A DNA stretch of 64,000 bases. It comes from a virus. The notes beneath the pieces are model-generated. The model saw nothing but the letters and a program-made list of their open reading frames with translations, did no database searches and was not told the origin of the DNA. Positions within the stretch are counted from its first letter, which is position 1; each line of letters begins with the position of its first letter. Both the position numbers and the translations under genes were made by a program. Shown here one piece after another: positions 1-64,000 of the stretch. The DNA lies in the IMG/VR virus record IMGVR_UViG_3300050821_017216, positions 55,900-119,899 of that record; one strand, written 5' to 3'.

Positions 1-1
1 T

Positions 2-301
2 GCGGTCACCTCGGAAGAACCAGCTGACGCGGCAGGCCTGGATGTCCGCGAGACGCGCGCGCAGGTGCACGAGCCGGACCTGCAGCGCCGCACGGTGGGT
101 CTCGATGAGCGCGCAGGAGACCTCGTAGGGAGCCGCATCGACCCCGGGGCAGTCGCCATGGATCGCGCCGTCTCCGGGGCGTTGGTAGCCGTGGTGGACC
201 ATCCGCAGGCCCGCGTGGAGCTTCTGGTCGCTCTCGCAGATCTGGCAGTTGCCGACGTGGCGGGTGGCCGTCTCGGGGGTGGCGATGGACCGGGCGTTCA
301 T
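2..301 (-). CDS. Hypothetical Cys/His (Zn-binding-like) phage-type protein, runs off the left edge
   Basis: Frame read by hand from the ATG at 301: MNARSIATPETATRHVGNCQICESDQKLHAGLRMVHHGYQRPGDGAIHGDCPG...PYEVS. Strong GC3 bias. Not the frame given in the ORF track. Confidence 0.7.
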   Translation of the reverse strand, partial: MNARSIATPETATRHVGNCQICESDQKLHAGLRMVHHGYQRPGDGAIHGDCPGVDAAPYEVSCALIETHRAALQVRLVHLRARLADIQACRVSWFFRGDR

Positions 302-359
302 CGGGGGTAGACACAATCTAGCAGCTCGGTGTTCGGTGTCAACTAACGAATCTTTTTTC

Positions 360-387
360 TTGACCGTGAATACCGACGGGGTACAGT
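360..387 (+). promoter_or_regulatory. sigma70-like promoter for the helicase operon
   Basis: TTGACC-16 nt-TACAGT in the AT-richer divergent intergenic gap. Confidence 0.6.
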
Positions 388-434
388 GAGGTCTGTCAGG
401 CCACTCAACCCGGGAAAAGGAGATCCCCACCACC

Positions 435-2903
435 ATGCGCACCTGGAGCACCTACCAACTCGCTGTCTTCAAGAACGTCGCTGAAGGCACCGGTCACACC
501 GTCGTCAACGCGGTCGCCGGCAGTGGGAAGAGCACAACCCTTGAAGAGGCCGTCAACCACATTCCGAAGGGTCTACGGACCCTGTCGGTGGCTTTCAACA
601 AGGACATCGCCACGGCTATGGCCAAGCGCCTCGCCGGCAAGCCGGTCGAGGTCTCGACGCTGCACTCCTACGGTCTCAAGTGCATCACGGCTTCGCTCGG
701 GCGGCTCACGATCGACGAGTACCGCGTGCACGGTTTCGTCGAGGACCTGTACAGCGCCGAGATCGCTCGCCTAGAGAAGGCGATCACCGAATCGAAGAGC
801 GAGGCAGAGGCGTTCGAGTTTCAGGAACAGTTGGAGGCCATCGACGACCGCTGCCGCATGCTCATCAAGACCGTGTCGCTATCAAAGAACACGCTCGCGC
901 TGACGCCGGTCGCGATCGACGAGGTCATGTACCGGTTCGGCATCGAGCTACCGACCACGGAAGAGGACGAGGAGGGCGCGTTCGGGGACGAGGCGGGCGA
1001 TGACGCCGCTGAGGCTGACCGCCAGAAGTTCGTCCAGGAGGTACTGGGACTGCTCCGCCGCTGCTACAGCACCGAGGACGGCAAGATTGACTTCGACGAC
1101 ATGGTCTGGTTGCCGGTCGTCAGGAAGCTCCGCCAGCGCAAGTTCGACCGCGTCTTCGTGGATGAATGCCTGCCGGGGCCTACTCCGGTGCTTCTCGCGG
1201 ACGGGTCGTCGCGGACGATTCAGGATCTGGTCGAGAGTCGATACTCGGGCGACGTGCTCGCCTACGACACGGCGACCGGCAAACAGCGTCCCTGCCGCGT
1301 AACGGGTTGGCAGACGATCCTGAACCAGAAACCGCTCGTGAAGATCAAGGCTCGCTGGAGCCAGCGGAAGGGAACGAACCGGCCGACGAACTTCATCATC
1401 TGCACGGAGGACCACAAGGTGTGGGCGAACGGAGCGTGGGTGCCGGCCGGAGATGTGAAGCCTGGGATGGTTCTCCAGGTAGAGACTTCTGCGGAGAAGT
1501 CCCAGGTCGGCAAGATCACGAAACGTGGACGCGCCACGCTAGCCGAAGAGATCCGGAGGAAGAACAAGGCCGGGATGATGGGCGGTGTGGCACCTACCGT
1601 GTTCAATGGTGTGCGAGGCGGCAACGGCAAGGGCCCAACGGTGCCAGAGCAGGCGCTCATGGACGCATTGGGGGAGGGTTGGGTCTGGCAGTACGCGATC
1701 CCGACGAAGAAATCGCGTGGGTATGGCTATCCGACCGCGTACAAGGTCGACATCGCGAAGCCGGGATGCAAGATCGCGATCGAAGTAGATGGGCACTCGC
1801 ACGGCCTGCGAAGGGCTCATGACGAGAAGAAGGACAGACTCCTGGAGTCGCTCGGGTGGACGGTCATACGGGTACCGAACCGGCGAGCCGTTCAGAACGC
1901 GAAGGAGGAGGCAGAACGCATCCTCGCAATGACCAACTGCCCGATCGATGCTGTCGTGGAGTCAGTGGAGCCGGTGACCATCCCGAGCTTCCACGTCTAC
2001 GATCTGACGGTCGAGGACTTGCACTGCTTCTACGCGAACGGGATTCTCGTTCACAACTGCCAAGATCTAAACGCAGCGCAGATTGAACTGACTCTGCGAT
2101 CGGTCAAGTCTGACGGCCGTATCCTTGCGTGCGGTGACCCCCGGCAGGCGATCTACCAGTTCCGTGGCGCTGACGAGCGCGCGTTCGAGAACGTCAAGGA
2201 AGGTCTCGGCGCGACCGAGCTACCGCTGTCGATCTGCTACCGCTGCTCGAAGGCGGTTATCCGTAAGGCCCAGGAGCTCGTCCCAAGCATACAGGCGTCA
2301 CCGGACGCCCCCGATGGTACCGTTCTCCCAGCATCGCGCGAGCAGATGGAGAGGGAGGCGCAGCCGGGCGACTTCATCCTGAGCCGCACGAACGCCCCGC
2401 TGATCGGGCTCTGCATGTTCTTCCTAAAGAACGGCCGACGAGCCAACATCCAGGGGCGCGACGTGGGCAAGACCCTCGCCTCGTTCGTCAAGAAGAGCAA
2501 GGCAGCGGACATCCCCGCGTTCCGTGCCCACGTCGAGGAGTGGGCGAAGAAGGAGATCGCGAGGCTCGCCGCCAAGAAGCGCGACACGCAGGCGGTCGAG
2601 GATCGTGCGGCGTGCCTCATCGCGCTCAGCGACGGCGCCGTCCGCGTCGCGGACGTCCTCGCCAGGATCGAGGAGCTGTTCTCCGACAAGAGTGACGGCG
2701 CCTGCATCATGCTCTCGACCACCCACAAGGCGAAGGGTCTGGAGCGCGATCGGGTCTGGCTGCTCATCGACACCTACCGGCCGAGTATCTCGATGGAAGA
2801 GGCCAACTGCCTATACGTCGCTCAGACACGCGCGAAGCACACGCTCGTCCTGGTCGGCGGCTTCGCGAAGAAGTCCAAGAGCGACGGCGCGGAGGGCGCG
2901 TGA
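435..2903 (+). CDS. UvrD/Rep-family SF1 helicase interrupted by an intein
   Basis: Walker A AVAGSGKST, DFDDMV, split Walker B DE/CQD, GDPRQAIYQFRGAD, STTHKAKGLE, LYVAQTRAK. Confidence 0.93.
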   Translation: MRTWSTYQLAVFKNVAEGTGHTVVNAVAGSGKSTTLEEAVNHIPKGLRTLSVAFNKDIATAMAKRLAGKPVEVSTLHSYGLKCITASLGRLTIDEYRVHGFVEDLYSAEIARLEKAITESKSEAEAFEFQEQLEAIDDRCRMLIKTVSLSKNTLALTPVAIDEVMYRFGIELPTTEEDEEGAFGDEAGDDAAEADRQKFVQEVLGLLRRCYSTEDGKIDFDDMVWLPVVRKLRQRKFDRVFVDECLPGPTPVLLADGSSRTIQDLVESRYSGDVLAYDTATGKQRPCRVTGWQTILNQKPLVKIKARWSQRKGTNRPTNFIICTEDHKVWANGAWVPAGDVKPGMVLQVETSAEKSQVGKITKRGRATLAEEIRRKNKAGMMGGVAPTVFNGVRGGNGKGPTVPEQALMDALGEGWVWQYAIPTKKSRGYGYPTAYKVDIAKPGCKIAIEVDGHSHGLRRAHDEKKDRLLESLGWTVIRVPNRRAVQNAKEEAERILAMTNCPIDAVVESVEPVTIPSFHVYDLTVEDLHCFYANGILVHNCQDLNAAQIELTLRSVKSDGRILACGDPRQAIYQFRGADERAFENVKEGLGATELPLSICYRCSKAVIRKAQELVPSIQASPDAPDGTVLPASREQMEREAQPGDFILSRTNAPLIGLCMFFLKNGRRANIQGRDVGKTLASFVKKSKAADIPAFRAHVEEWAKKEIARLAAKKRDTQAVEDRAACLIALSDGAVRVADVLARIEELFSDKSDGACIMLSTTHKAKGLERDRVWLLIDTYRPSISMEEANCLYVAQTRAKHTLVLVGGFAKKSKSDGAEGA
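1167..2057 (+). mobile_element. Intein (297 aa) carrying a Vsr/DUF559-like endonuclease domain
   Basis: Begins CLPGPTPVLLADG and ends YDLTVEDLHCFYANGILVHN, followed by the +1 Cys. Internal KVDIA..KIAIEVDGHSH..DEKKDRLLESLGWTVIRV. Confidence 0.9.
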
Positions 2904-3301
2904 GCGCCCGCTTCGTCGCCGTACCCGCTTCCGCCATCCGAGAACGGTTGGCGGCGGCGGGGTTTCACCTCATCCCCTCCCCCTCCGGGGAGGAGGTCTA
3001 CGAGCGCTCGCACGATCGCGATGCGCGGTACACCGTGAAGGTTTACTCGTCGATCCATCGCGGCGCCGCCGAGGTCCGAGAGTGTGGGTCGGACGCGATC
3101 CGGGTTGTGGCCATCTTCGCCGACAGCAAGTTCCACTGGCCGGCGCGGGTGGTCCCGATCTTCAAGGCCACGCGCGTGCACCGCGCTGGCACCGTCGACG
3201 CGGTGCTCGACCGGATGATCGAGCGGGCGCGGGAGGCGTACGCGGCCTGCAACGACCACCGGAGCGGCAAGGTGCGAGCTCCTGACGGAGCGCGGGGATG
3301 A
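2900..3301 (+). CDS. Hypothetical phage-type protein
   Basis: GTGA overlap with helicase stop, GC3-biased. Confidence 0.75.
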   Translation: MSARFVAVPASAIRERLAAAGFHLIPSPSGEEVYERSHDRDARYTVKVYSSIHRGAAEVRECGSDAIRVVAIFADSKFHWPARVVPIFKATRVHRAGTVDAVLDRMIERAREAYAACNDHRSGKVRAPDGARG

Positions 3302-3435
3302 GTCACCTAGCCTGGCTACCCATCCTCGCCGTGGCCCTGCTGATCGTCCCGGCGGTGCTGGGTCTCGACGGGGGGTCGGACGAGTTCACGCAGTTCAAGA
3401 GCTTCCGCGACCGGATGCGGAAGAGGGGGAAGTGA
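3298..3435 (+). CDS. Small membrane protein (45 aa)
   Basis: MSHLAWLPILAVALLIVPAVLGLDGG..., overlapped at both ends (ATGA and TGATG). Not in the ORF track. Confidence 0.55.
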   Translation: MSHLAWLPILAVALLIVPAVLGLDGGSDEFTQFKSFRDRMRKRGK

Positions 3436-3851
3436 TGCAGAGGGTGATGTTCAAAGGCGGCACGATCCGGGTGATTGGCACGGTCCGCGGGTGCGAGCCG
3501 GAGGTCGCGGAGGCGTGCGGCTGGCCGTACCCGCGTCCGTGGATGTTCGAGGTGCGCGACGCGGACCGGAATGTCATCGCCGTCTGCTTCGATCACGAGA
3601 CGGCGAACCAGGTGCTGTCCGACATGATGGGGGTGGCGGTGATGTCCGGCGCCAGCGAGAGGACGCTCCACGTCCGCGCGCGATACTACCCCGGCGGTAA
3701 GAAGGGTCGGTCTGCCGCTCGCCGGCTGCGGGCGATGGGGCTGACGCCGGGGTACACGCGCGACGGGTGGCGCGTGCTGCGCAGACCGGTCGTGATCGAG
3801 TCGGGTGAGCCGATCGGGATCTTGGAGAGGGAGTACGACGATGGCGGTTGA
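3435..3851 (+). CDS. Hypothetical protein
   Basis: TGATG coupling, GC3 bias. Confidence 0.65.
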   Translation: MQRVMFKGGTIRVIGTVRGCEPEVAEACGWPYPRPWMFEVRDADRNVIAVCFDHETANQVLSDMMGVAVMSGASERTLHVRARYYPGGKKGRSAARRLRAMGLTPGYTRDGWRVLRRPVVIESGEPIGILEREYDDGG

Positions 3852-4689
3852 AGCAAAAAGAGGTTGCGGCTGGAGAAAGGTTGGCGGTTTATATTTAGTG
3901 GGCGGCGGCCTCTCCGCTCCGTGCGACCGGATGCCGTTCCACCTCGAGCGCTGCCGGACTTGCGGTGGGGGGATCAAGTTCACGCGCGGGCCGCAGTGGC
4001 TGCAGCCGGACTTCTTCCCGGTGCACGATCCGATCGGCGACACGAATCGGCTCGCATCTCTCGTGCCATTTTGGGAAAAGCAAATTCGAGAAGTAGCTAC
4101 AAGTATAGGAGAAGATCGTTCGTGTTGTGACGAGGCTCCGTGCCCGGTCTGCCGCAACCGCGACGACTTCGGCCCGCACCTGATGCTCTGGATCGGCCGC
4201 AAGCACTACACGCCGGAGGGTTACCTCAGGGAGTCGCGCGAGCTTGGTGTCAGTCGGCGCCTGTCGGCGCTGCCGAAGGGCCTAGTGCTCGGTGAGACAT
4301 GGGTGCTGCTGGCGCACCTCGACGCTGTGCCGCCGAAGGATCCGACCATCTGCACGCGGTGTGAGATGGGTTCCATCATGCACAAAGGCCACCACGACTA
4401 CGCCTTCAAGGGCAGCGGGCCTGCGTCGTTGTCCGTCAACAGCGTGGTTCGTGTGGCGTGCGACGAGTTTCAGACGCCCAAGCCGACTCCAGGCATCTTC
4501 TGCGCGTTCGTCCCGCGCGCCGTCGAGTTGATCCTCAAGCAGTCCGACGCGACGCCCGAGCGCGTCGAGAAGGAGGCGAAGCGCGGGGTGACGGTGGTCG
4601 CGGTCCCCGACGACGACAAGGACCACCAGGGGAGCGTCTGGGACAAGGACGACGACTCGCAGCCTGAACTGCCCGGGGTGGCACTGTGA
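3841..4689 (+). CDS. Cys-rich hypothetical phage protein (EAKRGCGWRKVGGLYLV type)
   Basis: ATG at 3841 after a GGGAG-like RBS, several CxxC motifs. Confidence 0.75.
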   Translation: MAVEAKRGCGWRKVGGLYLVGGGLSAPCDRMPFHLERCRTCGGGIKFTRGPQWLQPDFFPVHDPIGDTNRLASLVPFWEKQIREVATSIGEDRSCCDEAPCPVCRNRDDFGPHLMLWIGRKHYTPEGYLRESRELGVSRRLSALPKGLVLGETWVLLAHLDAVPPKDPTICTRCEMGSIMHKGHHDYAFKGSGPASLSVNSVVRVACDEFQTPKPTPGIFCAFVPRAVELILKQSDATPERVEKEAKRGVTVVAVPDDDKDHQGSVWDKDDDSQPELPGVAL

Positions 4690-4976
4690 AGCTGAAACCT
4701 AAGTCGGAGCGCCGCGAGGCCATTCGACGCGGGGAGTGTCTCGTCGACGGGTGCGCGCGACCGATCTTCGGGTTCGGGTTCTGCCGCGAGTGCCTGTCCG
4801 ATCTGAACTCCAAAATGGAGTCGGGTGTGATCGGAGTGGCGCGCGCGCCAGAGTTGTGCTGCGCACGATGCGGGGTGGCTGAGGGCGTGCATGGTGGCCC
4901 GTTCGTCGCCGGCAATCGCCTGATCGAACCGTGCGGTGAGTTCCAGCGCCGGGAGGTGTCCCGTGGATCTGCCTAG
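4686..4976 (+). CDS. Small Zn-finger-like protein
   Basis: GTGA overlap, CxxxxC, CxxC and CxxCG motifs. Confidence 0.6.
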   Translation: MKLKPKSERREAIRRGECLVDGCARPIFGFGFCRECLSDLNSKMESGVIGVARAPELCCARCGVAEGVHGGPFVAGNRLIEPCGEFQRREVSRGSA

Positions 4977-5309
4977 GGTAGAGACGCGCATGAGCGTCAT
5001 GCAGATTGCTGCGCCCGCAGAGGGTGAACTCGTCGCCTACCTCAAGGCATTGAGCTACGAGGTCGATTGGGACTTCAGAGTCAGCCTCGGCCGATGGCTC
5101 GAGGTCTATGACGGCGACCGCATGGTCTTACAGATCGACGAATGGGCACCTCTCGACGATTTTCTCGAGTGCCTCCCCGGTCTCGTTGAACTAGGTCGCC
5201 ATTCGACGGAAAAAGAACGTGCAGCCTCCGACTGGGAGATGCGCTGTCCGAACTTGAAGGACGCCGAGGAGCTTCTGCGGCGCGTCCAGCGCCGGGAGAT
5301 GTCCCATGG
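4942..5309 (+). repeat. 25-nt direct repeat (4942-4966, 5285-5309) flanking one gene
   Basis: TCCAGCGCCGGGAG(G/A)TGTCCC(G/A)TGG, 2 mismatches. Each copy includes an RBS and a start codon. Confidence 0.75.
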
Positions 5310-5313
5310 TTGA
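4963..5313 (+). CDS. Hypothetical protein
   Basis: GTG after GGGAGG RBS. Confidence 0.6.
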   Translation: MDLPRVETRMSVMQIAAPAEGELVAYLKALSYEVDWDFRVSLGRWLEVYDGDRMVLQIDEWAPLDDFLECLPGLVELGRHSTEKERAASDWEMRCPNLKDAEELLRRVQRREMSHG

Positions 5314-5539
5314 ACGTCCGGACCGCGAACCAGGCGAGTACAGTGTACCGTGCCAGCGCTGCGACGGGCGCAACGCGACGCAGAAGAAGATCAACAACGA
5401 GCGCGCGTGTTGGGTGTTTGCTGCCGCGACCGGGCGCACGAGTGATGTTGTTCGACTTTGCGTGTCGTGCTTGCGGACCGTGAACAGTCTCGCGGTCGCT
5501 GTCGCTAGGGTGAAGCCAAGGAAGTCGAAGACGTGGTGA
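5306..5539 (+). CDS. Small Zn-finger-like protein
   Basis: CQRCD and CVSC motifs, RBS GGGAG. Confidence 0.6.
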   Translation: MVERPDREPGEYSVPCQRCDGRNATQKKINNERACWVFAAATGRTSDVVRLCVSCLRTVNSLAVAVARVKPRKSKTW

Positions 5540-5567
5540 TTGACAACGGTATGCGACGATATACACT
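5540..5567 (+). promoter_or_regulatory. sigma70-like promoter
   Basis: TTGACA-16 nt-TACACT. GTGATTGACAACGG recurs identically at the 37830 promoter. Confidence 0.7.
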
Positions 5568-5579
5568 GGAAGGTACCTC

Positions 5580-5765
5580 ATGACGGACAAGCAAGAGCAG
5601 CAGGTTCAGACCGCGATCCGACTCGGCGAGTCGGTACTGAAGCTCGCGGACGACATCGCGGACCGGATGTCGCGACCCGGACTGCGGCTGACGCGCGCGG
5701 ACCTCCTCCGGTTGGCCATCCACGAGGGGCTGGCCAAACTCAACGCGGAGAACAAGAAGCGATGA
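5580..5765 (+). CDS. Ribbon-helix-helix-type regulator
   Basis: 61 aa, TAIRL strand then two helices (..TRADLLRLAIHEGL). Confidence 0.65.
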   Translation: MTDKQEQQVQTAIRLGESVLKLADDIADRMSRPGLRLTRADLLRLAIHEGLAKLNAENKKR

Positions 5766-5974
5766 GCCGCAACCCACTCACCTCCGCCGATCGTGCCGCG
5801 ATGCGGCGGTTCGTGTCCGCGGTCGAGACGCTGATGCTCGAGCTCACCCCCAAGCAGGTCGGCAGGATCGCCGACTACGTCGCCGAGCACGGTACCGACG
5901 GGGACGGTGGGGATCGCGAGGACGCGGTGGTGCTCGAGTGCCTGCGGCTCGTCGTCGACGCGGTGAACCGGTGA
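5762..5974 (+). CDS. Hypothetical protein
   Basis: ATGA overlap, 70 aa. Confidence 0.6.
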   Translation: MSRNPLTSADRAAMRRFVSAVETLMLELTPKQVGRIADYVAEHGTDGDGGDREDAVVLECLRLVVDAVNR

Positions 5975-8313
5975 GCGCGGCCGAGCACATCGTCCCGGTC
6001 GAGCGACCACCGCCCGAGCCGCGCACCGAGGAGATCTGTGAAGAACACCCCGACACCCCGGCAGTTGGGCGCTGGTACTACGTCCGCGGCCGGGACAGTG
6101 AGACCGGCGCGCTCTCGGCTAAGCGGTGGCTCGGGTGCGTCGTCCGGCTGGGCTCGAACTACGTCAAGCTGGAGGACCCTACAAGCGGCAACACGGAGCG
6201 CGTCCACGACGAGTTCTGGGAGCGGTGCGAGTTCGTCGCGGAGCCAGAGCGGCTCCTTCGCGGCAACGCCGAGCGCTGCCGGCGCGAGCTCGACGGCCTG
6301 ATGGAGGAGGTCAAGCTCCTGACGACGAAACTCGGCGTCGCGCCCAGCCTCGCGTTCGGCAGCGGCGCCGAGGCGCACGCGACGGCGCTGGCGCTCGGGA
6401 CCGCGGCGCCGGCTGCCGAGTACAAGACCGCCCTGGTCAGGGCCAAGGAGGAGACGCTGCCGGCGCTCTTCGAGCAGATCAAGGAGAAGAGCGCGGAGTA
6501 CGCGAAGTGGCTGTCGGCCGGACTCGTGCCGATGCGGGCCGAGGCGGCGGCGCTCGAGCCCGCCATCGAGCGAGTCGAGGACCGCATCTTCTCGGTCGAG
6601 CTCTACGCGGGGCTCTGCGAGGAGGTCGAGCAGGTCAAGGACGGCGAGCCAGCTGCGCTCACCGAGCCGGTGCACCTCTTCCAGCGACGCCTCTACATGG
6701 ACGAGGAGTGCCTCGCGAACTTCGACGCGGGCGGGATGGACTTCCGGACCCTACGCAAGTTCGAGCGCTGGCTCTGCCGCAGGGACAACCTCGATCGCAT
6801 CTTCCCGTTCCCGCGCACCGTCGTGGCCTTCCAGGTCCGCCACCACGAGAAGGCGCGTGAGGTCACTGGTTTTCGCTCATTCATCTGGATGTTGGAGGAA
6901 AAGCGACTCGACAAGCTGACGTTCCTCTACATCCGAAACGGCGATCGGGTCTACAGACTGAGCACCGAGATCGACTTCGGCCCGAAGCTGTTTCCCGACA
7001 TCGACCACCCCGCGCTGTCGGCCGGAGAGGGTCGCCTCTACGCGAACCTCAAGTGGTCCGACAAGAAGATCATCACCGAGGCCGCCTACCAGGCGAAGGT
7101 CGCAGAGGAGGAGGCGAAGCGGGCGGAATACGAGCGCTGCGTCGCGGAGGAGAAGAAGAAGCCGAAGAAGGACCGCGAGTGGGTGCGTCTGGACGTCGAC
7201 AGCTTCGACAGCTCCCCGAACTACGAGCCGTTCACGCGCGAGAGCGTCCAGTACGACGACATCGCGAAGCACCTCCGCGGCGAGATGGAGCGGCACAACC
7301 GGATCGTGTTCGTGCTCCAGGGGCTACTCGACCGCTCGCCGGCCCTGCACCCGCACCCGCCGTGGCGGCTCTTTGACGCGAATGGGTTCGAGCAGGCGAT
7401 CGTGCTGCACAGCGACTCCGACCGAGTGCTCGTGGCCGGCGACAAGCCGGACTTCGAGGCGTACCGTGCGCGGCTCAACGCCAGCATCACGGTCGGTAGC
7501 GTCACCGTCGGTCAGCAGGAGGCTTGGCTGCGCTACGAGGCCCGAAAGGAGACCGACCGGCGCGACCGTGACCGGGCCTGGGTGAACGTGGACTACCGAC
7601 CGGAGAAGTGGCAACCGCCCGGCGATCCGGGTCCCGGACGGTTCGCGCGCGTCGCACGCGTCGACGGCTCCGGGCACGTGCACTACCGGTGGACCAAGGA
7701 GCGCGCGCGAACCGACGGTCCGCCGGTTGCTCGCAAGTACGGTTGCAAGGCCAGCCGGGTGCTCAACGTCGACGCCTACCAGCCCGGCGACTACAAGATC
7801 TTCTTTGCCGACCCTCGCACGCGCGAGGAGTACCTGAAGTGGGCGCCGTTCCTCCTCGCGGCCGAGAAGTTCAAGGCCGGCAAGTACGAGACGGTCCCGC
7901 CGCTCGCCGATCTGCCGAAGCCTGCGCCGAGGTCACGGTCGGTCGGTCAGTCCGACTACGCGCACCGCAAGGTGCTCCGTGGCTTCCTCGGGCAGGCTGT
8001 CCGGCTGCGATCCGCCATCACGACCAAGGGCGGTAGGGAGTACGCGAAGGGCTCGCTCTGGCGCGTCACGCACCTCGAGCGCGGCGAGTTCACCATCACC
8101 GGCATCGACGAGGCGGGCGCGATCGAGCTGCGCGAGAAGGTGGTTGACGCTGACGGGTGGCGCGGGACGCGCACCGTGGGCTGCGTCTCGCACCGAGACT
8201 TCTACATCGAGTCGGCGCTCGAGGCGGACCAGAAATACCAGTACATGGAGCCTGAGCGCAGGCGGGCGCCTGTCGTAGACGACGACGATGGAGATGGGGA
8301 GAGTGAGTCATGA
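5971..8313 (+). CDS. Large hypothetical protein (about 780 aa) with a coiled-coil segment
   Basis: Long GC3-biased ORF, GTGA overlap, function not recognised. Confidence 0.85.
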   Translation: MSAAEHIVPVERPPPEPRTEEICEEHPDTPAVGRWYYVRGRDSETGALSAKRWLGCVVRLGSNYVKLEDPTSGNTERVHDEFWERCEFVAEPERLLRGNAERCRRELDGLMEEVKLLTTKLGVAPSLAFGSGAEAHATALALGTAAPAAEYKTALVRAKEETLPALFEQIKEKSAEYAKWLSAGLVPMRAEAAALEPAIERVEDRIFSVELYAGLCEEVEQVKDGEPAALTEPVHLFQRRLYMDEECLANFDAGGMDFRTLRKFERWLCRRDNLDRIFPFPRTVVAFQVRHHEKAREVTGFRSFIWMLEEKRLDKLTFLYIRNGDRVYRLSTEIDFGPKLFPDIDHPALSAGEGRLYANLKWSDKKIITEAAYQAKVAEEEAKRAEYERCVAEEKKKPKKDREWVRLDVDSFDSSPNYEPFTRESVQYDDIAKHLRGEMERHNRIVFVLQGLLDRSPALHPHPPWRLFDANGFEQAIVLHSDSDRVLVAGDKPDFEAYRARLNASITVGSVTVGQQEAWLRYEARKETDRRDRDRAWVNVDYRPEKWQPPGDPGPGRFARVARVDGSGHVHYRWTKERARTDGPPVARKYGCKASRVLNVDAYQPGDYKIFFADPRTREEYLKWAPFLLAAEKFKAGKYETVPPLADLPKPAPRSRSVGQSDYAHRKVLRGFLGQAVRLRSAITTKGGREYAKGSLWRVTHLERGEFTITGIDEAGAIELREKVVDADGWRGTRTVGCVSHRDFYIESALEADQKYQYMEPERRRAPVVDDDDGDGESES

Positions 8314-8480
8314 TGGATCACGGCACGTGCGCGCGGTGCGGGGCCAACATGCGCTCCGTGCGCGTCGACCACGTCAGCGCAGTCAAGGGCGCCGACGACT
8401 GTAGTGACGTGGTCGCCTGCACGAACGAGCGCTATCCGGACTACCTGCCCGGAGACGACGGGATTGGGGTGACGTCGTGA
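8310..8480 (+). CDS. Small Cys-rich protein
   Basis: MMDHGTCARCGANM..., overlaps both neighbours. Confidence 0.5.
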   Translation: MMDHGTCARCGANMRSVRVDHVSAVKGADDCSDVVACTNERYPDYLPGDDGIGVTS

Positions 8481-8902
8481 GTCTCGAGAAGACCGCAGCC
8501 GAGATCGCGCGCACCCTGCGGCGGGAGGCTCGCCAGTCGGGGCTGGCGCAGCGGTACTGGTCCGGCTGGAAGGTCCTGCTCTCGTTCGGTCCCTACGTGG
8601 ACGCCTTCGACGAGGGGACGCTGCGCGTCGCCGAGGACGTCGTCGAGCAGCTGACTGGCAAGAGGCCGGACGCGACCGATCACGCCACCACGCGCGCGGT
8701 CGACCGGGGGCGGTGGCACCTGTCGGCGAGCTGGCGCGGCGGGAACGACGTCGGGGACGGACGCGCGCGGCTGGGCGAGCTGGTGTCCGAGATCGGGGTC
8801 CCGGAGAGTGAGCGCGCCGGCCGCCAGCCCGCGCGCGTGTTCGGGGCGACTGGCCCGAGCGCCCAGGTCACGCACTGGATCTGGTCCGAGGTGGTGTCGT
8901 GA
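8477..8902 (+). CDS. Hypothetical protein
   Basis: GTGA coupling. Confidence 0.65.
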   Translation: MSLEKTAAEIARTLRREARQSGLAQRYWSGWKVLLSFGPYVDAFDEGTLRVAEDVVEQLTGKRPDATDHATTRAVDRGRWHLSASWRGGNDVGDGRARLGELVSEIGVPESERAGRQPARVFGATGPSAQVTHWIWSEVVS

Positions 8903-9132
8903 GGGTCGCGAGCGGCACGCGTGTGGGGCTCTGCGAGCACATCACCAAGGACGCCACCACGGTGATGATGCTCGAGGTGCGGACCGACGAGGGACAGATC
9001 CTCGTCTTCTTGTGCGCCGCCTGCAGCCCGCGGTACGCGGTCACGGGCGACCTGCAGCCGCTGGTGAAGCGGCAGATCGTGGTGGGCCAAGGAGGCTGGA
9101 GCGTGAAGGTCGAAGTGGAGGCGCCGTCGTGA
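8899..9132 (+). CDS. Hypothetical protein
   Basis: GTGA coupling. Confidence 0.6.
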   Translation: MRVASGTRVGLCEHITKDATTVMMLEVRTDEGQILVFLCAACSPRYAVTGDLQPLVKRQIVVGQGGWSVKVEVEAPS

Positions 9133-9350
9133 GCGACGAGACCGTCACGCTCTACTGCGTGGAGCGCAGGCACCTGGACGACCTGCGCGCCGTGTCCAGC
9201 AGGCTCGCGAGCGGCGCGTTCATGGACGCGGTCTCCCGCAAGGAGGCCGCCATGGCCATCATGTCGGCCGTGCGGTTCGCCGAGGTGCTCGACGCGCTGC
9301 GCGGTCCCGGCGAGCTGGAGGTGCACGTCTGCCCGAAGGGGGAGCCGTGA
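9129..9350 (+). CDS. Hypothetical protein
   Basis: GTGA coupling, VSDETVTLYCVE... Confidence 0.6.
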   Translation: MSDETVTLYCVERRHLDDLRAVSSRLASGAFMDAVSRKEAAMAIMSAVRFAEVLDALRGPGELEVHVCPKGEP

Positions 9351-9709
9351 GAGACCGGAACACCCGCCGCCAGCTGCGCAAGAAGCTCGGGGTCCTCGCC
9401 GAGCAGGCGCGCGTCGCGCGCGGGCGCCTGTTCTCCGCCGAGGCGAGCCTGGCGGAGCTGCAGGCTGCCATCGCCGCCGAGGCGCAGGGCGACGCCGTGG
9501 CACGGTCTACCCACGAGTCGGTGCGGGCGTCGGTGGTGGATGGGATCGAGGCGTACGTCCAGGCGCTGGCGCACCTGGTCGACGCCGACGACAGGCAGGC
9601 GTCGGTCGCTTACCGGGACGACGAGCTGTTCCTGCAGCTACTCGGGAAGAGCTCCTCCAGGAGACCGCGCGCCGGAGCGTCGGCAAGACCGACTTCGCGC
9701 TGCTCCTGA
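9347..9709 (+). CDS. Coiled-coil protein, probably the N-terminal part of a frameshifted gene continuing to 11223
   Basis: GC3 bias moves to the -1 frame at about 9645. Confidence 0.6.
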   Translation: MRDRNTRRQLRKKLGVLAEQARVARGRLFSAEASLAELQAAIAAEAQGDAVARSTHESVRASVVDGIEAYVQALAHLVDADDRQASVAYRDDELFLQLLGKSSSRRPRAGASARPTSRCS

Positions 9710-9747
9710 CATCCATCGACCACACGGCGATCCGGCTGTACGGGACG

Positions 9748-11223
9748 TTGCCTGGCAGCCTGCGCGACCTCCACGGCGCGGCGTTCGTCGAGGCGGCCAG
9801 CGAGGCGCTCGCGCACGACGACTTCACCGGTACGCTGCTCGGGGACCCGAAGTGGGTCGAGATGCGCGGGCGCTGGGTCCGGCTCGGCTGGCACGACACC
9901 ACCGACGCGACGTTCAACGACGCGTTCGTCCGGGCCGTCGTCGAGCGCGTGGCCACGATCCACGACGCGCGCGGCGAGGATGCCGTGCAGAGCGGCCTCA
10001 CCATCCAGGACACGGTGCTCGACGATCAGCTCGAGAGGGTCCGCCCGGAGATGCGCGAGCATATGATCCGGGCGTTCAAGGAGCGCCTGGACCGCGAGTA
10101 CGCGGCGCTGCCGGTGAACCGTGACGTCACCGTCACGCTCGACGGCGAGGACGCGCGCCAGCTACGCAGGGTCGCGGACCGCTGGGGCACGACACCAAGC
10201 GGCGCGGCGGAGCGGATCGCCCATGAAGCGTTGGTCCACGAGGCGACCCGACTCACCGCCGAGGACGCGCGACGGTCGGCCGCGCTGGACGTCGTTGGCG
10301 ATTTCCTCCAGGCCACGGACACGCCAAACCAGCCCACCGCCTACTCCGATCACGACCTCATGCGACGCGGTCGGATCGTCTGGGAGGCGTCCTACGCGGA
10401 CGGGATGACCGACGAGGGGCTGCGCGACGCGATCGGGCGGTTGAACGTGGGCTCCCCGTATCCCGACGACATCGTCCTCTTCTCCGCGAAGTGGGCGGTG
10501 CACGCCTTCCAGCGGCTGATGACGAGCCACACGTTCGCGGCCGCGCTCATGTGCTCGGACGTCCAGCGCGAGGTTCTGGCGGGCATCGAGGAGCAGTGGG
10601 ACGCGTTCCTCGTGATCGTGCCGAACGGGATGCTCATCGCGGGGGAGCTCGAGTTCTCGCGCGTCCTGGTCGCGACCTACTCGTTCGGTGCCAGGATGAT
10701 CCTGCTGACGACGGGCGGCCCCAACCTGAACCTGCGGGTGGGCCTCGCGGGGTGCGTCACCGACGAGGCCCCGACGCTGGCTGACTTGCTCGTCAGCGAC
10801 GGCACCGACCTCCACGAGGACGCCGTCACCCGGCGGTGCCTCATCATGGCCAAGCGCCTGGTGGCGGGGCTCCTGCTCAACCTGCAGGACGCCGGCACGC
10901 ACAAGATCCGCAAGGTGGAGGCGCGCTCGAAGGGTAAGGGGCGCGAGGCGGCGCCCGAGCACCGCATCGTGACCGTCGGCGCGCCGATCGAGATCGACTG
11001 CCGCGACGCGGTCAAGGAGTACATCGAGCGCGGCACGCGGAGCTCTGAGAAGACAGGGCGGCAGCACCGCGGCGCGCCGACGGTGCAGTGGATGGTCCGC
11101 GGACACTACCGCATGCAGGCCTGCGGACCGCAGCACACGCTGCGTCGAAAGACGTGGATAAGGCCGTTTTGGAAGGGGAACGAGGCCGCCCTCATCCAGA
11201 CGCGAGCGAGGATGCATACATGA
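9748..11223 (+). CDS. Hypothetical phage-type protein ending in a VRGHxRxQxxG..WIxPxWKG motif
   Basis: Frame is open and GC3-biased from about 9646, upstream of the TTG. Confidence 0.8.
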   Translation: MPGSLRDLHGAAFVEAASEALAHDDFTGTLLGDPKWVEMRGRWVRLGWHDTTDATFNDAFVRAVVERVATIHDARGEDAVQSGLTIQDTVLDDQLERVRPEMREHMIRAFKERLDREYAALPVNRDVTVTLDGEDARQLRRVADRWGTTPSGAAERIAHEALVHEATRLTAEDARRSAALDVVGDFLQATDTPNQPTAYSDHDLMRRGRIVWEASYADGMTDEGLRDAIGRLNVGSPYPDDIVLFSAKWAVHAFQRLMTSHTFAAALMCSDVQREVLAGIEEQWDAFLVIVPNGMLIAGELEFSRVLVATYSFGARMILLTTGGPNLNLRVGLAGCVTDEAPTLADLLVSDGTDLHEDAVTRRCLIMAKRLVAGLLLNLQDAGTHKIRKVEARSKGKGREAAPEHRIVTVGAPIEIDCRDAVKEYIERGTRSSEKTGRQHRGAPTVQWMVRGHYRMQACGPQHTLRRKTWIRPFWKGNEAALIQTRARMHT

Positions 11224-11504
11224 CTGACGAAGACAACACACGCGCGGCGGGCGGCCGCGCGCGCGCCGAGCCGACGATGGGACGAAACGTCGCAGAGTGC
11301 GAGCGGTTCGCCGAGCAGAATGGGTTCACCGGGGCCGTCGCCGGGCACTTCCCCGACCTGCCCTTCCCGCCGCCACCCACGTTCCTGCCGGAGCCGTCGG
11401 TGACGCTACCGCCTCGGCACACTCGGTCCGCTCCGATCCCGCGGACGATCGTCGATCGGGTGAAGCTGTTCAACCGCAACAATGGAGACAGATCCGATGA
11501 GTGA
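11220..11504 (+). CDS. Hypothetical Pro-rich protein
   Basis: ATGA overlap. Confidence 0.5.
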   Translation: MTDEDNTRAAGGRARAEPTMGRNVAECERFAEQNGFTGAVAGHFPDLPFPPPPTFLPEPSVTLPPRHTRSAPIPRTIVDRVKLFNRNNGDRSDE

Positions 11505-11673
11505 CGAGGTGACCAAGATGGAAGACCGCGACCTTCAGCGCGTCGCGCGCATGGAGCTATGCGCGGTCGGTGTGGCGTATCTGGCGACCGAAGATAGAGA
11601 CCCAGAGATCGCCGAGCAGATCGTGCGGGCGATGATCGAGTACCTCGACGGCGAAGAGAGGGTGGGCCTCTGA
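11497..11673 (+). CDS. Small hypothetical protein
   Basis: GGAG RBS, TGATG coupling downstream. Confidence 0.55.
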   Translation: MSDEVTKMEDRDLQRVARMELCAVGVAYLATEDRDPEIAEQIVRAMIEYLDGEERVGL

Positions 11674-12404
11674 TGCGGGACCGCAAGCCGATCGCGGTCG
11701 ACAAGGTGCGCTCGGGCGGCGTCGACGTCGAGGTGTTCTACGACTTCCGCGAACACACCTTCTTCTTCGAGGCGCCCGGCACGCGCAGTCGCGAGCACGC
11801 ATCAACTTTCACCGAGGTGTGTCGCCTGCTCGATCAGGTCTACGAGGAGGCAGAGCCGCTGGACTGGAGGCCGGTCATCCTCGTCACGCTCCACGAGAAG
11901 TACGACGACCACGACCACTCGATCCGAACCAAGATCGTCGAGGGCGCGTCGGTGCATCTCGAGTTCCGCCGCTGCGAGCTGTCGCCGCGACCCGACCGCG
12001 CCGAGGTGGTAGAGCGCATCGCACGCGAACGGGAGCGGGAAGGTCGGAAAGGTAGGGGCGGTAGAGATGACGGTCCGATCGAGCGCGAGGGGTACCTCGA
12101 GCGCGAGCACGCGGTCGACTTCGAGGCGGGCGAGCCCAACGACTACGACCGCGAGAGGCGGGCGAAGACGCTCGACCGACCGGAAAACTACTCGAACAGG
12201 AGCGGCGTCGTGGAGCTCCCGTACGACGAGGAGACGTGGCGCGGCCTCTGCTCGCTCAAGCGCGCGATCGACGAGCTGCACGCGAGGGTCGAGGCGCTTA
12301 TCGGGCGGGTCGACTTCCGCAACCAGCTGCGGCGCTTCGCGCTGGGCGCGAGTACCCCGTTGCTTTCCGCCCCGCACAACGCGGCGATTGGAGACGAGTC
12401 GTGA
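11673..12404 (+). CDS. Hypothetical protein
   Basis: 243 aa, GC3-biased. Confidence 0.75.
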   Translation: MRDRKPIAVDKVRSGGVDVEVFYDFREHTFFFEAPGTRSREHASTFTEVCRLLDQVYEEAEPLDWRPVILVTLHEKYDDHDHSIRTKIVEGASVHLEFRRCELSPRPDRAEVVERIAREREREGRKGRGGRDDGPIEREGYLEREHAVDFEAGEPNDYDRERRAKTLDRPENYSNRSGVVELPYDEETWRGLCSLKRAIDELHARVEALIGRVDFRNQLRRFALGASTPLLSAPHNAAIGDES

Positions 12405-12625
12405 CCGACATCTCCATCCAGTGGCAGGGCACGCACGTCTGCGGCGACTTCCACTGCGAGTGCGGGGCGTACGCGCACGTCTGCGGGGCCACCGGCATGT
12501 TCAGTATTCGGTGCCACAGGTGCGGGGTCGTCTGGAGCGTGCCGACCACGCTGAAGCTGGAGCGGTCGCCGAACGCGGACGGGGACGTCGACACGAGCAC
12601 GTACGAGGCCGATAGGGAACCATGA
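12401..12625 (+). CDS. Zn-ribbon protein
   Basis: DISIQWQGTHVCGDFHCECG..CHRCG. Confidence 0.65.
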   Translation: MTDISIQWQGTHVCGDFHCECGAYAHVCGATGMFSIRCHRCGVVWSVPTTLKLERSPNADGDVDTSTYEADREP

Positions 12626-12716
12626 ACATCTATCTGTCGGACTTCCGCGAGCGCCTGGCGCAGTACGCGGCCACGAACGTGGAGTGCGCACGATTCCAGC
12701 TCGATGGAGATATCAG

Positions 12717-12953
12717 ATGATGGATCCAAAGGTCTTCGGACCCAACCTCAACCGGCTCATGGACGGAGAGGTCGATGACGCGTTCTGGCTATCGCACGTC
12801 GGCGACCTGTCGCAGTGCCAGCTCGGCGCGTTCTACGTCGCGATGCGGCTCGGCGAGCGGGAGCGCGGCGAGAAGCGCGCGCGCAGCGCTGCGCTCGACC
12901 AGGTGCTCGCGACGCTCGGTGTGCCGCGGTCGTGGATGGCGAGGGGGCGATGA
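12717..12953 (+). CDS. Hypothetical protein
   Basis: ATGA overlaps. Confidence 0.55.
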   Translation: MMDPKVFGPNLNRLMDGEVDDAFWLSHVGDLSQCQLGAFYVAMRLGERERGEKRARSAALDQVLATLGVPRSWMARGR

Positions 12954-13093
12954 GGTTCGCGGCGTGGCTGGACCAGGTGCTCGGACCGCCGTTGAGCGGG
13001 CTCGCGATGCTCGCGCTGGTGGGCGCCCTGTCGGGGTTCTCCGCGTACGTGGCCCACAAGACTCTCGGCTACATCTTCCGGGACAGGCCATGA
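12950..13093 (+). CDS. Small membrane protein
   Basis: One hydrophobic helix. Confidence 0.55.
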   Translation: MRFAAWLDQVLGPPLSGLAMLALVGALSGFSAYVAHKTLGYIFRDRP

Positions 13094-13323
13094 AGCGAGT
13101 GAACGACGTTGAGCTGTTCGTCGTGTACGACCACCCGAGGGACTACCCTGGCCACTTCATCGTGCGCCGGTGGGTCGTGCGCCCGTGGGGCGTCGCCGAC
13201 CCGACGGACGACTTCGCGTTCGCCGACACGCTGGAGGCGGTGCGCGAGGAGGTGCCACGAGGGCTCCACCGAGTACCGAGGCAACCCGGCGAGGACCCAG
13301 CTATCGTGGAGACGTGGCTTTGA
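13090..13323 (+). CDS. Hypothetical phage-type protein
   Basis: VYDHPRDYPGHFIVRRW..DPAIVETWL. Confidence 0.65.
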   Translation: MKRVNDVELFVVYDHPRDYPGHFIVRRWVVRPWGVADPTDDFAFADTLEAVREEVPRGLHRVPRQPGEDPAIVETWL

Positions 13324-13748
13324 CCCAGCGAGACGCCGACCTGGAGCTCCTGAACGAGCTCCTCAACAAGCACGCCGACGAGCTGACCGACGTCGAGGTC
13401 GAGAAGTTCGCGAGCATGCGGTTCGACCTCACCGCGGGCCTGCGCGGCGAGCGCTTCCAGCAGCTCACCGACGCGCAGCGCGACTGGGCGACGGCGGTCC
13501 GCGAGCGGGTCGCCCCGACCTACGCGAACCTCGTCAGCCGTGGGCTCGTCCCGAAGGGGACGCCCACGACCGAGTCGCGGGCGCTCGACGCGATGCTGTC
13601 TGGCCCGAAGCTCCGGCCGCCCCCGATCCCGAGACCGTCCAGCACCGCGCCGCCGCGGGCGAGCAAGCGGCACTGCGGGCGCGCGGACGAGGGGTGCTAC
13701 GCGTTCGTCAACGGGGACTGCTCGTGCGAGTGCTGCACGAGTGGATGA
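13320..13748 (+). CDS. Hypothetical protein with a Cys-rich C-terminus
   Basis: TTGA overlap, GC3-biased. Confidence 0.65.
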   Translation: MTQRDADLELLNELLNKHADELTDVEVEKFASMRFDLTAGLRGERFQQLTDAQRDWATAVRERVAPTYANLVSRGLVPKGTPTTESRALDAMLSGPKLRPPPIPRPSSTAPPRASKRHCGRADEGCYAFVNGDCSCECCTSG

Positions 13749-13754
13749 AGGGGC

Positions 13755-13782
13755 TTGCCGTCAAGTTTTACGCGCGTACAAT
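13755..13782 (+). promoter_or_regulatory. sigma70-like leaderless promoter
   Basis: TTGCCG-16 nt-TACAAT, 7 nt before ATG 13790. Confidence 0.7.
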
Positions 13783-13789
13783 GTTGGCC

Positions 13790-14071
13790 ATGACCATCGA
13801 GCGGCACATCACCAAGGTCGGCAACAGCCTCGGTATCCTCATCCCTAGGGACATCGTGGAAGCGATGGGTGTAGAGAGCGGCACGCCTGTCCGGTTGTCG
13901 CTCGTGGGTCGTCAGCTCGTCATCGAACCGACTGACGCTATGATGAGCGAGCAGGTATTTCAGCGCGCCTTCGCTGCCGTGCTGCGACGCGAGGCCCCCG
14001 TGTTCCAGGGGCTTGCGGACTACGACGCGGGGCGTACGGCGAAGGAACCCACCCGAGCGCGCCGGCGATGA
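13790..14071 (+). CDS. AbrB/MazE-type antitoxin
   Basis: ITKVGNSLGILIPRDIVEAMGVESGTPV. Confidence 0.85.
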   Translation: MTIERHITKVGNSLGILIPRDIVEAMGVESGTPVRLSLVGRQLVIEPTDAMMSEQVFQRAFAAVLRREAPVFQGLADYDAGRTAKEPTRARRR

Positions 14072-14460
14072 TCTTCCTGTCCGCGGACTACGTGGTCCGC
14101 ATGCACGAGGCGCTGCTGGAGAAGTGGGGCGGCGAGGAGGGCGGCGGCCACCGCGGCCGCCAATACGAGGGCGTCGAGGCAGCCGTGCAGGCTGTCCACA
14201 ACTCGTACTACGAGTCGGTGCCGGAGTTGGCCGCCGCCTATGCCGTCTACATCGTTCAGGGGCACGTCTTCATGGACGGCAACAAACGGAGCGGGTGGGC
14301 CGCGCTTTCCACGTTCCTGGAGGCCAACGGAGGCAGTTGCGTCGCTTCGGTGGAGCATCGGCTGCGAGCGATGATCGAACTGCAGTCACGGGCAGAGAGT
14401 GGGCAGCGGACAGACACGCTTATCGCCTGGCTCGTGCAGACTCTCGACCTGCGAGGCTAG
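14068..14460 (+). CDS. doc: Fic/Doc-family toxin
   Basis: HVFMDGNKRSG motif, coupled to the AbrB-type gene. Confidence 0.85.
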   Translation: MIFLSADYVVRMHEALLEKWGGEEGGGHRGRQYEGVEAAVQAVHNSYYESVPELAAAYAVYIVQGHVFMDGNKRSGWAALSTFLEANGGSCVASVEHRLRAMIELQSRAESGQRTDTLIAWLVQTLDLRG

Positions 14461-14462
14461 CC

Positions 14463-14672
14463 ATGGTGTACACGGTCATCTCTTGGAAGGAAGACGGGAT
14501 CTGGTCAGCGATGAGCCCATCCGTATCCGGCGTGTTCGGTCTCGGTCGAACGCAGGCGCACGCGGAGCGGGACTTCGTGGACGCCCTCCATACGTTGTTG
14601 GGTTACTTGGGTGAGATCGGCGAGCCGGCACCACGACCGAAGAACATCATTACGTCCACAGTACGTGTCTGA
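14463..14672 (+). CDS. HicB-like protein (N-terminal domain only)
   Basis: YTVISWKEDGIWSAMSPSVSGVFGLGRTQAHAERDF..AL. Confidence 0.7.
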   Translation: MVYTVISWKEDGIWSAMSPSVSGVFGLGRTQAHAERDFVDALHTLLGYLGEIGEPAPRPKNIITSTVRV

Positions 14673-14791
14673 TGCCCAAGACCTGGTTGAAGCAGCAGGC
14701 CACGAAGCGCGGGTGCTTCATGGGGGGCCTCGTCGAGGAGTTCGTCATCCGTTCGCTAGCCGGACGCGCACCGTGGCGACCGTAAGCGCGC

Positions 14792-15058
14792 TTAGCCGTG
14801 CCCGATGTTGATGATCCCCTGCACGGCCCCCTCGATGGGGATGACGAGGTTCGCGACGTCGGCGCTGGCCCTCAAGATGTTTAGGAAGACCGTCCACGCG
14901 TCGGGTCCAGGCACTACCTTGGCGTCGGACCACGACTTGACGACGACCGCGATCTCGTCGTCCGGCATCGCGCCGGACAGCATGCGCTCGAGCTGGACGA
15001 CGGGGATGCCTGGGAACGCGTCCAGCACCTGGGCGGCGACGGCGGCGCGATCCGTCAC
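14792..15058 (-). CDS. Hypothetical protein
   Basis: GTG at 15058 overlapping the upstream stop. Confidence 0.6.
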   Translation of the reverse strand: MTDRAAVAAQVLDAFPGIPVVQLERMLSGAMPDDEIAVVVKSWSDAKVVPGPDAWTVFLNILRASADVANLVIPIEGAVQGIINIGHG

Positions 15059-15288
15059 TGGCACGGCGTCCCGGAGTCGAACGGCTCGAGCTTCTGGTCG
15101 CGGATGACGGCCTGCAAGGACGCCTGGGTGGCGCAGACGAGGATGGCGGCGTTGCTGTCCGCGTCGAGGTACTTGTACGCCATCGCGCTCGAGTGCGCGG
15201 CGTTCTCGATGTTGTGGACGTCCGCGTCGGGGAGGCCGCGCGAGCAGCTGACCGCCGAGAGCGCGGCGATGACGAGTAGGGCCCTCAT
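15055..15288 (-). CDS. Small putative lipoprotein
   Basis: MRALLVIAALSAVSC signal with lipobox-like Cys. Confidence 0.6.
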   Translation of the reverse strand: MRALLVIAALSAVSCSRGLPDADVHNIENAAHSSAMAYKYLDADSNAAILVCATQASLQAVIRDQKLEPFDSGTPCQ

Positions 15289-17024
15289 CGACCACCCCTC
15301 CCTCGACTCGGGATCCTCGGTCTCAAGCGCTCGCGCGCGCCGCGCGCCGCCGAGAACTTGACGACGCCGCCCGCGCGATCCGCCTTCTTCTTCGCCTCGC
15401 CGTAGTCCTTGGTCGGGGGCGACAGGGGACGTCCGCGGGTGTCGACGGGGACGTAGTCGCGGACGCGGTGGGCCTCGTGTGCGGCCGACTGGCGACCGAC
15501 TTTGAACTTGACGACGCCGCCGGCCTTGTCAGCCTGCCGCTTCGCCTTCTCGTAGTCCTTGGTCGGCGGGGAGAGCGGGCGGCCGCGGGAGTCGACGGGG
15601 ACGTAGTCGCGGACGACCGATCGGGCGCTGCGTGGCTCGGCGGCGCGCGGTCGCGGCAGCGGCAACTTCTGCCCGCGTCGACTCGCTTTCGCCATGCTGT
15701 CCAGCGCGTACGACGCGACGAGCGCGTCGCGGTCGGACCAGTACACGCTCGCTCGACTGCCGTCCGGCAGCGTCACGAAGTAGGAGCGACCGACCCGCTC
15801 GACGCTGGATCCGGGCTTGATGTCGCGCCAGAGAACGCTCTTCTCTGGTGAGTCCCCGTCGCGCACGAGCTCGCTCTTGCGCACCCCGCGCACGTCCTCA
15901 TTGATCTCGAGGATCAGGTCGGTCAGCCACTGCCGCACCGCGGGCTTCTCTAGCTCCGCGTCGAAGGCCGCGAAGAACGCGTCGGTCACGTCCTTGACGG
16001 TGATGCCGTACGTGTCGCGCACCCAGTCCTCACTGCCCAGACCAAACACGCCGGTCGCCCCGCTGAGCTCGAGGATCTCGCGCTGGTCCATCTGCCGCTT
16101 GGTGTCCCACTCGAGCTGCTGGAGCATGTTCCGGGCGGCCCGCTTCGCGCCGTCCGGCGTGTCGGACGGGAAGACGCTGTCCGGGTCGGAGGCGCGCATC
16201 CGCTCGGCCTCGGCGACCTGTTCGCTGACCCAGTCGCGGAAGTGGTCGCCCCCGACCTGCTCGTTGGCGTAGTCGGCGCCGGCCTTGTCGGCGGCCTCGA
16301 TGATCTGCTCCCCTTCCTGCTTCGGGGAGGGCTCGCGGCGGGACTTCGGGGTCTTGCGGGGCATCGGTGTCTCCTCTTTGAGAGAGTCTCTGGTACGAGC
16401 CGCGTCTTTCGCGTCTGCGGCTGTTGGGTAGCGACCAATCTTCTTGGTCTGCAGGCCTGTCTTCGGGTCGACGGACCATAGGATCCAGTCGCCGTCGGCG
16501 GACGGGTCGATCAGGAAACGACCCGCCCCGTCGACCAGACCGACGAAACTGTCTCGTTGGCGGTGCCACTCGAGTCCTGATCCTGCGCCGGGAACGTGCG
16601 GGGCCCGACGTCGCGCTTCCTGCGCTGAGTGCGTGAAGCGCGGGGGCACCGCATCGACGACCCTCGCCAGGTACGCGGCTAGATAACGTGCCACGACCTC
16701 GGGCGACCCGCTCTTCGCGCGGAACGGGACGCCTGGCGCGCCGAGCCACGGGCGGTGGAACACGCTGGCGGCCTGCTCGACCTTGACCGTCGCGGCGGGG
16801 ACGGTCGGGTCGTGCGCGAAGCCGCGGACCCAGAACGACGCGCGGTTGTTCTCGGCCTCGGCGCCGCCACCCGAGCTCCCGACGTCGGGCGGGAGGTTGA
16901 CGAAGTTCACATACACGCTGCCGCCACCGCGCTCACCGCCGAGGCTCGGCTGGAATCTGACGCTCGTCTGCCGGAAGGCGGGCGCCAGCGACGAGAGGAA
17001 CGCGACGAACTCGTTGGCGTTCAT
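15285..17024 (-). CDS. Multi-module protein with basic linkers and a duplicated C-terminal unit
   Basis: 579 aa. Internal RBS plus ATG at 16364. Linkers AQEARRR, AAEPRSAR, AHEAHR. Confidence 0.85.
   Translation of the reverse strand: MNANEFVAFLSSLAPAFRQTSVRFQPSLGGERGGGSVYVNFVNLPPDVGSSGGGAEAENNRASFWVRGFAHDPTVPAATVKVEQAASVFHRPWLGAPGVPFRAKSGSPEVVARYLAAYLARVVDAVPPRFTHSAQEARRRAPHVPGAGSGLEWHRQRDSFVGLVDGAGRFLIDPSADGDWILWSVDPKTGLQTKKIGRYPTAADAKDAARTRDSLKEETPMPRKTPKSRREPSPKQEGEQIIEAADKAGADYANEQVGGDHFRDWVSEQVAEAERMRASDPDSVFPSDTPDGAKRAARNMLQQLEWDTKRQMDQREILELSGATGVFGLGSEDWVRDTYGITVKDVTDAFFAAFDAELEKPAVRQWLTDLILEINEDVRGVRKSELVRDGDSPEKSVLWRDIKPGSSVERVGRSYFVTLPDGSRASVYWSDRDALVASYALDSMAKASRRGQKLPLPRPRAAEPRSARSVVRDYVPVDSRGRPLSPPTKDYEKAKRQADKAGGVVKFKVGRQSAAHEAHRVRDYVPVDTRGRPLSPPTKDYGEAKKKADRAGGVVKFSAARGARERLRPRIPSRGRGGR
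15354..15615 (-). repeat. Two 112-nt coding repeats (15354-15465, 15504-15615)
   Basis: VRDYVPVD[ST]RGRPLSPPTKDYxxAKxxADxAGGVVKF twice. Confidence 0.9.
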
Positions 17025-18871
17025 GTTTTTGGATGACGCCCAGATCGTCCAGGCAGAGCAGGACGCTCACGCCTCGAACGCAACCAATCCTCACCGGCAT
17101 CTCTGGCGGCACCTTCGCTTTCGAACGGACCACCGATCTCTCGGTCGTATTCCCAGTACCACCCAGCAGTAATAGCTCTGTCGCCACGGGTATAAGAGAC
17201 CTGGATCGATTTTGACGACTCGCTCACCTTACTCCCCCAGCTCGCGCCCGCCTTGCGGATCTCGAGTCGGTAGCGCCGCACGAGGTCGGCGCCCTTGTCG
17301 GTGAGCGCGTAGTAGTCGCCACCGGGTGATGTTCCTGGCGTCGCGCGCATGAGCACGACGTAGCCGCCGTCGCGGAGCTCCGCGTACGCCCGGTCGTAGA
17401 CGACCGATTTCCCCGGTCGGATCCTCGCGAGGCCGCCGACGCCTCCGATGAGCACCTCGAGCATGGTGGGCGTGATGCCGTCACGGGCGAGGTTCGGGGG
17501 GACCCAGGTCTCGCGGAGCGAGCGCGTTTCGTGTGTCTCGGTGCGGACGCGGTAGCCTCTGGCAGCCCCGGTCACACCGATGACCGTGTGCCCGTCACGC
17601 TCCGCAATCGCTTTCGCCTTAGCGACGGCCCCTTCCCTATCACCAGAGAGCGCCTGCACGCGGTACTGGATCTCGTGGCGGAGGTTCGGTCGTTCTGGAG
17701 ATGTCACCTGGAGCGAGATCTGCCACACGTACAAGTTCTGTTGGCGCGCCTCATCCACTTCGCCACCTTCACCCTCCTGCCAGCTCGCCGCGTACCCGTC
17801 GACAGTCTCCCAGACCCACCTGACGTCCTTGACCATCTCCGTGACGTCGGCGGTCTTATACGTGAAGCTCGAGATGTTCTCGTACTGGGCGGTGCTCGAC
17901 AGGTGTTCGTCGGAGAAGATCAAGATCGCTGTCGACCCGTCCGTGAACACGGAGACGACGACGACCACCTTCTGCCCGTACTCGGGGCTGTAGGTCGTGA
18001 ACTGCGCCGACTCGTTCTTGTCGGTCCAGCGGTAGCCGCCGGGGACGACCCGCGGCTCGGAGCCGCCTAGCTGCTGCGCGAGCTCGCCGGCGAGCTCGAG
18101 GGCGCTCTCCGGCGTCATCTCCGCGCGGCGGCGGCGCTTCGCCTCGACCGCTCGTTGACCCGTCTTCGTGAGGTACGCCTCGATCGGCTCGGCACCACCA
18201 GGCAGCCCGCCGGTGAGCGGGCTGCGCGCGGACGGTGCGACGGAGTGCCAGTAGCCTCCCTGGTGCCACACCTTTCCGGCCTCGTACTGCGGCTCGCCGC
18301 TCGGCCAGTACCGGCCCGTCGGATAGAAGAGCGACGCCTTCTTGCCGAGGACTACGACGTGCGTGGCCCCGTCCTGCTGCCCCGCGTGCTCGACGAGCTC
18401 GGGGAGCGTGCCGAAGTCGCGGACGACGTGGCGCGCACGACGCGCCTCGCTGGCGACGGGCTTCGGTTTGCGGTGCTCGCGGTACCACTCCGCCGGCGGT
18501 CCGTAGATGACGCCGTCGTCGACCTGCAGGTCGAACGAACCGTACGACTGGGCGGACTCCTGCAGCGGATCCTGGAACTCCTCGTCGATGCTGTCCTCGT
18601 CAAAGAATCCACTTCCGTGACCTTCGCGACTCAACCAGAAGCAATGTCCGGCACGATCGTCGTCGATCCCACTGTCGGACAGCAGGTCGGCGTAGCGCTC
18701 CTGGAAGTCGGCGCAGTCCTCGACGATGAGCTCCATCGTCTCGGGCGCGATGTCGTCGGCTGAGTAGTTCTTGTCGAGCGGCTCGCCGCCCTGCTCGTCG
18801 GCGTTGTCCGTGGAGGACCAGAGCATCGCCTCGATGTACGCGAGCGTGAACGCGTCTAGCTTGCGGGGCAT
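17021..18871 (-). CDS. Multi-module (about 6 domains) protein with E[AS]R-type linkers
   Basis: Start at ATG 18871 (TGATG overlap). First module AYIEAMLWSS..AGHCFWLSREGHGSGFFD, a winged-helix-like module ending YYALTDKG, last module GWYW..GPFESE. Confidence 0.85.
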   Translation of the reverse strand: MPRKLDAFTLAYIEAMLWSSTDNADEQGGEPLDKNYSADDIAPETMELIVEDCADFQERYADLLSDSGIDDDRAGHCFWLSREGHGSGFFDEDSIDEEFQDPLQESAQSYGSFDLQVDDGVIYGPPAEWYREHRKPKPVASEARRARHVVRDFGTLPELVEHAGQQDGATHVVVLGKKASLFYPTGRYWPSGEPQYEAGKVWHQGGYWHSVAPSARSPLTGGLPGGAEPIEAYLTKTGQRAVEAKRRRRAEMTPESALELAGELAQQLGGSEPRVVPGGYRWTDKNESAQFTTYSPEYGQKVVVVVSVFTDGSTAILIFSDEHLSSTAQYENISSFTYKTADVTEMVKDVRWVWETVDGYAASWQEGEGGEVDEARQQNLYVWQISLQVTSPERPNLRHEIQYRVQALSGDREGAVAKAKAIAERDGHTVIGVTGAARGYRVRTETHETRSLRETWVPPNLARDGITPTMLEVLIGGVGGLARIRPGKSVVYDRAYAELRDGGYVVLMRATPGTSPGGDYYALTDKGADLVRRYRLEIRKAGASWGSKVSESSKSIQVSYTRGDRAITAGWYWEYDREIGGPFESEGAARDAGEDWLRSRRERPALPGRSGRHPKT

Positions 18872-19431
18872 CAGCGTCCCCGCGGCGGCCGGCGCGCGGC
18901 CAGTCCATTGCGACCCGGGCGCGAGAACGGGTTCTTTGCCTCGCGGGTCGAGTGACGGGACTCCTGGAAGTGGGCGGTCACCCTGTCCGCGCTCACTTTG
19001 TTCCTGGCGACGTACTGCTCGATGGCCTGCTTGACCGTGCGCGCCCACGTCGTCGTGGCGACGTACTGACCGTCGACGTAGATGTCGATCTTCGGGTAGT
19101 CCCGCTTGTCGCCGTACGGCGGATGGTTGCGTCGGCGCGCCTCGTCGACCTCTCCCTCCTCCCCGTCAGCGAGTAGTCCCGCGACGAGGTCCTCGACGTC
19201 GCGCTTGTCCTGGATGGCGGCGAGCACGTTCCCAAGCTGTTCGGCCTCCTGCCACCCGAGCTGGAACGTCTCGTAGCCCATGTCCTCCGCCTGCTCTCCG
19301 CCGGGGAGGCTGGCGAGGATGCGCCAGAGCAGCGTGGGGTAGTCGGTCGGGCCGTGGTCGTAGTTCGGGAGCCAGGACTTGAGCTCCTCGATCATGTCGG
19401 CGATCGGTTTGCGGGGCTTGCTGGGCATCAC
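18871..19431 (-). CDS. Two-module protein joined by GEVDEARRR
   Basis: ATGA/TGATG coupling. Confidence 0.75.
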   Translation of the reverse strand: MMPSKPRKPIADMIEELKSWLPNYDHGPTDYPTLLWRILASLPGGEQAEDMGYETFQLGWQEAEQLGNVLAAIQDKRDVEDLVAGLLADGEEGEVDEARRRNHPPYGDKRDYPKIDIYVDGQYVATTTWARTVKQAIEQYVARNKVSADRVTAHFQESRHSTREAKNPFSRPGRNGLAARRPPRGR

Positions 19432-21248
19432 TTCCTTCGCTTTCGTTCACGTTCGAGCGTCTGCTCGACCACTTCCATGTCCTCGGGCTCCACGTCGAAG
19501 AACGTGATCCCTCCGCCGAGCACCGACGCGCCGAAGTCGCTCACGCCCTCCCATACCGTGTCGGACAGGTCGCCGAAGCTCGCGTCCTGCATGTCGATCC
19601 GCTCTTGCCGGCCGGAGTCGGCGGCCAAGTCAACGAGGTAAGCCTGGTCGGGGTCGGTGGGGTCGAACCAGAAGGTTCCTACGAGGTCGGTGTCGTCGTG
19701 CCCTTCGTTGCGGGCGTTGACGAACTTCTTGTGCAACCACGTCAGCGCGTTGCTCTCGATCTGGCGGATGTCAGCGTTCAGTTGCTGCCACCCGGCCTGC
19801 GTGATGTCGCCGGACCGGATCTCCAGGAGGCCTTCCTTGATCGCCTTTTTCTTGAACTCGGGGTCCTCGTTGAACCGTTCGTGCGCGTTCTCCTCGACCA
19901 GGCGCTGGTCGTATACGCCGACGGCGAACCCGGCGTTCGCCTCCCGTCCAGAGCTCCGTGCCACGCGGCGCCGCTGGCGCGACTCCTCGACCCCGGCGGC
20001 CGCGCGCTTCGCCCACACCGATCCATCGCCGGACGTGGACCACGGGATCTCTTCCTGCCACCAGTCGAGCGACTTGGCGGCGGCCTCGACATCCTCCTCG
20101 GTGCGATCCAGCTCCTTGGAGACCGCGCGCACGACGTGCTCGGCGGACACCTCCGCCTCGCTCGATGGGATGCGTCCGCCGTAACGCGTCAACTCGTAGC
20201 CGTCGCGCTCCAGGTTCCCCTCGACAGTGTGGATGGTGTCGTCGGTCAGGTCGCCGTTGACGGCCACTGCGTCACCGAACTCCGCGATGCTGACGATGGT
20301 GTCAGGGTCGAATCCCTCCGCCTCCACGTCGGAGGCCATCGCGTCTCCCGGCGTGCTCCACGCCATCGCCTCGTTCTGGTCGGCCATCCGCTCGACGGTC
20401 TCCTCGATCGCCGTCCTGATGTCGCCGTAGCCGAGCACGTCGTCCCTGAACGCCTCGTCCTCGTCCGCGAGTTTTTCGGGGATGGTCGACACCCTCCCGT
20501 TCGACCACTTCACCGCGTGGTTGGGCATGTCCGTGGACCACCCGCTGGGCCCCTCGTCACCGCGACCGTAGTTGAGCAGGGCTTCCGCGATGACGAGCGC
20601 GCGCTGCTCCGGCGTCGCCTCGTCCTCGAACCAGATCCGCTGGTCGCCGTCGTCGTCGAAGCCGGCGCTCTGGAGCGCACTTCTGACGTCGTCGTTCTTC
20701 GGGTCGAGGTCGTCGAGGTCGAACCACGCCTCCTTCGTCCAGAACGGGAAGCCGACCTCGGCCGCATCCCCGTCGCCGACGTACTCGCGGACCGGCTGGA
20801 TCTTGAGCAGCTCGACGTGATCCCCGTCGGCCATCGCGATGGTGCCGCCGTGCGCACTGGGGTCCATGTCCCCACCGATCTGCTGCCACTCCATCGTCGG
20901 GATGGTGACCTCGACTGGCGTGGCGCCCGGCTCGATGCCGGGAAGGTTCTGCTGCTTGCGTCGTGAAGCCATCACCGACCTCGCTCCTGTTGAGCGCGTC
21001 TTTCGCGCGTGCACCTTGATCTCGACGGTGTCGCGTTCCTGAGCGCCGTTGACCCAGGCCGTGAACCTGTCGCCGCGATCGTGTAGCAGCTTCACGTCTG
21101 CGTTCAGCTGCCGACCGAGCCACACCTCGACAACTCGGAGCGGGACCTCACCGGCGCGCGCCTGGAAGTTCACCGAGTCGGCCAGCGGGTACGGGTCGAC
21201 GACCACGCTGGCGTCATTGGCGAGCGGCAGTGCCGGGTCGATCTTCAT
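19428..21248 (-). CDS. Acidic multi-module protein
   Basis: 606 aa. Internal RBS plus ATG at 20972. Linker GVEESRQRRR. Confidence 0.85.
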   Translation of the reverse strand: MKIDPALPLANDASVVVDPYPLADSVNFQARAGEVPLRVVEVWLGRQLNADVKLLHDRGDRFTAWVNGAQERDTVEIKVHARKTRSTGARSVMASRRKQQNLPGIEPGATPVEVTIPTMEWQQIGGDMDPSAHGGTIAMADGDHVELLKIQPVREYVGDGDAAEVGFPFWTKEAWFDLDDLDPKNDDVRSALQSAGFDDDGDQRIWFEDEATPEQRALVIAEALLNYGRGDEGPSGWSTDMPNHAVKWSNGRVSTIPEKLADEDEAFRDDVLGYGDIRTAIEETVERMADQNEAMAWSTPGDAMASDVEAEGFDPDTIVSIAEFGDAVAVNGDLTDDTIHTVEGNLERDGYELTRYGGRIPSSEAEVSAEHVVRAVSKELDRTEEDVEAAAKSLDWWQEEIPWSTSGDGSVWAKRAAAGVEESRQRRRVARSSGREANAGFAVGVYDQRLVEENAHERFNEDPEFKKKAIKEGLLEIRSGDITQAGWQQLNADIRQIESNALTWLHKKFVNARNEGHDDTDLVGTFWFDPTDPDQAYLVDLAADSGRQERIDMQDASFGDLSDTVWEGVSDFGASVLGGGITFFDVEPEDMEVVEQTLERERKRRK

Positions 21249-21249
21249 C

Positions 21250-21960
21250 TCAACTCTGCCTCCAGTACACGAGCCCGCCCTTGGTCGTGTACGAGTTGCT
21301 GTCGTACGACGACAGGAAGTGCGCTGCGCCGTCGGTGTCTACCGCGTCCTCGGCGGCGGCGTCGATGTCGATGCCGGCGATCTCGATCGCCTTCTTGACA
21401 GCGTCTTCGCGGCCGTAGATGTCTTCGAGGTAGCTCATCGGGTCCTTGAGCTGCTCTTCGGTCTGTCGCTCGGCGAGCTCGGCGATCTGGTCCTCGTCGG
21501 GTGACGGCACGTCGCCGTCATCGTCCTCCTCGGGCGCGTCGAACCCCTCGCGCTCCCACTCGCGCCAGAACTCGCTGTCGCGCATGTCGCGCAGGGTCTC
21601 CTCGTTCTGACTCTGCAGGTCGCTCTCGAGGTCGCGCCTTAGCCGGTCCATGTCGACGTGGCGCTCGATGAAGTCCTGGTTGAAGTTCTCGGGGCTCTCT
21701 TCGAGGTCCTGCTTGACCACGGCCAGCGCGAGCTCGCGCTCCTGGTCCTCGTCGGCGACCACGTTCCACTCCTTGCCGTTCTTCGAGCCGCGGATCGTGA
21801 CCTCGTAGACGGTGCCGGCGCCGAAACCGCCGAGGTGGCTCTCCTTGATCCGGAGCTCGTCGGGCTCGATGTCGAGCTCCCGGGACATCTCGGCGAGCAC
21901 CGACTCTTCGTCGTCGAAGTCGACGGAGTCGGAGGCGCGTACGGTGCGGCGGCGAGTCAT
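21250..21960 (-). CDS. Highly acidic phage-type protein with a basic N-terminal leader
   Basis: MTRRRTVRAS then a D/E-rich body ending DGAAHFLSSYD. Confidence 0.8.
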   Translation of the reverse strand: MTRRRTVRASDSVDFDDEESVLAEMSRELDIEPDELRIKESHLGGFGAGTVYEVTIRGSKNGKEWNVVADEDQERELALAVVKQDLEESPENFNQDFIERHVDMDRLRRDLESDLQSQNEETLRDMRDSEFWREWEREGFDAPEEDDDGDVPSPDEDQIAELAERQTEEQLKDPMSYLEDIYGREDAVKKAIEIAGIDIDAAAEDAVDTDGAAHFLSSYDSNSYTTKGGLVYWRQS

Positions 21961-22385
21961 TCTTCTGTCTCCTCTTCCTCGTTCTCGTCCTCCTCTTCCT
22001 CCTCTTCCTCTTCCTCCTCCTCTTCCTCTGCCGTGTCGACCTCGATCTCGGCCCACTGCTTCTCGGCGTCCTTCTTCTCGTCGAACCAGTCGGCCTCGAC
22101 GATGCCGTCGGACCGCTCGAAGAAGATGACGGCAGCGCTCTCGTCGAGGAGATCCTGCTCCTCCTCGGTGAGCGGCTCCTCCTCCTTCTCGGCGATCTCG
22201 CCGACCTGCTCGCGCGCGCTCTTGTCGAGCCACACGAGCCCGTACCAGCCGCTACCCTCGCCGTAGCTGGCCTCCTCGTCGACGCCGCCGTCGAGCGCCA
22301 GCTCGTAGGCGAAGCTGTCGAGCAGTGTGTAGAACTTCCCCGGCCCGTACGATCGGATCCCCTTCGCGCTCGCTCCAGCCATCAT
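21957..22385 (-). CDS. Highly acidic protein with a poly-Glu tail
   Basis: GPGKF..LDGG..GWYGL, tail of about 20 mostly Glu residues. Confidence 0.8.
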   Translation of the reverse strand: MMAGASAKGIRSYGPGKFYTLLDSFAYELALDGGVDEEASYGEGSGWYGLVWLDKSAREQVGEIAEKEEEPLTEEEQDLLDESAAVIFFERSDGIVEADWFDEKKDAEKQWAEIEVDTAEEEEEEEEEEEEEDENEEEETEE

Positions 22386-22789
22386 ACCCTCCACTCGACC
22401 CACTTCGGGTCGGACTCTGTCGGCAGTTGAGACGTCGGCACTCCGATCGACGTCAGGATCTTGCGGAGGTCTGCGTACTCCTCGGCCGCCACCCCGTCGA
22501 TGTACTCGTCGCCCGAGTCGCTCTCAACGCCCCAGAGCCCCCCGCTCTTGAGCGTCTGGGTGACGCCCTCGATCACGACCTCCGCCTCCGCGCGCACGCC
22601 CACGAGCGTGAAGTCGCCGCGCTCGTACTGCTCGCGGCGAGCCTCGTCCTGGTCCCTGTAGTCCGGGTCGCCGCTGTCGAAGTACGACGTGTCAGGGTCG
22701 TCGTCGGGCAGCACGAGCACGCGGATGGACCGCACCTCCGGCGTGGATCGTTTGCGCGCGACCTCGACGACGCGTTTACGCGTAGCCAT
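22382..22789 (-). CDS. Acidic phage-type protein with a basic leader
   Basis: MATRKRVVEVARKRS then ..VGVRAEAEV..SGGLWGVESDS. Confidence 0.8.
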   Translation of the reverse strand: MATRKRVVEVARKRSTPEVRSIRVLVLPDDDPDTSYFDSGDPDYRDQDEARREQYERGDFTLVGVRAEAEVVIEGVTQTLKSGGLWGVESDSGDEYIDGVAAEEYADLRKILTSIGVPTSQLPTESDPKWVEWRV

Positions 22790-22858
22790 CCAGTAGCTCC
22801 CTTCTTGTCGAAGCCATCCTCTCACGGCCGCCGACACGGCGCAAGTCGGCGCCGTTTT

Positions 22859-23614
22859 TCAACCGGCCGGGGGGACTTGCTTCGTGAGCGCCCAGATGAG
22901 CAGCGCGGCGAGCACGGTGACGACGCCGCCGGCGATCATGAACGCGACGCGCAGCCAGCGCGTGTTGGCCTCGGCCAGCTCCGCGCGCTGGTCCTGGACC
23001 CGCCGGAGTTCCCCCGCGCTCGCCACCTCTATCGCCCTTTTCTCGAGCTCGAGGCGCATGATCCGCTGCTCGGCCTCGAAGTGGGCCTCGATCGCCGCGC
23101 GCTCTTGGGCGAGCATCCCGCGCACGCGGTCGCTCGGGATCGGATCCGCACCCTTCAGCCGACCCAGGTCGCGGAACCGCTCGTCGAGCTGGTCCTCGAT
23201 GCGCTCGCTCACCTCGGCGAGTCCCTCCTCCAGGTCGTGGCTGGAAGCGACGCGCTCGCGGCCAGGCTCGACGTCGCCGAGCTTGACCTGCGCGTGCTCG
23301 CCGGACGGCGAGAGGTCGATGCGGATGCCGACGGCCCGCAGCGACTCGACCAGCGTCAGCCTGAAGTTCCTGAAGTCGCGCCCGAGCTCCGCCCGCATCT
23401 GCTGCAGCTCGGCTGTGATGGTGTTCTTGATGGTCTTCTCGTGCGCGACGAGGTGGTTGATGATCGACGCGTGGTACCCGGCCGCCGCGTTGCTGGCGCT
23501 CCACGCGACCCGCCAAGCGGCGCGCGAGACCTCTGTCGGGGTACCGTTCGGCGGCTCGGGGATGGCGGTCTCGTTTTCCATCACGTCCTCGTCATCGGAT
23601 CGGTTCTTCGGCAT
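22859..23614 (-). CDS. Coiled-coil protein with a C-terminal transmembrane helix
   Basis: ..WLRVAFMIAGGVVTVLAALLIWALTK. Confidence 0.75.
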   Translation of the reverse strand: MPKNRSDDEDVMENETAIPEPPNGTPTEVSRAAWRVAWSASNAAAGYHASIINHLVAHEKTIKNTITAELQQMRAELGRDFRNFRLTLVESLRAVGIRIDLSPSGEHAQVKLGDVEPGRERVASSHDLEEGLAEVSERIEDQLDERFRDLGRLKGADPIPSDRVRGMLAQERAAIEAHFEAEQRIMRLELEKRAIEVASAGELRRVQDQRAELAEANTRWLRVAFMIAGGVVTVLAALLIWALTKQVPPAG

Positions 23615-23739
23615 GGGCGCATGGTCGCGAGACCCTCTCGTCAGACTGCAGCGGCGCGGTCGCGCGCGCTCGTGCCGTCACCTCATCTTGTCGAGATCAA
23701 GGTTGCCCGAGCTCGAGAGCGAAAGCAAGATCTCTCCGC

Positions 23740-24114
23740 GTGGACCTCACCTACCGCGTCGTGCGCCACGTCGGCGAGCTTGAGCTGGGCGAGTGCACGG
23801 TGCGCGGCGCGCACGACGATCGCGCGCGCGTGTGGTGGATGCTCTGGGCGTGGGTCCGCAGGCAGGACGGCGGCGAGCCGTTCTACGTGGCGGTTCCGGT
23901 CAACCCGCACGGCCCGTACCTGGAGGTCGGGCCGAGCGGCCGGCGCACGTGGGGGCTCGCGCGCGTCGACGCGACCACCTGGCAGGTCGCGCCGTCGATC
24001 GACGTCGTGGGCGACAAGCGACCCGATGGGTCGCGCGAGCCGAGCCTTTGGCACCACACGCCGCGCGTCGTCGGGGTGCCGGCGGGCGAGCCGTGGACCA
24101 CCGAGACGCCGTGA
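23740..24114 (+). CDS. Hypothetical protein
   Basis: Trp-rich 124 aa, GC3-biased. Confidence 0.6.
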   Translation: MDLTYRVVRHVGELELGECTVRGAHDDRARVWWMLWAWVRRQDGGEPFYVAVPVNPHGPYLEVGPSGRRTWGLARVDATTWQVAPSIDVVGDKRPDGSREPSLWHHTPRVVGVPAGEPWTTETP

Positions 24115-24120
24115 AGGGGG

Positions 24121-24148
24121 TTGCGATCGAGTGTGTTTTGACTATGAT
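24121..24148 (+). promoter_or_regulatory. sigma70-like leaderless promoter
   Basis: TTGCGA-16 nt-TATGAT, 7 nt before ATG 24156. Confidence 0.6.
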
Positions 24149-24155
24149 TGAAAAC

Positions 24156-24614
24156 ATGCCTCGGCTCCGGCTCGTCGACTGGGCGTTCACGTGGGATCCC
24201 GACAAGGCGTCGGAGAACTTCAAGAAGCACGGCGTCACCTTCCTCGAAGCGGCGACGTCTTTCCTCGACCCGAACGGTCTGGATGGTGTGGACCGGCTCG
24301 ATCCGTCGCGCGAAGAGCTCATTGCCTACTCCGAGCAGCAGCGCCTCCTCCTGACGGTCTACGTCGAGGTCGACGGGGAGATCATCCGAATCATCAGCGC
24401 CCGGCGTGCGACCCGCGCCGAACGCCGCGCGTACGAAGAGAACCTGCGCGGCGGCAAACGCGCCACAGAGGCGACTACACTCGCCACCTATCGGTGGCGC
24501 CGCAACCCGTACGCGCTCGCGCTTCGGCGAACCGGCGTCCGGATCCTGTCGCCGGCGATGCCGCACGCCGCGCGCAGTCTCGACAGCTGGAGACGGCGGA
24601 GGGGGAGTAACTGA
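24156..24614 (+). CDS. brnT: BrnT-family toxin with a C-terminal extension
   Basis: FTWDPDKASENFKKHGVTFLEA..RIISARRATRAERRAYEE. Confidence 0.85.
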   Translation: MPRLRLVDWAFTWDPDKASENFKKHGVTFLEAATSFLDPNGLDGVDRLDPSREELIAYSEQQRLLLTVYVEVDGEIIRIISARRATRAERRAYEENLRGGKRATEATTLATYRWRRNPYALALRRTGVRILSPAMPHAARSLDSWRRRRGSN

Positions 24615-24796
24615 TGGCGCGCCCGCGAAAACCTCGTGCGACCAAGCAGTCGGTCGTCGTCGCACTGCACCTGACGCCGGCCGAGAAGAAGCTGCTCGAC
24701 GCGGCAGCCCTGCGAGAGGGCTTGCCGGTGGCGACCATCGCGCGCCTCTACGCGCTGCGTGTCGCCGGGACGACGGTGGCGGGTGGCGCTCGGTGA
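24614..24796 (+). CDS. RHH-type DNA-binding protein (candidate antitoxin)
   Basis: TGATG coupling, VALHLTPAEKKLLDAAA. Confidence 0.6.
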   Translation: MARPRKPRATKQSVVVALHLTPAEKKLLDAAALREGLPVATIARLYALRVAGTTVAGGAR

Positions 24797-24813
24797 GGTA
24801 GGCTTCGGAAACC

Positions 24814-25158
24814 ATGAGCGGCAAGGTCAGCTTCGCGTGGATGTCGAACCCGCAGTATTTGGCCCAAGTGGGCCACTTCCTGGGCGGCGTCGCGCTCATC
24901 GTCGTCGCCGCGCTCTTCTCGATCGCCCGGTGCGCGGGCTGGACGCCGACGCTCGTCACGCTCGGCGTCGGGGTCGCCGCCGCGACCTTCAAGGAGTTCG
25001 TCTTCGACGTCGCTCCGTGGGGCGAGGGCGACTCGTGGTCCGACTCGCTGATGGACTGGAGCTTTTATGTGCTCGGCGGCGCCGTCGGGACGGGGCTCGC
25101 CGGCTACGCCTACCACCTGGCCCAGAACGGCGCGTGCGCCGCGGGGCTCACCCAATGA
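24814..25158 (+). CDS. Membrane protein (3 helices)
   Basis: Hydrophobic, HFLGG..KEFVFD..D. Confidence 0.7.
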   Translation: MSGKVSFAWMSNPQYLAQVGHFLGGVALIVVAALFSIARCAGWTPTLVTLGVGVAAATFKEFVFDVAPWGEGDSWSDSLMDWSFYVLGGAVGTGLAGYAYHLAQNGACAAGLTQ

Positions 25159-25334
25159 AGACGCGAACCATCTGCAAGCGCTGCCACCGCCTGCGCGAGG
25201 TCCTCGGCCAATACTGCGCGGCTTGTCAGGCCGACCTCCGCGCGATTGAGCAGCCCAAGCGCGCGCCTACTGGCGACCCGCCCCAAGCCTCGGGGGAGGA
25301 GACCGTGGACGACGATCTGCCGGTCGCGGGCTAG
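25155..25334 (+). CDS. Small Zn-finger protein
   Basis: CKRC..CAAC. Confidence 0.55.
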   Translation: MKTRTICKRCHRLREVLGQYCAACQADLRAIEQPKRAPTGDPPQASGEETVDDDLPVAG

Positions 25335-26842
25335 GCCGCGACGACCGTGATCTTCGAGTCGGTCGGGAACCAGTAGGCGTTCCCGCCGAACCCGGTGCCC
25401 GCGCCGACGGCGGCGTCGAGGTGCGCGAGCGTGATCGCGGTGGGGCCCACGAAGAGCCCGGTCGCTGGGTTGAACGCGAAGGCGTTGTCCTGGTTGGCGA
25501 TCTGGAAGAACGCCGCTGTCCCACCGTCGAAGACGAAGGTGGACGACGCGGTCCCGACGATGTGGATGTTCCCGCCCGCCCCCGAGCCTGCTCCCAAGCC
25601 TGCCAGCTTGAAGAGCGCGCCGCCGCTCGTCGTGCCGTAGCAGACACCTTCCCCGTCGAAGTACGCCCCGAAGTTCGTGGCGTCGGCGCCGAAGGCGAAC
25701 CCGATTGGTGTAGACGCCCCGCCGTCGAGGAAGCGTCCGAAGTTTCCGATGAAGCTCGATCCCGACGGGAGCGCGAAGTCCTCCCCGACGTCGACGGTGA
25801 ACGCGCCCAAGACCTGGAAGTCCTGATCGAGGAACGCCCCTCCGCCGCCGAGAAAGACCCCGCGGCGCGCGTACCCGCAGATCGCCCCAGACGCCGAGCC
25901 GACGTCGCCGCTGAACTTGTCGGCGGCGGGCGTTCCCGAGAAGGCGGGCGCTGCGCAGTTCGCGAAGATGACGCCGCCGTTGGTCTGACGCGCCTGGTCC
26001 GTGATGCACTCGACGAACATGACGAGCGCGCCCGCCGTGTCGTCGAGGTAACCGAGCGATCCGTTGACGGTGAGCGTGTCGGCGGATCCCTGCGAGACGC
26101 CGTGGCCCCTGCGCACGAGCACCGTCGCGACGCCGGAGCCGTTGCTCGTGCCCCGCCCGAGCGCGAACGTCCCGTTCGCTCCGAAGTAGACCTCGGGCAA
26201 GGTCAGGATCTCGTACGCGTCGCTCGCCCCCACCGCGGCGGCACCGAGGCCGTCCTCCGCCGTCGTGATCGCGAACGCGGGCGCGGTCGTCGACACCGCC
26301 CTCGACGCCGCGATCGTCCCCGGCGATCCACCGGTGACGACCCAGCTCGCCGCGCCGCTCGTCGTGTCGACGAGCAGCTGGTCGACGTCGGGCGTCCACG
26401 AGACGACGCCCGCGTCGGTGACGGTCTGCTGGCCGGTGGGCGTCCGCGCGAACGCGTTGGGGACTGTCGCGATGGTGCCCGATCGCTTGACGGTCGTCGT
26501 GCAGTCGATGACGAGCGAGCACCCCGGCTGCGCGTCGAGGTCCCAGAGCGCCGAGAGGGGGTCGGTGAAGTCCGGCGCGTCGCCCGCCACCGTGACCGTG
26601 ATGTCGATCGCTGGCAGCGTCGGCCGGACGCCGAGGAGCCCGCCGTCCCAGCGCCTGCGGACCTCACCAACCTGGGCGACGGCCGTCTCCGGGGTCTTGC
26701 CGTCGTTCGCGTTGTTCCCGGTGTCGTAGTTCACAAACCACGCGGTCTGATTCAGGAACGGCGTCGGGTTGAAGCTGCCGGTCTGGGGTGTGGACGGGTA
26801 GACCTCCGTCGCGTACCTACCCCGACCGATGACGCGACTCAT
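25331..26842 (-). CDS. Beta-rich spike/fibre-like protein with the IGRGR leader
   Basis: MSRVIGRGRYATEVYP, WFVNYDTGNNANDGKT, G/A/T-rich. Confidence 0.8.
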   Translation of the reverse strand: MSRVIGRGRYATEVYPSTPQTGSFNPTPFLNQTAWFVNYDTGNNANDGKTPETAVAQVGEVRRRWDGGLLGVRPTLPAIDITVTVAGDAPDFTDPLSALWDLDAQPGCSLVIDCTTTVKRSGTIATVPNAFARTPTGQQTVTDAGVVSWTPDVDQLLVDTTSGAASWVVTGGSPGTIAASRAVSTTAPAFAITTAEDGLGAAAVGASDAYEILTLPEVYFGANGTFALGRGTSNGSGVATVLVRRGHGVSQGSADTLTVNGSLGYLDDTAGALVMFVECITDQARQTNGGVIFANCAAPAFSGTPAADKFSGDVGSASGAICGYARRGVFLGGGGAFLDQDFQVLGAFTVDVGEDFALPSGSSFIGNFGRFLDGGASTPIGFAFGADATNFGAYFDGEGVCYGTTSGGALFKLAGLGAGSGAGGNIHIVGTASSTFVFDGGTAAFFQIANQDNAFAFNPATGLFVGPTAITLAHLDAAVGAGTGFGGNAYWFPTDSKITVVAA

Positions 26843-26848
26843 GGGTGG

Positions 26849-26877
26849 ATTCTATTGCAATGGTCGCGCATCCGCAA
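26849..26877 (-). promoter_or_regulatory. sigma70-like leaderless promoter
   Basis: TTGCGG-17 nt-TAGAAT, 6 nt before ATG 26842. Confidence 0.65.
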
Positions 26878-26898
26878 AGTGGTCACGTTGAACGTCTC

Positions 26899-27978
26899 TT
26901 ACTGCTCGATGGCCACGATGTTGGCCCCGTTCGTACCCACGGTGAAGGTCGCACCACCGTCGACGCTCGCCGTGATCGTGTAGGTGTGCGGCCCGTTGTC
27001 GGGCAGTATGTCGACGGCCATGATCGGGATGGCGACACGCAGGGCGCCTGCAGCGAGAGCCTGCGGCGGTTGCGCGATGATGACTCCCGCGTCACGCGAG
27101 ATGGTCACGGTCAGGTTGCAGGGAGCGCTCGCGACGCCCAGCACGTTGGCCTGGATGCTGACGATGCCGCTCTTCTGCCTCTGGATGCTCGTAGTGCTAG
27201 CGGTGACCGTCCCCGTCCCGGTGCCGGTGTTCGCATGACCCTGGACGATGCTGACGATCGGGTCCCAGGTCCAGGTCAACGCTCCGGTGAATCCAGGCTG
27301 CGTCGCACTGAAGACCGCTGCAGGGGAGTAGCTCGTGACCGCCACGGGTCCGGCACCGGACAGGGTTGACGCCTGGACCGACGCACGGTCGAACATGAGA
27401 ATGTCGACGTCGGCCCCGACGTCGGACTGGATGAACGGCGCTCCCGTCACGATGGTGTTGGCCTCGAACATGTGCAGGCCAAACTGGCCGCCGCTCTCGA
27501 CGTGGACGAAAGGTGCGGCGCCGACCTGGGCCTGGGCCTGCCCGTTGTACATGCGCAGCGCCGAGAGCTGCCCCGAAGCGACGACGATGGGTGACGACGT
27601 CGCCACCGACGAGAAGAAGATGCCGTCGTGGAGCTCGAGCTCGCGGAATGTGATGATGGCGCCCGGTTCGGCGAGGATCGTCTCGTTCGCGTTCGACGGG
27701 ATGCTGTTGTAGAACTTGAACTGGTCGAGATCCCACGGACCCCCGCTCGGGATGCTGCAGGGCGCCGCGGTCGAGTCGATCGCGACCCACTTGATCGCCG
27801 CGGGATCGAGCGTACTGGTGGCCGCGTAGAGGTCGGGGAAGTCCCCGAACACGTTTCGGCTCGCCTTTGCGTTCTGTCGCCACACGAAGGACGACGCCAC
27901 GTTGAACGGCGAGACGCCGAGCGGTTGCGTCGGGTACGTCTCCCGCGCGTGTCGACCGCGACCGATGAGGTGGCCCAC
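26899..27978 (-). CDS. Beta-rich structural-type protein with the IGRGR leader
   Basis: MGHLIGRGRHARETYP. Confidence 0.8.
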   Translation of the reverse strand: MGHLIGRGRHARETYPTQPLGVSPFNVASSFVWRQNAKASRNVFGDFPDLYAATSTLDPAAIKWVAIDSTAAPCSIPSGGPWDLDQFKFYNSIPSNANETILAEPGAIITFRELELHDGIFFSSVATSSPIVVASGQLSALRMYNGQAQAQVGAAPFVHVESGGQFGLHMFEANTIVTGAPFIQSDVGADVDILMFDRASVQASTLSGAGPVAVTSYSPAAVFSATQPGFTGALTWTWDPIVSIVQGHANTGTGTGTVTASTTSIQRQKSGIVSIQANVLGVASAPCNLTVTISRDAGVIIAQPPQALAAGALRVAIPIMAVDILPDNGPHTYTITASVDGGATFTVGTNGANIVAIEQ

Positions 27979-28017
27979 GCAGGAGAGCGTACCACGGAGC
28001 CGCGATCAGGCGGCTAA

Positions 28018-28683
28018 CTACTCGATTCCGGTCACCTCGTGGGCGTCGCTCCCGGACACGAAGGCGCTCGGGTCCTTCAGCGCGATCCGCCGGAGCGCGG
28101 CCCGGCGCCTGGCTAGCTGCCTGCCGTACTTGCACGACCCGCTCGCGACCTCAGCGAGCTGCTCGTCCTCGGGCAGCTTCGCGCAGTCCCGGCGCGCTTG
28201 CGCGGCGGCCGCGAGCCAGATGGGAGCGGCCTTCTCCGGGATCCGGGCGACCTCCGGCGTCGCGTACCGCGCCGAGAGCTGCCACGGGCCGTGACTCTTC
28301 CCACTATCTCCCACCGCGGAGAGGCGGAGGTTGCTCTCGAAGACGCTGTAGACGACGAGGTCGCCCGCCTCGTCGCGGGTCGTCGCGGTCCGCGCGATGG
28401 CCGAGGCTATGCGGTTGGCCTGCCCGACCCGGTCCCAGCGGTAGTGGTCTTTGCCGAGCTCGCGGCTCGGGAGCCGCCGCATCATCGCGAGCACGTCGTC
28501 GGTCGTGAGCGAGGTGGGGAGGTCCGTCGGGATCGTGGAGTCGTCCGGCTTTGACGCATCGTGGCGGTCCGGCGACGCCAGCGCGGCTTCGACGCCGGCA
28601 GGTTGGGTCTGCGCGCTCGAGTCGCGCAGCGCGAGCAGCGCCGTCACCAGGACCAGGAAGCTGAGGGCTGTTTTCATGCCCAC
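28018..28683 (-). CDS. Secreted lysozyme-like / lytic transglycosylase-like protein
   Basis: Signal peptide, FESNLRLSAVGDSGKSHGPWQL (catalytic-Glu and GxxQ pattern). Confidence 0.65.
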   Translation of the reverse strand: MGMKTALSFLVLVTALLALRDSSAQTQPAGVEAALASPDRHDASKPDDSTIPTDLPTSLTTDDVLAMMRRLPSRELGKDHYRWDRVGQANRIASAIARTATTRDEAGDLVVYSVFESNLRLSAVGDSGKSHGPWQLSARYATPEVARIPEKAAPIWLAAAAQARRDCAKLPEDEQLAEVASGSCKYGRQLARRRAALRRIALKDPSAFVSGSDAHEVTGIE

Positions 28684-28832
28684 GTTCTACTCGCGGATTA
28701 CCCGGACGCTCAAGACCCCATTCGCTCTGGTGCAGAACGGTCTTGACTTCTACCCGACGTCGGTGCGTCACCGTGGCCGGACACGTGGTGGCGGCGGGCG
28801 CGAGCGGGTAGAGTCTGCCACGGGAGGCCACC

Positions 28833-29123
28833 GTGTCGGACGTACCCCTCGCTGACACGTGCGTGTGCGGGGTCCCCTACTGGCACCGGTTCATGGGCCC
28901 GGCGGACGCGCCGACCACCGCCGCCGGTTCCGGGACGACGGGCGCGGCGACGCGTTTCCTCTGGTGCAGGAAGTGCGGCTCGGTCCGCGTCATCTTTGAG
29001 GCGCGCTGGCAGATCCCGCTCGACCGCGCCGGGGAGATCGCGCGAAGCGTGCCGCTCGACGGCGACGACGAGGAGAAGCCCACCAACCCGGGCACGCCGC
29101 GGGCGAAGAAGGGTGACGACTGA
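28833..29123 (+). CDS. Zn-finger-like protein
   Basis: GGGAGG RBS, CVCG..CRKCG. Confidence 0.6.
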   Translation: MSDVPLADTCVCGVPYWHRFMGPADAPTTAAGSGTTGAATRFLWCRKCGSVRVIFEARWQIPLDRAGEIARSVPLDGDDEEKPTNPGTPRAKKGDD

Positions 29124-29130
29124 CGGCGCC

Positions 29131-29757
29131 TCAGTAGTCGTCGGTCGGTCGCTGCGCGTACTGCCAGAGCTCCGAGAACTTCGGCCGGACCCACTGGTTC
29201 AGGTTGATCGAGAAGTCCTCCGCGAGCCCGTTGACCCGCACGAGTTGGATGACGTCGTCGAAGTCGCGCGGCCGGTCGGGCGCCGTCATGCCGCTCGCCA
29301 ACTTCAGCTCGATGAGGTGGGTCAGGTCTACGGTCTGCAGGTCGCCGATCGCGATCGACGCGTCCTCGGGGTCAGGAAACCGCACCGGCTTCGGCAAGCC
29401 GTCACCCGGGTAGGCGCCGGTGAGCAGGACGTCGATCTTCACGCCGTTGCGCACGTCGCGCATGTTCTTGGAACCAGGGTAGCGCTCCACCCAGCCGCGA
29501 CCGAGCCAGCGCTCCTTGAACCGCTTGAGGCCGTCCTCGGTCAGGAGGACGTCGACGTCCGAGGTCGTCCGCTGGTGCCCGTGCAGCAGCACCGCCATCG
29601 CGCCGGCGATGGCGTACGGGATCCCGGCTTCGTCGAGCGCCGCCGCGAGGTCGACGGCCGCTCGCTGGACCCTGGACTCGCCCATGAAGAAACGCTCCGC
29701 CTCTGCGAGGCTCGCGAGACCGCGGGATCGCGGAGTCCGGGTCTCGTCGAGCCGCAT
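29131..29757 (-). CDS. Minimal nucleotidyltransferase-family protein
   Basis: YAIAGAMAVLLHGHQRTTSDVD, TAGGAT 7 nt before ATG 29757. Confidence 0.8.
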   Translation of the reverse strand: MRLDETRTPRSRGLASLAEAERFFMGESRVQRAAVDLAAALDEAGIPYAIAGAMAVLLHGHQRTTSDVDVLLTEDGLKRFKERWLGRGWVERYPGSKNMRDVRNGVKIDVLLTGAYPGDGLPKPVRFPDPEDASIAIGDLQTVDLTHLIELKLASGMTAPDRPRDFDDVIQLVRVNGLAEDFSINLNQWVRPKFSELWQYAQRPTDDY

Positions 29758-29794
29758 GGCCGCTATCCTAGCCCCGCAGTGGGTGGAGGTCCAC

Positions 29795-29823
29795 TTGCGG
29801 ATCGCACGATCGCGCGGTACGTT
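29795..29823 (+). promoter_or_regulatory. sigma70-like leaderless promoter
   Basis: TTGCGG-17 nt-TACGTT, 7 nt before ATG 29831. Confidence 0.65.
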
Positions 29824-29830
29824 GCGCCAG

Positions 29831-30001
29831 ATGTCACGTTCCAGACAAAGCGTCAAACCGCTGACGCTCACGCTCTTCCGGTCACAGCCGGGCGAGTACC
29901 TGCGCGCGGTGGCGCGCGAGGGGAAGCGCTTCGTGCTGACGAAGTCGGGCAAGCCCGTCGCGCTCCTCGTCCCGGTCGACACGCCAAACGGGGTCGACTG
30001 A
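29831..30001 (+). CDS. Phd/YefM-like antitoxin domain
   Basis: FRSQPGEYLRAVAREGKRFVLTKSGKPVALLVP. Confidence 0.7.
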   Translation: MSRSRQSVKPLTLTLFRSQPGEYLRAVAREGKRFVLTKSGKPVALLVPVDTPNGVD

Positions 30002-30267
30002 TGCCCGAGCGCGTCGCTAAGGGTCCGGTGAAGCGGCACCGTCACCACCCCATCATCTGGATGGTCGAGTGGCTGCGCGGCAACGAGGTGCGCTTCTTCT
30101 TCTCCACCGGGCGCATCGTCGAACTGGAACTCCCGGTCGCGTCCGCCAAGAAGGCGAAGGTCGTCGACAAGGGTCTAGGGCTCGACCCGGGTGACGGGAT
30201 GGACCTGTGCGCCGTCGAGCTGCACAAGCGGCGCGGCAAGGTCTGGGCCCGCGGGCACTGGACCTGA
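30001..30267 (+). CDS. Small protein, possibly DUF2442-like
   Basis: TGATG coupling, VRFFFSTGRIVELEL..GLGLDPGDGMDL. Confidence 0.5.
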   Translation: MPERVAKGPVKRHRHHPIIWMVEWLRGNEVRFFFSTGRIVELELPVASAKKAKVVDKGLGLDPGDGMDLCAVELHKRRGKVWARGHWT

Positions 30268-30273
30268 TCGCGC

Positions 30274-30483
30274 TCAGAGGATCGCGTCGTCGGCCGCGTC
30301 GTCGTACGCGCGCACGCGCCGACCGGACTCGGTTACCCACCACACCTCCTCGCCCGTCTCGTCGGGCGCCCAGTAGCCGTACCCGTGGGCCAGCGCCCAG
30401 GTGAACGCCTCGTGCGAGCACGGCTCGCCCGGTTCGCCGATCTCCTGGAGGACGGCGCGCTGGTCCGGTGTCAGTCGTTGCAT
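30274..30483 (-). CDS. Small hypothetical protein
   Basis: 69 aa, GC3-biased. Confidence 0.55.
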   Translation of the reverse strand: MQRLTPDQRAVLQEIGEPGEPCSHEAFTWALAHGYGYWAPDETGEEVWWVTESGRRVRAYDDAADDAIL

Positions 30484-30489
30484 GCTCTC

Positions 30490-31110
30490 TTACAGACCAA
30501 CTATCGTTTCAGCCGGAATGACGCTGTTAGATGGTACTTCTATACGCTCTACGCGAAATCCGTGCAGCGCAGCGATACCATTCTTCTTTTCATCGCGAAG
30601 AATTTGTTCTTTTTTGCGATGGTACGGGCCGTCAAACTCGACCAGTATGCGACTGTCTAATAGTGCCAAGTCAAACACGACACCGTCCAGCTCGTACTCG
30701 AACTCGTGTGGCCTTTCGCCAATCACCATCACCACTTCCACATACTTACGGGCCTCCCTACGCTTCAAGGCTTCAGCAGGCACTATCAGGTTGGGGATCA
30801 TCATCACGCCGATGCGGTGTAGTTTCTCCTTCGTTTCCGGAGATAACCTCGCGTACTTGCGAGCACATCCTCGCGAGCAGTGGTCTGATGACCGTTTTCT
30901 TCCGGATGACCAAAAGAATTTACCGCATGGGCACACCTTGGGTACTTCTGGCCCTCTCCGCGCCAACGCGTTGCATCTGAGGTTACAGTAGATCGGTCGC
31001 CCAAGCTTGACAGACCGGCGAAACTCTCGCGCGTCCCTGATGACTGTCTGTCCGCAGTGGTTACACGGAACGTGGATTTGGCTCACTATGACTCGAATCA
31101 ATGGGTCCAA
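30490..31110 (-). mobile_element. Free-standing DUF559/Vsr-like putative homing endonuclease with CxxC repeats
   Basis: Low-GC insert, FDLALLDSRILVEFDGPYH..RDEKKN. Start uncertain. Confidence 0.7.
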
Positions 31111-31128
31111 TATCGGACCATCCTAGTT

Positions 31129-31431
31129 TTACCCGAAAAACTGCTCGCGTGTCATCCCGTGGAACCGCTCGTAGTGCGCGGCCCACTCCTCCTCCTCCGC
31201 GCGGGTCATCGATCCGCAGCCGCGACACCCGTTCCAGACGCGCGCCGGGCAGCACTCGAAGGTGTGCTCCCAGCAGCAACAGCCGCAGTGGGCCACCTCG
31301 TCGAGCGTGTCGACGTCACCTTCCCATAGCGCGCGCTCGAGAATGCGGACGAACTCGTCGAGTGGGTGGCCGGCGTGCAAGGCCCACTCGCGGACCAGGT
31401 CGTCGTCGTACTCGGTCAGGAGATCCAGCAC
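31129..31431 (-). CDS. Cys-rich hypothetical protein
   Basis: CGCCCWEHTFECCPAR. Confidence 0.65.
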   Translation of the reverse strand: MLDLLTEYDDDLVREWALHAGHPLDEFVRILERALWEGDVDTLDEVAHCGCCCWEHTFECCPARVWNGCRGCGSMTRAEEEEWAAHYERFHGMTREQFFG

Positions 31432-31603
31432 CTCAGACCTCGCACGTGCAGACGTACCCGCACGACCAGCACTCGAGCCACCACCAGACCTCGGCGGCCA
31501 TCCGAGACGTCCTCGCCGCGCGCGTGCGCGAGCGACGCGAAGGACACCGGCGCCGGTCGCGCGCAGCAGGCGCGTACGCGGCAGACCCGCCAGGCGCGCC
31601 GGA

Positions 31604-31852
31604 TCACCAGCCTAGCTCCCGCGCGTACGCCCGCAGCGACGGCTCGAACCGTCCGACCAGCGTCCGCGCCGGTGTCGTGGTCTGCCGCCCGCACCACGGG
31701 CAGCTCCCGTCCCGGGCGAGCAGGGACGCTCGCTCGCGGGTCAGCAGGTTGTCCCAGCCGCGCGCGGTCCGGTTGCCGCACGGTCCGATCACGGTCTCGG
31801 CCTTCTTGCGGCAGCACGGGCAGCGACCGCCGCCCCACTCGTACTCGCTCAT
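31604..31852 (-). CDS. Zn-finger-like protein
   Basis: CPCC, CPWCG. Confidence 0.55.
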   Translation of the reverse strand: MSEYEWGGGRCPCCRKKAETVIGPCGNRTARGWDNLLTRERASLLARDGSCPWCGRQTTTPARTLVGRFEPSLRAYARELGW

Positions 31853-31976
31853 GCCCGAGGCACCATCGCAAGAGCGCGGCCAACCGCACGCTCTAGCGAA
31901 TCCGAGCAGTTACTACCGGCTACCACCGGTCGCCGAGGGAAGGAAGTTTCTCCTTTCGGAAGAAACGTTCTGGAGC

Positions 31977-32105
31977 TCAGGGGATGAGGTGGGTGAGGTA
32001 CGTCAGCGCGCACCGCCAGAGCGGCTTGCCTCGCCCGCGCGCACCGCGCCAGTAGACGAGCGCGTAGCGGTGTCGCGCGTGCCAGGAACCGCCGCCGAAG
32101 TCCAT
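31977..32105 (-). CDS. Small hypothetical protein
   Basis: ATG at 32105 overlaps the relic stop (TGATG). Confidence 0.4.
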   Translation of the reverse strand: MDFGGGSWHARHRYALVYWRGARGRGKPLWRCALTYLTHLIP

Positions 32106-32220
32106 CAGAACGTCGCCACTCCTGCGCCGCTCCAGTTGTACGCAGACCCGCCGAAGCCTGCGGCGCCGCAGGCCGCGTCGAGGTGGGCGGGCGTCGTCGT
32201 GATGCCGGTGTGGGGTTCCA
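32105..32220 (-). pseudogene. Orphan C-terminal relic of a spike/fibre paralogue
   Basis: EPHTGITTTPAHLDAACGAAGFGGSAYNWSGAGVATF matches the end of the 25331 protein (ITLAHLDAAVGAGTGFGGNAYWF). Confidence 0.7.
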
Positions 32221-33909
32221 CTAAGGCGCCACCGCTCCAGAGTTGCAATACGCACCACCACCGCCCGGGTTGAATATGCAACCGTTTGGAATGGTCGTGC
32301 CGAGCACTGTATCTAGGTTCGATGCAGTTACAGCGCTGTTGCAAGCCGTGATGCCGCCTGCCGCCGCCGGGTTGCCTATACACCCAACGGTGAGGTTGTT
32401 CTCTTTGATGGTCACGCCACCCGCGCCAAAGGCAGCCGCAGCAGCTCCGGCTCCTGTCGGATAGATCGTCTTGCCTACGGTGTTGTAAGTCCCGGTCCCC
32501 CACAACCTGACCGAGCCTGGGATTCTAGGTAAGGTGAGATTTGCTTTCCAGTCTGCGTTCACCGTTACGTTTGAGTCGATGAAGACCGCACCCATGCTCG
32601 GGCTGTAAAGTGCGTATTGGAACGCCGTACCGCCCATGTTCCCGAAGATCACATCACCGTCAAAAAATGTGTAGTCGGCGATGACATTGAAGCCACCAGA
32701 TCCGACACCGACGATACCACCGATGATCCCGATCGGCTCCGTGTCAAGAGTGATCCCAGACCCTGGAGTAAGCGCGTAGTTCGTCATCGCTCCGGAGAAG
32801 TCGTTGTTCAACCAGACCTGGAACGTCCTAGTCCAGTACCGTTCAACAGTAACGAGTCGAGACGACTGGACGTTTGTATAAACGAGCCCTTGCCCTGTTC
32901 CGCCAACGGTACTAGCGTCACGATTCAATGTCCCACCGCTGATTCGTAGGTTGGACACGGACGATACTGCGGTTGAGATAGATCCGAGCATCGTTGGTGA
33001 GAAGGCTACCAAGTTGATGGAGACTGGACTGTAAACGGTCACGGCGTCTGCGCCGATTGTGACCTCAGTCCCGAAACCGAGAGCGGTGCCAAGCGTATAG
33101 CTAGCGGCGGACGACAGCGGCGTGGACGTGAAGTAGGCCGGCGCTGCGCCATTCACCTCGTACGTCCAGAACCCAGACGGGTTCGTGCTGTCGACGACCA
33201 GATCGTTGACGGCCGCCGCGCAGGGGAGGGTTACCTTGGTGAGTGTGTTCGTGCCAACGACGAAGTTGGTCACCGCGGACAAGTTTCCGGTACACACCTG
33301 CTGCGCGGCTCCAAGAGATCCTGTAACCGCTATCCATGCGTTGGACTCCAACGCCGGGTACAACGCCACCGGGTCGGTGCTACCAGGTTGGCTGCTGGTA
33401 AACGTGATCGTGGTGTTCTGCTGGAGACGCGGGCACAAGACCGGGTTTCCGAGGCAACCCCAGCGGTGAACGTTGATCTCTTGCCAAGTCAGGCAAGCGG
33501 TCGACGTCGTGACGCAATCGTTTGAATCGCTCGCGGTACCTGATGCGTTCGCCGGATCGACTATCCATTTCGGTACCGTCCAGCTCGCGGGGATGATCGG
33601 CGTCGACGCGCCCGAAGCCATGAACGTCGCCGGCTTCTTGCCGCTGCACCGCCACTCGCCCGACGGCGATGTGCAGGCCGCCACGACGATCTGGGCCTGC
33701 GTCCGCGTGTCCTTCGGCGCAGGCATGACGATGCTGGACCGCGGCACGCGGAGGAGCACTCGCGACGTCGCGGGCGGCGGATCCAGCTCGGCGATGGGTG
33801 CGGACGCGACTTCAGTGGGTGCCGGTGAGGCCTCGGGCTGCGCCGGAGCGTCACGGCACCCGGCGAGCACAAGGAGGGTGAGGGCGGCGGCGCGTAAGGT
33901 CATGTTCAT
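32221..33909 (-). CDS. Lipoprotein with a beta-rich spike-like body, paralogue A
   Basis: Lipobox LVLAGC, IIPASWTVPKWIVDPAN, low-GC distal two-thirds. Confidence 0.85.
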   Translation of the reverse strand: MNMTLRAAALTLLVLAGCRDAPAQPEASPAPTEVASAPIAELDPPPATSRVLLRVPRSSIVMPAPKDTRTQAQIVVAACTSPSGEWRCSGKKPATFMASGASTPIIPASWTVPKWIVDPANASGTASDSNDCVTTSTACLTWQEINVHRWGCLGNPVLCPRLQQNTTITFTSSQPGSTDPVALYPALESNAWIAVTGSLGAAQQVCTGNLSAVTNFVVGTNTLTKVTLPCAAAVNDLVVDSTNPSGFWTYEVNGAAPAYFTSTPLSSAASYTLGTALGFGTEVTIGADAVTVYSPVSINLVAFSPTMLGSISTAVSSVSNLRISGGTLNRDASTVGGTGQGLVYTNVQSSRLVTVERYWTRTFQVWLNNDFSGAMTNYALTPGSGITLDTEPIGIIGGIVGVGSGGFNVIADYTFFDGDVIFGNMGGTAFQYALYSPSMGAVFIDSNVTVNADWKANLTLPRIPGSVRLWGTGTYNTVGKTIYPTGAGAAAAAFGAGGVTIKENNLTVGCIGNPAAAGGITACNSAVTASNLDTVLGTTIPNGCIFNPGGGGAYCNSGAVAP

Positions 33910-33923
33910 GGGTCAACCAACCT

Positions 33924-35561
33924 TCAATTGGCGTTGCAGAAACGAGCACCCGTAGCTGGATCCTGAAGGCCGTTGTCGGTGTCGAGGTTCGCAGCTGACA
34001 GCGTGATACCGTCCGTCCACACCCCGGCGCTGTACTTGCTGCCCGTAGTAGCTGCACCGAGCTTCAACGTGCCCGAGGTGAGTAAAGTGGCAGCGAAGCT
34101 CGCTCCGGTGTTTCTAACGAAGGCAGACCCTGGGGCGACGGTAACGGGTATGGATCCCCATAGAGCCGCGGTCGCGCCAGTGCTGGTTGTAATCTGATAG
34201 ACGGCGCCGGTCTGGATGAGCAAGTTGCTCCCGTCGCTGAAGACGGCGGACCATTGATGTTGGGCCGCCTCCATGGTGATACCACCGTGCACAACGACAT
34301 CTCCGTCGACTGTCGTCGTCCCGTAGAGCGTCATCGTTCCGCGCAGGATGCCTCCGTAGACGGTGGCGGTCCCCGACAAGACCGCAAACGAGCCTGACAC
34401 GTCGCACCCGATAGCTGTCGCTGCGTTTCCTCGGCCGTTGACGGAAGCCATCTGAAGTCGTGGTGCGACAGCGCACGCTGACAGTACGCTGGTGGCGGAG
34501 TCGGACACCGACGCAAACTCCGATGCGGCCGAACCGGACGAGTCCGCGATCTGAAGGAACTGCATCCACCCTGCGGACGGAGCGCCGCTTCCTACATCAC
34601 CACCCTTGGGTCTCCAGACCTTCAGGTTCGAGATCGGCAAGCTCCACACCGTGAACGCGTCGCCCGTCGACATGACCCCCTCTGCCAATGAAGGGATACC
34701 TACGGTTGTGATGAGGGAGTTGGGGAGAGGTTGACTGATCGTCGCCGTGCCGGTCGTGATGGAGTCGATGAACGCCCACGTGTTCGCGGTCGTGTCTTGG
34801 AGCAGCATCTTGGCCGCCGCCCCCACGCACATGTTGGAGACAGCCCAGCGCGTACCCGGACCGCCGCGGACCTGGGCCGTGACCGTCGCCGTGCTCACCG
34901 GGATCGTACAGACGCTCGTGAGGCTGCCGAGGAGGACCGCCTGCGCCCCGTTCGGCAGGTACGGCTCGAAGAAGATGTAGTCCGTGTTGAGCATCTGCGC
35001 GGACAGCTGGTGGAACGTCGTCGACTGCTGGAGCTGGGGGTTACTCTGCCCGAGCCGGTGGGCCTCGATCTCGCCCCACGTCGCGACGGGCCCGACGCCG
35101 CCCGTGCATACGCTCCCCGAGCACCCGCCCGTGCAGGTGGCCGCCGTGCCGCTGTTCGTGTCGGAGGCGCAGCCGATGGAGTTTGCGGGGTCGAAGTACC
35201 AGTTGGGGACCGTCCACGAGCTCGGGATGACCGGCGCTGACGCTGCGGACGCCTTGGGCTGCGGGATCGCGCAGCGCCACTTCTTGTCCGCGCCGAGGCA
35301 CGCGGCGGCGGCCAGCGCAGCGGGCGACCGCGCGTCCTTGCTCGCGACCGTCGGGCGCGCCGTCGACGCCGCCCACTCCGCGGGCGTGAAGTCGCCGTGC
35401 ACGAGCCCCGTCTCGGGGACGGTCTGGGCGGGTGCGGGCGGCGGGACCGTCGTCGGCGCGGCGTCGACGCGTCCCGCGTCCGGGGTGGACGAGGAGCCGT
35501 CGCACCCGAAGAGCGCGAGGAGACAGAGCCCGACTACCGCTACGTGTCGCTGCAGCATCAC
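33924..35561 (-). CDS. Lipoprotein with a beta-rich spike-like body, paralogue B
   Basis: Lipobox LALFGC, VIPSSWTVPNWYFDPAN, low-GC distal half. Confidence 0.85.
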   Translation of the reverse strand: MMLQRHVAVVGLCLLALFGCDGSSSTPDAGRVDAAPTTVPPPAPAQTVPETGLVHGDFTPAEWAASTARPTVASKDARSPAALAAAACLGADKKWRCAIPQPKASAASAPVIPSSWTVPNWYFDPANSIGCASDTNSGTAATCTGGCSGSVCTGGVGPVATWGEIEAHRLGQSNPQLQQSTTFHQLSAQMLNTDYIFFEPYLPNGAQAVLLGSLTSVCTIPVSTATVTAQVRGGPGTRWAVSNMCVGAAAKMLLQDTTANTWAFIDSITTGTATISQPLPNSLITTVGIPSLAEGVMSTGDAFTVWSLPISNLKVWRPKGGDVGSGAPSAGWMQFLQIADSSGSAASEFASVSDSATSVLSACAVAPRLQMASVNGRGNAATAIGCDVSGSFAVLSGTATVYGGILRGTMTLYGTTTVDGDVVVHGGITMEAAQHQWSAVFSDGSNLLIQTGAVYQITTSTGATAALWGSIPVTVAPGSAFVRNTGASFAATLLTSGTLKLGAATTGSKYSAGVWTDGITLSAANLDTDNGLQDPATGARFCNAN

Positions 35562-35980
35562 ACGATCTCCTTCCAGGTCGGGTTCCCGCCGATCGACCCG
35601 ACGTACATCCAGGTCGCGTTCTGGCCCTGGCCGGCCAGGCTCGTCGTCCCGCTAGGCGCGGTGAAGTTGCCGGGGTTGCCCGGCTCCTCCACCACGAACC
35701 CGCCCGTCGCGGTGACGAGCACGGGGTTCGTGACCGACGCGCCGAGCAGGCTCACGGTCACCTGGTCGCCGACCATGACCCCGCCGCCGGACGGGAGGTC
35801 GACGGTCGCCTGCGCGCCCGGCGTGGCCACCGTGACGACGTTCCAGCGCGCGGCGGCGAGCACCGTCGTGCTGCCGGCGGCGGCGTTGGTCACTATCACC
35901 CCTATCGCGCCGGGCGCGACCAGCGCGCGCTCCGGGTACGACTCGCGGGTGTATCGCCCTTTACCCATCAGGTAGCTCAT
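35558..35980 (-). CDS. Small fibre-module protein with the IGRGR-type leader
   Basis: MSYLMGKGRYTRESYP, ATG at 35980 after GAGGAAAACCACC. Confidence 0.75.
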   Translation of the reverse strand: MSYLMGKGRYTRESYPERALVAPGAIGVIVTNAAAGSTTVLAAARWNVVTVATPGAQATVDLPSGGGVMVGDQVTVSLLGASVTNPVLVTATGGFVVEEPGNPGNFTAPSGTTSLAGQGQNATWMYVGSIGGNPTWKEIV

Positions 35981-35993
35981 GGTGGTTTTCCTC

Positions 35994-36638
35994 TCAGGTC
36001 GCGTTGCGCATCCAGAACGGTCGGCCGCCGAGTCGGTCGGCGGTCGCGAAGTTGACGTCCACGAGAGTGCCCGCGATGAGCACGTCCTCGGCGATCTGCC
36101 GCATCGCGTACCCGCGCGTCTGGACGTCGGGCACGTCCGACAGGCTGCGCCAGTAGCAGGGGGCGATGAGGCTCGTGAAGAGCTGCCCACCCGTGAGCGG
36201 CACGTCGTCGCCGATGTACTCGCCCGGCGGTCGTTGCGCCGCTTTGAGCCGGGCCGCCTTCGCGTTCGCGTACGCGATGGTCGCCACGTCACTCCCGCCG
36301 ATCCCCTCGAGATCATCCCACGCGCTCGCGCCGACGAGGTAGCCGGCGGCGCTCGCCTTGGCGACGAAGACCGCAGCGTCGGCGGTCCCGAGCGCGGCCG
36401 ACGGGATCCACCCAGGGTCGCGCACGCGCTGGTAGACCATCAGACCGAGGCCGGCCGCCATGAAGTCGGCGACCTCTCGCGCGGTGAGGTCGCTCGGGTC
36501 CGGCGCGCCGTCGCAGGTGACGGTGCGGATGCCGCCCTGGAACCCCACGACGCGGAGCGCGAGGAGCGTCGCGAGCGTGCACGGCGCGTCCGTGTCGAAG
36601 AGGAGCGCGTCGGGGACGGGTTCGACGATCGGGTTCAC
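35994..36638 (-). CDS. DUF1906/Rv2525c-like glycoside hydrolase (candidate endolysin)
   Basis: FDTD..LTAREVADFMAAGLGLMVYQ..GTADA..DLEG..Y. Confidence 0.7.
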   Translation of the reverse strand: MNPIVEPVPDALLFDTDAPCTLATLLALRVVGFQGGIRTVTCDGAPDPSDLTAREVADFMAAGLGLMVYQRVRDPGWIPSAALGTADAAVFVAKASAAGYLVGASAWDDLEGIGGSDVATIAYANAKAARLKAAQRPPGEYIGDDVPLTGGQLFTSLIAPCYWRSLSDVPDVQTRGYAMRQIAEDVLIAGTLVDVNFATADRLGGRPFWMRNAT

Positions 36639-36645
36639 TGGTGCC

Positions 36646-37374
36646 TCATGGCTGCGTTAGCGTCGCGCTCCAGCAGAGGAGCGTCACGTCGGCGGTCGTG
36701 TTCGGCCAGACACCGAAGCCTACGTTTGATGGCAGGTTGGCGAAGATGCCGCCGATCGGGGTGGGAGGCTCGCTGAAGAGCCACGAGACGCCGTCGACGG
36801 AGTACGACACTGAGAAGTTCGTCCCGTCGTACTCCGCGCGCAGGAGCGTCGGCGCGCCCGGCGTGATGTAGGCGAAGAGAGCGTCCGCGATGGGTGTCGT
36901 CGGACTGCTGAGGATGGTCTCCGCGCCACCCGCGAAGAACCCGTTCGCGGTCTTCGACGCGGTGGCCCCCGTCGTGAAGATGTGCCCGCTCACTGGGTCG
37001 CGCACCTCGATCCCGGTGAAAGGACCGCCGGTGTTCGTCGCGCCGAACGAGAACCCAGCCGTGAGCCCCAGCGTGAACGTCCACGGGTCGGCCGGCGTCT
37101 CGATCGAGATCTCCTGCGCCTGCCAGGCCGTGACGCCGGCCGGCGCCAGGATCAGCACGCCGCCGTCGCCTGACGGTCCGACGTCCGTGAAAGTGGGGGC
37201 GGTCGCCTGGCTGCCCTGTCGGGTGAAGTTGAGCGGCGTCCAGTCGGCGGCGACCGGCGGCGGGGTCCGCGTGAAGAACGGCCCGAACGGCCAGCCCGCG
37301 CCGCCGCCCGAATTGCTGGGCGCGCTCGGGTACGTCTCGCTCGCATAGCGCCCTCGGCCGATGACGCGGCTCAC
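36646..37374 (-). CDS. ConA-like beta-sandwich protein with the IGRGR leader
   Basis: VSRVIGRGRYASETYP, LLRAEYDGTNFSVSYSVDGVSW. Confidence 0.75.
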   Translation of the reverse strand: MSRVIGRGRYASETYPSAPSNSGGGAGWPFGPFFTRTPPPVAADWTPLNFTRQGSQATAPTFTDVGPSGDGGVLILAPAGVTAWQAQEISIETPADPWTFTLGLTAGFSFGATNTGGPFTGIEVRDPVSGHIFTTGATASKTANGFFAGGAETILSSPTTPIADALFAYITPGAPTLLRAEYDGTNFSVSYSVDGVSWLFSEPPTPIGGIFANLPSNVGFGVWPNTTADVTLLCWSATLTQP

Positions 37375-37586
37375 GACGGTTTCTCGGTATCGGACCGGTT
37401 CTTCGCGATGGCGCTCGCGACGCCCTGCCCGATCCCGAGCGCGGCGGCGCCTCCTAGAAAGACGCCGGTGATGTTCTGGATGACGCCGGCCGCCGTCGGT
37501 CCGTCGACCTTGCCGCTCAGGGCGAGGACCATGACGCAGGTGAGGCCGATCGCGCCGGCCACGCACTTCACGACGAGTGTGTTCAT
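37371..37586 (-). CDS. Two-helix membrane protein, holin-like
   Basis: 71 aa, two hydrophobic segments, charged C-terminus, close to the DUF1906 gene. Confidence 0.55.
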   Translation of the reverse strand: MNTLVVKCVAGAIGLTCVMVLALSGKVDGPTAAGVIQNITGVFLGGAAALGIGQGVASAIAKNRSDTEKPS

Positions 37587-37687
37587 GTCAAATCCCTCGC
37601 GCCAAGGTCCATGTTACGCGTGCGCCACGTAGTGGAATCTATCTTGCTTTCACCCTCGGCTCATTCGATTTCAATCGGTAGCCGTAG

Positions 37688-37718
37688 TCGGCATACTCCG
37701 GTATTCCCTGAGTAATAC
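37688..37718 (-). promoter_or_regulatory. Dispersed non-coding motif, copy 1
   Basis: GTATTACTCAGGGAATACCGGAGTATGCCGA on the minus strand. Confidence 0.7.
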
Positions 37719-37829
37719 CCAGTATCGACCCATTCGCTGCGGACACGATCGGGGTCGAAGATGGCGAGGCACGCGGAGGTGTCGTTCACGCCGAAACTCG
37801 CAACGATCCTGCAGCCATCCACTGAGTGA

Positions 37830-37857
37830 TTGACAACGGGTGACGGTGAGCTACCAT
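37830..37857 (+). promoter_or_regulatory. sigma70-like leaderless promoter
   Basis: TTGACA-16 nt-TACCAT, 7 nt before ATG 37865. Confidence 0.75.
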
Positions 37858-37864
37858 CTGAGTC

Positions 37865-38461
37865 ATGGAGAAGATCGCGTCGCTCGTCCTCGTCCTGTCG
37901 GTGGGGTGCGGCGGAGCCCCATTCACCGAAGCCGACCCCGCGCAGGGCGACGACGCGGGGCTGCGCGTCTCGGTGGACTCTCCGTCCGCTGACCCGGACG
38001 CGGGAGCCGTGGTCGGCGACGACGGAGACGCCGCGCGCGCGGTCGCGACACCGCCCGACGCGGGTGCGGGTGACGTAGACGCGAGCGGCACCGACGACGC
38101 GGCCGTCGTCGCCTCTGGCGACGCGAGCGACGTCGACTCTGCCCCCGCGTGCACTGGCGGGCAGGTGCGCTGCGCGAACAGCTCGCAGACACAGGTGTGC
38201 GGCCCGGACGGAGCGTGGCAGACCCCCGTCGACTGCGTCGACCAGACGTGCGCGTCAGGCGCCTGCGTCGGCATGTGCCAAGCCGGGCCGACCGCGTGCA
38301 AGACGGTGTCGGGCGTCGCTCAGACGCAGGTGTGCGACTCCACGGGGACATTGCAGGTCACCGAGTGCCCGGCGTGCGAGTACGGGTACGCGCCGTGCTG
38401 CGTCGAGAACAGCACCGACTGCGGGTGCCCTACCGCCGGCAACGCATCGTTCTGCTTGTGA
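37865..38461 (+). CDS. Myxobacterial-style Cys-rich lipoprotein (moron-like)
   Basis: LSVGC lipobox, DAG/DAS linker, CxxxxxxC repeats, opposite strand to neighbours. Confidence 0.75.
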   Translation: MEKIASLVLVLSVGCGGAPFTEADPAQGDDAGLRVSVDSPSADPDAGAVVGDDGDAARAVATPPDAGAGDVDASGTDDAAVVASGDASDVDSAPACTGGQVRCANSSQTQVCGPDGAWQTPVDCVDQTCASGACVGMCQAGPTACKTVSGVAQTQVCDSTGTLQVTECPACEYGYAPCCVENSTDCGCPTAGNASFCL

Positions 38462-38473
38462 ACGTGGAGGCGC

Positions 38474-38719
38474 TCAGTCCCCGATCGGGGTGATGTTGCG
38501 CAGGGAGATGGCGTGGATGCGCGAGCGAGAGCCGTTCGACCACCCGCTGTACTGCGGGTCGTAGTGCGGCGACAGGCTACTGTTGTTGACGTGCACGTTG
38601 TGGTTGTTGTGGTGCTCGCGGTAGACAGCGAGGTCGACGAGCGTCCGAGGGTGTCCAGACCCGTTGCCGTTCTGTTCACCCCCCGATTTCGCTTTCAGTG
38701 TCGTCAAACGGCGGCGCAT
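38474..38719 (-). CDS. Small Asn/His-rich hypothetical protein
   Basis: ATG at 38719, 81 aa. Confidence 0.45.
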   Translation of the reverse strand: MRRRLTTLKAKSGGEQNGNGSGHPRTLVDLAVYREHHNNHNVHVNNSSLSPHYDPQYSGWSNGSRSRIHAISLRNITPIGD

Positions 38720-38762
38720 GGTCTTGGTCCTTTCAGGTCGACAACTCGAGCGTACCAGATCT

Positions 38763-39038
38763 CTACTCGAGCGGCTCGCCGAGTAGCTGGATGAAGACCG
38801 CGTCGGCCAGCTGCGCGAGGAAGCTCGTCGCGCAGCCGACGACGAGGGCGTCGACGATCGGGCCGCGCCCGAAGGGCGCAAGCCCAAGCCCGCCCGCGGC
38901 GATCCCCACCCAGAAGCCAGTGCACTGACTGCAGTGCAGGAGCGCGGGCCAGAGCTTGCGGACCGGCCGGAAGATCGTCCCGCGCACGACGATGAGGGTC
39001 GCGCCGACGAGTGCTGCGAGTAAGAGGAAGGGCGTCAC
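38763..39038 (-). CDS. DUF1360-like membrane protein
   Basis: IFRPVR..LLHCSQCTGFWVG, three hydrophobic segments. Confidence 0.65.
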   Translation of the reverse strand: MTPFLLLAALVGATLIVVRGTIFRPVRKLWPALLHCSQCTGFWVGIAAGGLGLAPFGRGPIVDALVVGCATSFLAQLADAVFIQLLGEPLE

Positions 39039-39039
39039 C

Positions 39040-40269
39040 TCAGGTCAGTCCGCCGCCGCCGCCGGTCATGACCCAGTGGGTGCCGTTGTAGCGCACCTCG
39101 AAGTAGCCGCGGTTCGCCGAGGCGAGTGTACCGATCGTCGCTCCCGTGTCGTCCTCGAACGTCAGGTGGAAGCCGTTCGCGTCGGTCACGGTGCGCACGA
39201 CTCGCATCGTGTCGCCCACCTTCTCGCCACCGCCCAGCAGGAATTGGATGACGTGGTTCCCCGTGATGGCGGTGTTCTGGAAGTAGACGTTGCCACCGCC
39301 CGCCCACGCACCTGCTCCCGTCCCGTTCTCCGATAGCGTCGCGGCGACGTCCCCGATATTCGCGCCCTGGACAGGGCCGCCGTCGTACCCGCCCACGACC
39401 GTGACGATGAGACCCACCACGGTCCCGCCGGCACTGAGGAAGTTGCGCCAGGAGACGCCGTCGAACTGCGCGAAGGCGCCGGCCGGTCCGGTCAAGACCG
39501 GAGAATTGGCGAAGGCACACGAGGAGAACGCCGCCGAGGAACTGCCGGCCGTCCCGCCGACCGTGATGTTGTTGCCGAAGGTCGAAAAGACCCCGATGAT
39601 GGACTTTGCGTGGATCGCCCCCCCAACCCCTCCGACGGAGAGGGCCAGCTGGGCCGACGTCGTCCCGGTGCCGAGGTTGACCGCGCCGCTCCAGACGAGA
39701 CCACTGATCTCGAACGCCGCGAGCGCGGTGGCGCCCGTCGCGGTGATGGTCCCCGTGCCGACGACGCTCAGCAGGAACTCGTCGGCGGTGAGCGCGAACG
39801 TGCTCGGGACCGAGCCGTCGTCGGTGATCGTGATGTTGCCGACCAGGTTGATGTTGTGCAGGGTCGCCGTCGCGAGTGGCGACGGTGGGTGTGTGCCAGC
39901 ACCCGCCTCGTTGACCCAGGTGACGTTGCCGGTGATCGTCTGCGGCTGACCGTCCGACCGGAGCTCGGTGTTGCGGTACGGCGGGATCGCGAGCGGCTCC
40001 GCGTACCCAGCCTGCGAGGGGGTGACCTTGCCGACGACGAGCGCGTTGGCGTCGGCGACGCTCGACGAGGTCGCGAAGGCCGCGAGGAACTGGCTGGCCG
40101 TCTTGTACGGCTCCGCGACCGACCCGTCGAGCCCACCCTGCACCGTCCCCCCGTCGATGAACCGGTACCGGGTGAGCGGCACGATGCTGGCGCCCGACCC
40201 ACCTCCGGCACCCGGCGACTGCGGGTAGGTCTCGCGCGCAGTCCTGTTTCGGCCGATGAGATATCCCAT
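39040..40269 (-). CDS. Beta-helix-like structural protein with the IGRGR-type leader
   Basis: MGYLIGRNRTARETYP, DGSVAEPYKT. Confidence 0.8.
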   Translation of the reverse strand: MGYLIGRNRTARETYPQSPGAGGGSGASIVPLTRYRFIDGGTVQGGLDGSVAEPYKTASQFLAAFATSSSVADANALVVGKVTPSQAGYAEPLAIPPYRNTELRSDGQPQTITGNVTWVNEAGAGTHPPSPLATATLHNINLVGNITITDDGSVPSTFALTADEFLLSVVGTGTITATGATALAAFEISGLVWSGAVNLGTGTTSAQLALSVGGVGGAIHAKSIIGVFSTFGNNITVGGTAGSSSAAFSSCAFANSPVLTGPAGAFAQFDGVSWRNFLSAGGTVVGLIVTVVGGYDGGPVQGANIGDVAATLSENGTGAGAWAGGGNVYFQNTAITGNHVIQFLLGGGEKVGDTMRVVRTVTDANGFHLTFEDDTGATIGTLASANRGYFEVRYNGTHWVMTGGGGGLT

Positions 40270-40366
40270 TGTCGTTCTCCGTCCGCTCGAGTCATCGAGT
40301 CATCGAGCCACTTCGCCCGCACCGCACCCCGCCACCATCGACGGGGACGCTCGTCGCTCAACGCGG

Positions 40367-40930
40367 CTACGGAGCCGCTACCGCCCCCTCGTCCACGACG
40401 ATCGTCCCGTCCACGCTGTAGGTGGTCGTGTTGCTTCCCGAGCCAAGGACGAACGCGATCAGCACGGGCTCGCCGACGACCGCCTGCACCGGGACCGCCG
40501 CGACGGTCACCTCGAAGGCGGTGCCCGCCCCGAGCTCCGGCTCGAAGATGTTGGTCCCGCTCGTCGCCAGCGGCGTGGTCGACGTCGGCGTGACGGTGAT
40601 CCCGTTGAGCGGCGTGCCGACGATGGTGTCGCCACCGCTCACCCCCGTGACGGGCTGCACGAAGTAGCCCGCGATGCTCGGGGTGTCCGACGTGCTCGGG
40701 ACCATCTCGAAGTTGGCGCTCACCCGGAGGTTACCGCTCACCCTCGGTGTGATGACCACCGCGACGAGCACCTTGCCGGCCTCGGTCGGTGTGAAACCCG
40801 AGGCGATGGTCTGCCACCCGTTGGGTGTCTGCTGGTGCTGCGTGCTGTTGACGGCGCCCGCGTGCGCCGCCCGCAGGGCCGCCTCGTCGATGAGCGGGCG
40901 GAGCGCCTGGTTCACCTTCCGACCGTTCAC
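40367..40930 (-). CDS. Beta-sandwich structural-type protein
   Basis: GTG at 40930, T/V/G-rich. Confidence 0.7.
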   Translation of the reverse strand: MNGRKVNQALRPLIDEAALRAAHAGAVNSTQHQQTPNGWQTIASGFTPTEAGKVLVAVVITPRVSGNLRVSANFEMVPSTSDTPSIAGYFVQPVTGVSGGDTIVGTPLNGITVTPTSTTPLATSGTNIFEPELGAGTAFEVTVAAVPVQAVVGEPVLIAFVLGSGSNTTTYSVDGTIVVDEGAVAAP

Positions 40931-41127
40931 GGCTTCACCTCGCCGGCGAGGAGCGCCGCCAAGCGCTTCGCGACCTCGGGCCGCAGCTTGATGGTGCCGA
41001 CCGAGCCACCCTCGGTGTCGTCGTCGGTCAGCTCCGCGGAGCCGTCCGCGAAGACGCGGACGGTGGGGCAGCACTTTTTGTAGGAACACATCAGGACTTC
41101 CTCGTGGACCTTACGCAGCTGCGTCAT
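40927..41127 (-). CDS. Small hypothetical protein
   Basis: ATG at 41127 after GGAGG. Confidence 0.6.
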   Translation of the reverse strand: MTQLRKVHEEVLMCSYKKCCPTVRVFADGSAELTDDDTEGGSVGTIKLRPEVAKRLAALLAGEVKP

Positions 41128-41206
41128 GGTAACCTCCAGACGTTGAACAGCCCCGCGCCGTCTCACCGGCCGGGGCCTGGCTCGCACTCGTAGGAGGAGG
41201 CGAACG

Positions 41207-41878
41207 GTGGAAACGTATCACGCTTGTCTCACGTGCGGAGCTTCGCTCCGAGGGAAATACGGATTTCGAGGACCGCGAAAGTTCTGCGACAAGAGTTGCG
41301 CGCAGAGCTACAGGAACCGGCTCCGCGTTGTACGTATCGCACCGTTGCCTCCGGCCGAGCCGGGTGTGCGTTTCGTTCCGCTCACGCAGAGCGCATTCGC
41401 GAAAGTGGACGAGGGAGACTTCGCGGACCTGTCGCGCTGGAACTGGTACCTTTTCAAGAGTAGCGGCAGCCTGAAATATGCCGTACGAGGTCGAACGCTT
41501 GAAGAGCGGGCTGACGTCGGCCTGACCGGGTCCGTATCTATGCACCGATACCTGATGGGAGAACCTCAAGGGGAGGTCGACCACTGCAACGGTGACGGTC
41601 TTGACAACCGCAGAGAGAACCTCCGCCAAGCGACCCACGCTCAGAACATGATGAACGCACCAAGTCAAACCGGATCGTCTCGGTTCAAGGGTGTGTCGTG
41701 GAGCCGCAAGTATTGGCGCGCATCGATCCGTGACAACTACAAGACCGTTCACATCGGACGGTTCGACACCGAGGAGGAGGCCGCACGCGCCTACGACGAC
41801 GCCGCGCGTCGTCTGCATGGCGCATTCTCTCGCGTCAACTTCCCTAGGGAAGGTGAAAGATCCGCCCTGCGTGACTGA
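41207..41878 (+). mobile_element. HNH-AP2 homing endonuclease
   Basis: VDHCNGDGLDNRRENLR followed by AP2 SRFKGVSW..IGRFDTEEEAARAYD. Confidence 0.9.
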
Positions 41879-41947
41879 CTCCACAACCATCTCTCGTACG
41901 GCCTAGGTTATCACCTCGGTCCGTTGTGATGCAATCGTCAGGCCAAT

Positions 41948-41974
41948 GTAATACCCAGGACATACTGGAGTATG
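41948..41974 (+). promoter_or_regulatory. Dispersed non-coding motif, copy 2
   Basis: GTAATACCCAGGACATACTGGAGTATG, upstream of a TAGCGT -10 box and ATG 42003. Confidence 0.7.
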
Positions 41975-42002
41975 TCGTCAATTCCGTGGTAGCGTCCCCA
42001 CC

Positions 42003-42422
42003 ATGTTCGGAACAGGACTCGAGTTCGCGCCCGGAACGACGGAAGACTGCGAGCGCCTCGTCGTGCGGCTCTTTCAGGATCCCAAGGTGGTGCTCGGCGC
42101 GTACCGCGCAGCGCGCCAGCAGTTCCGGACCGGCGACATCGTCCTCGTGACCGCGGAGGACGATCCGTCCGGGTTCAAGGCGTCGCCGCGCGCGGACTAC
42201 GTCGCCACGCTCCGCCGCGGGCTCGGGTCGGGCGGCGCGAAGCTCCTCGAAGTCCTCGGGGTCGCGAACCAGTCGGCCCACCAGATCGTGAGCCTGCCGC
42301 GCGAGTCGGACGCCTTCTGGCTCATCGTCAACCGCAAGCAGGCGATCCCGATCATGGTCGTGCTCTTCGCCGCTCCCTACGCGGCGGGCGACGACGCGCA
42401 CGAGCCGACGATCCTGAGCTGA
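42003..42422 (+). CDS. Hypothetical protein
   Basis: 139 aa, GC3-biased. Confidence 0.75.
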   Translation: MFGTGLEFAPGTTEDCERLVVRLFQDPKVVLGAYRAARQQFRTGDIVLVTAEDDPSGFKASPRADYVATLRRGLGSGGAKLLEVLGVANQSAHQIVSLPRESDAFWLIVNRKQAIPIMVVLFAAPYAAGDDAHEPTILS

Positions 42423-42427
42423 TACTT

Positions 42428-42456
42428 TTGACGTTATATACGTCGCGTGTTATAAG
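42428..42456 (+). promoter_or_regulatory. sigma70-like leaderless promoter
   Basis: TTGACG-17 nt-TATAAG, 6 nt before ATG 42463. Confidence 0.65.
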
Positions 42457-42462
42457 GTAGCG

Positions 42463-43080
42463 ATGGCTGGCTCAGCGAGGCGCGCCGCCTACTTCACTGA
42501 AGTCATGGACGATCGGACCGAAGATCTGCGAGCGATGCTCGATATCCTGCGGGGTGTCGGGGCTACCTCCGTTCTCATCGGGGGACTAGCGGTAGGGTTC
42601 CACGGATACCAGCGAGCCACCGTCGACGTGGACATGCTGGTGCCCGTGCGATTCCTAAAGCGGATCGCTGCCGCTGCGCGCGAGCGCGGTTACGTAGTGC
42701 GGACGTTTCCAGGTATGGTACGCGTCTACCCGTACGAGGGCGACGAGTCGATCGCTGACTTCGTGTCAGCCGAAGCGAGTCCCGTCATGCGCGCCGCCTT
42801 TCGAGAGACCGAGGACGCGACCGTCTTGGGTCAATCGGTGGTCGTCGTGCAGCGCGGGCCGCTCTGCGCGTTGAAGTTCTCCGCGATCGTCTCGCCGGAC
42901 CGACCGATCGAGGACAAGTACCAGGACATCGCGGACGTGGGGCACCTCATCCGAGGCGGCCTATCCCCCGACGAGGAGGCGAGCGCTCGCCGCGTTGCGG
43001 CGCTGGCGTATCCCGGTGCGGGTGATGACTTCACCTCGCTGCTCGGTGACTTGCGGGCAGGGAGAGCGGTTAGGATCTGA
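42463..43080 (+). CDS. Minimal nucleotidyltransferase-family protein (paralogue of 29131)
   Basis: VLIGGLAVGFHGYQRATVDVD. Confidence 0.8.
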   Translation: MAGSARRAAYFTEVMDDRTEDLRAMLDILRGVGATSVLIGGLAVGFHGYQRATVDVDMLVPVRFLKRIAAAARERGYVVRTFPGMVRVYPYEGDESIADFVSAEASPVMRAAFRETEDATVLGQSVVVVQRGPLCALKFSAIVSPDRPIEDKYQDIADVGHLIRGGLSPDEEASARRVAALAYPGAGDDFTSLLGDLRAGRAVRI

Positions 43081-43364
43081 TGGGCAAGCGTAAGCGCTTC
43101 GCTCTGCGAGCTCTCCGTGCGGAACTAGGCAAAACGCAAACGGAGATCGCCTGCGCGGCGGCGATGGCTCAGGGTGAGGTCTCGAGACTCGAGTCGCGAC
43201 GCGACGTCAAGCTGTCGACCCTCGGTCGCTACGCTTCTGCGCTCGGTGGTGTGGTGGAGGTTGCCGTCGTCGTGGGGAAGCGTCGTTATCAGCTCGACCT
43301 AGACGTTACCCAGCCAAATACCGAGACGATCGCGGCCATGCGCGAAGCTGAAGGCTCTACCTAG
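43080..43364 (+). CDS. XRE-family HTH protein
   Basis: LRALRAELGKTQTEIA..QGEVSRLE..KLSTLGRYASALGG. Confidence 0.85.
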   Translation: MGKRKRFALRALRAELGKTQTEIACAAAMAQGEVSRLESRRDVKLSTLGRYASALGGVVEVAVVVGKRRYQLDLDVTQPNTETIAAMREAEGST

Positions 43365-43651
43365 GCGACGACGGTCCCGACGACGCCGCCGACGACCGCG
43401 GTGGCGACGAGCGGGCGCCAGTTGCGCCGCAGGCGCTGACCGGCGCCGACGAGGACGCCGGACCCCTCCCCGAAGAGGGCCGTCGCGGCGACGGCCGCGA
43501 CCGCGCTCATGGCCGCGCCGCCGAGGAAGGCGCCCACCTTGCCGGTCGGGAAGAGGCTCCCGCCCATGGCGGGCTTGACGAAGGTGCTCTGCGGCGCGAT
43601 CCCGACGCCGAACCCAACGGCCGGTCGGCCGCCCAGTCGTAGGTGCTCCAT
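43361..43651 (-). CDS. Small membrane protein with the GRP..FG[LV]G motif
   Basis: MEHLRLGGRPAVGFGVG, two hydrophobic helices. Confidence 0.7.
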   Translation of the reverse strand: MEHLRLGGRPAVGFGVGIAPQSTFVKPAMGGSLFPTGKVGAFLGGAAMSAVAAVAATALFGEGSGVLVGAGQRLRRNWRPLVATAVVGGVVGTVVA

Positions 43652-44295
43652 GCCGGTCAGCGTACGACGCTTCAGTCCTGCCGTCTACGCGGCTCGACTG
43701 CGAGCGACTGCCACCGCGACACCACCGACGACGACAACGACCGCGCCGCCGATGGCGAGCAGCGTAGGCCACGGCGACGGGACAGGCACGGTCGAGTCTA
43801 CCGGCGGCGCCGTCGCCGGCACCTGCGAAGGGCGACCACCACCCGACACGGGGATCGACGAAGCAGACGTCGGCAGCGACGCCGCGAGTTTGGATGCTTG
43901 CTGGTAGAAGGTGATCATCTGACCGATGATCGCCTTCGCGGCGTCCACGTCCGCCTGGGTGGCAGACCCCGAACTGTTGACGGCCGCGAGCTTGCCGTTC
44001 TGCTGCCACGCCCACTGCGTCATCTTCATGATGTCTGGACTGCCGCCGGACATGGCGTCGATGGCGGGACCCACGGCACCGACGGCGGCGTTGCCCGCGG
44101 CCTGCAGACCGGCGACCGCCCCGCTCGGGTTGGTGATCCCGGGACCGCCGTACTGCGCGACCGCGGCCTGAAGAGCCGCGATCCCAGGACCGATGGCGTC
44201 GGGAGCTCCCAACCCGAACCAGGGAACCGGTCGGCCACCGAACTGGAGGTTCATGCCGGTCATCGTACGGCGCTTCGGCTCTACCGTCTATGCGG
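43649..44295 (-). repeat. 44-nt duplicated promoter/start cassette (43649-43692, 44252-44295)
   Basis: 37/44 identical. Each reads TAGACG-17 nt-TACG(C/A)T-7 nt-ATG on the minus strand. Confidence 0.8.
43685..44254 (-). CDS. C-terminally anchored membrane protein with the motif
   Basis: MNLQFGGRPVPWFGLG, C-terminal TM. Start set by the duplicated cassette. Confidence 0.75.
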   Translation of the reverse strand: MNLQFGGRPVPWFGLGAPDAIGPGIAALQAAVAQYGGPGITNPSGAVAGLQAAGNAAVGAVGPAIDAMSGGSPDIMKMTQWAWQQNGKLAAVNSSGSATQADVDAAKAIIGQMITFYQQASKLAASLPTSASSIPVSGGGRPSQVPATAPPVDSTVPVPSPWPTLLAIGGAVVVVVGGVAVAVARSRAA

Positions 44296-44904
44296 TAGCG
44301 CCGCCGAGATCATCCGGGCGTACGGCGAGAGTACCGCGAGCACGACGACGCCGCCGACGGCGACACCGCCTACGATGAGCGCGGTCTTGTGCGCCTCGAT
44401 CCACTTGAGCAAGTCGAACGGGTTAGGGAGGTTTGACGGGTCCGTGGTCTTGTAGAAGGTCGAGTCCGCGTCGGACTGCAGCTGGTAAGGGAGGACGTAC
44501 GTAGGTTTCCAGCCCCCCGCGATGAGTCGGTTGCCGATGTCTTGTTTGCTCCCTCGGGTGACCTGATCGGCGACCGGCTGCAGCGCCGTGATGATGCCCT
44601 TGAAGGCCGCGTCCGTGCCCCCCGATACGGAGGTCGCCACCAGGCTGTCTGGCAGGAAAGAACTCCTACTGTCAGCGATGGCCTTGAGACCTGCGGCGCG
44701 CGCGGCCTGGTATGCCTTGTTGAGCGTTGCCCAGTCTTGTTGGATGCTCGGGTCGGTTGACTTCGCCACCTCGGTGGCCATCGCAGCCATCTCGACGTCC
44801 TTGTTCTTGATCAGCTGGTCGAGGTCCTCGACCGAGTAGACCCCGAGCACCGTACCGAGCGCGAACCCCTGGACCGGTCGACCGCCCCTGCAGATCGTAT
44901 CCAT
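44281..44904 (-). CDS. C-terminally anchored membrane protein with the motif
   Basis: MDTICRGGRPVQGFALG, TM ALIVGGVAVGGVVVLAVL. Confidence 0.75.
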   Translation of the reverse strand: MDTICRGGRPVQGFALGTVLGVYSVEDLDQLIKNKDVEMAAMATEVAKSTDPSIQQDWATLNKAYQAARAAGLKAIADSRSSFLPDSLVATSVSGGTDAAFKGIITALQPVADQVTRGSKQDIGNRLIAGGWKPTYVLPYQLQSDADSTFYKTTDPSNLPNPFDLLKWIEAHKTALIVGGVAVGGVVVLAVLSPYARMISAALPHRR

Positions 44905-45542
44905 CACCGCCGCCCCTTCCGCTTCTTGATCGCCCGCCAGATCTCGTCGAGCACCCAGCCGGTCACCGCGCCCGCGACGCTCATGACGACGGCCTCCTTC
45001 CATGGCGAGTGGCGCTCGTGCTCCTTAGGCGGATCCTTCGGAGCTTCCGCGCCGAGGCCCGCAGCCGCCTGCCCGCGCAGGAGCGCCGCCATCGCGCGCG
45101 CGGTGCGCTGCGTCGGCACGATCCCGCCGCCAGGCTCCGCGCAGCCGCCGCCCTCGACGAGCTCGTCCCCGCGCCCGGCGGCGATGAGCTGGTCCATCGC
45201 GGCGAGCTTCGCGCGGGCGTCCACCCAGGTCGGCGACCAGTGCGCGCCCACGCCGAGACTACCCTGCGTCTCGACGTCGCCGACCGCCTCGTATCGGACG
45301 GGCACCCCGTTGACCCGGTCGCCCACGATCATCCTGGCTATCGGGACGTGCTCGAGGCGCTGCACCTTGATGAGGATCGCGTCACCACCGCCCGGCGCGG
45401 ACGTGATCCCGACCCCTCGACCCCACGGCGGTCTGTCCAGGCGCACCCGTATTGAGTGCAGCGCCGCCTCGGCCTCGGACGGAGCGCCGAGCGCGAAGCC
45501 GACGACCGGTCGGCCGTTGCGGTGGACGGCGAAGCCCTGCAC
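44904..45542 (-). CDS. Membrane-associated protein with the motif
   Basis: VQGFAVHRNGRPVVGFALG, TAGGCT 7 nt before GTG 45542. Confidence 0.7.
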   Translation of the reverse strand: MQGFAVHRNGRPVVGFALGAPSEAEAALHSIRVRLDRPPWGRGVGITSAPGGGDAILIKVQRLEHVPIARMIVGDRVNGVPVRYEAVGDVETQGSLGVGAHWSPTWVDARAKLAAMDQLIAAGRGDELVEGGGCAEPGGGIVPTQRTARAMAALLRGQAAAGLGAEAPKDPPKEHERHSPWKEAVVMSVAGAVTGWVLDEIWRAIKKRKGRR

Positions 45543-45565
45543 GCGGCTCAGCCTACCACGGGTCG

Positions 45566-45757
45566 CTACGGGTCGGCGCCCGCACCCTTGGTGATCAGCG
45601 CCGCCTTGGCCTGGTACGCGTCCACCGCCCGGCGCGCGCGCTCGCCCGCCATCCCCCGGACGCTCCCCGGTTCGCGTAGCTCGCGGAGGATCGAGCGGGG
45701 GTCGACGTCGTGCGCGGCGGAGAGGCGGCGGAGGGTCGCGGAGGGGATCGCTGGCAT
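45566..45757 (-). CDS. Small helical (HTH-like) protein
   Basis: LRRLSAAHDVDPRSILREL. Confidence 0.5.
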   Translation of the reverse strand: MPAIPSATLRRLSAAHDVDPRSILRELREPGSVRGMAGERARRAVDAYQAKAALITKGAGADP

Positions 45758-45888
45758 GCTCTTCACCGTTATGTTCACACGGCGCAATCGCGATGTCCAC
45801 ATGGTGCATAGAATCGTGCACGGGCACCCGTCGATCGGTTGACTGGGTAGTTCGTAATACCGCAGTCTTCCCGGCGTAGGTCATAGGG

Positions 45889-46098
45889 ATGCCGTCGCGA
45901 GCCATCATCTATACGGAGATCGCGACCATCAAGCTGACGCCCGAGCAGCGCCGGCTCATCAGCCAGCGCGCGAAGAACTGCAACGTGCGGGTCAGCGTGT
46001 GGATGCGGTCGATCCTCCTGCAGGCCGCGCAGTCGGCTGCGAGGGGGTCGGGTGACGGTTACTTGCGGATCCGCGAACCAGACGGAGTGACGACCTAA
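45889..46098 (+). CDS. RHH-type regulator
   Basis: IKLTPEQRRLISQRAKNCNVRVSVWMRSILL. Confidence 0.65.
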   Translation: MPSRAIIYTEIATIKLTPEQRRLISQRAKNCNVRVSVWMRSILLQAAQSAARGSGDGYLRIREPDGVTT

Positions 46099-46551
46099 AT
46101 GGATCAAGCGCAACGTCACATGGCGGGGCTCGACCCCGAGCCGCGCACCATGGTGGACAACCGGGTGTGGTTCGGCAGCCGGCTCGCGCTCTGGCGCAGC
46201 AAGGTCGGCTGGGAGATCGCCGCCAAGCAGGCGGCCGAGATCGTCTCTCGCTGCTCTCACAAAGAGGGCTGCCCGGGCGAGTCGGTCGAGACCGAGCCGT
46301 GCCTACCCGGTTGCCCGGACCGCGAGATCCGGATGTCCGCGCTCGTTATCCTCAACGCCGCGCGCGACTTCACGCCGCCGAGCGCGAGCAAGCTCGCGCA
46401 GCAGCCGTACTCGGCGCCGAGCCGGGAGTATTTCTCGGCCGTCGTCGCGGAGCTCGCGGCCTGCCAGGCCGAGCTCCTCGTCCTGCGCGGGACCGTGGTC
46501 ACGATGCCACCCACCACCAACGAACCTCAACTCAAGGAGAAGTCCAAGTGA
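46099..46551 (+). CDS. Hypothetical protein
   Basis: 150 aa, GC3-biased. Confidence 0.7.
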   Translation: MDQAQRHMAGLDPEPRTMVDNRVWFGSRLALWRSKVGWEIAAKQAAEIVSRCSHKEGCPGESVETEPCLPGCPDREIRMSALVILNAARDFTPPSASKLAQQPYSAPSREYFSAVVAELAACQAELLVLRGTVVTMPPTTNEPQLKEKSK

Positions 46552-46943
46552 GCGTGAACTACGAACCCAGGCGCGGCCAGGCCGTCGGCCGCGTCGTCAT
46601 CAAGTCCACCCCCTCGACCATCGTGCGGCCGGACGAGACGAAGGGGACGACGAAGCTCGTCCTGCTCGACGCGGTCGGTCCTGACTTCGCGGAGAAGGGG
46701 CTGAAGGTCGGCGACGTGGTGCTGCCGTCGAAGGTCAGCAGCGTCGTGATGGAGGGCGGGGCCTCGTTTCGACCTGTCGTCAACGAGGCGGACGTCATCC
46801 TCGTCGTCCGCAACTGGACCAGCCTGAGCGAGTTCCGCGTGCAGACCGAGAGCGGCGCGGAGTACGTGGCGTTCGACGATCCGCGCGCCGCGCCGTCGCT
46901 CGGGTTCGTCAGCGAGTCACAACCCACGTCGGCGGCGGCGTGA
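46548..46943 (+). CDS. GroES/Cpn10-like protein
   Basis: P..G..V....IVRPD..VLLDAVG..LKVGDVVL..VVNEADVILVV, AAGGAG RBS. Confidence 0.55.
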   Translation: MSVNYEPRRGQAVGRVVIKSTPSTIVRPDETKGTTKLVLLDAVGPDFAEKGLKVGDVVLPSKVSSVVMEGGASFRPVVNEADVILVVRNWTSLSEFRVQTESGAEYVAFDDPRAAPSLGFVSESQPTSAAA

Positions 46944-47626
46944 TGGGCAGGAGCGCGTACGACCCTGCCGCCTTCGCCCGCCTGCGCGGGTGCGGGTGCC
47001 ACGCGCCGGCGCAGGCGCGGGTCGTCGCTGAGCGGACGGCGCGCGCCGGTCGACGTGGCCGGCGCCTACTGCGCGACGACACGCACGAGTCGGCGCTCGC
47101 GGGCGCCGGTGCGGACCCGATCGTCCTCGGCGCCGGCAACGGGTCGAAGTGCCGGCCGTTCCTGACCGTGCAGAAGGACCAGGAGCGGTTCAGCGCGTGC
47201 AACGCGCTCGCCGACAAGATCGGCCCGCTCGACTCGTCGGAGCGGGCGTTCGAGCTGATCAGCGAGGCCATCGGCGACGAGGTCAACGAGGTCTTCGGGA
47301 TCGTCACGCTCGACCTGCACCTGCGCATGAAGTCGGTCGCGGAGACCGGTCGCGGCGAGCCGTCCGCCGTCATGGCGCCCATGGTCCCGACGCTGCAGGC
47401 GGCGCTCATCGATGGCGCGCACGCTGTAATTCTCTGGCACTGTCACCCCTCCGGGGTCGAGGCCGAGCCGAGCGACGCGGACAAGGAGACGACCGAGGCG
47501 TTCGCGGATGCGTTCGAGATCGTCGGTGTCGGTCTACTTGATCACATCATTTTGGGAGGGTCCAAAGAGAAGCCGTCGTACTTCAGCTTCCTCGACGCGG
47601 GACTGCTTCCGGAACTCGAGGACTAG
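46940..47626 (+). CDS. RadC-like JAB/MPN domain protein
   Basis: HCHPSG..PSDAD..T..LLDHII. Confidence 0.85.
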   Translation: MMGRSAYDPAAFARLRGCGCHAPAQARVVAERTARAGRRGRRLLRDDTHESALAGAGADPIVLGAGNGSKCRPFLTVQKDQERFSACNALADKIGPLDSSERAFELISEAIGDEVNEVFGIVTLDLHLRMKSVAETGRGEPSAVMAPMVPTLQAALIDGAHAVILWHCHPSGVEAEPSDADKETTEAFADAFEIVGVGLLDHIILGGSKEKPSYFSFLDAGLLPELED

Positions 47627-47682
47627 TCGGCGTCGCTTTCCAGCATCTCGCCCATCACCAACCATTCCCAACGGATCCCCTG

Positions 47683-48168
47683 ATGCCCAACAACCTCCCC
47701 CCGACCGTCGACCGCTCTATCCTCCCGGTGGAGCGGCAGCTACCCCAACCGAGCCCCGACGCGACCGTGCTGGTCCGGCTGGTCACCGACCAACTCAACC
47801 CCGAGGAGGTCAAGGTAGCGACGGACGCAAAGTCGCAGGTCCCGGTCTTCAACCAGACCGTGTGGATCCTGAACCAACCGCACCCGCTCGCGAGCGAGGC
47901 GAAGATCGTGCGGATGTACTCGCGCGACGACGGTGGGGTCGAGGTGTACTCGAGCGACGGCAAGATGTTCGTGAGGACGGTCCTGCCGGAGCGCGTGATC
48001 CGCTTCTTCGACGAGGCGATGTCCGACGAGACCTTCGTCGCGTTCATCGAGGAGGCCGAGAGCGAAGAGGAGGAGGAAGAGCCCGAGCCCGATCCGGAGC
48101 CCGGGCAGGAGCCCAACGCGGAGACAGACGCCGCGCCCGCCGCGAACGGCCCGAGCGCGGCCTCGTAA
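47683..48168 (+). CDS. Hypothetical protein with an acidic tail
   Basis: 161 aa, GC3-biased. Confidence 0.75.
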   Translation: MPNNLPPTVDRSILPVERQLPQPSPDATVLVRLVTDQLNPEEVKVATDAKSQVPVFNQTVWILNQPHPLASEAKIVRMYSRDDGGVEVYSSDGKMFVRTVLPERVIRFFDEAMSDETFVAFIEEAESEEEEEEPEPDPEPGQEPNAETDAAPAANGPSAAS

Positions 48169-48182
48169 GGGGACTCGAGACG

Positions 48183-50051
48183 ATGCCGGGCGACGAGGAA
48201 GACGAGGACGGTGTCGACCGCGACGAGGACGTCGTCGAAGACGACGGGGGTGACGACGATGGGGGTAACGACGACGGCGACGAGGGGAGCGACGCGGACA
48301 GGCACCCCACGACCGGTCAGCGACTCATCCCGCTCCCGCGTCGCCCACCACCCCAACCCACGAACGGTCCACCCGCGCGGGCTACGCGCCCAGCGCGGCC
48401 CGCAGTCGACGCAGCGCGCCGCCCTAGGCCGCGCCGCCCCAAGGCGCCCGAGAACGCAACGCCCGAACCCGCCGCGACCCAACCCGTGAACCAACCCCCT
48501 CCCCTCCCCCAAACGGCGCCGCCCGCGCCGACTGTCCCGACGGCTCCCGCCCGGACCGCGCACGACGGCAACGTGCTCCTCTCCTTCGAGGAGACGCTCA
48601 AGGTGTACCCGTCCGCCAACGCGACCATCTCCGTCGAGCGCCGGACCGGCGTGCCGGCGCAGTGGATGGTCACCACGCGACCGCGCACGGCCAACGAGCT
48701 CTACGAGGCGCTCAAGGCCCTGCACGGACGGAGCGGGGAGGCCACCTACGAGGTCGCCTTCCGCGACGGCGCCGGCCACGGGAGCGGCGGCTCGGTCTCG
48801 CTACCGAGCACACTCGACGCGCCTCCGGCGCCCGGGCAGCCCGTCGTGAGGCAGGAGTATCCCTACCCGTCGCAGGTAGCTTACGCGCAGCCGCAACCGG
48901 CCTCTCACTACGCGCCCCCTGCGCCTGCCCCGCAGGTCGCTCCGTCCGGCACGCCGTTCGAGGTGATGCTCGCGATGCAGAAGCAGGTGTTCGACATGGT
49001 GCAGTCGATGGCGCCGAAGCCCGTCGCCGCTCCGCCCGCGGCGCCCGCACCACCGGCGCAACCTCCGCCGCCCGCCGCGCCGGACATCAACGCGCTCCTC
49101 GCGATGCAGAAGCAGATGTTCGACATGGTGCAGTCGATGCAGCCGGGGCACGCGCAGCCGCCACCGCCGCCCCAACCGCAGCCAGCGCCCGCGTCGCCGC
49201 AGTCCGCCGGTCCGGTCGACCAGACCGCGGCGCTGCTCGCGATGCAGAAGCAGATGTTCGACATGATGCAGGCGATGCAGGCGACGGCCGCCGGGCACAC
49301 TCCGCCCACGTCGCCGCAGCCCACACCCGCAGCGCCGGCCACGGACCCGACCGGCGTGATGCTCGCGATGCAGAAGCAGACGTTCGACATGATGCTCCAG
49401 ATGATGCAGGCGACCCAGCGAGGGAGCGCGCCGCCGCCCGGCGGCGGGCCGTACACTGGGCCGTACCGACCGCGCGACCCGCGCGACGGTGGCGCGTCTG
49501 GCGCGCCGGCAACGCCGTACGCCTCACCGCACTACCAATCGCCTCAGCGCCCGCAGACGCCGTCCGAGCAGCTGCGCGACGCGGCCAACGTCTTCCGGTC
49601 GACCATGGAGGTCGCGCGCGAGTTCGGGTTCGCCGGGCAGACCGCCGAACCAGCGGCGACCTCGGTCGAGGAGGACGACACCCCCGTCCGCGTCATCGAC
49701 ATGGGGCTCGCCAAGGGCGTCATCAACCGGGACGACGGGAGGCTGCGCGGCGTCGAGACGTTCATGGCCAACCTGCCCGACATCCTCAAGTGGGTCGGCG
49801 ACCAGCGCGCGGAGATCAGGAAGGAGCGCGAGGCGAGCCGGCAGCGCGACCTGCAGCAGCAGTTGCCGCCCGGTTACGTCGTGGCGACGCCGGACTACCA
49901 GCCGCCCCCCGGGTTCGTCGCGGTCCCGGTCGACCAGATCCCGCAAGCCGCGCAGGAGACGCTGCCCGAGGCGCCGGAGGAGATGCCTCCCCCGCTCGCC
50001 GCCGAGAAGCCTCGGTCGACCTGGGGGATGCCGCCGACGAGGAGCGGCTGA
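48183..50051 (+). CDS. Pro-rich low-complexity protein with four LAMQKQxFDM repeats
   Basis: ATG at 48183 after the 48168 stop. Confidence 0.8.
   Translation: MPGDEEDEDGVDRDEDVVEDDGGDDDGGNDDGDEGSDADRHPTTGQRLIPLPRRPPPQPTNGPPARATRPARPAVDAARRPRPRRPKAPENATPEPAATQPVNQPPPLPQTAPPAPTVPTAPARTAHDGNVLLSFEETLKVYPSANATISVERRTGVPAQWMVTTRPRTANELYEALKALHGRSGEATYEVAFRDGAGHGSGGSVSLPSTLDAPPAPGQPVVRQEYPYPSQVAYAQPQPASHYAPPAPAPQVAPSGTPFEVMLAMQKQVFDMVQSMAPKPVAAPPAAPAPPAQPPPPAAPDINALLAMQKQMFDMVQSMQPGHAQPPPPPQPQPAPASPQSAGPVDQTAALLAMQKQMFDMMQAMQATAAGHTPPTSPQPTPAAPATDPTGVMLAMQKQTFDMMLQMMQATQRGSAPPPGGGPYTGPYRPRDPRDGGASGAPATPYASPHYQSPQRPQTPSEQLRDAANVFRSTMEVAREFGFAGQTAEPAATSVEEDDTPVRVIDMGLAKGVINRDDGRLRGVETFMANLPDILKWVGDQRAEIRKEREASRQRDLQQQLPPGYVVATPDYQPPPGFVAVPVDQIPQAAQETLPEAPEEMPPPLAAEKPRSTWGMPPTRSG
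48969..49394 (+). repeat. Four coding repeats CTCGCGATGCAGAAGCAG.(T/C)GTTCGACATG
   Basis: Seen directly, separated by Pro/Ala spacers. Confidence 0.9.
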
Positions 50052-50059
50052 CCAAAACC

Positions 50060-50236
50060 ATGCGGTTCAAGATCTTCATGCAGGTCTCAGTCGACGCGCG
50101 CGATCCGCAGCAGGCGGTCGACTGGGCCAAGAAGTTCGAGAAGCTCCTCAAGAACCCGATGGCCACGATGGCGATCGAGGCCGAGGGGATCAAGGTGGTC
50201 GGCGAGCCGATCGCGCTGCAGCCGAAGCCGGAGTAG
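50060..50236 (+). CDS. Small hypothetical protein
   Basis: MRFKIFMQVSVDARDP... Confidence 0.65.
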   Translation: MRFKIFMQVSVDARDPQQAVDWAKKFEKLLKNPMATMAIEAEGIKVVGEPIALQPKPE

Positions 50237-50240
50237 CGGC

Positions 50241-50663
50241 GTGAACAAGAGAGATCCGGAAACTCTCGCGGAGATCGCGGAGGAGCGCGCCAGAGCCCGC
50301 GCGCGGCGGATCATGCGTGCGGTCATGCGGAAGAGCGTGTACTTCGGCGGCGAGAGCCGCGACAAGGTGCAGCGCGTACCGTTCCCAGGTGGCCTCGACG
50401 ACCCGCGTGCGTACCTCGTGGATCTGCTCGCGATAGCAGTTGGCGACACCCACGCGAGTGCTGTCGTGGACGCGCTCGACGTGTACCTGGAGACCGCTTC
50501 GGAGAACCGCACCCCGGCGTTTCAGTGGTCGCCACCCAACCGCGAGGTCGACCTAGTCCGCCAACGCGACGAGGCCCTCTCCCGTGCTGAGAGGGCCGAA
50601 CAGGCGCTGAAGGCCAAAACGAAGAAGAGGAAGCGGGCGACGACGCCGCAGCAAACTGCTTAG
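50241..50663 (+). CDS. Small protein carrying a copy of the capsid-candidate N-terminal peptide
   Basis: KSVYFGGESRDKVQRVPF. Confidence 0.7.
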   Translation: MNKRDPETLAEIAEERARARARRIMRAVMRKSVYFGGESRDKVQRVPFPGGLDDPRAYLVDLLAIAVGDTHASAVVDALDVYLETASENRTPAFQWSPPNREVDLVRQRDEALSRAERAEQALKAKTKKRKRATTPQQTA

Positions 50664-50708
50664 CGCGCGGGCTGGACGCGATCGGGGGTTCGCGCGTAGG
50701 CTTCAGTC

Positions 50709-51821
50709 GTGCGCACCTACGTCGTCAAGCCGAACGATTCGCCCGGGAGCATCGCGGCGCAGGATTCGATGGCTTCGTGCCCGAAATGTTCGATCGAACT
50801 GCCGCGCGTAAACGCGCACAAGCCTACGGTTAGGCATCCAAACGGCTACGTCACCTTCAAGGATCTGCGCGTCGGGGAGGTCCTGAATCTGCCCGACGAG
50901 TGGTTCGACCCGGCTCGCGAGGACCTGCCCGCGACGTACTACCGGATCCTCCCGTACGTAGACGGCGTCACGCCCGGATCGCTCGGCGACGCGCTCGGCG
51001 ACTTCCCCGAGCTCGACGCCGCCGTCGCCGCCGTCGCCCAGCTCGCGGCGCTCGACGACACCGCGTTCACGCGGGCCGTCGGCGACGCCGGCACGAAGGT
51101 CGACGCCTCCGTGGCGGAGGTGTACGGCTCCACGCAGTCGCCCGACGCCGCCGCCAAGGCGCGAGCCGTCAAGGACGCCACGCACTGGGCCTGGCTACGC
51201 AACCACGATCTCGCGGCCGCCGTCACGTCCGGCGACCGAGCCACCGTCACGCGCGCGCGGCTCGACATCCAGAACTCGCTCGCTACCGCGCTCGGCAACG
51301 CGCGCCTCGCGATCCTCGCGCACTACCCGTCAGCGGCCCCGGCGGCGGCCTCGAGTGACCTGCAAGCCGCCGCGCAGGCGGCCGTCGACGCGCTCTCGGC
51401 TGACCCGAACTACTGCACCTCGGTCACCCACCCGGGCACACCCGTCAACGCCGCGGTGCACCGGTTCAAGCTCGCGTGGAACGCATCGCAGACCCCGAAG
51501 GTCCCGATCGGCACGGGCACCTACGAGGTGGCGACCACGGTCGCGCTCGCGCAGGTCCACGGCAGCGCGCCGTCCGCGTGTGGCGCGAACCAGCGTCCGG
51601 TGCCCGCCCCGAAGCCTCCGCCGCCCCTGCCCGCAGGAAAGCAGGAGGAGACCATCACGCCGCCGAGTAAGAAGAGCGGGGCCGGTTGGTCGCTCGGCAC
51701 GGTCATCGCTGGCGTGGCGCTCGCGGGCGCGGCGGCCGGTGGAGTCGCCTACCTGGCGACGCGACCGAGCAAGCCCGCGCGCGGCCAGCCGGTCACGCGC
51801 CGAGAGGGGTTCGCGACGTGA
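50709..51821 (+). CDS. LysM-domain protein with a C-terminal membrane anchor
   Basis: TYVVKPNDSPGSIA..LRVGEVLNLP, TM VIAGVALAGAAAGGVAYL, TAGGCT 6 nt before GTG. Confidence 0.75.
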   Translation: MRTYVVKPNDSPGSIAAQDSMASCPKCSIELPRVNAHKPTVRHPNGYVTFKDLRVGEVLNLPDEWFDPAREDLPATYYRILPYVDGVTPGSLGDALGDFPELDAAVAAVAQLAALDDTAFTRAVGDAGTKVDASVAEVYGSTQSPDAAAKARAVKDATHWAWLRNHDLAAAVTSGDRATVTRARLDIQNSLATALGNARLAILAHYPSAAPAAASSDLQAAAQAAVDALSADPNYCTSVTHPGTPVNAAVHRFKLAWNASQTPKVPIGTGTYEVATTVALAQVHGSAPSACGANQRPVPAPKPPPPLPAGKQEETITPPSKKSGAGWSLGTVIAGVALAGAAAGGVAYLATRPSKPARGQPVTRREGFAT

Positions 51822-52489
51822 AAGTGATCGACAGGCCCGTAGAGGGCGTGACGACGGACGCGCGTCCGCACCCGGCCGGGCGAGAGGGGTCGCTCATCTC
51901 GCTCAACGAGGTGGCCGAGCGATCGTGGAAGTCCCGGATGTCGCCGCGCCTGCGCGCGTGGACGACGCAGCGCCTCGCCGAGGCCGGCGTCTCGACGGGG
52001 ACGCGCCGGCAGAAGGCGCAGGCGATCCTCGACGCGTTCCGCGCGAAGGTGCCGTACATCGCCGACCCGGTGATGGGCGAGTTCATGGAGACGCCAGAGC
52101 AGACGCTCTGCTTGGACGAGGGCGGCCTCTGCTTCATCGGCACCGACTGCGACGGTGCGGCGATCACGCTCATCGCGTGCATGCTCTGCATCGGGATCCC
52201 CGCGATGGTCATCGGCTCGTCGCACAAGGCGCCCCTCGACGTGCCGACGCACGTCTTCATGGCGTTCCAGGACGAGCAGAGCGAGTGGGTCCGTATGGAC
52301 GGCACGACGAAGCACCCGGTCGGTCGCGTCTCGCCTCACCAGCGCGAGTGGTGGGTCGAGCCTGGCGCGGAAGCGAAGAGCCGGGGCGAGGGCGACTTCG
52401 TGGGCATGGCCGGTGGCGCCGCGGTCGGCGTCGGCGGGTCGGTCGCGCGCGCGAGCGCGCTCGATCTCCTCTACCCGTCGATCAAGTAA
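51818..52489 (+). CDS. Transglutaminase-like (papain-fold) Cys protease candidate
   Basis: VPYIADP..E..TPEQTL..GTDCD..THVF..W..MDGT (Cys-His-Asp). Confidence 0.75.
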   Translation: MKVIDRPVEGVTTDARPHPAGREGSLISLNEVAERSWKSRMSPRLRAWTTQRLAEAGVSTGTRRQKAQAILDAFRAKVPYIADPVMGEFMETPEQTLCLDEGGLCFIGTDCDGAAITLIACMLCIGIPAMVIGSSHKAPLDVPTHVFMAFQDEQSEWVRMDGTTKHPVGRVSPHQREWWVEPGAEAKSRGEGDFVGMAGGAAVGVGGSVARASALDLLYPSIK

Positions 52490-52538
52490 GCACCCCCACG
52501 CCCGCGCGCAGAGAGCGCGTTTCGAGCGCCGCGCGACC

Positions 52539-52622
52539 GTTGCATCGCGCGCCGACGCTCCTGTTGCACGCCGGATGCAACAGGAGCAGTTCGGTTGCAT
52601 CCCGGTTGCATCGGGTTGCATC
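52539..52622. repeat. GTTGCA(T/C) repeat cluster with a 12-bp inverted repeat
   Basis: GCTCCTGTTGCA-7 nt-TGCAACAGGAGC (52557-52587), GGTTGCATC at 52593, 52604 and 52614, GTTGCATC at 52539. Confidence 0.85.
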
Positions 52623-52657
52623 GGTCGCGTCGCTCGCGAACGATCGTGTCCATATAG

Positions 52658-52688
52658 GTAATACTCAGGACATACCGGAGTATGCCGA
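52658..52688 (+). promoter_or_regulatory. Dispersed non-coding motif, copy 3
   Basis: GTAATACTCAGGACATACCGGAGTATGCCGA. Confidence 0.7.
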
Positions 52689-52967
52689 TCACGACTCACG
52701 AGTCGCGCGCGATCTAGAAATCGGATGAGCCGAATTGCCCTGAATTCCAGGGTCGATCCACTGGCTCACCTTCAACGCGCAACATGATCGGTAAGTGTCC
52801 AGTTTCATGTAGTAATCGTCTCGCATCGACCCGCTCGACCAGACCCAACTATCGCGGTCGATCGGTGGCGCCACTCCGAGCCCGATCGCGCGTTCTAAAA
52901 ACTCAATCTCTTGACGCGATAAGAGCGCATTGGGAGCCTTGCTTTCGACAGTTGAATCCCGGATGAC

Positions 52968-55900
52968 ATGGGCGCGTACAAACACCGTCTCGCCGAACTC
53001 TCCGCCGCGCGCGAGCGCGTCGGGCGGCGCACTGCCGGTCACCGCGCGTCGGCCAGTCGACGCCCCGTCCTCGCGCCGCGCCGCGCGGGCGCTCCCGCTC
53101 GCCGCGAGGTCCGCATCGGCACGGTCATCCCGAGCCGGTACGTCCCGCCGCCGCCTCCCCCTCCTCCGCCTGACTACGACCCACCTCCCCCTTCCCTGGA
53201 CGTCGAGGACAGGCGCAAGCGGTCTGCCATGCAGACCCAGTCGCTGCTCTTCAGTCGCGCTGAGGGTTGGACCGTCGAGAAGGCGAAGGTGTGGGCCAAG
53301 AAGCACGGCCACAAGTCGAACAAGGTGGACGTCACCGACCAGTACGTCCGACTCAGACAACTCGACCCGAAAGGGTTTCAGGTCAAACGGACAGTTCCGT
53401 TTGGCAAGGGCATCCGCGCAGTAGTCGCTCGTGAGGAAACCATGGCAGCCAAAAAGAAGACGACCCGTCGCCCCGCAGCCAAGCGCACCGCCGCCCGGCG
53501 CAAGCCCGCTGCCAAGCCCAAGGCGCCCCCGAAGCGCCGCACCGCGCCGAAGAAGTCCAAGCCGGCGACGACGCGTGTCGTCTCCGCTCGCCGCCCCGCG
53601 CGCAAGGTGCGCGCGTCCGGCCGGCGCGCCACCGAGGCGCGCCGCCCGAAGAAGCGCGCCGTCCGCGCGCAGACCAAGCGCACCTACGCTCGCGCGAAGT
53701 CCAAGGTCGCCGAGTCGCGCCGCCCGAAGAAGCGCGCGGTCAGCCGCAAGCCGTCCGGCCAGGTGATGGCGAAGCGCAAGGTCCGCAGCACGCGCAGCAA
53801 GGGTCGCCGGACCGTGCAAGCGTGGCACGGCGACAGCGCCGGCCATAGCAAGGCGGCGAAGAAGGGCTGGAAGACCCGCAAGGCTGGCAAGCCCAGCAAG
53901 CCCAGCAAGGCCTCCCGCACGACCAAGACGGCCGCCGAGTCGCGCCGTCCGAAGCGCCGCACCACCCGCGAGACGCCGCGCGTCGCCGCGACGCGCCGCC
54001 CGACCAAGCGCACCTACGCTCGCGCGAAGTCCAAGGTCGCCGAGTCGCGCCGCCCGGCCAAGAAGCGCGGCAGCAGCCGCCGGGTCCGCGAGGCGACCCG
54101 CGTCGCTTCGCCCCGCTCGTACCGCAAGAGCCGCGTCGTCCGCGCGCCCAGCCTCGGCAGCATCGCCCGCACGGCGGGCCAGATGGGCGCCGAGATCGGG
54201 ACCGCGGTCGCCGGCTACCTCATCGCGGACGGGATCGACCGGTTCCTCGCGACCTACGACCCGTCGGGCACGGCCAAGCCGGCGAACAAGTTCACCTCGG
54301 ACGGCGCCGGCACGCTCGCCAACGCCCTCAACGTCGCGTCGCCGCCCGACATGTGGCGCTACGGCGCCCTCGCCGCGATGACGCTCGTGCCGCTCGGCGG
54401 ATCGCTCCTCGCCAAGAACCCCATGGTCCGAGCCGGAGTCGAGGGGATCGGGCTCGGCGCCGGCGTCAAGCTCTTCACGACGCTCTGGTCGCACGTGCTC
54501 ATGCCGATGCTCGTCGGCAAGGACACGAGCGTGCCCGCGCTCCGGAAGAGCTGGATCGCTCGCCTCTACCCCGCGGAGGTCTCCGCCTCGCTCAACATCA
54601 AGAGCGGCAAGGCCGACGTCTCGAGCGGCGGCGCCACCAGCACGGCCGGCACGCTCTCGGGCGGGTCCGACCGCGACGCCGGGCCCTTCGCGCTCGGCGA
54701 CCGCTTCGCTCGCGGGCGCGGCGACCGACACGACTGGGTCGCCCCGTCCCCGTGGCCGACGGCGGCGGTCCCCGCTGCCCCAGCATACGACCCCTCGATC
54801 GTCGACACGTCGATCCCGGCTCCCCCCGTGCAGCCGGCGTGGCCGGCGCGCTGGGGTGAGCACCACCGCTGGGGCCTGCGCGGCGTCGGCGACGCGGTGC
54901 AGGACATGACCGCGACCATCGCGGCCCAGACCGGCGTGCACCCCGCGCACGCGGTCAACGCGGCGATGCACGCGGCCGCCGAGCCGGCCGACCTCACCCA
55001 GGCGCTGCAGCGCGCGCTGCCGCACGTCAACCGCGACGTCCTGCGCGAGACCGCGCGGCACCTGCACCCGCACGTGGTCCGGATGCACCTGCACTCGCGC
55101 TACCCGCGCGAGCACGGTGAGTGGGAGTCCGAGCGGGCGGGCGAGGGCTTCCCCGCTCCCGACCACGACGCTCCGGAGCAGGAGTGGCGCGAGTGGCACG
55201 GCAAGCGTGCGGCCGCGGGTCTGCCTCAGGCCCCCCCTCCGCCCGAGCCGCCGCCGCTCACCCCCGCGACGCCCGTGCACCTGCGCACGCGCTTCGAGTG
55301 GCAGCCGAAGAGCGGTCGCGAGATCACCTCCGACCGCTACCCGACGACCCAGCAGGTCCTCGGGATCGGGGCACCCTACGCGAGCGGCAACCCTGGCCAA
55401 CCTGGCCTCGGCGAGGCGTTCTCCGACGCGGTGCAGACCGTGGCGGCCACCGTCCCGGACATGCCGCTCGAGAACGCCGTCAACGCGACCGCGTTCGCGG
55501 CGGCCGAGCCCTGCAACCTCGTGCGAGCGTTCGAGCGCGCGATGCCGCAGATCCGCCGCGAGCTCGCGCGCCAGTGCGCGGTGCGCGTCGACCCGTACAT
55601 CCGCACCATCCACGACCAGACGGGGGTCCCCCTGCCGGCCGCTCCGGGCGCGCCCGCTGCGCCGGCTCCGGGACTCCCCGCGGCGCCGCCGGCCGTCCCC
55701 GGCGCCCCGCTGTCGCTCGCGCCGCTCTTCAAGCCGTCCCCCCCGCCCCCGAGCTGGACCCGCAGCGAGGCGGAGTGGCACGTCCAGGAGAAGAGCGACT
55801 GGGATCGCTCTCACGCGAGCCCCGTCGTCGTCGCAGCGGCGACCCAGGCGGCTCAGGCCGCAGCCGCCCCGCACCCCGACGCCGACCACCCTGCGGTGCA

Positions 55901-56585
55901 GGCCGCGGTGCAGGCAGTCGCTGACCACGCCGCGCAGGTGGCGACCTCCGCACCGCCCGGAACGCCCCCGGCCGACGTCCACGCAGCCGCCACGCAGGCC
56001 GCGCAGTCGGTCGCCGCAGACGACCACCCCGCGGTCGCCAACCACCCCGCGGTGCAGGCAGCCATCCAGGCTGCAGCGACCGCAGCGACGGCGGCGGCTC
56101 CCGCCGCCAACGCCGCAGCCCCGGCACCTGCCGTGACCGCAGCCGCCACGCAGGCCGCGCAGTCGGCGGCCGCGCCCCACGCGGACGCCAACAAGCCCGC
56201 CGTCGCGGCTGCCGTCCAGGCAGCGGCGAACGGCGCCGCGCAGGCGGCGGCCGCCGCTCCCCCGGGGACGCCCACCGCGGTCGTCCAGCAAGCCGCCAAG
56301 GACGGTGCGCAGGCGGCAGCCGCCGCGCACGGTGCTGCCGCGGATCACCCCGCTGTCCAAGCCGCCGTCAAAGCTGCGGCGCCGGCAGCGGCGAACGCCG
56401 CCGCACCCGCGGCGGGGACCTCCGGTGTGGGTTTCCCGCCCCGGAACCTCCAGATCGGACCGACCAAGCTGCCGAAGCCTCAGGGCCCCCAGCCGCCGGA
56501 GTCCGACTGCGGCTGCCTGAACGACAGCCCGTACCTCGGCTTCGTCGGTGAGGAGGAGGAGACCGACCTCCTCTACACGAACTGA
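52968..56585 (+). CDS. Large multi-module putative core protein: histone H1-like K/R-rich region, two hydrophobic helices, duplicated helical domain, Ala/Pro tail
   Basis: 1205 aa, internal RBS plus ATG at 53442 (MAAKKKTTRR), AESRR repeats. Confidence 0.85.
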   Translation: MGAYKHRLAELSAARERVGRRTAGHRASASRRPVLAPRRAGAPARREVRIGTVIPSRYVPPPPPPPPPDYDPPPPSLDVEDRRKRSAMQTQSLLFSRAEGWTVEKAKVWAKKHGHKSNKVDVTDQYVRLRQLDPKGFQVKRTVPFGKGIRAVVAREETMAAKKKTTRRPAAKRTAARRKPAAKPKAPPKRRTAPKKSKPATTRVVSARRPARKVRASGRRATEARRPKKRAVRAQTKRTYARAKSKVAESRRPKKRAVSRKPSGQVMAKRKVRSTRSKGRRTVQAWHGDSAGHSKAAKKGWKTRKAGKPSKPSKASRTTKTAAESRRPKRRTTRETPRVAATRRPTKRTYARAKSKVAESRRPAKKRGSSRRVREATRVASPRSYRKSRVVRAPSLGSIARTAGQMGAEIGTAVAGYLIADGIDRFLATYDPSGTAKPANKFTSDGAGTLANALNVASPPDMWRYGALAAMTLVPLGGSLLAKNPMVRAGVEGIGLGAGVKLFTTLWSHVLMPMLVGKDTSVPALRKSWIARLYPAEVSASLNIKSGKADVSSGGATSTAGTLSGGSDRDAGPFALGDRFARGRGDRHDWVAPSPWPTAAVPAAPAYDPSIVDTSIPAPPVQPAWPARWGEHHRWGLRGVGDAVQDMTATIAAQTGVHPAHAVNAAMHAAAEPADLTQALQRALPHVNRDVLRETARHLHPHVVRMHLHSRYPREHGEWESERAGEGFPAPDHDAPEQEWREWHGKRAAAGLPQAPPPPEPPPLTPATPVHLRTRFEWQPKSGREITSDRYPTTQQVLGIGAPYASGNPGQPGLGEAFSDAVQTVAATVPDMPLENAVNATAFAAAEPCNLVRAFERAMPQIRRELARQCAVRVDPYIRTIHDQTGVPLPAAPGAPAAPAPGLPAAPPAVPGAPLSLAPLFKPSPPPPSWTRSEAEWHVQEKSDWDRSHASPVVVAAATQAAQAAAAPHPDADHPAVQAAVQAVADHAAQVATSAPPGTPPADVHAAATQAAQSVAADDHPAVANHPAVQAAIQAAATAATAAAPAANAAAPAPAVTAAATQAAQSAAAPHADANKPAVAAAVQAAANGAAQAAAAAPPGTPTAVVQQAAKDGAQAAAAAHGAAADHPAVQAAVKAAAPAAANAAAPAAGTSGVGFPPRNLQIGPTKLPKPQGPQPPESDCGCLNDSPYLGFVGEEEETDLLYTN
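53672..54056 (+). repeat. Perfect 55-nt coding repeat (53672-53726, 54002-54056)
   Basis: TKRTYARAKSKVAESRRP twice. Confidence 0.9.
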
Positions 56586-56700
56586 CCGGCGCGGCGGCAC
56601 CCGCGAGCGAACGAACCCCTAGAGACCCACTTCCAAAAAAGCAACACCACCACCCCCGCAGCGGACCAAGAACCGGCGGGGCACGAAAGAGAGAAAGACC

Positions 56701-58020
56701 ATGGCTCGGAACCTTTTGACCAAGAAGTCGATCAAGTTCGGCGGCGAGAGCCGCGAGAAGGTGCAGCGCGTCCCGTTCGGCCTGGGCGCCCCGCCCGGCG
56801 ACGAGGCGGCCGCGCAGAAGTGCCTCCGGTGCGGGTTCGGCAACGTGCCCGTCGTCGAGGAGGTGGTCTGGACGATCCCGCTCCCGCTGACGCCCGAAGA
56901 GGCGCAGACGACGTTCGGCGACACCGTCAACCCGCTCTCGGGTTCCTCGGCAGTCCCCGGCGTCGCGAGCATCGACTCGACGTTCCTCATCAACGGCATC
57001 CTGCAGACGGACATCCTTGCCCAGGGCATCGGCGTCCACGTCTTCTGCGAGCCGATGACGTTCTCCACGATCGGCAACGCGTTCGTCGCGCCGGACGTTC
57101 AGGGATCGACCACCGCGAGCCCCGACGTGGTCACCTTTGCCGACGTGAACAACGGAGCACTCGGCGGGGACATGACGTTCGAGGCTCCCGCCGTCTTCGA
57201 GTGGGGCGCTGCGACCTGGCGCGCGGGCTGGAACTTCATCAACGCCTACCAGTTCCAGTGGAAGACATCCCAGCGCGAGCTCGTGCTCAACGAGCTGGCG
57301 GCCGACATCTCGTACTTCGGGTCCTTCGCGGACGCCGAGGCGAGCGGCACGAGCGAGCTGCCGATCGCCGAGTTCGTCGCGCTCGTCAACGCGACGTACC
57401 GCGCGAAAGACTCCGCCACGATCTTCGTCGGGGTCACCCACCGCAGGGTGGGTAGCGTCACCACCGCCGGCGGTGGTGGTGGTGGGCTCCCGCCCGCAAC
57501 CGGCAACGTCGGCATCTTCCACCCGACGCGCGACTTCGACCTCGCGCCCGTCACCTGGGGCGGTCTCCGGTGGCAGGGGTACGGATGCCGCGGGCAGATG
57601 TACCGGCCCGTCGAGAGCCCGTGCTTCCTCGAGCGCGGTATCCCGATCGGGATGATCTTCATCGCGCAGGACGCCGTGCACCAGGCGCAGATGATCGAGT
57701 CGCTCACGATCGACAACGAGCCGTTCGGCATCAACGTGCTGCCGGACATCAACATGAGCCAGTTGAGCTCGGTGGGGACTCCCGGAGTCATCGCGGCGGG
57801 TGCCGTCGGCAGCAGCGCCGCCAACCTCGTCATGCTCGAGCAGACGCTCGACTCGACGCCGGCGTACGCCACGACGGTCGTCAACACCAACCGCCAGGTC
57901 TTCAAGGGCGGCATCCTCAAGCTCGGGATCAAGATCAAGGGCTGGGAGATGCCGGGCGGCTGGAAGGCGTACTGCTCGGAGAAGGGCATCCGCGGCTTGC
58001 CCAAGCACAACGAGGGCTGA
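56701..58020 (+). CDS. Candidate major capsid protein, jelly-roll-like (large subunit)
   Basis: 439 aa, beta-rich, strongly biased codons, followed by a terminator. PCFLERGIPIGMIF..LGIKIKGWE resembles the terminal strands of single jelly rolls. Confidence 0.55.
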   Translation: MARNLLTKKSIKFGGESREKVQRVPFGLGAPPGDEAAAQKCLRCGFGNVPVVEEVVWTIPLPLTPEEAQTTFGDTVNPLSGSSAVPGVASIDSTFLINGILQTDILAQGIGVHVFCEPMTFSTIGNAFVAPDVQGSTTASPDVVTFADVNNGALGGDMTFEAPAVFEWGAATWRAGWNFINAYQFQWKTSQRELVLNELAADISYFGSFADAEASGTSELPIAEFVALVNATYRAKDSATIFVGVTHRRVGSVTTAGGGGGGLPPATGNVGIFHPTRDFDLAPVTWGGLRWQGYGCRGQMYRPVESPCFLERGIPIGMIFIAQDAVHQAQMIESLTIDNEPFGINVLPDINMSQLSSVGTPGVIAAGAVGSSAANLVMLEQTLDSTPAYATTVVNTNRQVFKGGILKLGIKIKGWEMPGGWKAYCSEKGIRGLPKHNEG

Positions 58021-58052
58021 TCGCGAGTCACCACTGAGTAGTGGTTGATTGG

Positions 58053-58095
58053 ACGGGCGGCGGTCGCGAGAGCGAGCCGCCGCCCGTTCTTTTTT
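58053..58095 (+). terminator. Rho-independent terminator
   Basis: 15-bp GC stem with one bulge, GAGA tetraloop, TCTTTTTT tail. Confidence 0.85.
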
Positions 58096-58115
58096 GAGGT
58101 ACTCTGGAGGACGTC

Positions 58116-58715
58116 ATGCAGCCGAAAAGCGAGAACGTAAGCGACCTGGCCATCTGGGCCCCGAAGATCGCCTACGCGATGGTGGTGGGCGTCCCGCGCG
58201 TCCCGTTCGTCGTCGACATCCCGATCCAGTTCACCTCGAGCGCCGTCGACGCGCCCGCGATCGTCGCGAGCTTCGACAACAACCTCACGCAGGACACGAT
58301 CATCGAGAAGATCGCGTTCACGCTCTTCCAGCAGAACACGTTCCCCGGCAGCCCGTTCCAGAGCCTGTACTTCAGCCAGCTGAAGAACCAGACCGGCGTC
58401 GGCGTCAAGGTCGACGTCTACGGAGCTCCCAGGTACAGCGTGCAGGATACACACATCGACCTCGCGAACTTCGCCGACGTCATGGCGGTCACGTGGCCGA
58501 ACGGGTGGCTTTTGCCAAAACAAAGTAACGTGAAATTGTCGGCGATCCTGTTCCAGACGCCGGTGAGCGTCCCGTTCAACGTCAACGTCACATTTTTGGG
58601 GTGGAGCTCGCTAGATCCCGACATTGACGGACTCTCCGATGATGACGCGCGCTGCCGGCTCCGCAAACTCGGCTTCGACGTCCCGGACCTGTCGATCCTA
58701 CTGGCCAGGCCGTGA
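58116..58715 (+). CDS. Candidate second capsid protein, single jelly-roll-like (small subunit)
   Basis: 199 aa, alternating beta pattern, WLLPKQSNVKLS..NVNVTFLGW. Confidence 0.55.
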   Translation: MQPKSENVSDLAIWAPKIAYAMVVGVPRVPFVVDIPIQFTSSAVDAPAIVASFDNNLTQDTIIEKIAFTLFQQNTFPGSPFQSLYFSQLKNQTGVGVKVDVYGAPRYSVQDTHIDLANFADVMAVTWPNGWLLPKQSNVKLSAILFQTPVSVPFNVNVTFLGWSSLDPDIDGLSDDDARCRLRKLGFDVPDLSILLARP

Positions 58716-58773
58716 CCACTCGGTTCACCGCCTTCAACGTCACCACCAGCGAAGTCGCGCGGGCGGTGGCGTG

Positions 58774-59679
58774 ATGCGCTGGAACAACGAGGCGAAGCTC
58801 ATCAGGCTGGCCAGCTACCCCGGCGGCGTCGCCGAGGGCGTCCGCACGCGCTTCTACCCAGGTCGCCACGAGATCGTCCCCGCCACGATCGACCCTTCCG
58901 TCGCGCTCATCGGCAGCGACCCCTTCCTCGGCACGTCGGTCGGTACGGGCCTGCTCGTCCCATCGACACCGACCGCGGCGCTCGTCCCCGCCGGAGCGTC
59001 CCCGTCCGAGTACCGCTACCTCTGCCTGCTCGCCCGCGAGCAGTTCGCCTCGGGCGAGACCGGCGTGCGGCTCACCGGCATCCGGCAGTACGCGGAGCTC
59101 GTCGCGACCGTCTCTGGCGTGGGGACGTTCCGCAAGGAGATCGTGAGCCCGCTCTGGCACCCGCCGGACGGGAACATCAGCTGGCACGTCGTCATCATCG
59201 CGAAAAACTTCATCCTGACCCGAAACGTCCAGAACGCGGACACCCTCATGTTCCGCGACAGCAAGGGACCGGCGCTGCTCTACGAGACCTTCGCAGGTCC
59301 GCAGTTCGCGCCGACCGCGTACGTGCCGCCGAACGGCGGCCGCCCGTGGGGCAAGCCCCTCGGCAGCAGCCTCGGCAACATGCACGACATGCGCTACCGC
59401 TGGCGCACCGGCTACCTCGAGCAGATGCTCGACATCCCGGTGCCGGTGCCGTGTGACGTCGCCATCGTCGCGAGCGTCCGGCAGAACGATCCGGCGACCA
59501 ACCCGGCCGCGAGCGGCCTGTCGGCCAACCAGTTCGCGGCGCTCGGCCCTGAAGACCAGTTCCTGACGGCGTACCCGGGCGCCGCCGGCGTGGGCGCGCA
59601 GTACGGTCGGATTGCCGCGTCGCTCGTCTTCAGCGAGACTTCCAGGGATCCCGTGCTGGTCGAGGAGGATGCATCATGA
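58774..59679 (+). CDS. Beta-rich structural-type protein (minor capsid/vertex candidate)
   Basis: About 301 aa, TGATG start, directly after the capsid candidates. Confidence 0.6.
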   Translation: MRWNNEAKLIRLASYPGGVAEGVRTRFYPGRHEIVPATIDPSVALIGSDPFLGTSVGTGLLVPSTPTAALVPAGASPSEYRYLCLLAREQFASGETGVRLTGIRQYAELVATVSGVGTFRKEIVSPLWHPPDGNISWHVVIIAKNFILTRNVQNADTLMFRDSKGPALLYETFAGPQFAPTAYVPPNGGRPWGKPLGSSLGNMHDMRYRWRTGYLEQMLDIPVPVPCDVAIVASVRQNDPATNPAASGLSANQFAALGPEDQFLTAYPGAAGVGAQYGRIAASLVFSETSRDPVLVEEDAS

Positions 59680-60536
59680 CAACCGGAGTCGGAGGGTGCG
59701 GTGGAGGGTGCGGGAACGCCGCGTGGGCGGTGGTCCCCGCTCGGCGCGTCCTCGATCGGTTGTCGCCGACCCCGGCGCAGGCCGCCGACATCGCGCACCG
59801 CGACGGGACCTACCAAGACTGGGTCACCGACGTACCGGTCCAGGGCCCCACGGACCCCGGGATCCGCGCGGCTGGTTGCTGGTGGAAGGAGAACGTCCTC
59901 GACAAGGTCACCGACCGGCAGGGCGCTGTCGTGCCGCGGTGGACTCAGTCCTCCACGCTCTGCATGGGGGGTCGACCCGTGAGGACCGGCGTCGCCGGTC
60001 TCGGCGAGACGATCCAGATGCACCTCGGCCCGAACCCGACGCTGACGCCGAAACCTGCGGCAGGATCGCCGCCCAACGGCGCCGCGAGCGCGCCACCTGG
60101 CGTCTGGTCCAAGCTCGCCGCCGCCGAGTCGAGCTGGGTGATGACCACCCTCACGCAGTTGAACGCGCTCATCCTCAAGGCCGGCAACAAGCCCTGCGCG
60201 ACCTGGCCGGCGGACCCGACCAAGGCTGTCCCAGCGGCGGTCGCGTGCTTCCAGGGATGGTTCAACGCAAACGGCAAGCCGGCCGAGCCGCTGCGCACCG
60301 ACGGCTCGCTCGACGAGGCGAGCCTCTGCGCGCTCGTGGCGGTCACCAAGCAGCACGCGGGCGACTTCACGGTCCCGTACCCCGGATCGCCGAACTGCGG
60401 CGGGGGTCTCTCCACCCTCGCGAAGGTCGGCATCGGTGTCGGCGCCCTGGTGGTGGTCGGTGGGACGATCGCGGCTGTCGCCGCGCACGGCAAGAAGAAG
60501 ACGCGGACGCCGCCTGCGGCGAGCCCTCAGGGCTGA
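59676..60536 (+). CDS. Membrane-anchored protein with a peptidoglycan-binding-like segment
   Basis: FQGWFN..LRTDGSLDEASL, C-terminal TM, GGRPVRTGVAGLG. Confidence 0.7.
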   Translation: MTTGVGGCGGGCGNAAWAVVPARRVLDRLSPTPAQAADIAHRDGTYQDWVTDVPVQGPTDPGIRAAGCWWKENVLDKVTDRQGAVVPRWTQSSTLCMGGRPVRTGVAGLGETIQMHLGPNPTLTPKPAAGSPPNGAASAPPGVWSKLAAAESSWVMTTLTQLNALILKAGNKPCATWPADPTKAVPAAVACFQGWFNANGKPAEPLRTDGSLDEASLCALVAVTKQHAGDFTVPYPGSPNCGGGLSTLAKVGIGVGALVVVGGTIAAVAAHGKKKTRTPPAASPQG

Positions 60537-60549
60537 GGGTGGAGTTGCG

Positions 60550-61485
60550 ATGTACGTCAGATCCTGGGAGGATGTCGCCCCGCCGGGCGTAGGCGCCGCC
60601 GACAACAGCGCGCCCGCACCCGTCAAGATCTCGACGGTCATCGCGGCCATCCGTCAGGCGGCCAAGGAGAAAGGGTTCGACCTGTCCGACCAGCTGCTCT
60701 CGCTGATGATCGGGCAGATCCGCGGCGCGGAGGGGGCCTACCCTGGCTCCGGGAGCACGTTCGCGGGCACCAACAACATCGGTGCTGCCCAGGTCACCAA
60801 GGGGCTCGTGAGCGCGAAGAAGGGTCGCCCCGGTTGGGGCGCGTTCGCGCACAAGGACACGACCCCGACCGCCAGTGGACCAAGCCCGTACATCGGGTGG
60901 TACTGGATCGCCCCGAGCCCACTCGAGGCCGCGCGCCACTGGTTTCAGGATAACTGGTGGGGGCCGGCGCTCGCGAAAGCCAACCCGCAGACCGCGACGG
61001 ACTACGCGGGCGTCGTCTACAAGGGACACTACTTCGACGGCAACCACCCGGACCCGGATCACGATCCCACGAGCGACAACGGGAAGCTGAACGTCGCCGA
61101 GTACGCGGCCGGGATCCAGCGCGGTGTGGCGTCGGCCGCGGAGTTGGCCGCGCCAGTCGATGACCCCGCGAAGGTGACCGTCGACCCAGCCAAGTTCAAG
61201 CCACCGGCGGCCCGGCAGATCACCGAGGACCTGTTCACCAAAGCCAAGAGCGGTGGTGCCGGATCCGCGTGGTCCTACATCTTGCCGAGCTCGTGGAGCG
61301 ATCTCCTCGCCTCGAACGGTGTCGTGTGGTTCGACGGGTCCATACCTGGATCGAGTCTCGCGCGTCTTGTCCGGAGACCGATCGTGGTCGCGGCGGTCGC
61401 GGCAGTAGTCGTCGTGATCGGTGGCGGTGTCTACTTGGTTACGAAACCAGTGCGGCGGCATGCGCCGGCCCCGGCCCGAGCATGA
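60550..61485 (+). CDS. Membrane-anchored glucosaminidase/FlgJ-like (GH73-like) hydrolase candidate
   Basis: GAEG..TNNIGA..SPLEAARHW..AL..A..YAGVVYKGHY, C-terminal TM. Confidence 0.55.
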   Translation: MYVRSWEDVAPPGVGAADNSAPAPVKISTVIAAIRQAAKEKGFDLSDQLLSLMIGQIRGAEGAYPGSGSTFAGTNNIGAAQVTKGLVSAKKGRPGWGAFAHKDTTPTASGPSPYIGWYWIAPSPLEAARHWFQDNWWGPALAKANPQTATDYAGVVYKGHYFDGNHPDPDHDPTSDNGKLNVAEYAAGIQRGVASAAELAAPVDDPAKVTVDPAKFKPPAARQITEDLFTKAKSGGAGSAWSYILPSSWSDLLASNGVVWFDGSIPGSSLARLVRRPIVVAAVAAVVVVIGGGVYLVTKPVRRHAPAPARA

Positions 61486-61817
61486 GACTCCGAGCGGAGT
61501 CCATCTCGCTCGCCGGTCGCCCGACGGCTGGTTTCGGGCTGGGCCAGCCGGGTGCGTGCCCGGTGTGCCCCGCGGCGCTCCCGTCCGGATCCAGCGCGGC
61601 TGATCTCCTAGACGGCGACTGGAGCGCGCTGCCCGCTGTCGCGGGCTACACCCTCGCGCGCGCCGCGCTCGTCGGGTCGGGCCTCCTCGTCGCGGGCGAG
61701 CGCACGCACGTGGTCAGGAACGCGGTCGCCGGCGCGCTCGCGATCGAGGTCTTCGTGCTCGCGTGGGCCGCGTGGAAGAAAAGGATCCGTGACAGAGTAG
61801 GAGCGACACAGCCATGA
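61482..61817 (+). CDS. Small membrane protein with the motif
   Basis: LAGRPTAGFGLG, two hydrophobic helices. Confidence 0.7.
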   Translation: MRLRAESISLAGRPTAGFGLGQPGACPVCPAALPSGSSAADLLDGDWSALPAVAGYTLARAALVGSGLLVAGERTHVVRNAVAGALAIEVFVLAWAAWKKRIRDRVGATQP

Positions 61818-62500
61818 ACACCGTATCCAGGGGCGGCCGCCCGGTCGCGTTCGGCGTGGGTGACCTGTTCCCGATCCCAATCGACAGGCGTCCCGCGCCG
61901 CCGCCCGCCCAGGTCAGGCGCCCCGCGCCGCCGCCTCCCCAGGTCGGCAGGCGCCCTGCGCCCCCGCCGCCCCAGGTGAGGCGCCCCACGCCACCGTCGC
62001 CCCGCGCGGTGGCCCACGAGGCAGCCGCCGCGCGTGCGTGGCGGCCTGAGTGGGGTGGACGCCCCGCGGGCTTCGGCGCCACCCACTGGCGCCCCGAGTG
62101 GGGCAGCCAACCCGCTTGGTTCGGCGCTCGCCAGTGGAGGCGTGAGTGGGGCGCGCAACCTCCGTGGTGGGAGGCGAGCGTCGCCGTGCAGCAGACCGCG
62201 CCGCCCGACGATCCGCCGGACGACTCCCAGCCGCCCGCGCCCTCGGACGGCGCGACCCAGGCTCCGCCGCCAGCGAGCGGCGCACCGGCTACGCCGACGG
62301 ACTCCACGGCAGCGGCAGCGGCAGCGGCATCGGCGACGACGCCGACGCCGACCACGGGCCCGGCGAGCGCGGGGGCGCCCGCGGCCGGCGGTAGCAAGTC
62401 CCTCTCTACCCTCGCGAAGGTCGGCATCGGCGCCGGCGTCGTGGTGGTCGTCGGTGGCACCGTCGCGGTCATCCTCCAGGCGGCGAGCAGCAAGAAGTAG
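61814..62500 (+). CDS. Pro-rich C-terminally anchored protein with the motif
   Basis: RGGRPVAFGVG, WRPEWG repeats, TM LSTLAKVGIGAGVVVVVGG (same as in the 59676 protein). Confidence 0.75.
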   Translation: MNTVSRGGRPVAFGVGDLFPIPIDRRPAPPPAQVRRPAPPPPQVGRRPAPPPPQVRRPTPPSPRAVAHEAAAARAWRPEWGGRPAGFGATHWRPEWGSQPAWFGARQWRREWGAQPPWWEASVAVQQTAPPDDPPDDSQPPAPSDGATQAPPPASGAPATPTDSTAAAAAAASATTPTPTTGPASAGAPAAGGSKSLSTLAKVGIGAGVVVVVGGTVAVILQAASSKK

Positions 62501-62513
62501 GAGCACCACCCCC

Positions 62514-63998
62514 ATGAGCAAGATCTTCAGGAACGGGCGCCCCGCCACGTTCGGTGTGGGCGAGAACTTCTGCCCGACCCTCCCGTACAACTGCCCGCCG
62601 CGCCCGTGGGAGCCGGATCCCGGTCCCGAGACCTCGATCCGCGACCGCCTCGGCACCGGCCGACCGCAGTCGAGCGGCGTGGGTGTGTCTGGGCTCGCGT
62701 GCTGGCCGCGCGAGTGGAAGCCGGACGAGGGGCAGACGCTCGGCATCGGCGGGCGCCCGCGGCGTGGCTCGCAGTTCGGCGTCGGCGGATCGCCGTACGC
62801 GGACTCGCTCGCCGCCGTCGGCCTGACGCCGGACAACCCGGACCCGATGTACGCGCAGCTCATGGACTTCATCCAGAACCCAGAAAAGTTCAAGAACGCG
62901 GACCCGTGCTGGCCTGGCGCGAAGGACGACAAGACGTGGTGGGAGGACCCGAAGGGCACGATCGCGCTTCAGTGGCCGTTCGGCGGCGGCAAGTGGCTCG
63001 ACAACGCGCCGAAGACCGACGCGCAGATGCGCGCCGTGTTCAAGATCCCGGACGGCACTGCGACCAAGGACTTCCTCTACCAGCTCTACGGGGTCACGAG
63101 CCCTCTCACGACGTTCCGCATCGACGCCAAGGGTCACAAGTGCAAGAGCGGCGGGTTCGACCTCGGTAGCGCGCTCGGGAAAGCCTGGGACGCCGTGAAG
63201 ACGGGGATCGGTGACGTGCGCGCGGTCGCCGACGCTCTCCACATCCCAGGCGCAAACCTGACCGCAGCGCTCCTGACCGGTGGCGACCTCGGCGAGGCGC
63301 TCAAGCAGGACGTCAACGGCTTCGTCGCCGCCGGCCAGCTCGCGGGGGCCATCGTCAGTGGCAACCCGTCCGGGATCGCTGCCGCCGCCACGTCGAGTAT
63401 CACCCAGGCCGCGCAGAAGTTCGGGATCAGTATCCCCTCCGGCGCGGTGCAGGCGGCCGCGCAGGTGGCGCAGACGGTGAGCGCGGCCGGCGGCGACCCG
63501 TCGCAGATCCTGACCCAGGCCGCGCAGCAGGCTGGCTCCACGACCCCGGCGGCCGCGATCCAGTCCGCCGTCAGCGCGATCAAGTCCGACGCCAGCCCGG
63601 ACCAGATCCTGAGCCAGCTCCCCGGAATGCCGGCGAGCGCGGTCCAGGCCGCGATCGTGGCGGCGCGCGCCGGCGGTGACCCGAGCAAGCTCGCGAACCT
63701 CGTCGCGACGACGGCGCTCGGCGACAGCTACAAGGACGCCTGGAACGTCGCGACCAACTTCGGCAAGATCAAGACGGACATGCCGGCGCCGGTGGGTCTG
63801 TCGTACGCGCCCGGGGCCAAGCCGGCCAGCTCCGCCAACCCGCACCCGATCCAGGTGCACCTAGGCGGCAAGTCGCTGACCGTGAAGGGTGGCGGCGCGT
63901 ACGGCCCCTACCCCGACAGCGGCAAGGTGTCGGCGGCACCAGCCGCCGCCGGGACGACCGCGGGCGTCGGCAACCTCGATCGCGGTGGCGGTGGGGGT
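62514..63998 (+). CDS. Large Ala/Gly-rich structural-type protein, runs off the right edge
   Basis: Frame read by hand: MSKIFRNGRPATFGVG.., with GRPQSSGVG and GGRPRRGSQFGVG. No stop to the window end. Confidence 0.8.
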   Translation, partial: MSKIFRNGRPATFGVGENFCPTLPYNCPPRPWEPDPGPETSIRDRLGTGRPQSSGVGVSGLACWPREWKPDEGQTLGIGGRPRRGSQFGVGGSPYADSLAAVGLTPDNPDPMYAQLMDFIQNPEKFKNADPCWPGAKDDKTWWEDPKGTIALQWPFGGGKWLDNAPKTDAQMRAVFKIPDGTATKDFLYQLYGVTSPLTTFRIDAKGHKCKSGGFDLGSALGKAWDAVKTGIGDVRAVADALHIPGANLTAALLTGGDLGEALKQDVNGFVAAGQLAGAIVSGNPSGIAAAATSSITQAAQKFGISIPSGAVQAAAQVAQTVSAAGGDPSQILTQAAQQAGSTTPAAAIQSAVSAIKSDASPDQILSQLPGMPASAVQAAIVAARAGGDPSKLANLVATTALGDSYKDAWNVATNFGKIKTDMPAPVGLSYAPGAKPASSANPHPIQVHLGGKSLTVKGGGAYGPYPDSGKVSAAPAAAGTTAGVGNLDRGGGGG

Positions 63999-64000
63999 CA

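Follow-up and report, generated by a model that had tools for sequence, protein, structure and literature searches.

A short N-terminal peptide shared by unrelated fibre-like proteins of an uncultured soil virus lineage: a probable docking tag

Five genes in a 64,000-nucleotide stretch of a viral genome (positions 55,900 to 119,899 of the IMG/VR record IMGVR_UViG_3300050821_017216; hereinafter, the window) encode proteins that start with the same 16-residue peptide, here denoted the tag, and show no significant sequence similarity to one another past it. Considering its strictly N-terminal location, its conservation and its occurrence in front of dozens of different protein bodies, the tag is probably a docking peptide, the binding of which would fasten exchangeable receptor-binding fibres to the virion. 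The virus belongs to a lineage of uncultured soil viruses with genomes of 74-125 kb, in which almost no structural gene can be assigned to a named family.

The tag and its conservation

The tag conforms to the pattern M-x-x-[VL]-[IM]-G-[RK]-[GN]-R-x-x-x-E-x-Y-P, and the consensus of the family is M-S-H-I-I-G-R-G-R-Y-A-R-E-T-Y-P (also given as MSHIIGRGRYARETYP). The back-translated DNA pattern has 5 matches in the window (Table 1), compared with 0.00 in 100 dinucleotide-preserving shuffles, and a six-frame scan of the window and of the complete 119,899-bp genome detected no sixth copy. The longest open reading frames (ORFs) of g35980 and g37374 begin upstream of the tag start; for these two genes, we accept the tag start because the tag is always located at residue 1 in the relatives and because a Shine-Dalgarno-like sequence (GAGAA/GAGGAAA) lies upstream of it. 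The first-pass annotation, which had described one 16-residue leader followed by a G/P/S linker on five otherwise unrelated proteins and had not recognized the motif from any named family, is borne out on each of these points: all five N-termini read as claimed, residues 17-30 of 149 representatives consist of 25% G, 15% A, 11% P and 11% S, and the motif has no family match in Pfam or PHROG and is absent from the literature searched. Adenovirus and some Klebsiella phages are already known to dock fibres via an N-terminal peptide; the motif described here is new.

Table 1. Tagged genes and selected neighbouring genes in the window
Feature	Coordinates	Strand	Length (aa)	Start codon	N-terminus	Tag (nt)	Remarks
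g26842, tagged protein	25331..26842	-	503	ATG at 26842	MSRVIGRGRYATEVYP	26795-26842	
g27978, tagged protein	26899..27978	-	359	GTG at 27978	VGHLIGRGRHARETYP	27931-27978	
Lipoprotein	32221-33909						clear lipobox LAGC
Lipoprotein	33924-35561						clear lipobox LFGC
g35980, minimal tagged protein	35558..35980	-	140	ATG at 35980	MSYLMGKGRYTRESYP	35933-35980	
g37374, tagged protein	36646..37374	-	242	GTG at 37374	VSRVIGRGRYASETYP	37327-37374	
p81, conserved basic His/Asn-rich small protein	38474..38719	-					3' of p91; 7/7 relatives, 42-72% identity
p91, conserved two-TM membrane protein	38763..39038	-					directly 3' of g40269; 7/7 relatives, 52-69% identity
g40269, core tagged spike	39040..40269	-	409	ATG at 40269	MGYLIGRNRTARETYP	40222-40269 (residues 1-16)	
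p66, small Cys-rich protein	40927..41127	-					always just 5' of tagged genes; 7/7 relatives, 55-69% identity

Three residues of the tag, Arg9, Tyr15 and Pro16, are invariant. Given that Arg9 is encoded by all 6 Arg codons, selection on the tag acts at the protein level; Gly6, Gly8 and Pro16 are each encoded by all 4 codons, and the entropies at codon positions 1, 2 and 3 of the tag are 0.69, 0.40 and 1.40, respectively. The DNA upstream of the tagged genes is not conserved, the 25 nt before the starts being unrelated between genes. The tag and the Gly-rich linker are predicted to be disordered in the AlphaFold2 models of g40269 and g35980 (pLDDT <50 at residues 1-31 and ~1-25, respectively).

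Distribution of tagged proteins

The relatives carry 4-6 tagged genes per near-complete genome, and all of the 48 tags in the fetched relatives are located at the start of an ORF. A search of 1.84 billion proteins with the tag profile retrieved 255 significant clusters, and among the best 150 of these, the tag begins at residue 1-3 without exception (150/150). The bodies of 134 representative proteins fall into 66 sequence-unrelated BLAST components, 44 of which are singletons. A scan of contigs identified 3 real tags in MAG contigs, the inconsistent taxonomy of which points to no particular host, and a tblastn search of 50,697 deposited phage genomes with the 20-aa tag, g40269 and a 439-aa capsid-block protein found no real match. 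Among sequencing runs, the stretch is present only in the probable source soil metagenome, and no RNA run was listed.

Among the tagged genes, g40269 belongs to the core of the lineage and the rest are hypervariable: in 7 relatives with an average identity of 56-70% in the capsid-block proteins, 3 of the 5 tagged proteins of the window have no homologue. Such a distribution, with 4-6 tagged genes per genome of which one is core, is typical of receptor-binding proteins. In some orthologues, P0010-P0013, a different leader, MNQNRSVADARYKKLRALIG, precedes the same Gly linker and body, suggesting that the N-terminal module can be swapped. In IMG/VR, a query with one such orthologue (P0013) found no related loci, and the back-translated pattern of the alternative leader produced one match, by chance. 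Two records (G010 and G011, both 'linear' and probably fragments) contain tagged genes but not the capsid block.

The Pfam Collagen profile (PF01391) matches 11 of the 48 tagged proteins of the relatives. G-X-Y repeats are absent from all five tagged proteins of the window; in relatives, collagen repeats of 85 to ~800 residues are inserted between the tag and the same heads, with ~800 residues separating the tag from the g40269-type head in L072/L007 and a stalk of ~85 aa preceding the g35980-type head in G003. With this arrangement, the virion-proximal end of what would be trimeric fibres is the one that bears the tag.

Predicted structures of the tagged bodies

In their AlphaFold2 models, two of the tagged bodies fold like parts of phage tailspikes, one as a β-helix and the other as an XD1-like sandwich. 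In g40269, the tag and a Gly-rich linker extending to approximately residue 31 are followed by a right-handed parallel β-helix (pLDDT 87, pTM 0.83), in agreement with the label initially given to this protein. The best structural match is the tail fibre of Agrobacterium phage 7-7-1 (9rkv_M; Z 17.3, rmsd 3.3, 226 aligned residues), followed by PL6 lyases and tailspikes with Z of 13-16. Orthologues of g40269 are encoded in 5 of the 7 sequenced relatives (34-38% identity), and 20 further homologues were found.

The g35980 protein consists of the tag and a single β-sandwich domain (model from 7 sequences; pLDDT 65, pTM 0.60). Its structural matches include the KP1 baseplate chain 9f4a_Le (Z 11.9) and residues 54-176 of CBA120 TSP4 (Z 11.5 and 11.1), with weaker matches to CpaA (6o38, Z 8.4) and StcE (4dny, Z 7.1) against a background Z of ~4; this is the XD1 fold set of PMC8825819. 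The possibility that a g35980-type domain is the acceptor of the tag was downgraded because XD1 is regarded as a spacer or glycan binder (PMC8825819), as opposed to XD2/XD3, which were not seen among the two modelled bodies; the XD1-like fold is the only one of these present, in g35980 (Z 11.5).

The remaining three tagged proteins are more isolated. For g37374, the start of which overlaps the stop codon of a gene for a 71-aa two-TM protein, there is no homologue in the 7 relatives and no Pfam or PHROG family, and a single homologue (49% identity) was found among 5.8 billion proteins; a weak Atlas lead points to an SO2946-like C-terminal domain, and the ConA-like label initially given to this body is putative. 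The body of g27978 is β-rich by composition, has no homologue in the 7 relatives and has one tagged homologue among the representatives (P0146, 58% identity). Tagged homologues of g26842 are P0060 (39% identity), in which a g35980-like module is inserted between the tag and the g26842-type body, and P0139 (32% identity). An apparent similarity of the g26842 body to the two lipoproteins (uncorrected BLAST E 2e-6) was rejected at the sequence level given the composition-corrected E of 0.026 and the hhalign probability of 0.07.

Genomic neighbourhood

In the relatives, the tagged genes are located just 3' of a conserved block of capsid genes, after p66, and the conserved order is p66, tagged gene(s), p91, p81, more tagged genes. 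The p66 protein is a candidate partner or assembly factor; the hydrophobic segments of p91 span residues 1-24 and 60-83. The structural block also encodes a conserved transglutaminase-like Cys enzyme (Pfam E 7.5e-5). In the window, the tagged genes are interleaved with lysis-like genes, those for the 71-aa two-TM protein and a glycoside-hydrolase-like protein, and with the genes for the two lipoproteins.

Searches of PDB sequences with the profiles of three capsid-block proteins yielded no match, and the ESM Atlas entry of the 439-aa capsid-block protein is uninformative. For the tag (30 aa, 47-row alignment) paired with capsid-block proteins of 439, 199 and 301 aa, complex prediction returned no answer (score 0.02, mark 0.32). 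The virus is putatively tailless with a jelly-roll capsid, in part on the basis of a negative family scan; if it is tailed, the acceptor of the tag would be a part of the tail.

A model of tag function and its alternatives

The universal docking peptide initially proposed for these proteins holds in the parts that can be read from the genomes and models, namely the exclusively N-terminal tag under protein-level selection, the approximately 66 or more unrelated bodies, the disordered linker, the optional collagen stalks, and the 4-6 tagged genes per genome adjoining conserved structural genes; binding to the virion is the part that we infer. According to the model, a tagged protein would consist of the tag, a flexible Gly/Ala/Pro/Ser linker, an optional collagen-like triple-helical stalk and a distal head. 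The heads are probably trimeric, as suggested by the collagen repeats and by fold analogy only, and a conserved acceptor on the virus particle would take up the three tags, which would lie at the proximal end of the trimer. One invariant particle could thereby be fitted with 4-6 different host-recognition heads per genome, which are exchanged rapidly.

It is unlikely, albeit conceivable, that the tag is instead a handle for an assembly factor, such as a chaperone, a trimerisation catalyst or a modifying enzyme, that would act on every fibre precursor, while another part of the protein would attach to the particle. Candidates for such a factor are available, given that p66, p91 and p81 always flank the tagged genes and that the transglutaminase-like enzyme is conserved in the structural block. 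Phage fibres often depend on dedicated chaperones, but the known ones mostly act on C-terminal regions. Moreover, g35980, with its tag and one head domain only, has no other part for attachment, and the position of the collagen stalk puts the tag opposite the head.

Because tagged genes are interleaved with lysis-like and lipoprotein genes in the window, some of the tagged proteins could act outside the virion, as released or envelope-directed adhesins or depolymerases, with the tag, which is basic and aromatic, binding the host membrane, cell wall or exopolysaccharide. The neighbouring genes in the window (a holin-like gene, the glycoside-hydrolase-like gene and the two lipoproteins) are compatible with such a role, which nevertheless appears quite improbable: on direct reading, the tag contains no Cys and no hydrophobic stretch of more than 2-3 residues and hence does not qualify as a signal of the Sec, Tat or lipoprotein type, the capsid block directly precedes the tagged genes in the relatives, one tagged protein is core to the lineage, and the stalk-and-head architecture is of the virion-fibre type.

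The first-pass annotation had also noted that the tag contains an [AT]-x-E site like that in the linkers of neighbouring 'cargo' proteins and had offered a cleavable sorting signal as the other reading. T4 gp21 and phiKZ gp175 remove targeting peptides, and by analogy, a virus-encoded maturation protease, for which the transglutaminase-like and RadC/JAB proteins are candidates, would cut after the A-x-E site. Indeed, A-R-E is present in most tags, and the motif [AVT]-x-E-[AS]-[RK] is enriched in the cargo proteins and a 1205-aa protein (11 of the 23 genome-wide matches). However, neither claim is supported by comparison of the tags: the full motif occurs in 0 of the 5 tagged proteins of the window; Glu13 of the tag is followed not by [AS]-[RK] but by T-Y-P, with Tyr (P2' of the supposed site A-R-E-T-Y) and Pro invariant; and Glu13 itself, expected to be invariant at P1, is not, given that S, A, G, L, D or W occupies this position in 13/146 and 7/48 tags. 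Furthermore, conservation runs three residues beyond the supposed cut, and the bodies, with their collagen stalks and tailspike folds, are of an external type as opposed to internal cargo, so that cleavage of the tag seems highly improbable. Finally, conservation of the tag at the level of DNA or RNA, be it as a hot spot of recombination, an element for translation initiation or a regulatory site common to the genes, although cassette exchange would profit from shared 5' ends, is largely refuted by the nearly free third codon positions (entropy 1.40 versus 0.40 at the second), the six codons of Arg9 and the unrelated upstream 25 nt, and can be practically dismissed.

Comparison with known attachment systems

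The adenovirus fibre tail carries the motif FNPVYPY, which binds in the cleft between penton-base monomers (PMC8156859). Both this tail and the tag are short, extended, conserved N-terminal peptides of fibres, trimeric in adenovirus and probably so here, with a distal head and a shaft that varies in length, and the tag shares the extreme N-terminal position. Several adenovirus fibre types can share a tail, with two fibre genes in HAdV-F40/41, compared with 4-6 fibre genes per genome here. Both peptides have an aromatic-Pro core (VYPY versus T/V-Y-P), in which only Y-P is common, so that the motif itself is not the adenoviral one. The adenovirus shaft is a β-spiral, whereas the shaft here, where present, is collagen-like, and the host is bacterial.

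A functional parallel comes from Klebsiella phage KP32, where a conserved 29-aa peptide of RBP2 is necessary and sufficient to mount foreign enzymatic domains on the virion (PMC13352976); in KP32, K11 and KP34, this peptide (the first 29 aa of the secondary RBP) docks on the T4gp10-like branching domain of RBP1 (PMC13352976, PMC6872550). Both the KP32-type peptide and the tag are N-terminal, comprise at most 30 residues and are conserved over unrelated bodies (66 groups for the tag), and the KP32-type body is a tailspike-type β-helix as in g40269. A portable docking function was demonstrated experimentally for the KP32 peptide and is the one proposed for the tag. The KP32-type phages are tailed podoviruses with one peptide-bearing protein each, whereas here every fibre is tagged, the core one included; their acceptor is an XD2/XD3-type branching domain, the two bodies modelled here include only an XD1-like sandwich, and the sequences are unrelated.

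The tailless, membrane-containing phage PRD1 bears the spike P5 on its penton P31, with an N-terminal base, a short collagen-like shaft and a C-terminal knob. Like P5, a vertex fibre, the tagged proteins would attach by their N-terminal region and have a distal head, with a collagen-like stretch of G-X-Y repeats in between in some relatives, the tailless state being putative in our case. In contrast to the 16-residue tag, P5 attaches by a folded penton-like N-terminal domain; PRD1 has one such fibre, and there is no sequence similarity.

In the Ackermannviridae, several different spikes (TSP1-4 of CBA120) are present on each particle (PMC8825819), and the g35980 body shares the XD1 fold of TSP4 residues 54-176. 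In CBA120 and in T4 gp9/gp10, XD1 is regarded as a spacer or glycan-binding module rather than a docking surface, and the Ackermannviridae anchor is a folded triple β-helix of ~80 residues, unlike the short tag (PMC8825819).

Implications

A bolder reading, which we consider doubtful but worth spelling out, is that the virus is a large, tailless, membrane-containing bacterial virus whose multi-copy acceptor takes the tag as a generic plug, that 4-6 types of exchangeable fibre form a mosaic coat on each particle, and that sister lineages use orthogonal leaders (the ADARYKKLRAL type). If so, the triple-helix fibres of ~800 residues in some of the relatives would be ~0.2 micrometre long, making for a 'hairy' phage comparable to giant viruses with their fibrils, and leader and acceptor would form lineage-specific address codes by which viruses infecting the same cell keep their fibres separate. 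In a sister lineage, the same body stands behind the alternative leader, a natural experiment that would allow a search for the acceptor by co-variation.

If portable like the KP32 peptide, the tag would amount to a plug-and-play connector of natural origin. By the first 16 residues, metagenomes yield at least 255 clusters, the heads of which comprise dozens of unrelated types. A 16-residue profile flags the putative host-recognition proteins of an uncultured soil virus lineage and provides a handle on host range, exchange of receptor-binding modules and the biology of vertices and attachment.

A common N-terminal peptide on unrelated proteins

The first-pass annotation had described a common 16-residue N-terminal leader, hereafter the tag, in five genes named by start coordinate (g26842, g27978, g35980, g37374 and g40269), and translation of each gene reproduced the leader exactly as it had been read there. 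The genes are all on the minus strand, and GTG serves as the start codon in two. When the peptide was turned into a degenerate DNA pattern, this matched the window five times, always at these genes (0.00 in 100 shuffles). A six-frame regular-expression scan found no extra copies in the window or elsewhere in the complete record of 119,899 bp, whose final 64 kb make up the window. Past the tag, the five proteins have no significant sequence similarity, in agreement with the original description of unrelated bodies, and none of them matches a Pfam or PHROG family. The motif itself, which the first reading could not place in any named family, was not found in Pfam, PHROG, deposited phage genomes or the searched literature.

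Among 1.84 billion representative proteins, a 30-column profile built from 47 tags identified 255 clusters at E ≤ 0.001; in the best 150 of these, the match starts at residue 1-3 and the proteins are 27 to 1082 aa long. Once the first 30 residues were removed, BLAST grouped the 134 bodies that were at least 80 residues long into 66 components, with 44 singletons, and 17 representative bodies are collagen-like (at least 5 consecutive G-X-Y triplets). The consensus is M1 S2 H/R/Y3 I/V4 I5 G6 R7 G8 R9 Y10 A11 R12 E13 T14 Y15 P16, in which R9, Y15 and P16 never vary and G6 and G8 hardly do; among the representatives, G, A, P and S abound at residues 17-30, which bears out the G/P/S linker noted in the window proteins.

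In 48 distinct genes, all six Arg codons are used at Arg9 and all four codons at each of Gly6, Gly8 and Pro16, the mean entropy at codon positions 1, 2 and 3 is 0.69, 0.40 and 1.40, respectively, and the 25 nt upstream are unrelated. When the five gene starts of the window are aligned, the peptide-coding part differs synonymously, and the upstream DNA is unrelated except for a Shine-Dalgarno-like GAGAA. The six-codon use at Arg9, the third-position entropy and the unrelated upstream 25 nt indicate that selection acts on the peptide and not on DNA or RNA; a DNA or RNA element as the role of the tag is ruled out by the codon statistics.

Distribution and gene context of the tagged proteins

A scan of IMG/VR with the tag DNA pattern yielded 29 loci. 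They lie on about 18 genuine viral contigs, 31-125 kb long, that carry at most 4 exact copies per contig, each at the start of an ORF. Given that the 439-aa structural-block protein is 71-83% identical in 9 of the 10 records searched, the tag-bearing contigs represent one lineage. Near-complete genomes encode four to six tagged genes, as detected with the tag HMM. We took seven relatives in full and mapped every window gene onto them. The conserved core consists of a block at 45.9-60.5 kb, which encodes GroES-like, RadC/JAB, LysM-plus-TM and transglutaminase-like proteins along with 1205-aa, 439-aa, 199-aa, 301-aa and 286-aa proteins, and a small cluster at 38.4-42.4 kb. The gene order in the relatives is capsid block, p66, one or more tagged genes, p91, p81 and further tagged genes; these three small proteins are encoded beside tagged genes in every relative examined, and no known family was found for any of them. 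The tagged gene g40269, with counterparts of 34-38% identity in 5 of 7 relatives, is part of the core, g35980 is found in 2 of 7, and for g26842, g27978 and g37374 there is no counterpart in any of the seven.

When 112 proteins encoded across the whole genome, each at least 95 aa long, were compared with Pfam and PHROGs, the top families listed were those of replication, repair, methylation, toxin-antitoxin and CRISPR, and terminase, portal, HK97 capsid and tail families were absent among the matches listed. The context of the tagged fibres is probably tailless.

Features of the window and of related contigs
Feature	Sequence	Coordinates	Strand	Remarks
UvrD/SF1 helicase	window	435-2903		split by intein (Intein_splicing, residues 252-541) bearing a DUF559/MTES_1575 endonuclease domain
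Proteins rich in [AVT]-x-E-[AS]-[RK]	window	15285-21248 and 52968-56585		five proteins
Lipoprotein	window	32221-33909	minus	lipobox LAGC
Lipoprotein	window	33924-35561	minus	lipobox LFGC
214-aa protein	window	35994-36638		lysis-like pair
71-aa protein	window	37371-37586		lysis-like pair
p81	window	38474-38719		basic, His/Asn-rich
p91	window	38763-39038		two TM helices
p66	window	40927-41127		Cys-rich
HNH/AP2-type homing-endonuclease-like gene	window	41366-41878	plus	3 of 7 relatives only
RadC-like JAB protein	window	46943-47626		core block; E 9e-23
Transglutaminase-like (papain-fold) protein	window	51818-52489		core block; Pfam E 7.5e-5
439-aa protein	window	56701-58020		structural block
1194-aa tagged protein	L072	8966-12550
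1194-aa tagged protein	L007	6140-9721
Tandem g40269-family genes	L068	890-3466

Several other genes of the window deserve mention. Two lipoproteins of about 545-560 aa, both with textbook lipoboxes, are encoded between and adjoining tagged genes; they are paralogues (27% identity over 587 aa, E 1e-36), and the gene for the one with lipobox LFGC is start/stop-coupled to g35980. Homology of their bodies to g26842 was rejected at the sequence level (hhalign probability 0.07). A function in superinfection exclusion or in the cell envelope is possible. A lysis-like pair is interleaved with the tagged genes: the 71-aa protein contains two hydrophobic helices and its stop overlaps the GTG start of g37374, and the 214-aa protein matches, below the threshold, an Rv2525c-like glycoside-hydrolase domain (E 1.1e-5; 26.1 bits, where 27.2 is required) and is encoded, at 62% identity and in the same synteny, in the MAG contig L102. 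The homing-endonuclease-like gene lies on the opposite strand within the cluster of fibre and small core genes, and in three relatives (G003, G004 and G010) the match to the intein-split UvrD protein is confined to its helicase parts. The transglutaminase-like protein (mean identity 71% across relatives) and the RadC-like protein are each a candidate maturation protease or wall-degrading enzyme.

Inside a very long contig labelled as a Parachlamydiales MAG (CAWDGI010000003.1, 1.55 Mb; L099), a region of 61% GC carries a tagged gene of 192 aa together with a homologue of the virus's 572-aa P-loop protein. This reflects either the integration of a relative or a chimera produced in assembly or binning. 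One relative, G006, is labelled a provirus by IMG/VR.

Architecture and predicted folds

In two relatives (L072 and L007), a 1194-aa protein consists of the tag, about 800 residues of uninterrupted collagen-like G-X-Y and a g40269-type head; if it forms a triple helix, the fibre would be roughly 0.2 micrometre long. A G003 protein has a shorter stretch of collagen repeats, about 85 residues, between the tag and a head with 69% identity to g35980. In the representative protein P0060, a single chain runs from the tag through a g35980-like module to a g26842-like body. Pfam Collagen is matched by 11 of 48 tagged proteins, and PHROG 'tail fibre' families are matched via the collagen repeats. Because the collagen stalk separates the tag from the head in these relatives, the tag is the end opposite the head. 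Where collagen is present, the tagged proteins would have to be trimers.

An AlphaFold2 model of g40269 built with 27 homologues (pLDDT 87, pTM 0.83) is a beta-helix beyond residue 31, a fold that the annotation had suspected among the bodies, and is disordered over residues 1-31. Foldseek alone gave weak matches; in an exhaustive comparison, the best match was the Agrobacterium phage 7-7-1 tail fibre (Z 17.3, rmsd 3.3 Å, 226 residues), and PL6 lyases and numerous tailspikes came next. The g35980 family (140 aa) yielded a model of moderate quality (pLDDT 65) in which the tag is likewise disordered. This model matches a Klebsiella phage KP1 baseplate chain (Z 11.9), residues 54-176 of CBA120 TSP4 (Z 11.5 and 11.1), the Pa223 capsid spike (Z 9.5), CpaA (Z 8.4) and StcE (Z 7.1), well above a background of Z about 4. 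On this model, the body is a predicted member of the XD1 fold set, described for TSP4, T4 gp9 and gp10 (PMC8825819).

The tag as a putative docking peptide

These findings fit a docking peptide: the tag is an invariant N-terminal element, short and extended, which on its flexible tether would dock on a putative acceptor. All fibres of the virus have it in common, while the distal heads turn over fast. The principle is already established in the adenovirus fibre, whose tail motif FNPVYPY sits in a cleft between penton-base monomers (PMC8156859), and in KP32 RBP2, whose first 29 residues are needed for incorporation and can attach a foreign endosialidase to the virion (PMC13352976). The type of device is thus known; the novelty lies in the tag motif, in the lineage, in a single tag serving every fibre of the virus (4-6 per genome; at least 255 clusters overall) and in a context that is probably tailless.

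That the tag is instead a handle for a chaperone or an enzyme, or that the tagged proteins have a non-virion role, is possible at a low probability. Cleavage was suggested by an [AT]-x-E site in the tag that the first-pass annotation likened to the linkers of other, 'cargo' proteins of the window. This likeness did not hold: Glu13 is substituted in 13 of 146 and 7 of 48 tags, and the tag reads A-R-E-T-Y-P with an invariant Y-P, whereas the motif enriched in the cargo is [AVT]-x-E-[AS]-[RK]. Together with the external-type fibres that are the passengers, this leaves a signal cleaved after A-x-E unsupported. The cargo motif, with 11 of its 23 whole-proteome occurrences in five proteins, is a feature separate from the tag; its concentration there would fit a linker or protease site that recurs in these 'cargo/core' proteins. 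A secretion signal is ruled out because the tag has no hydrophobic core.

An exchangeable leader

Six orthologues of g40269 lack the tag, and in several of these the Gly-rich linker and body are retained behind a different leader (xxADARYKxLRAL...). On the metagenome contig L068, a single divergent fragment of 9.8 kb in which no homologues of p66, p91 or p81 are detectable, two tandem g40269-family genes both begin with MNQNRSVADARYKKLRALIG, which is probably helical, followed by the same Gly-rich linker. The 160-aa gene upstream of this pair encodes an N-terminal helix vaguely similar to that leader. The L068 leader may represent an orthogonal 'address' system of a sister lineage.
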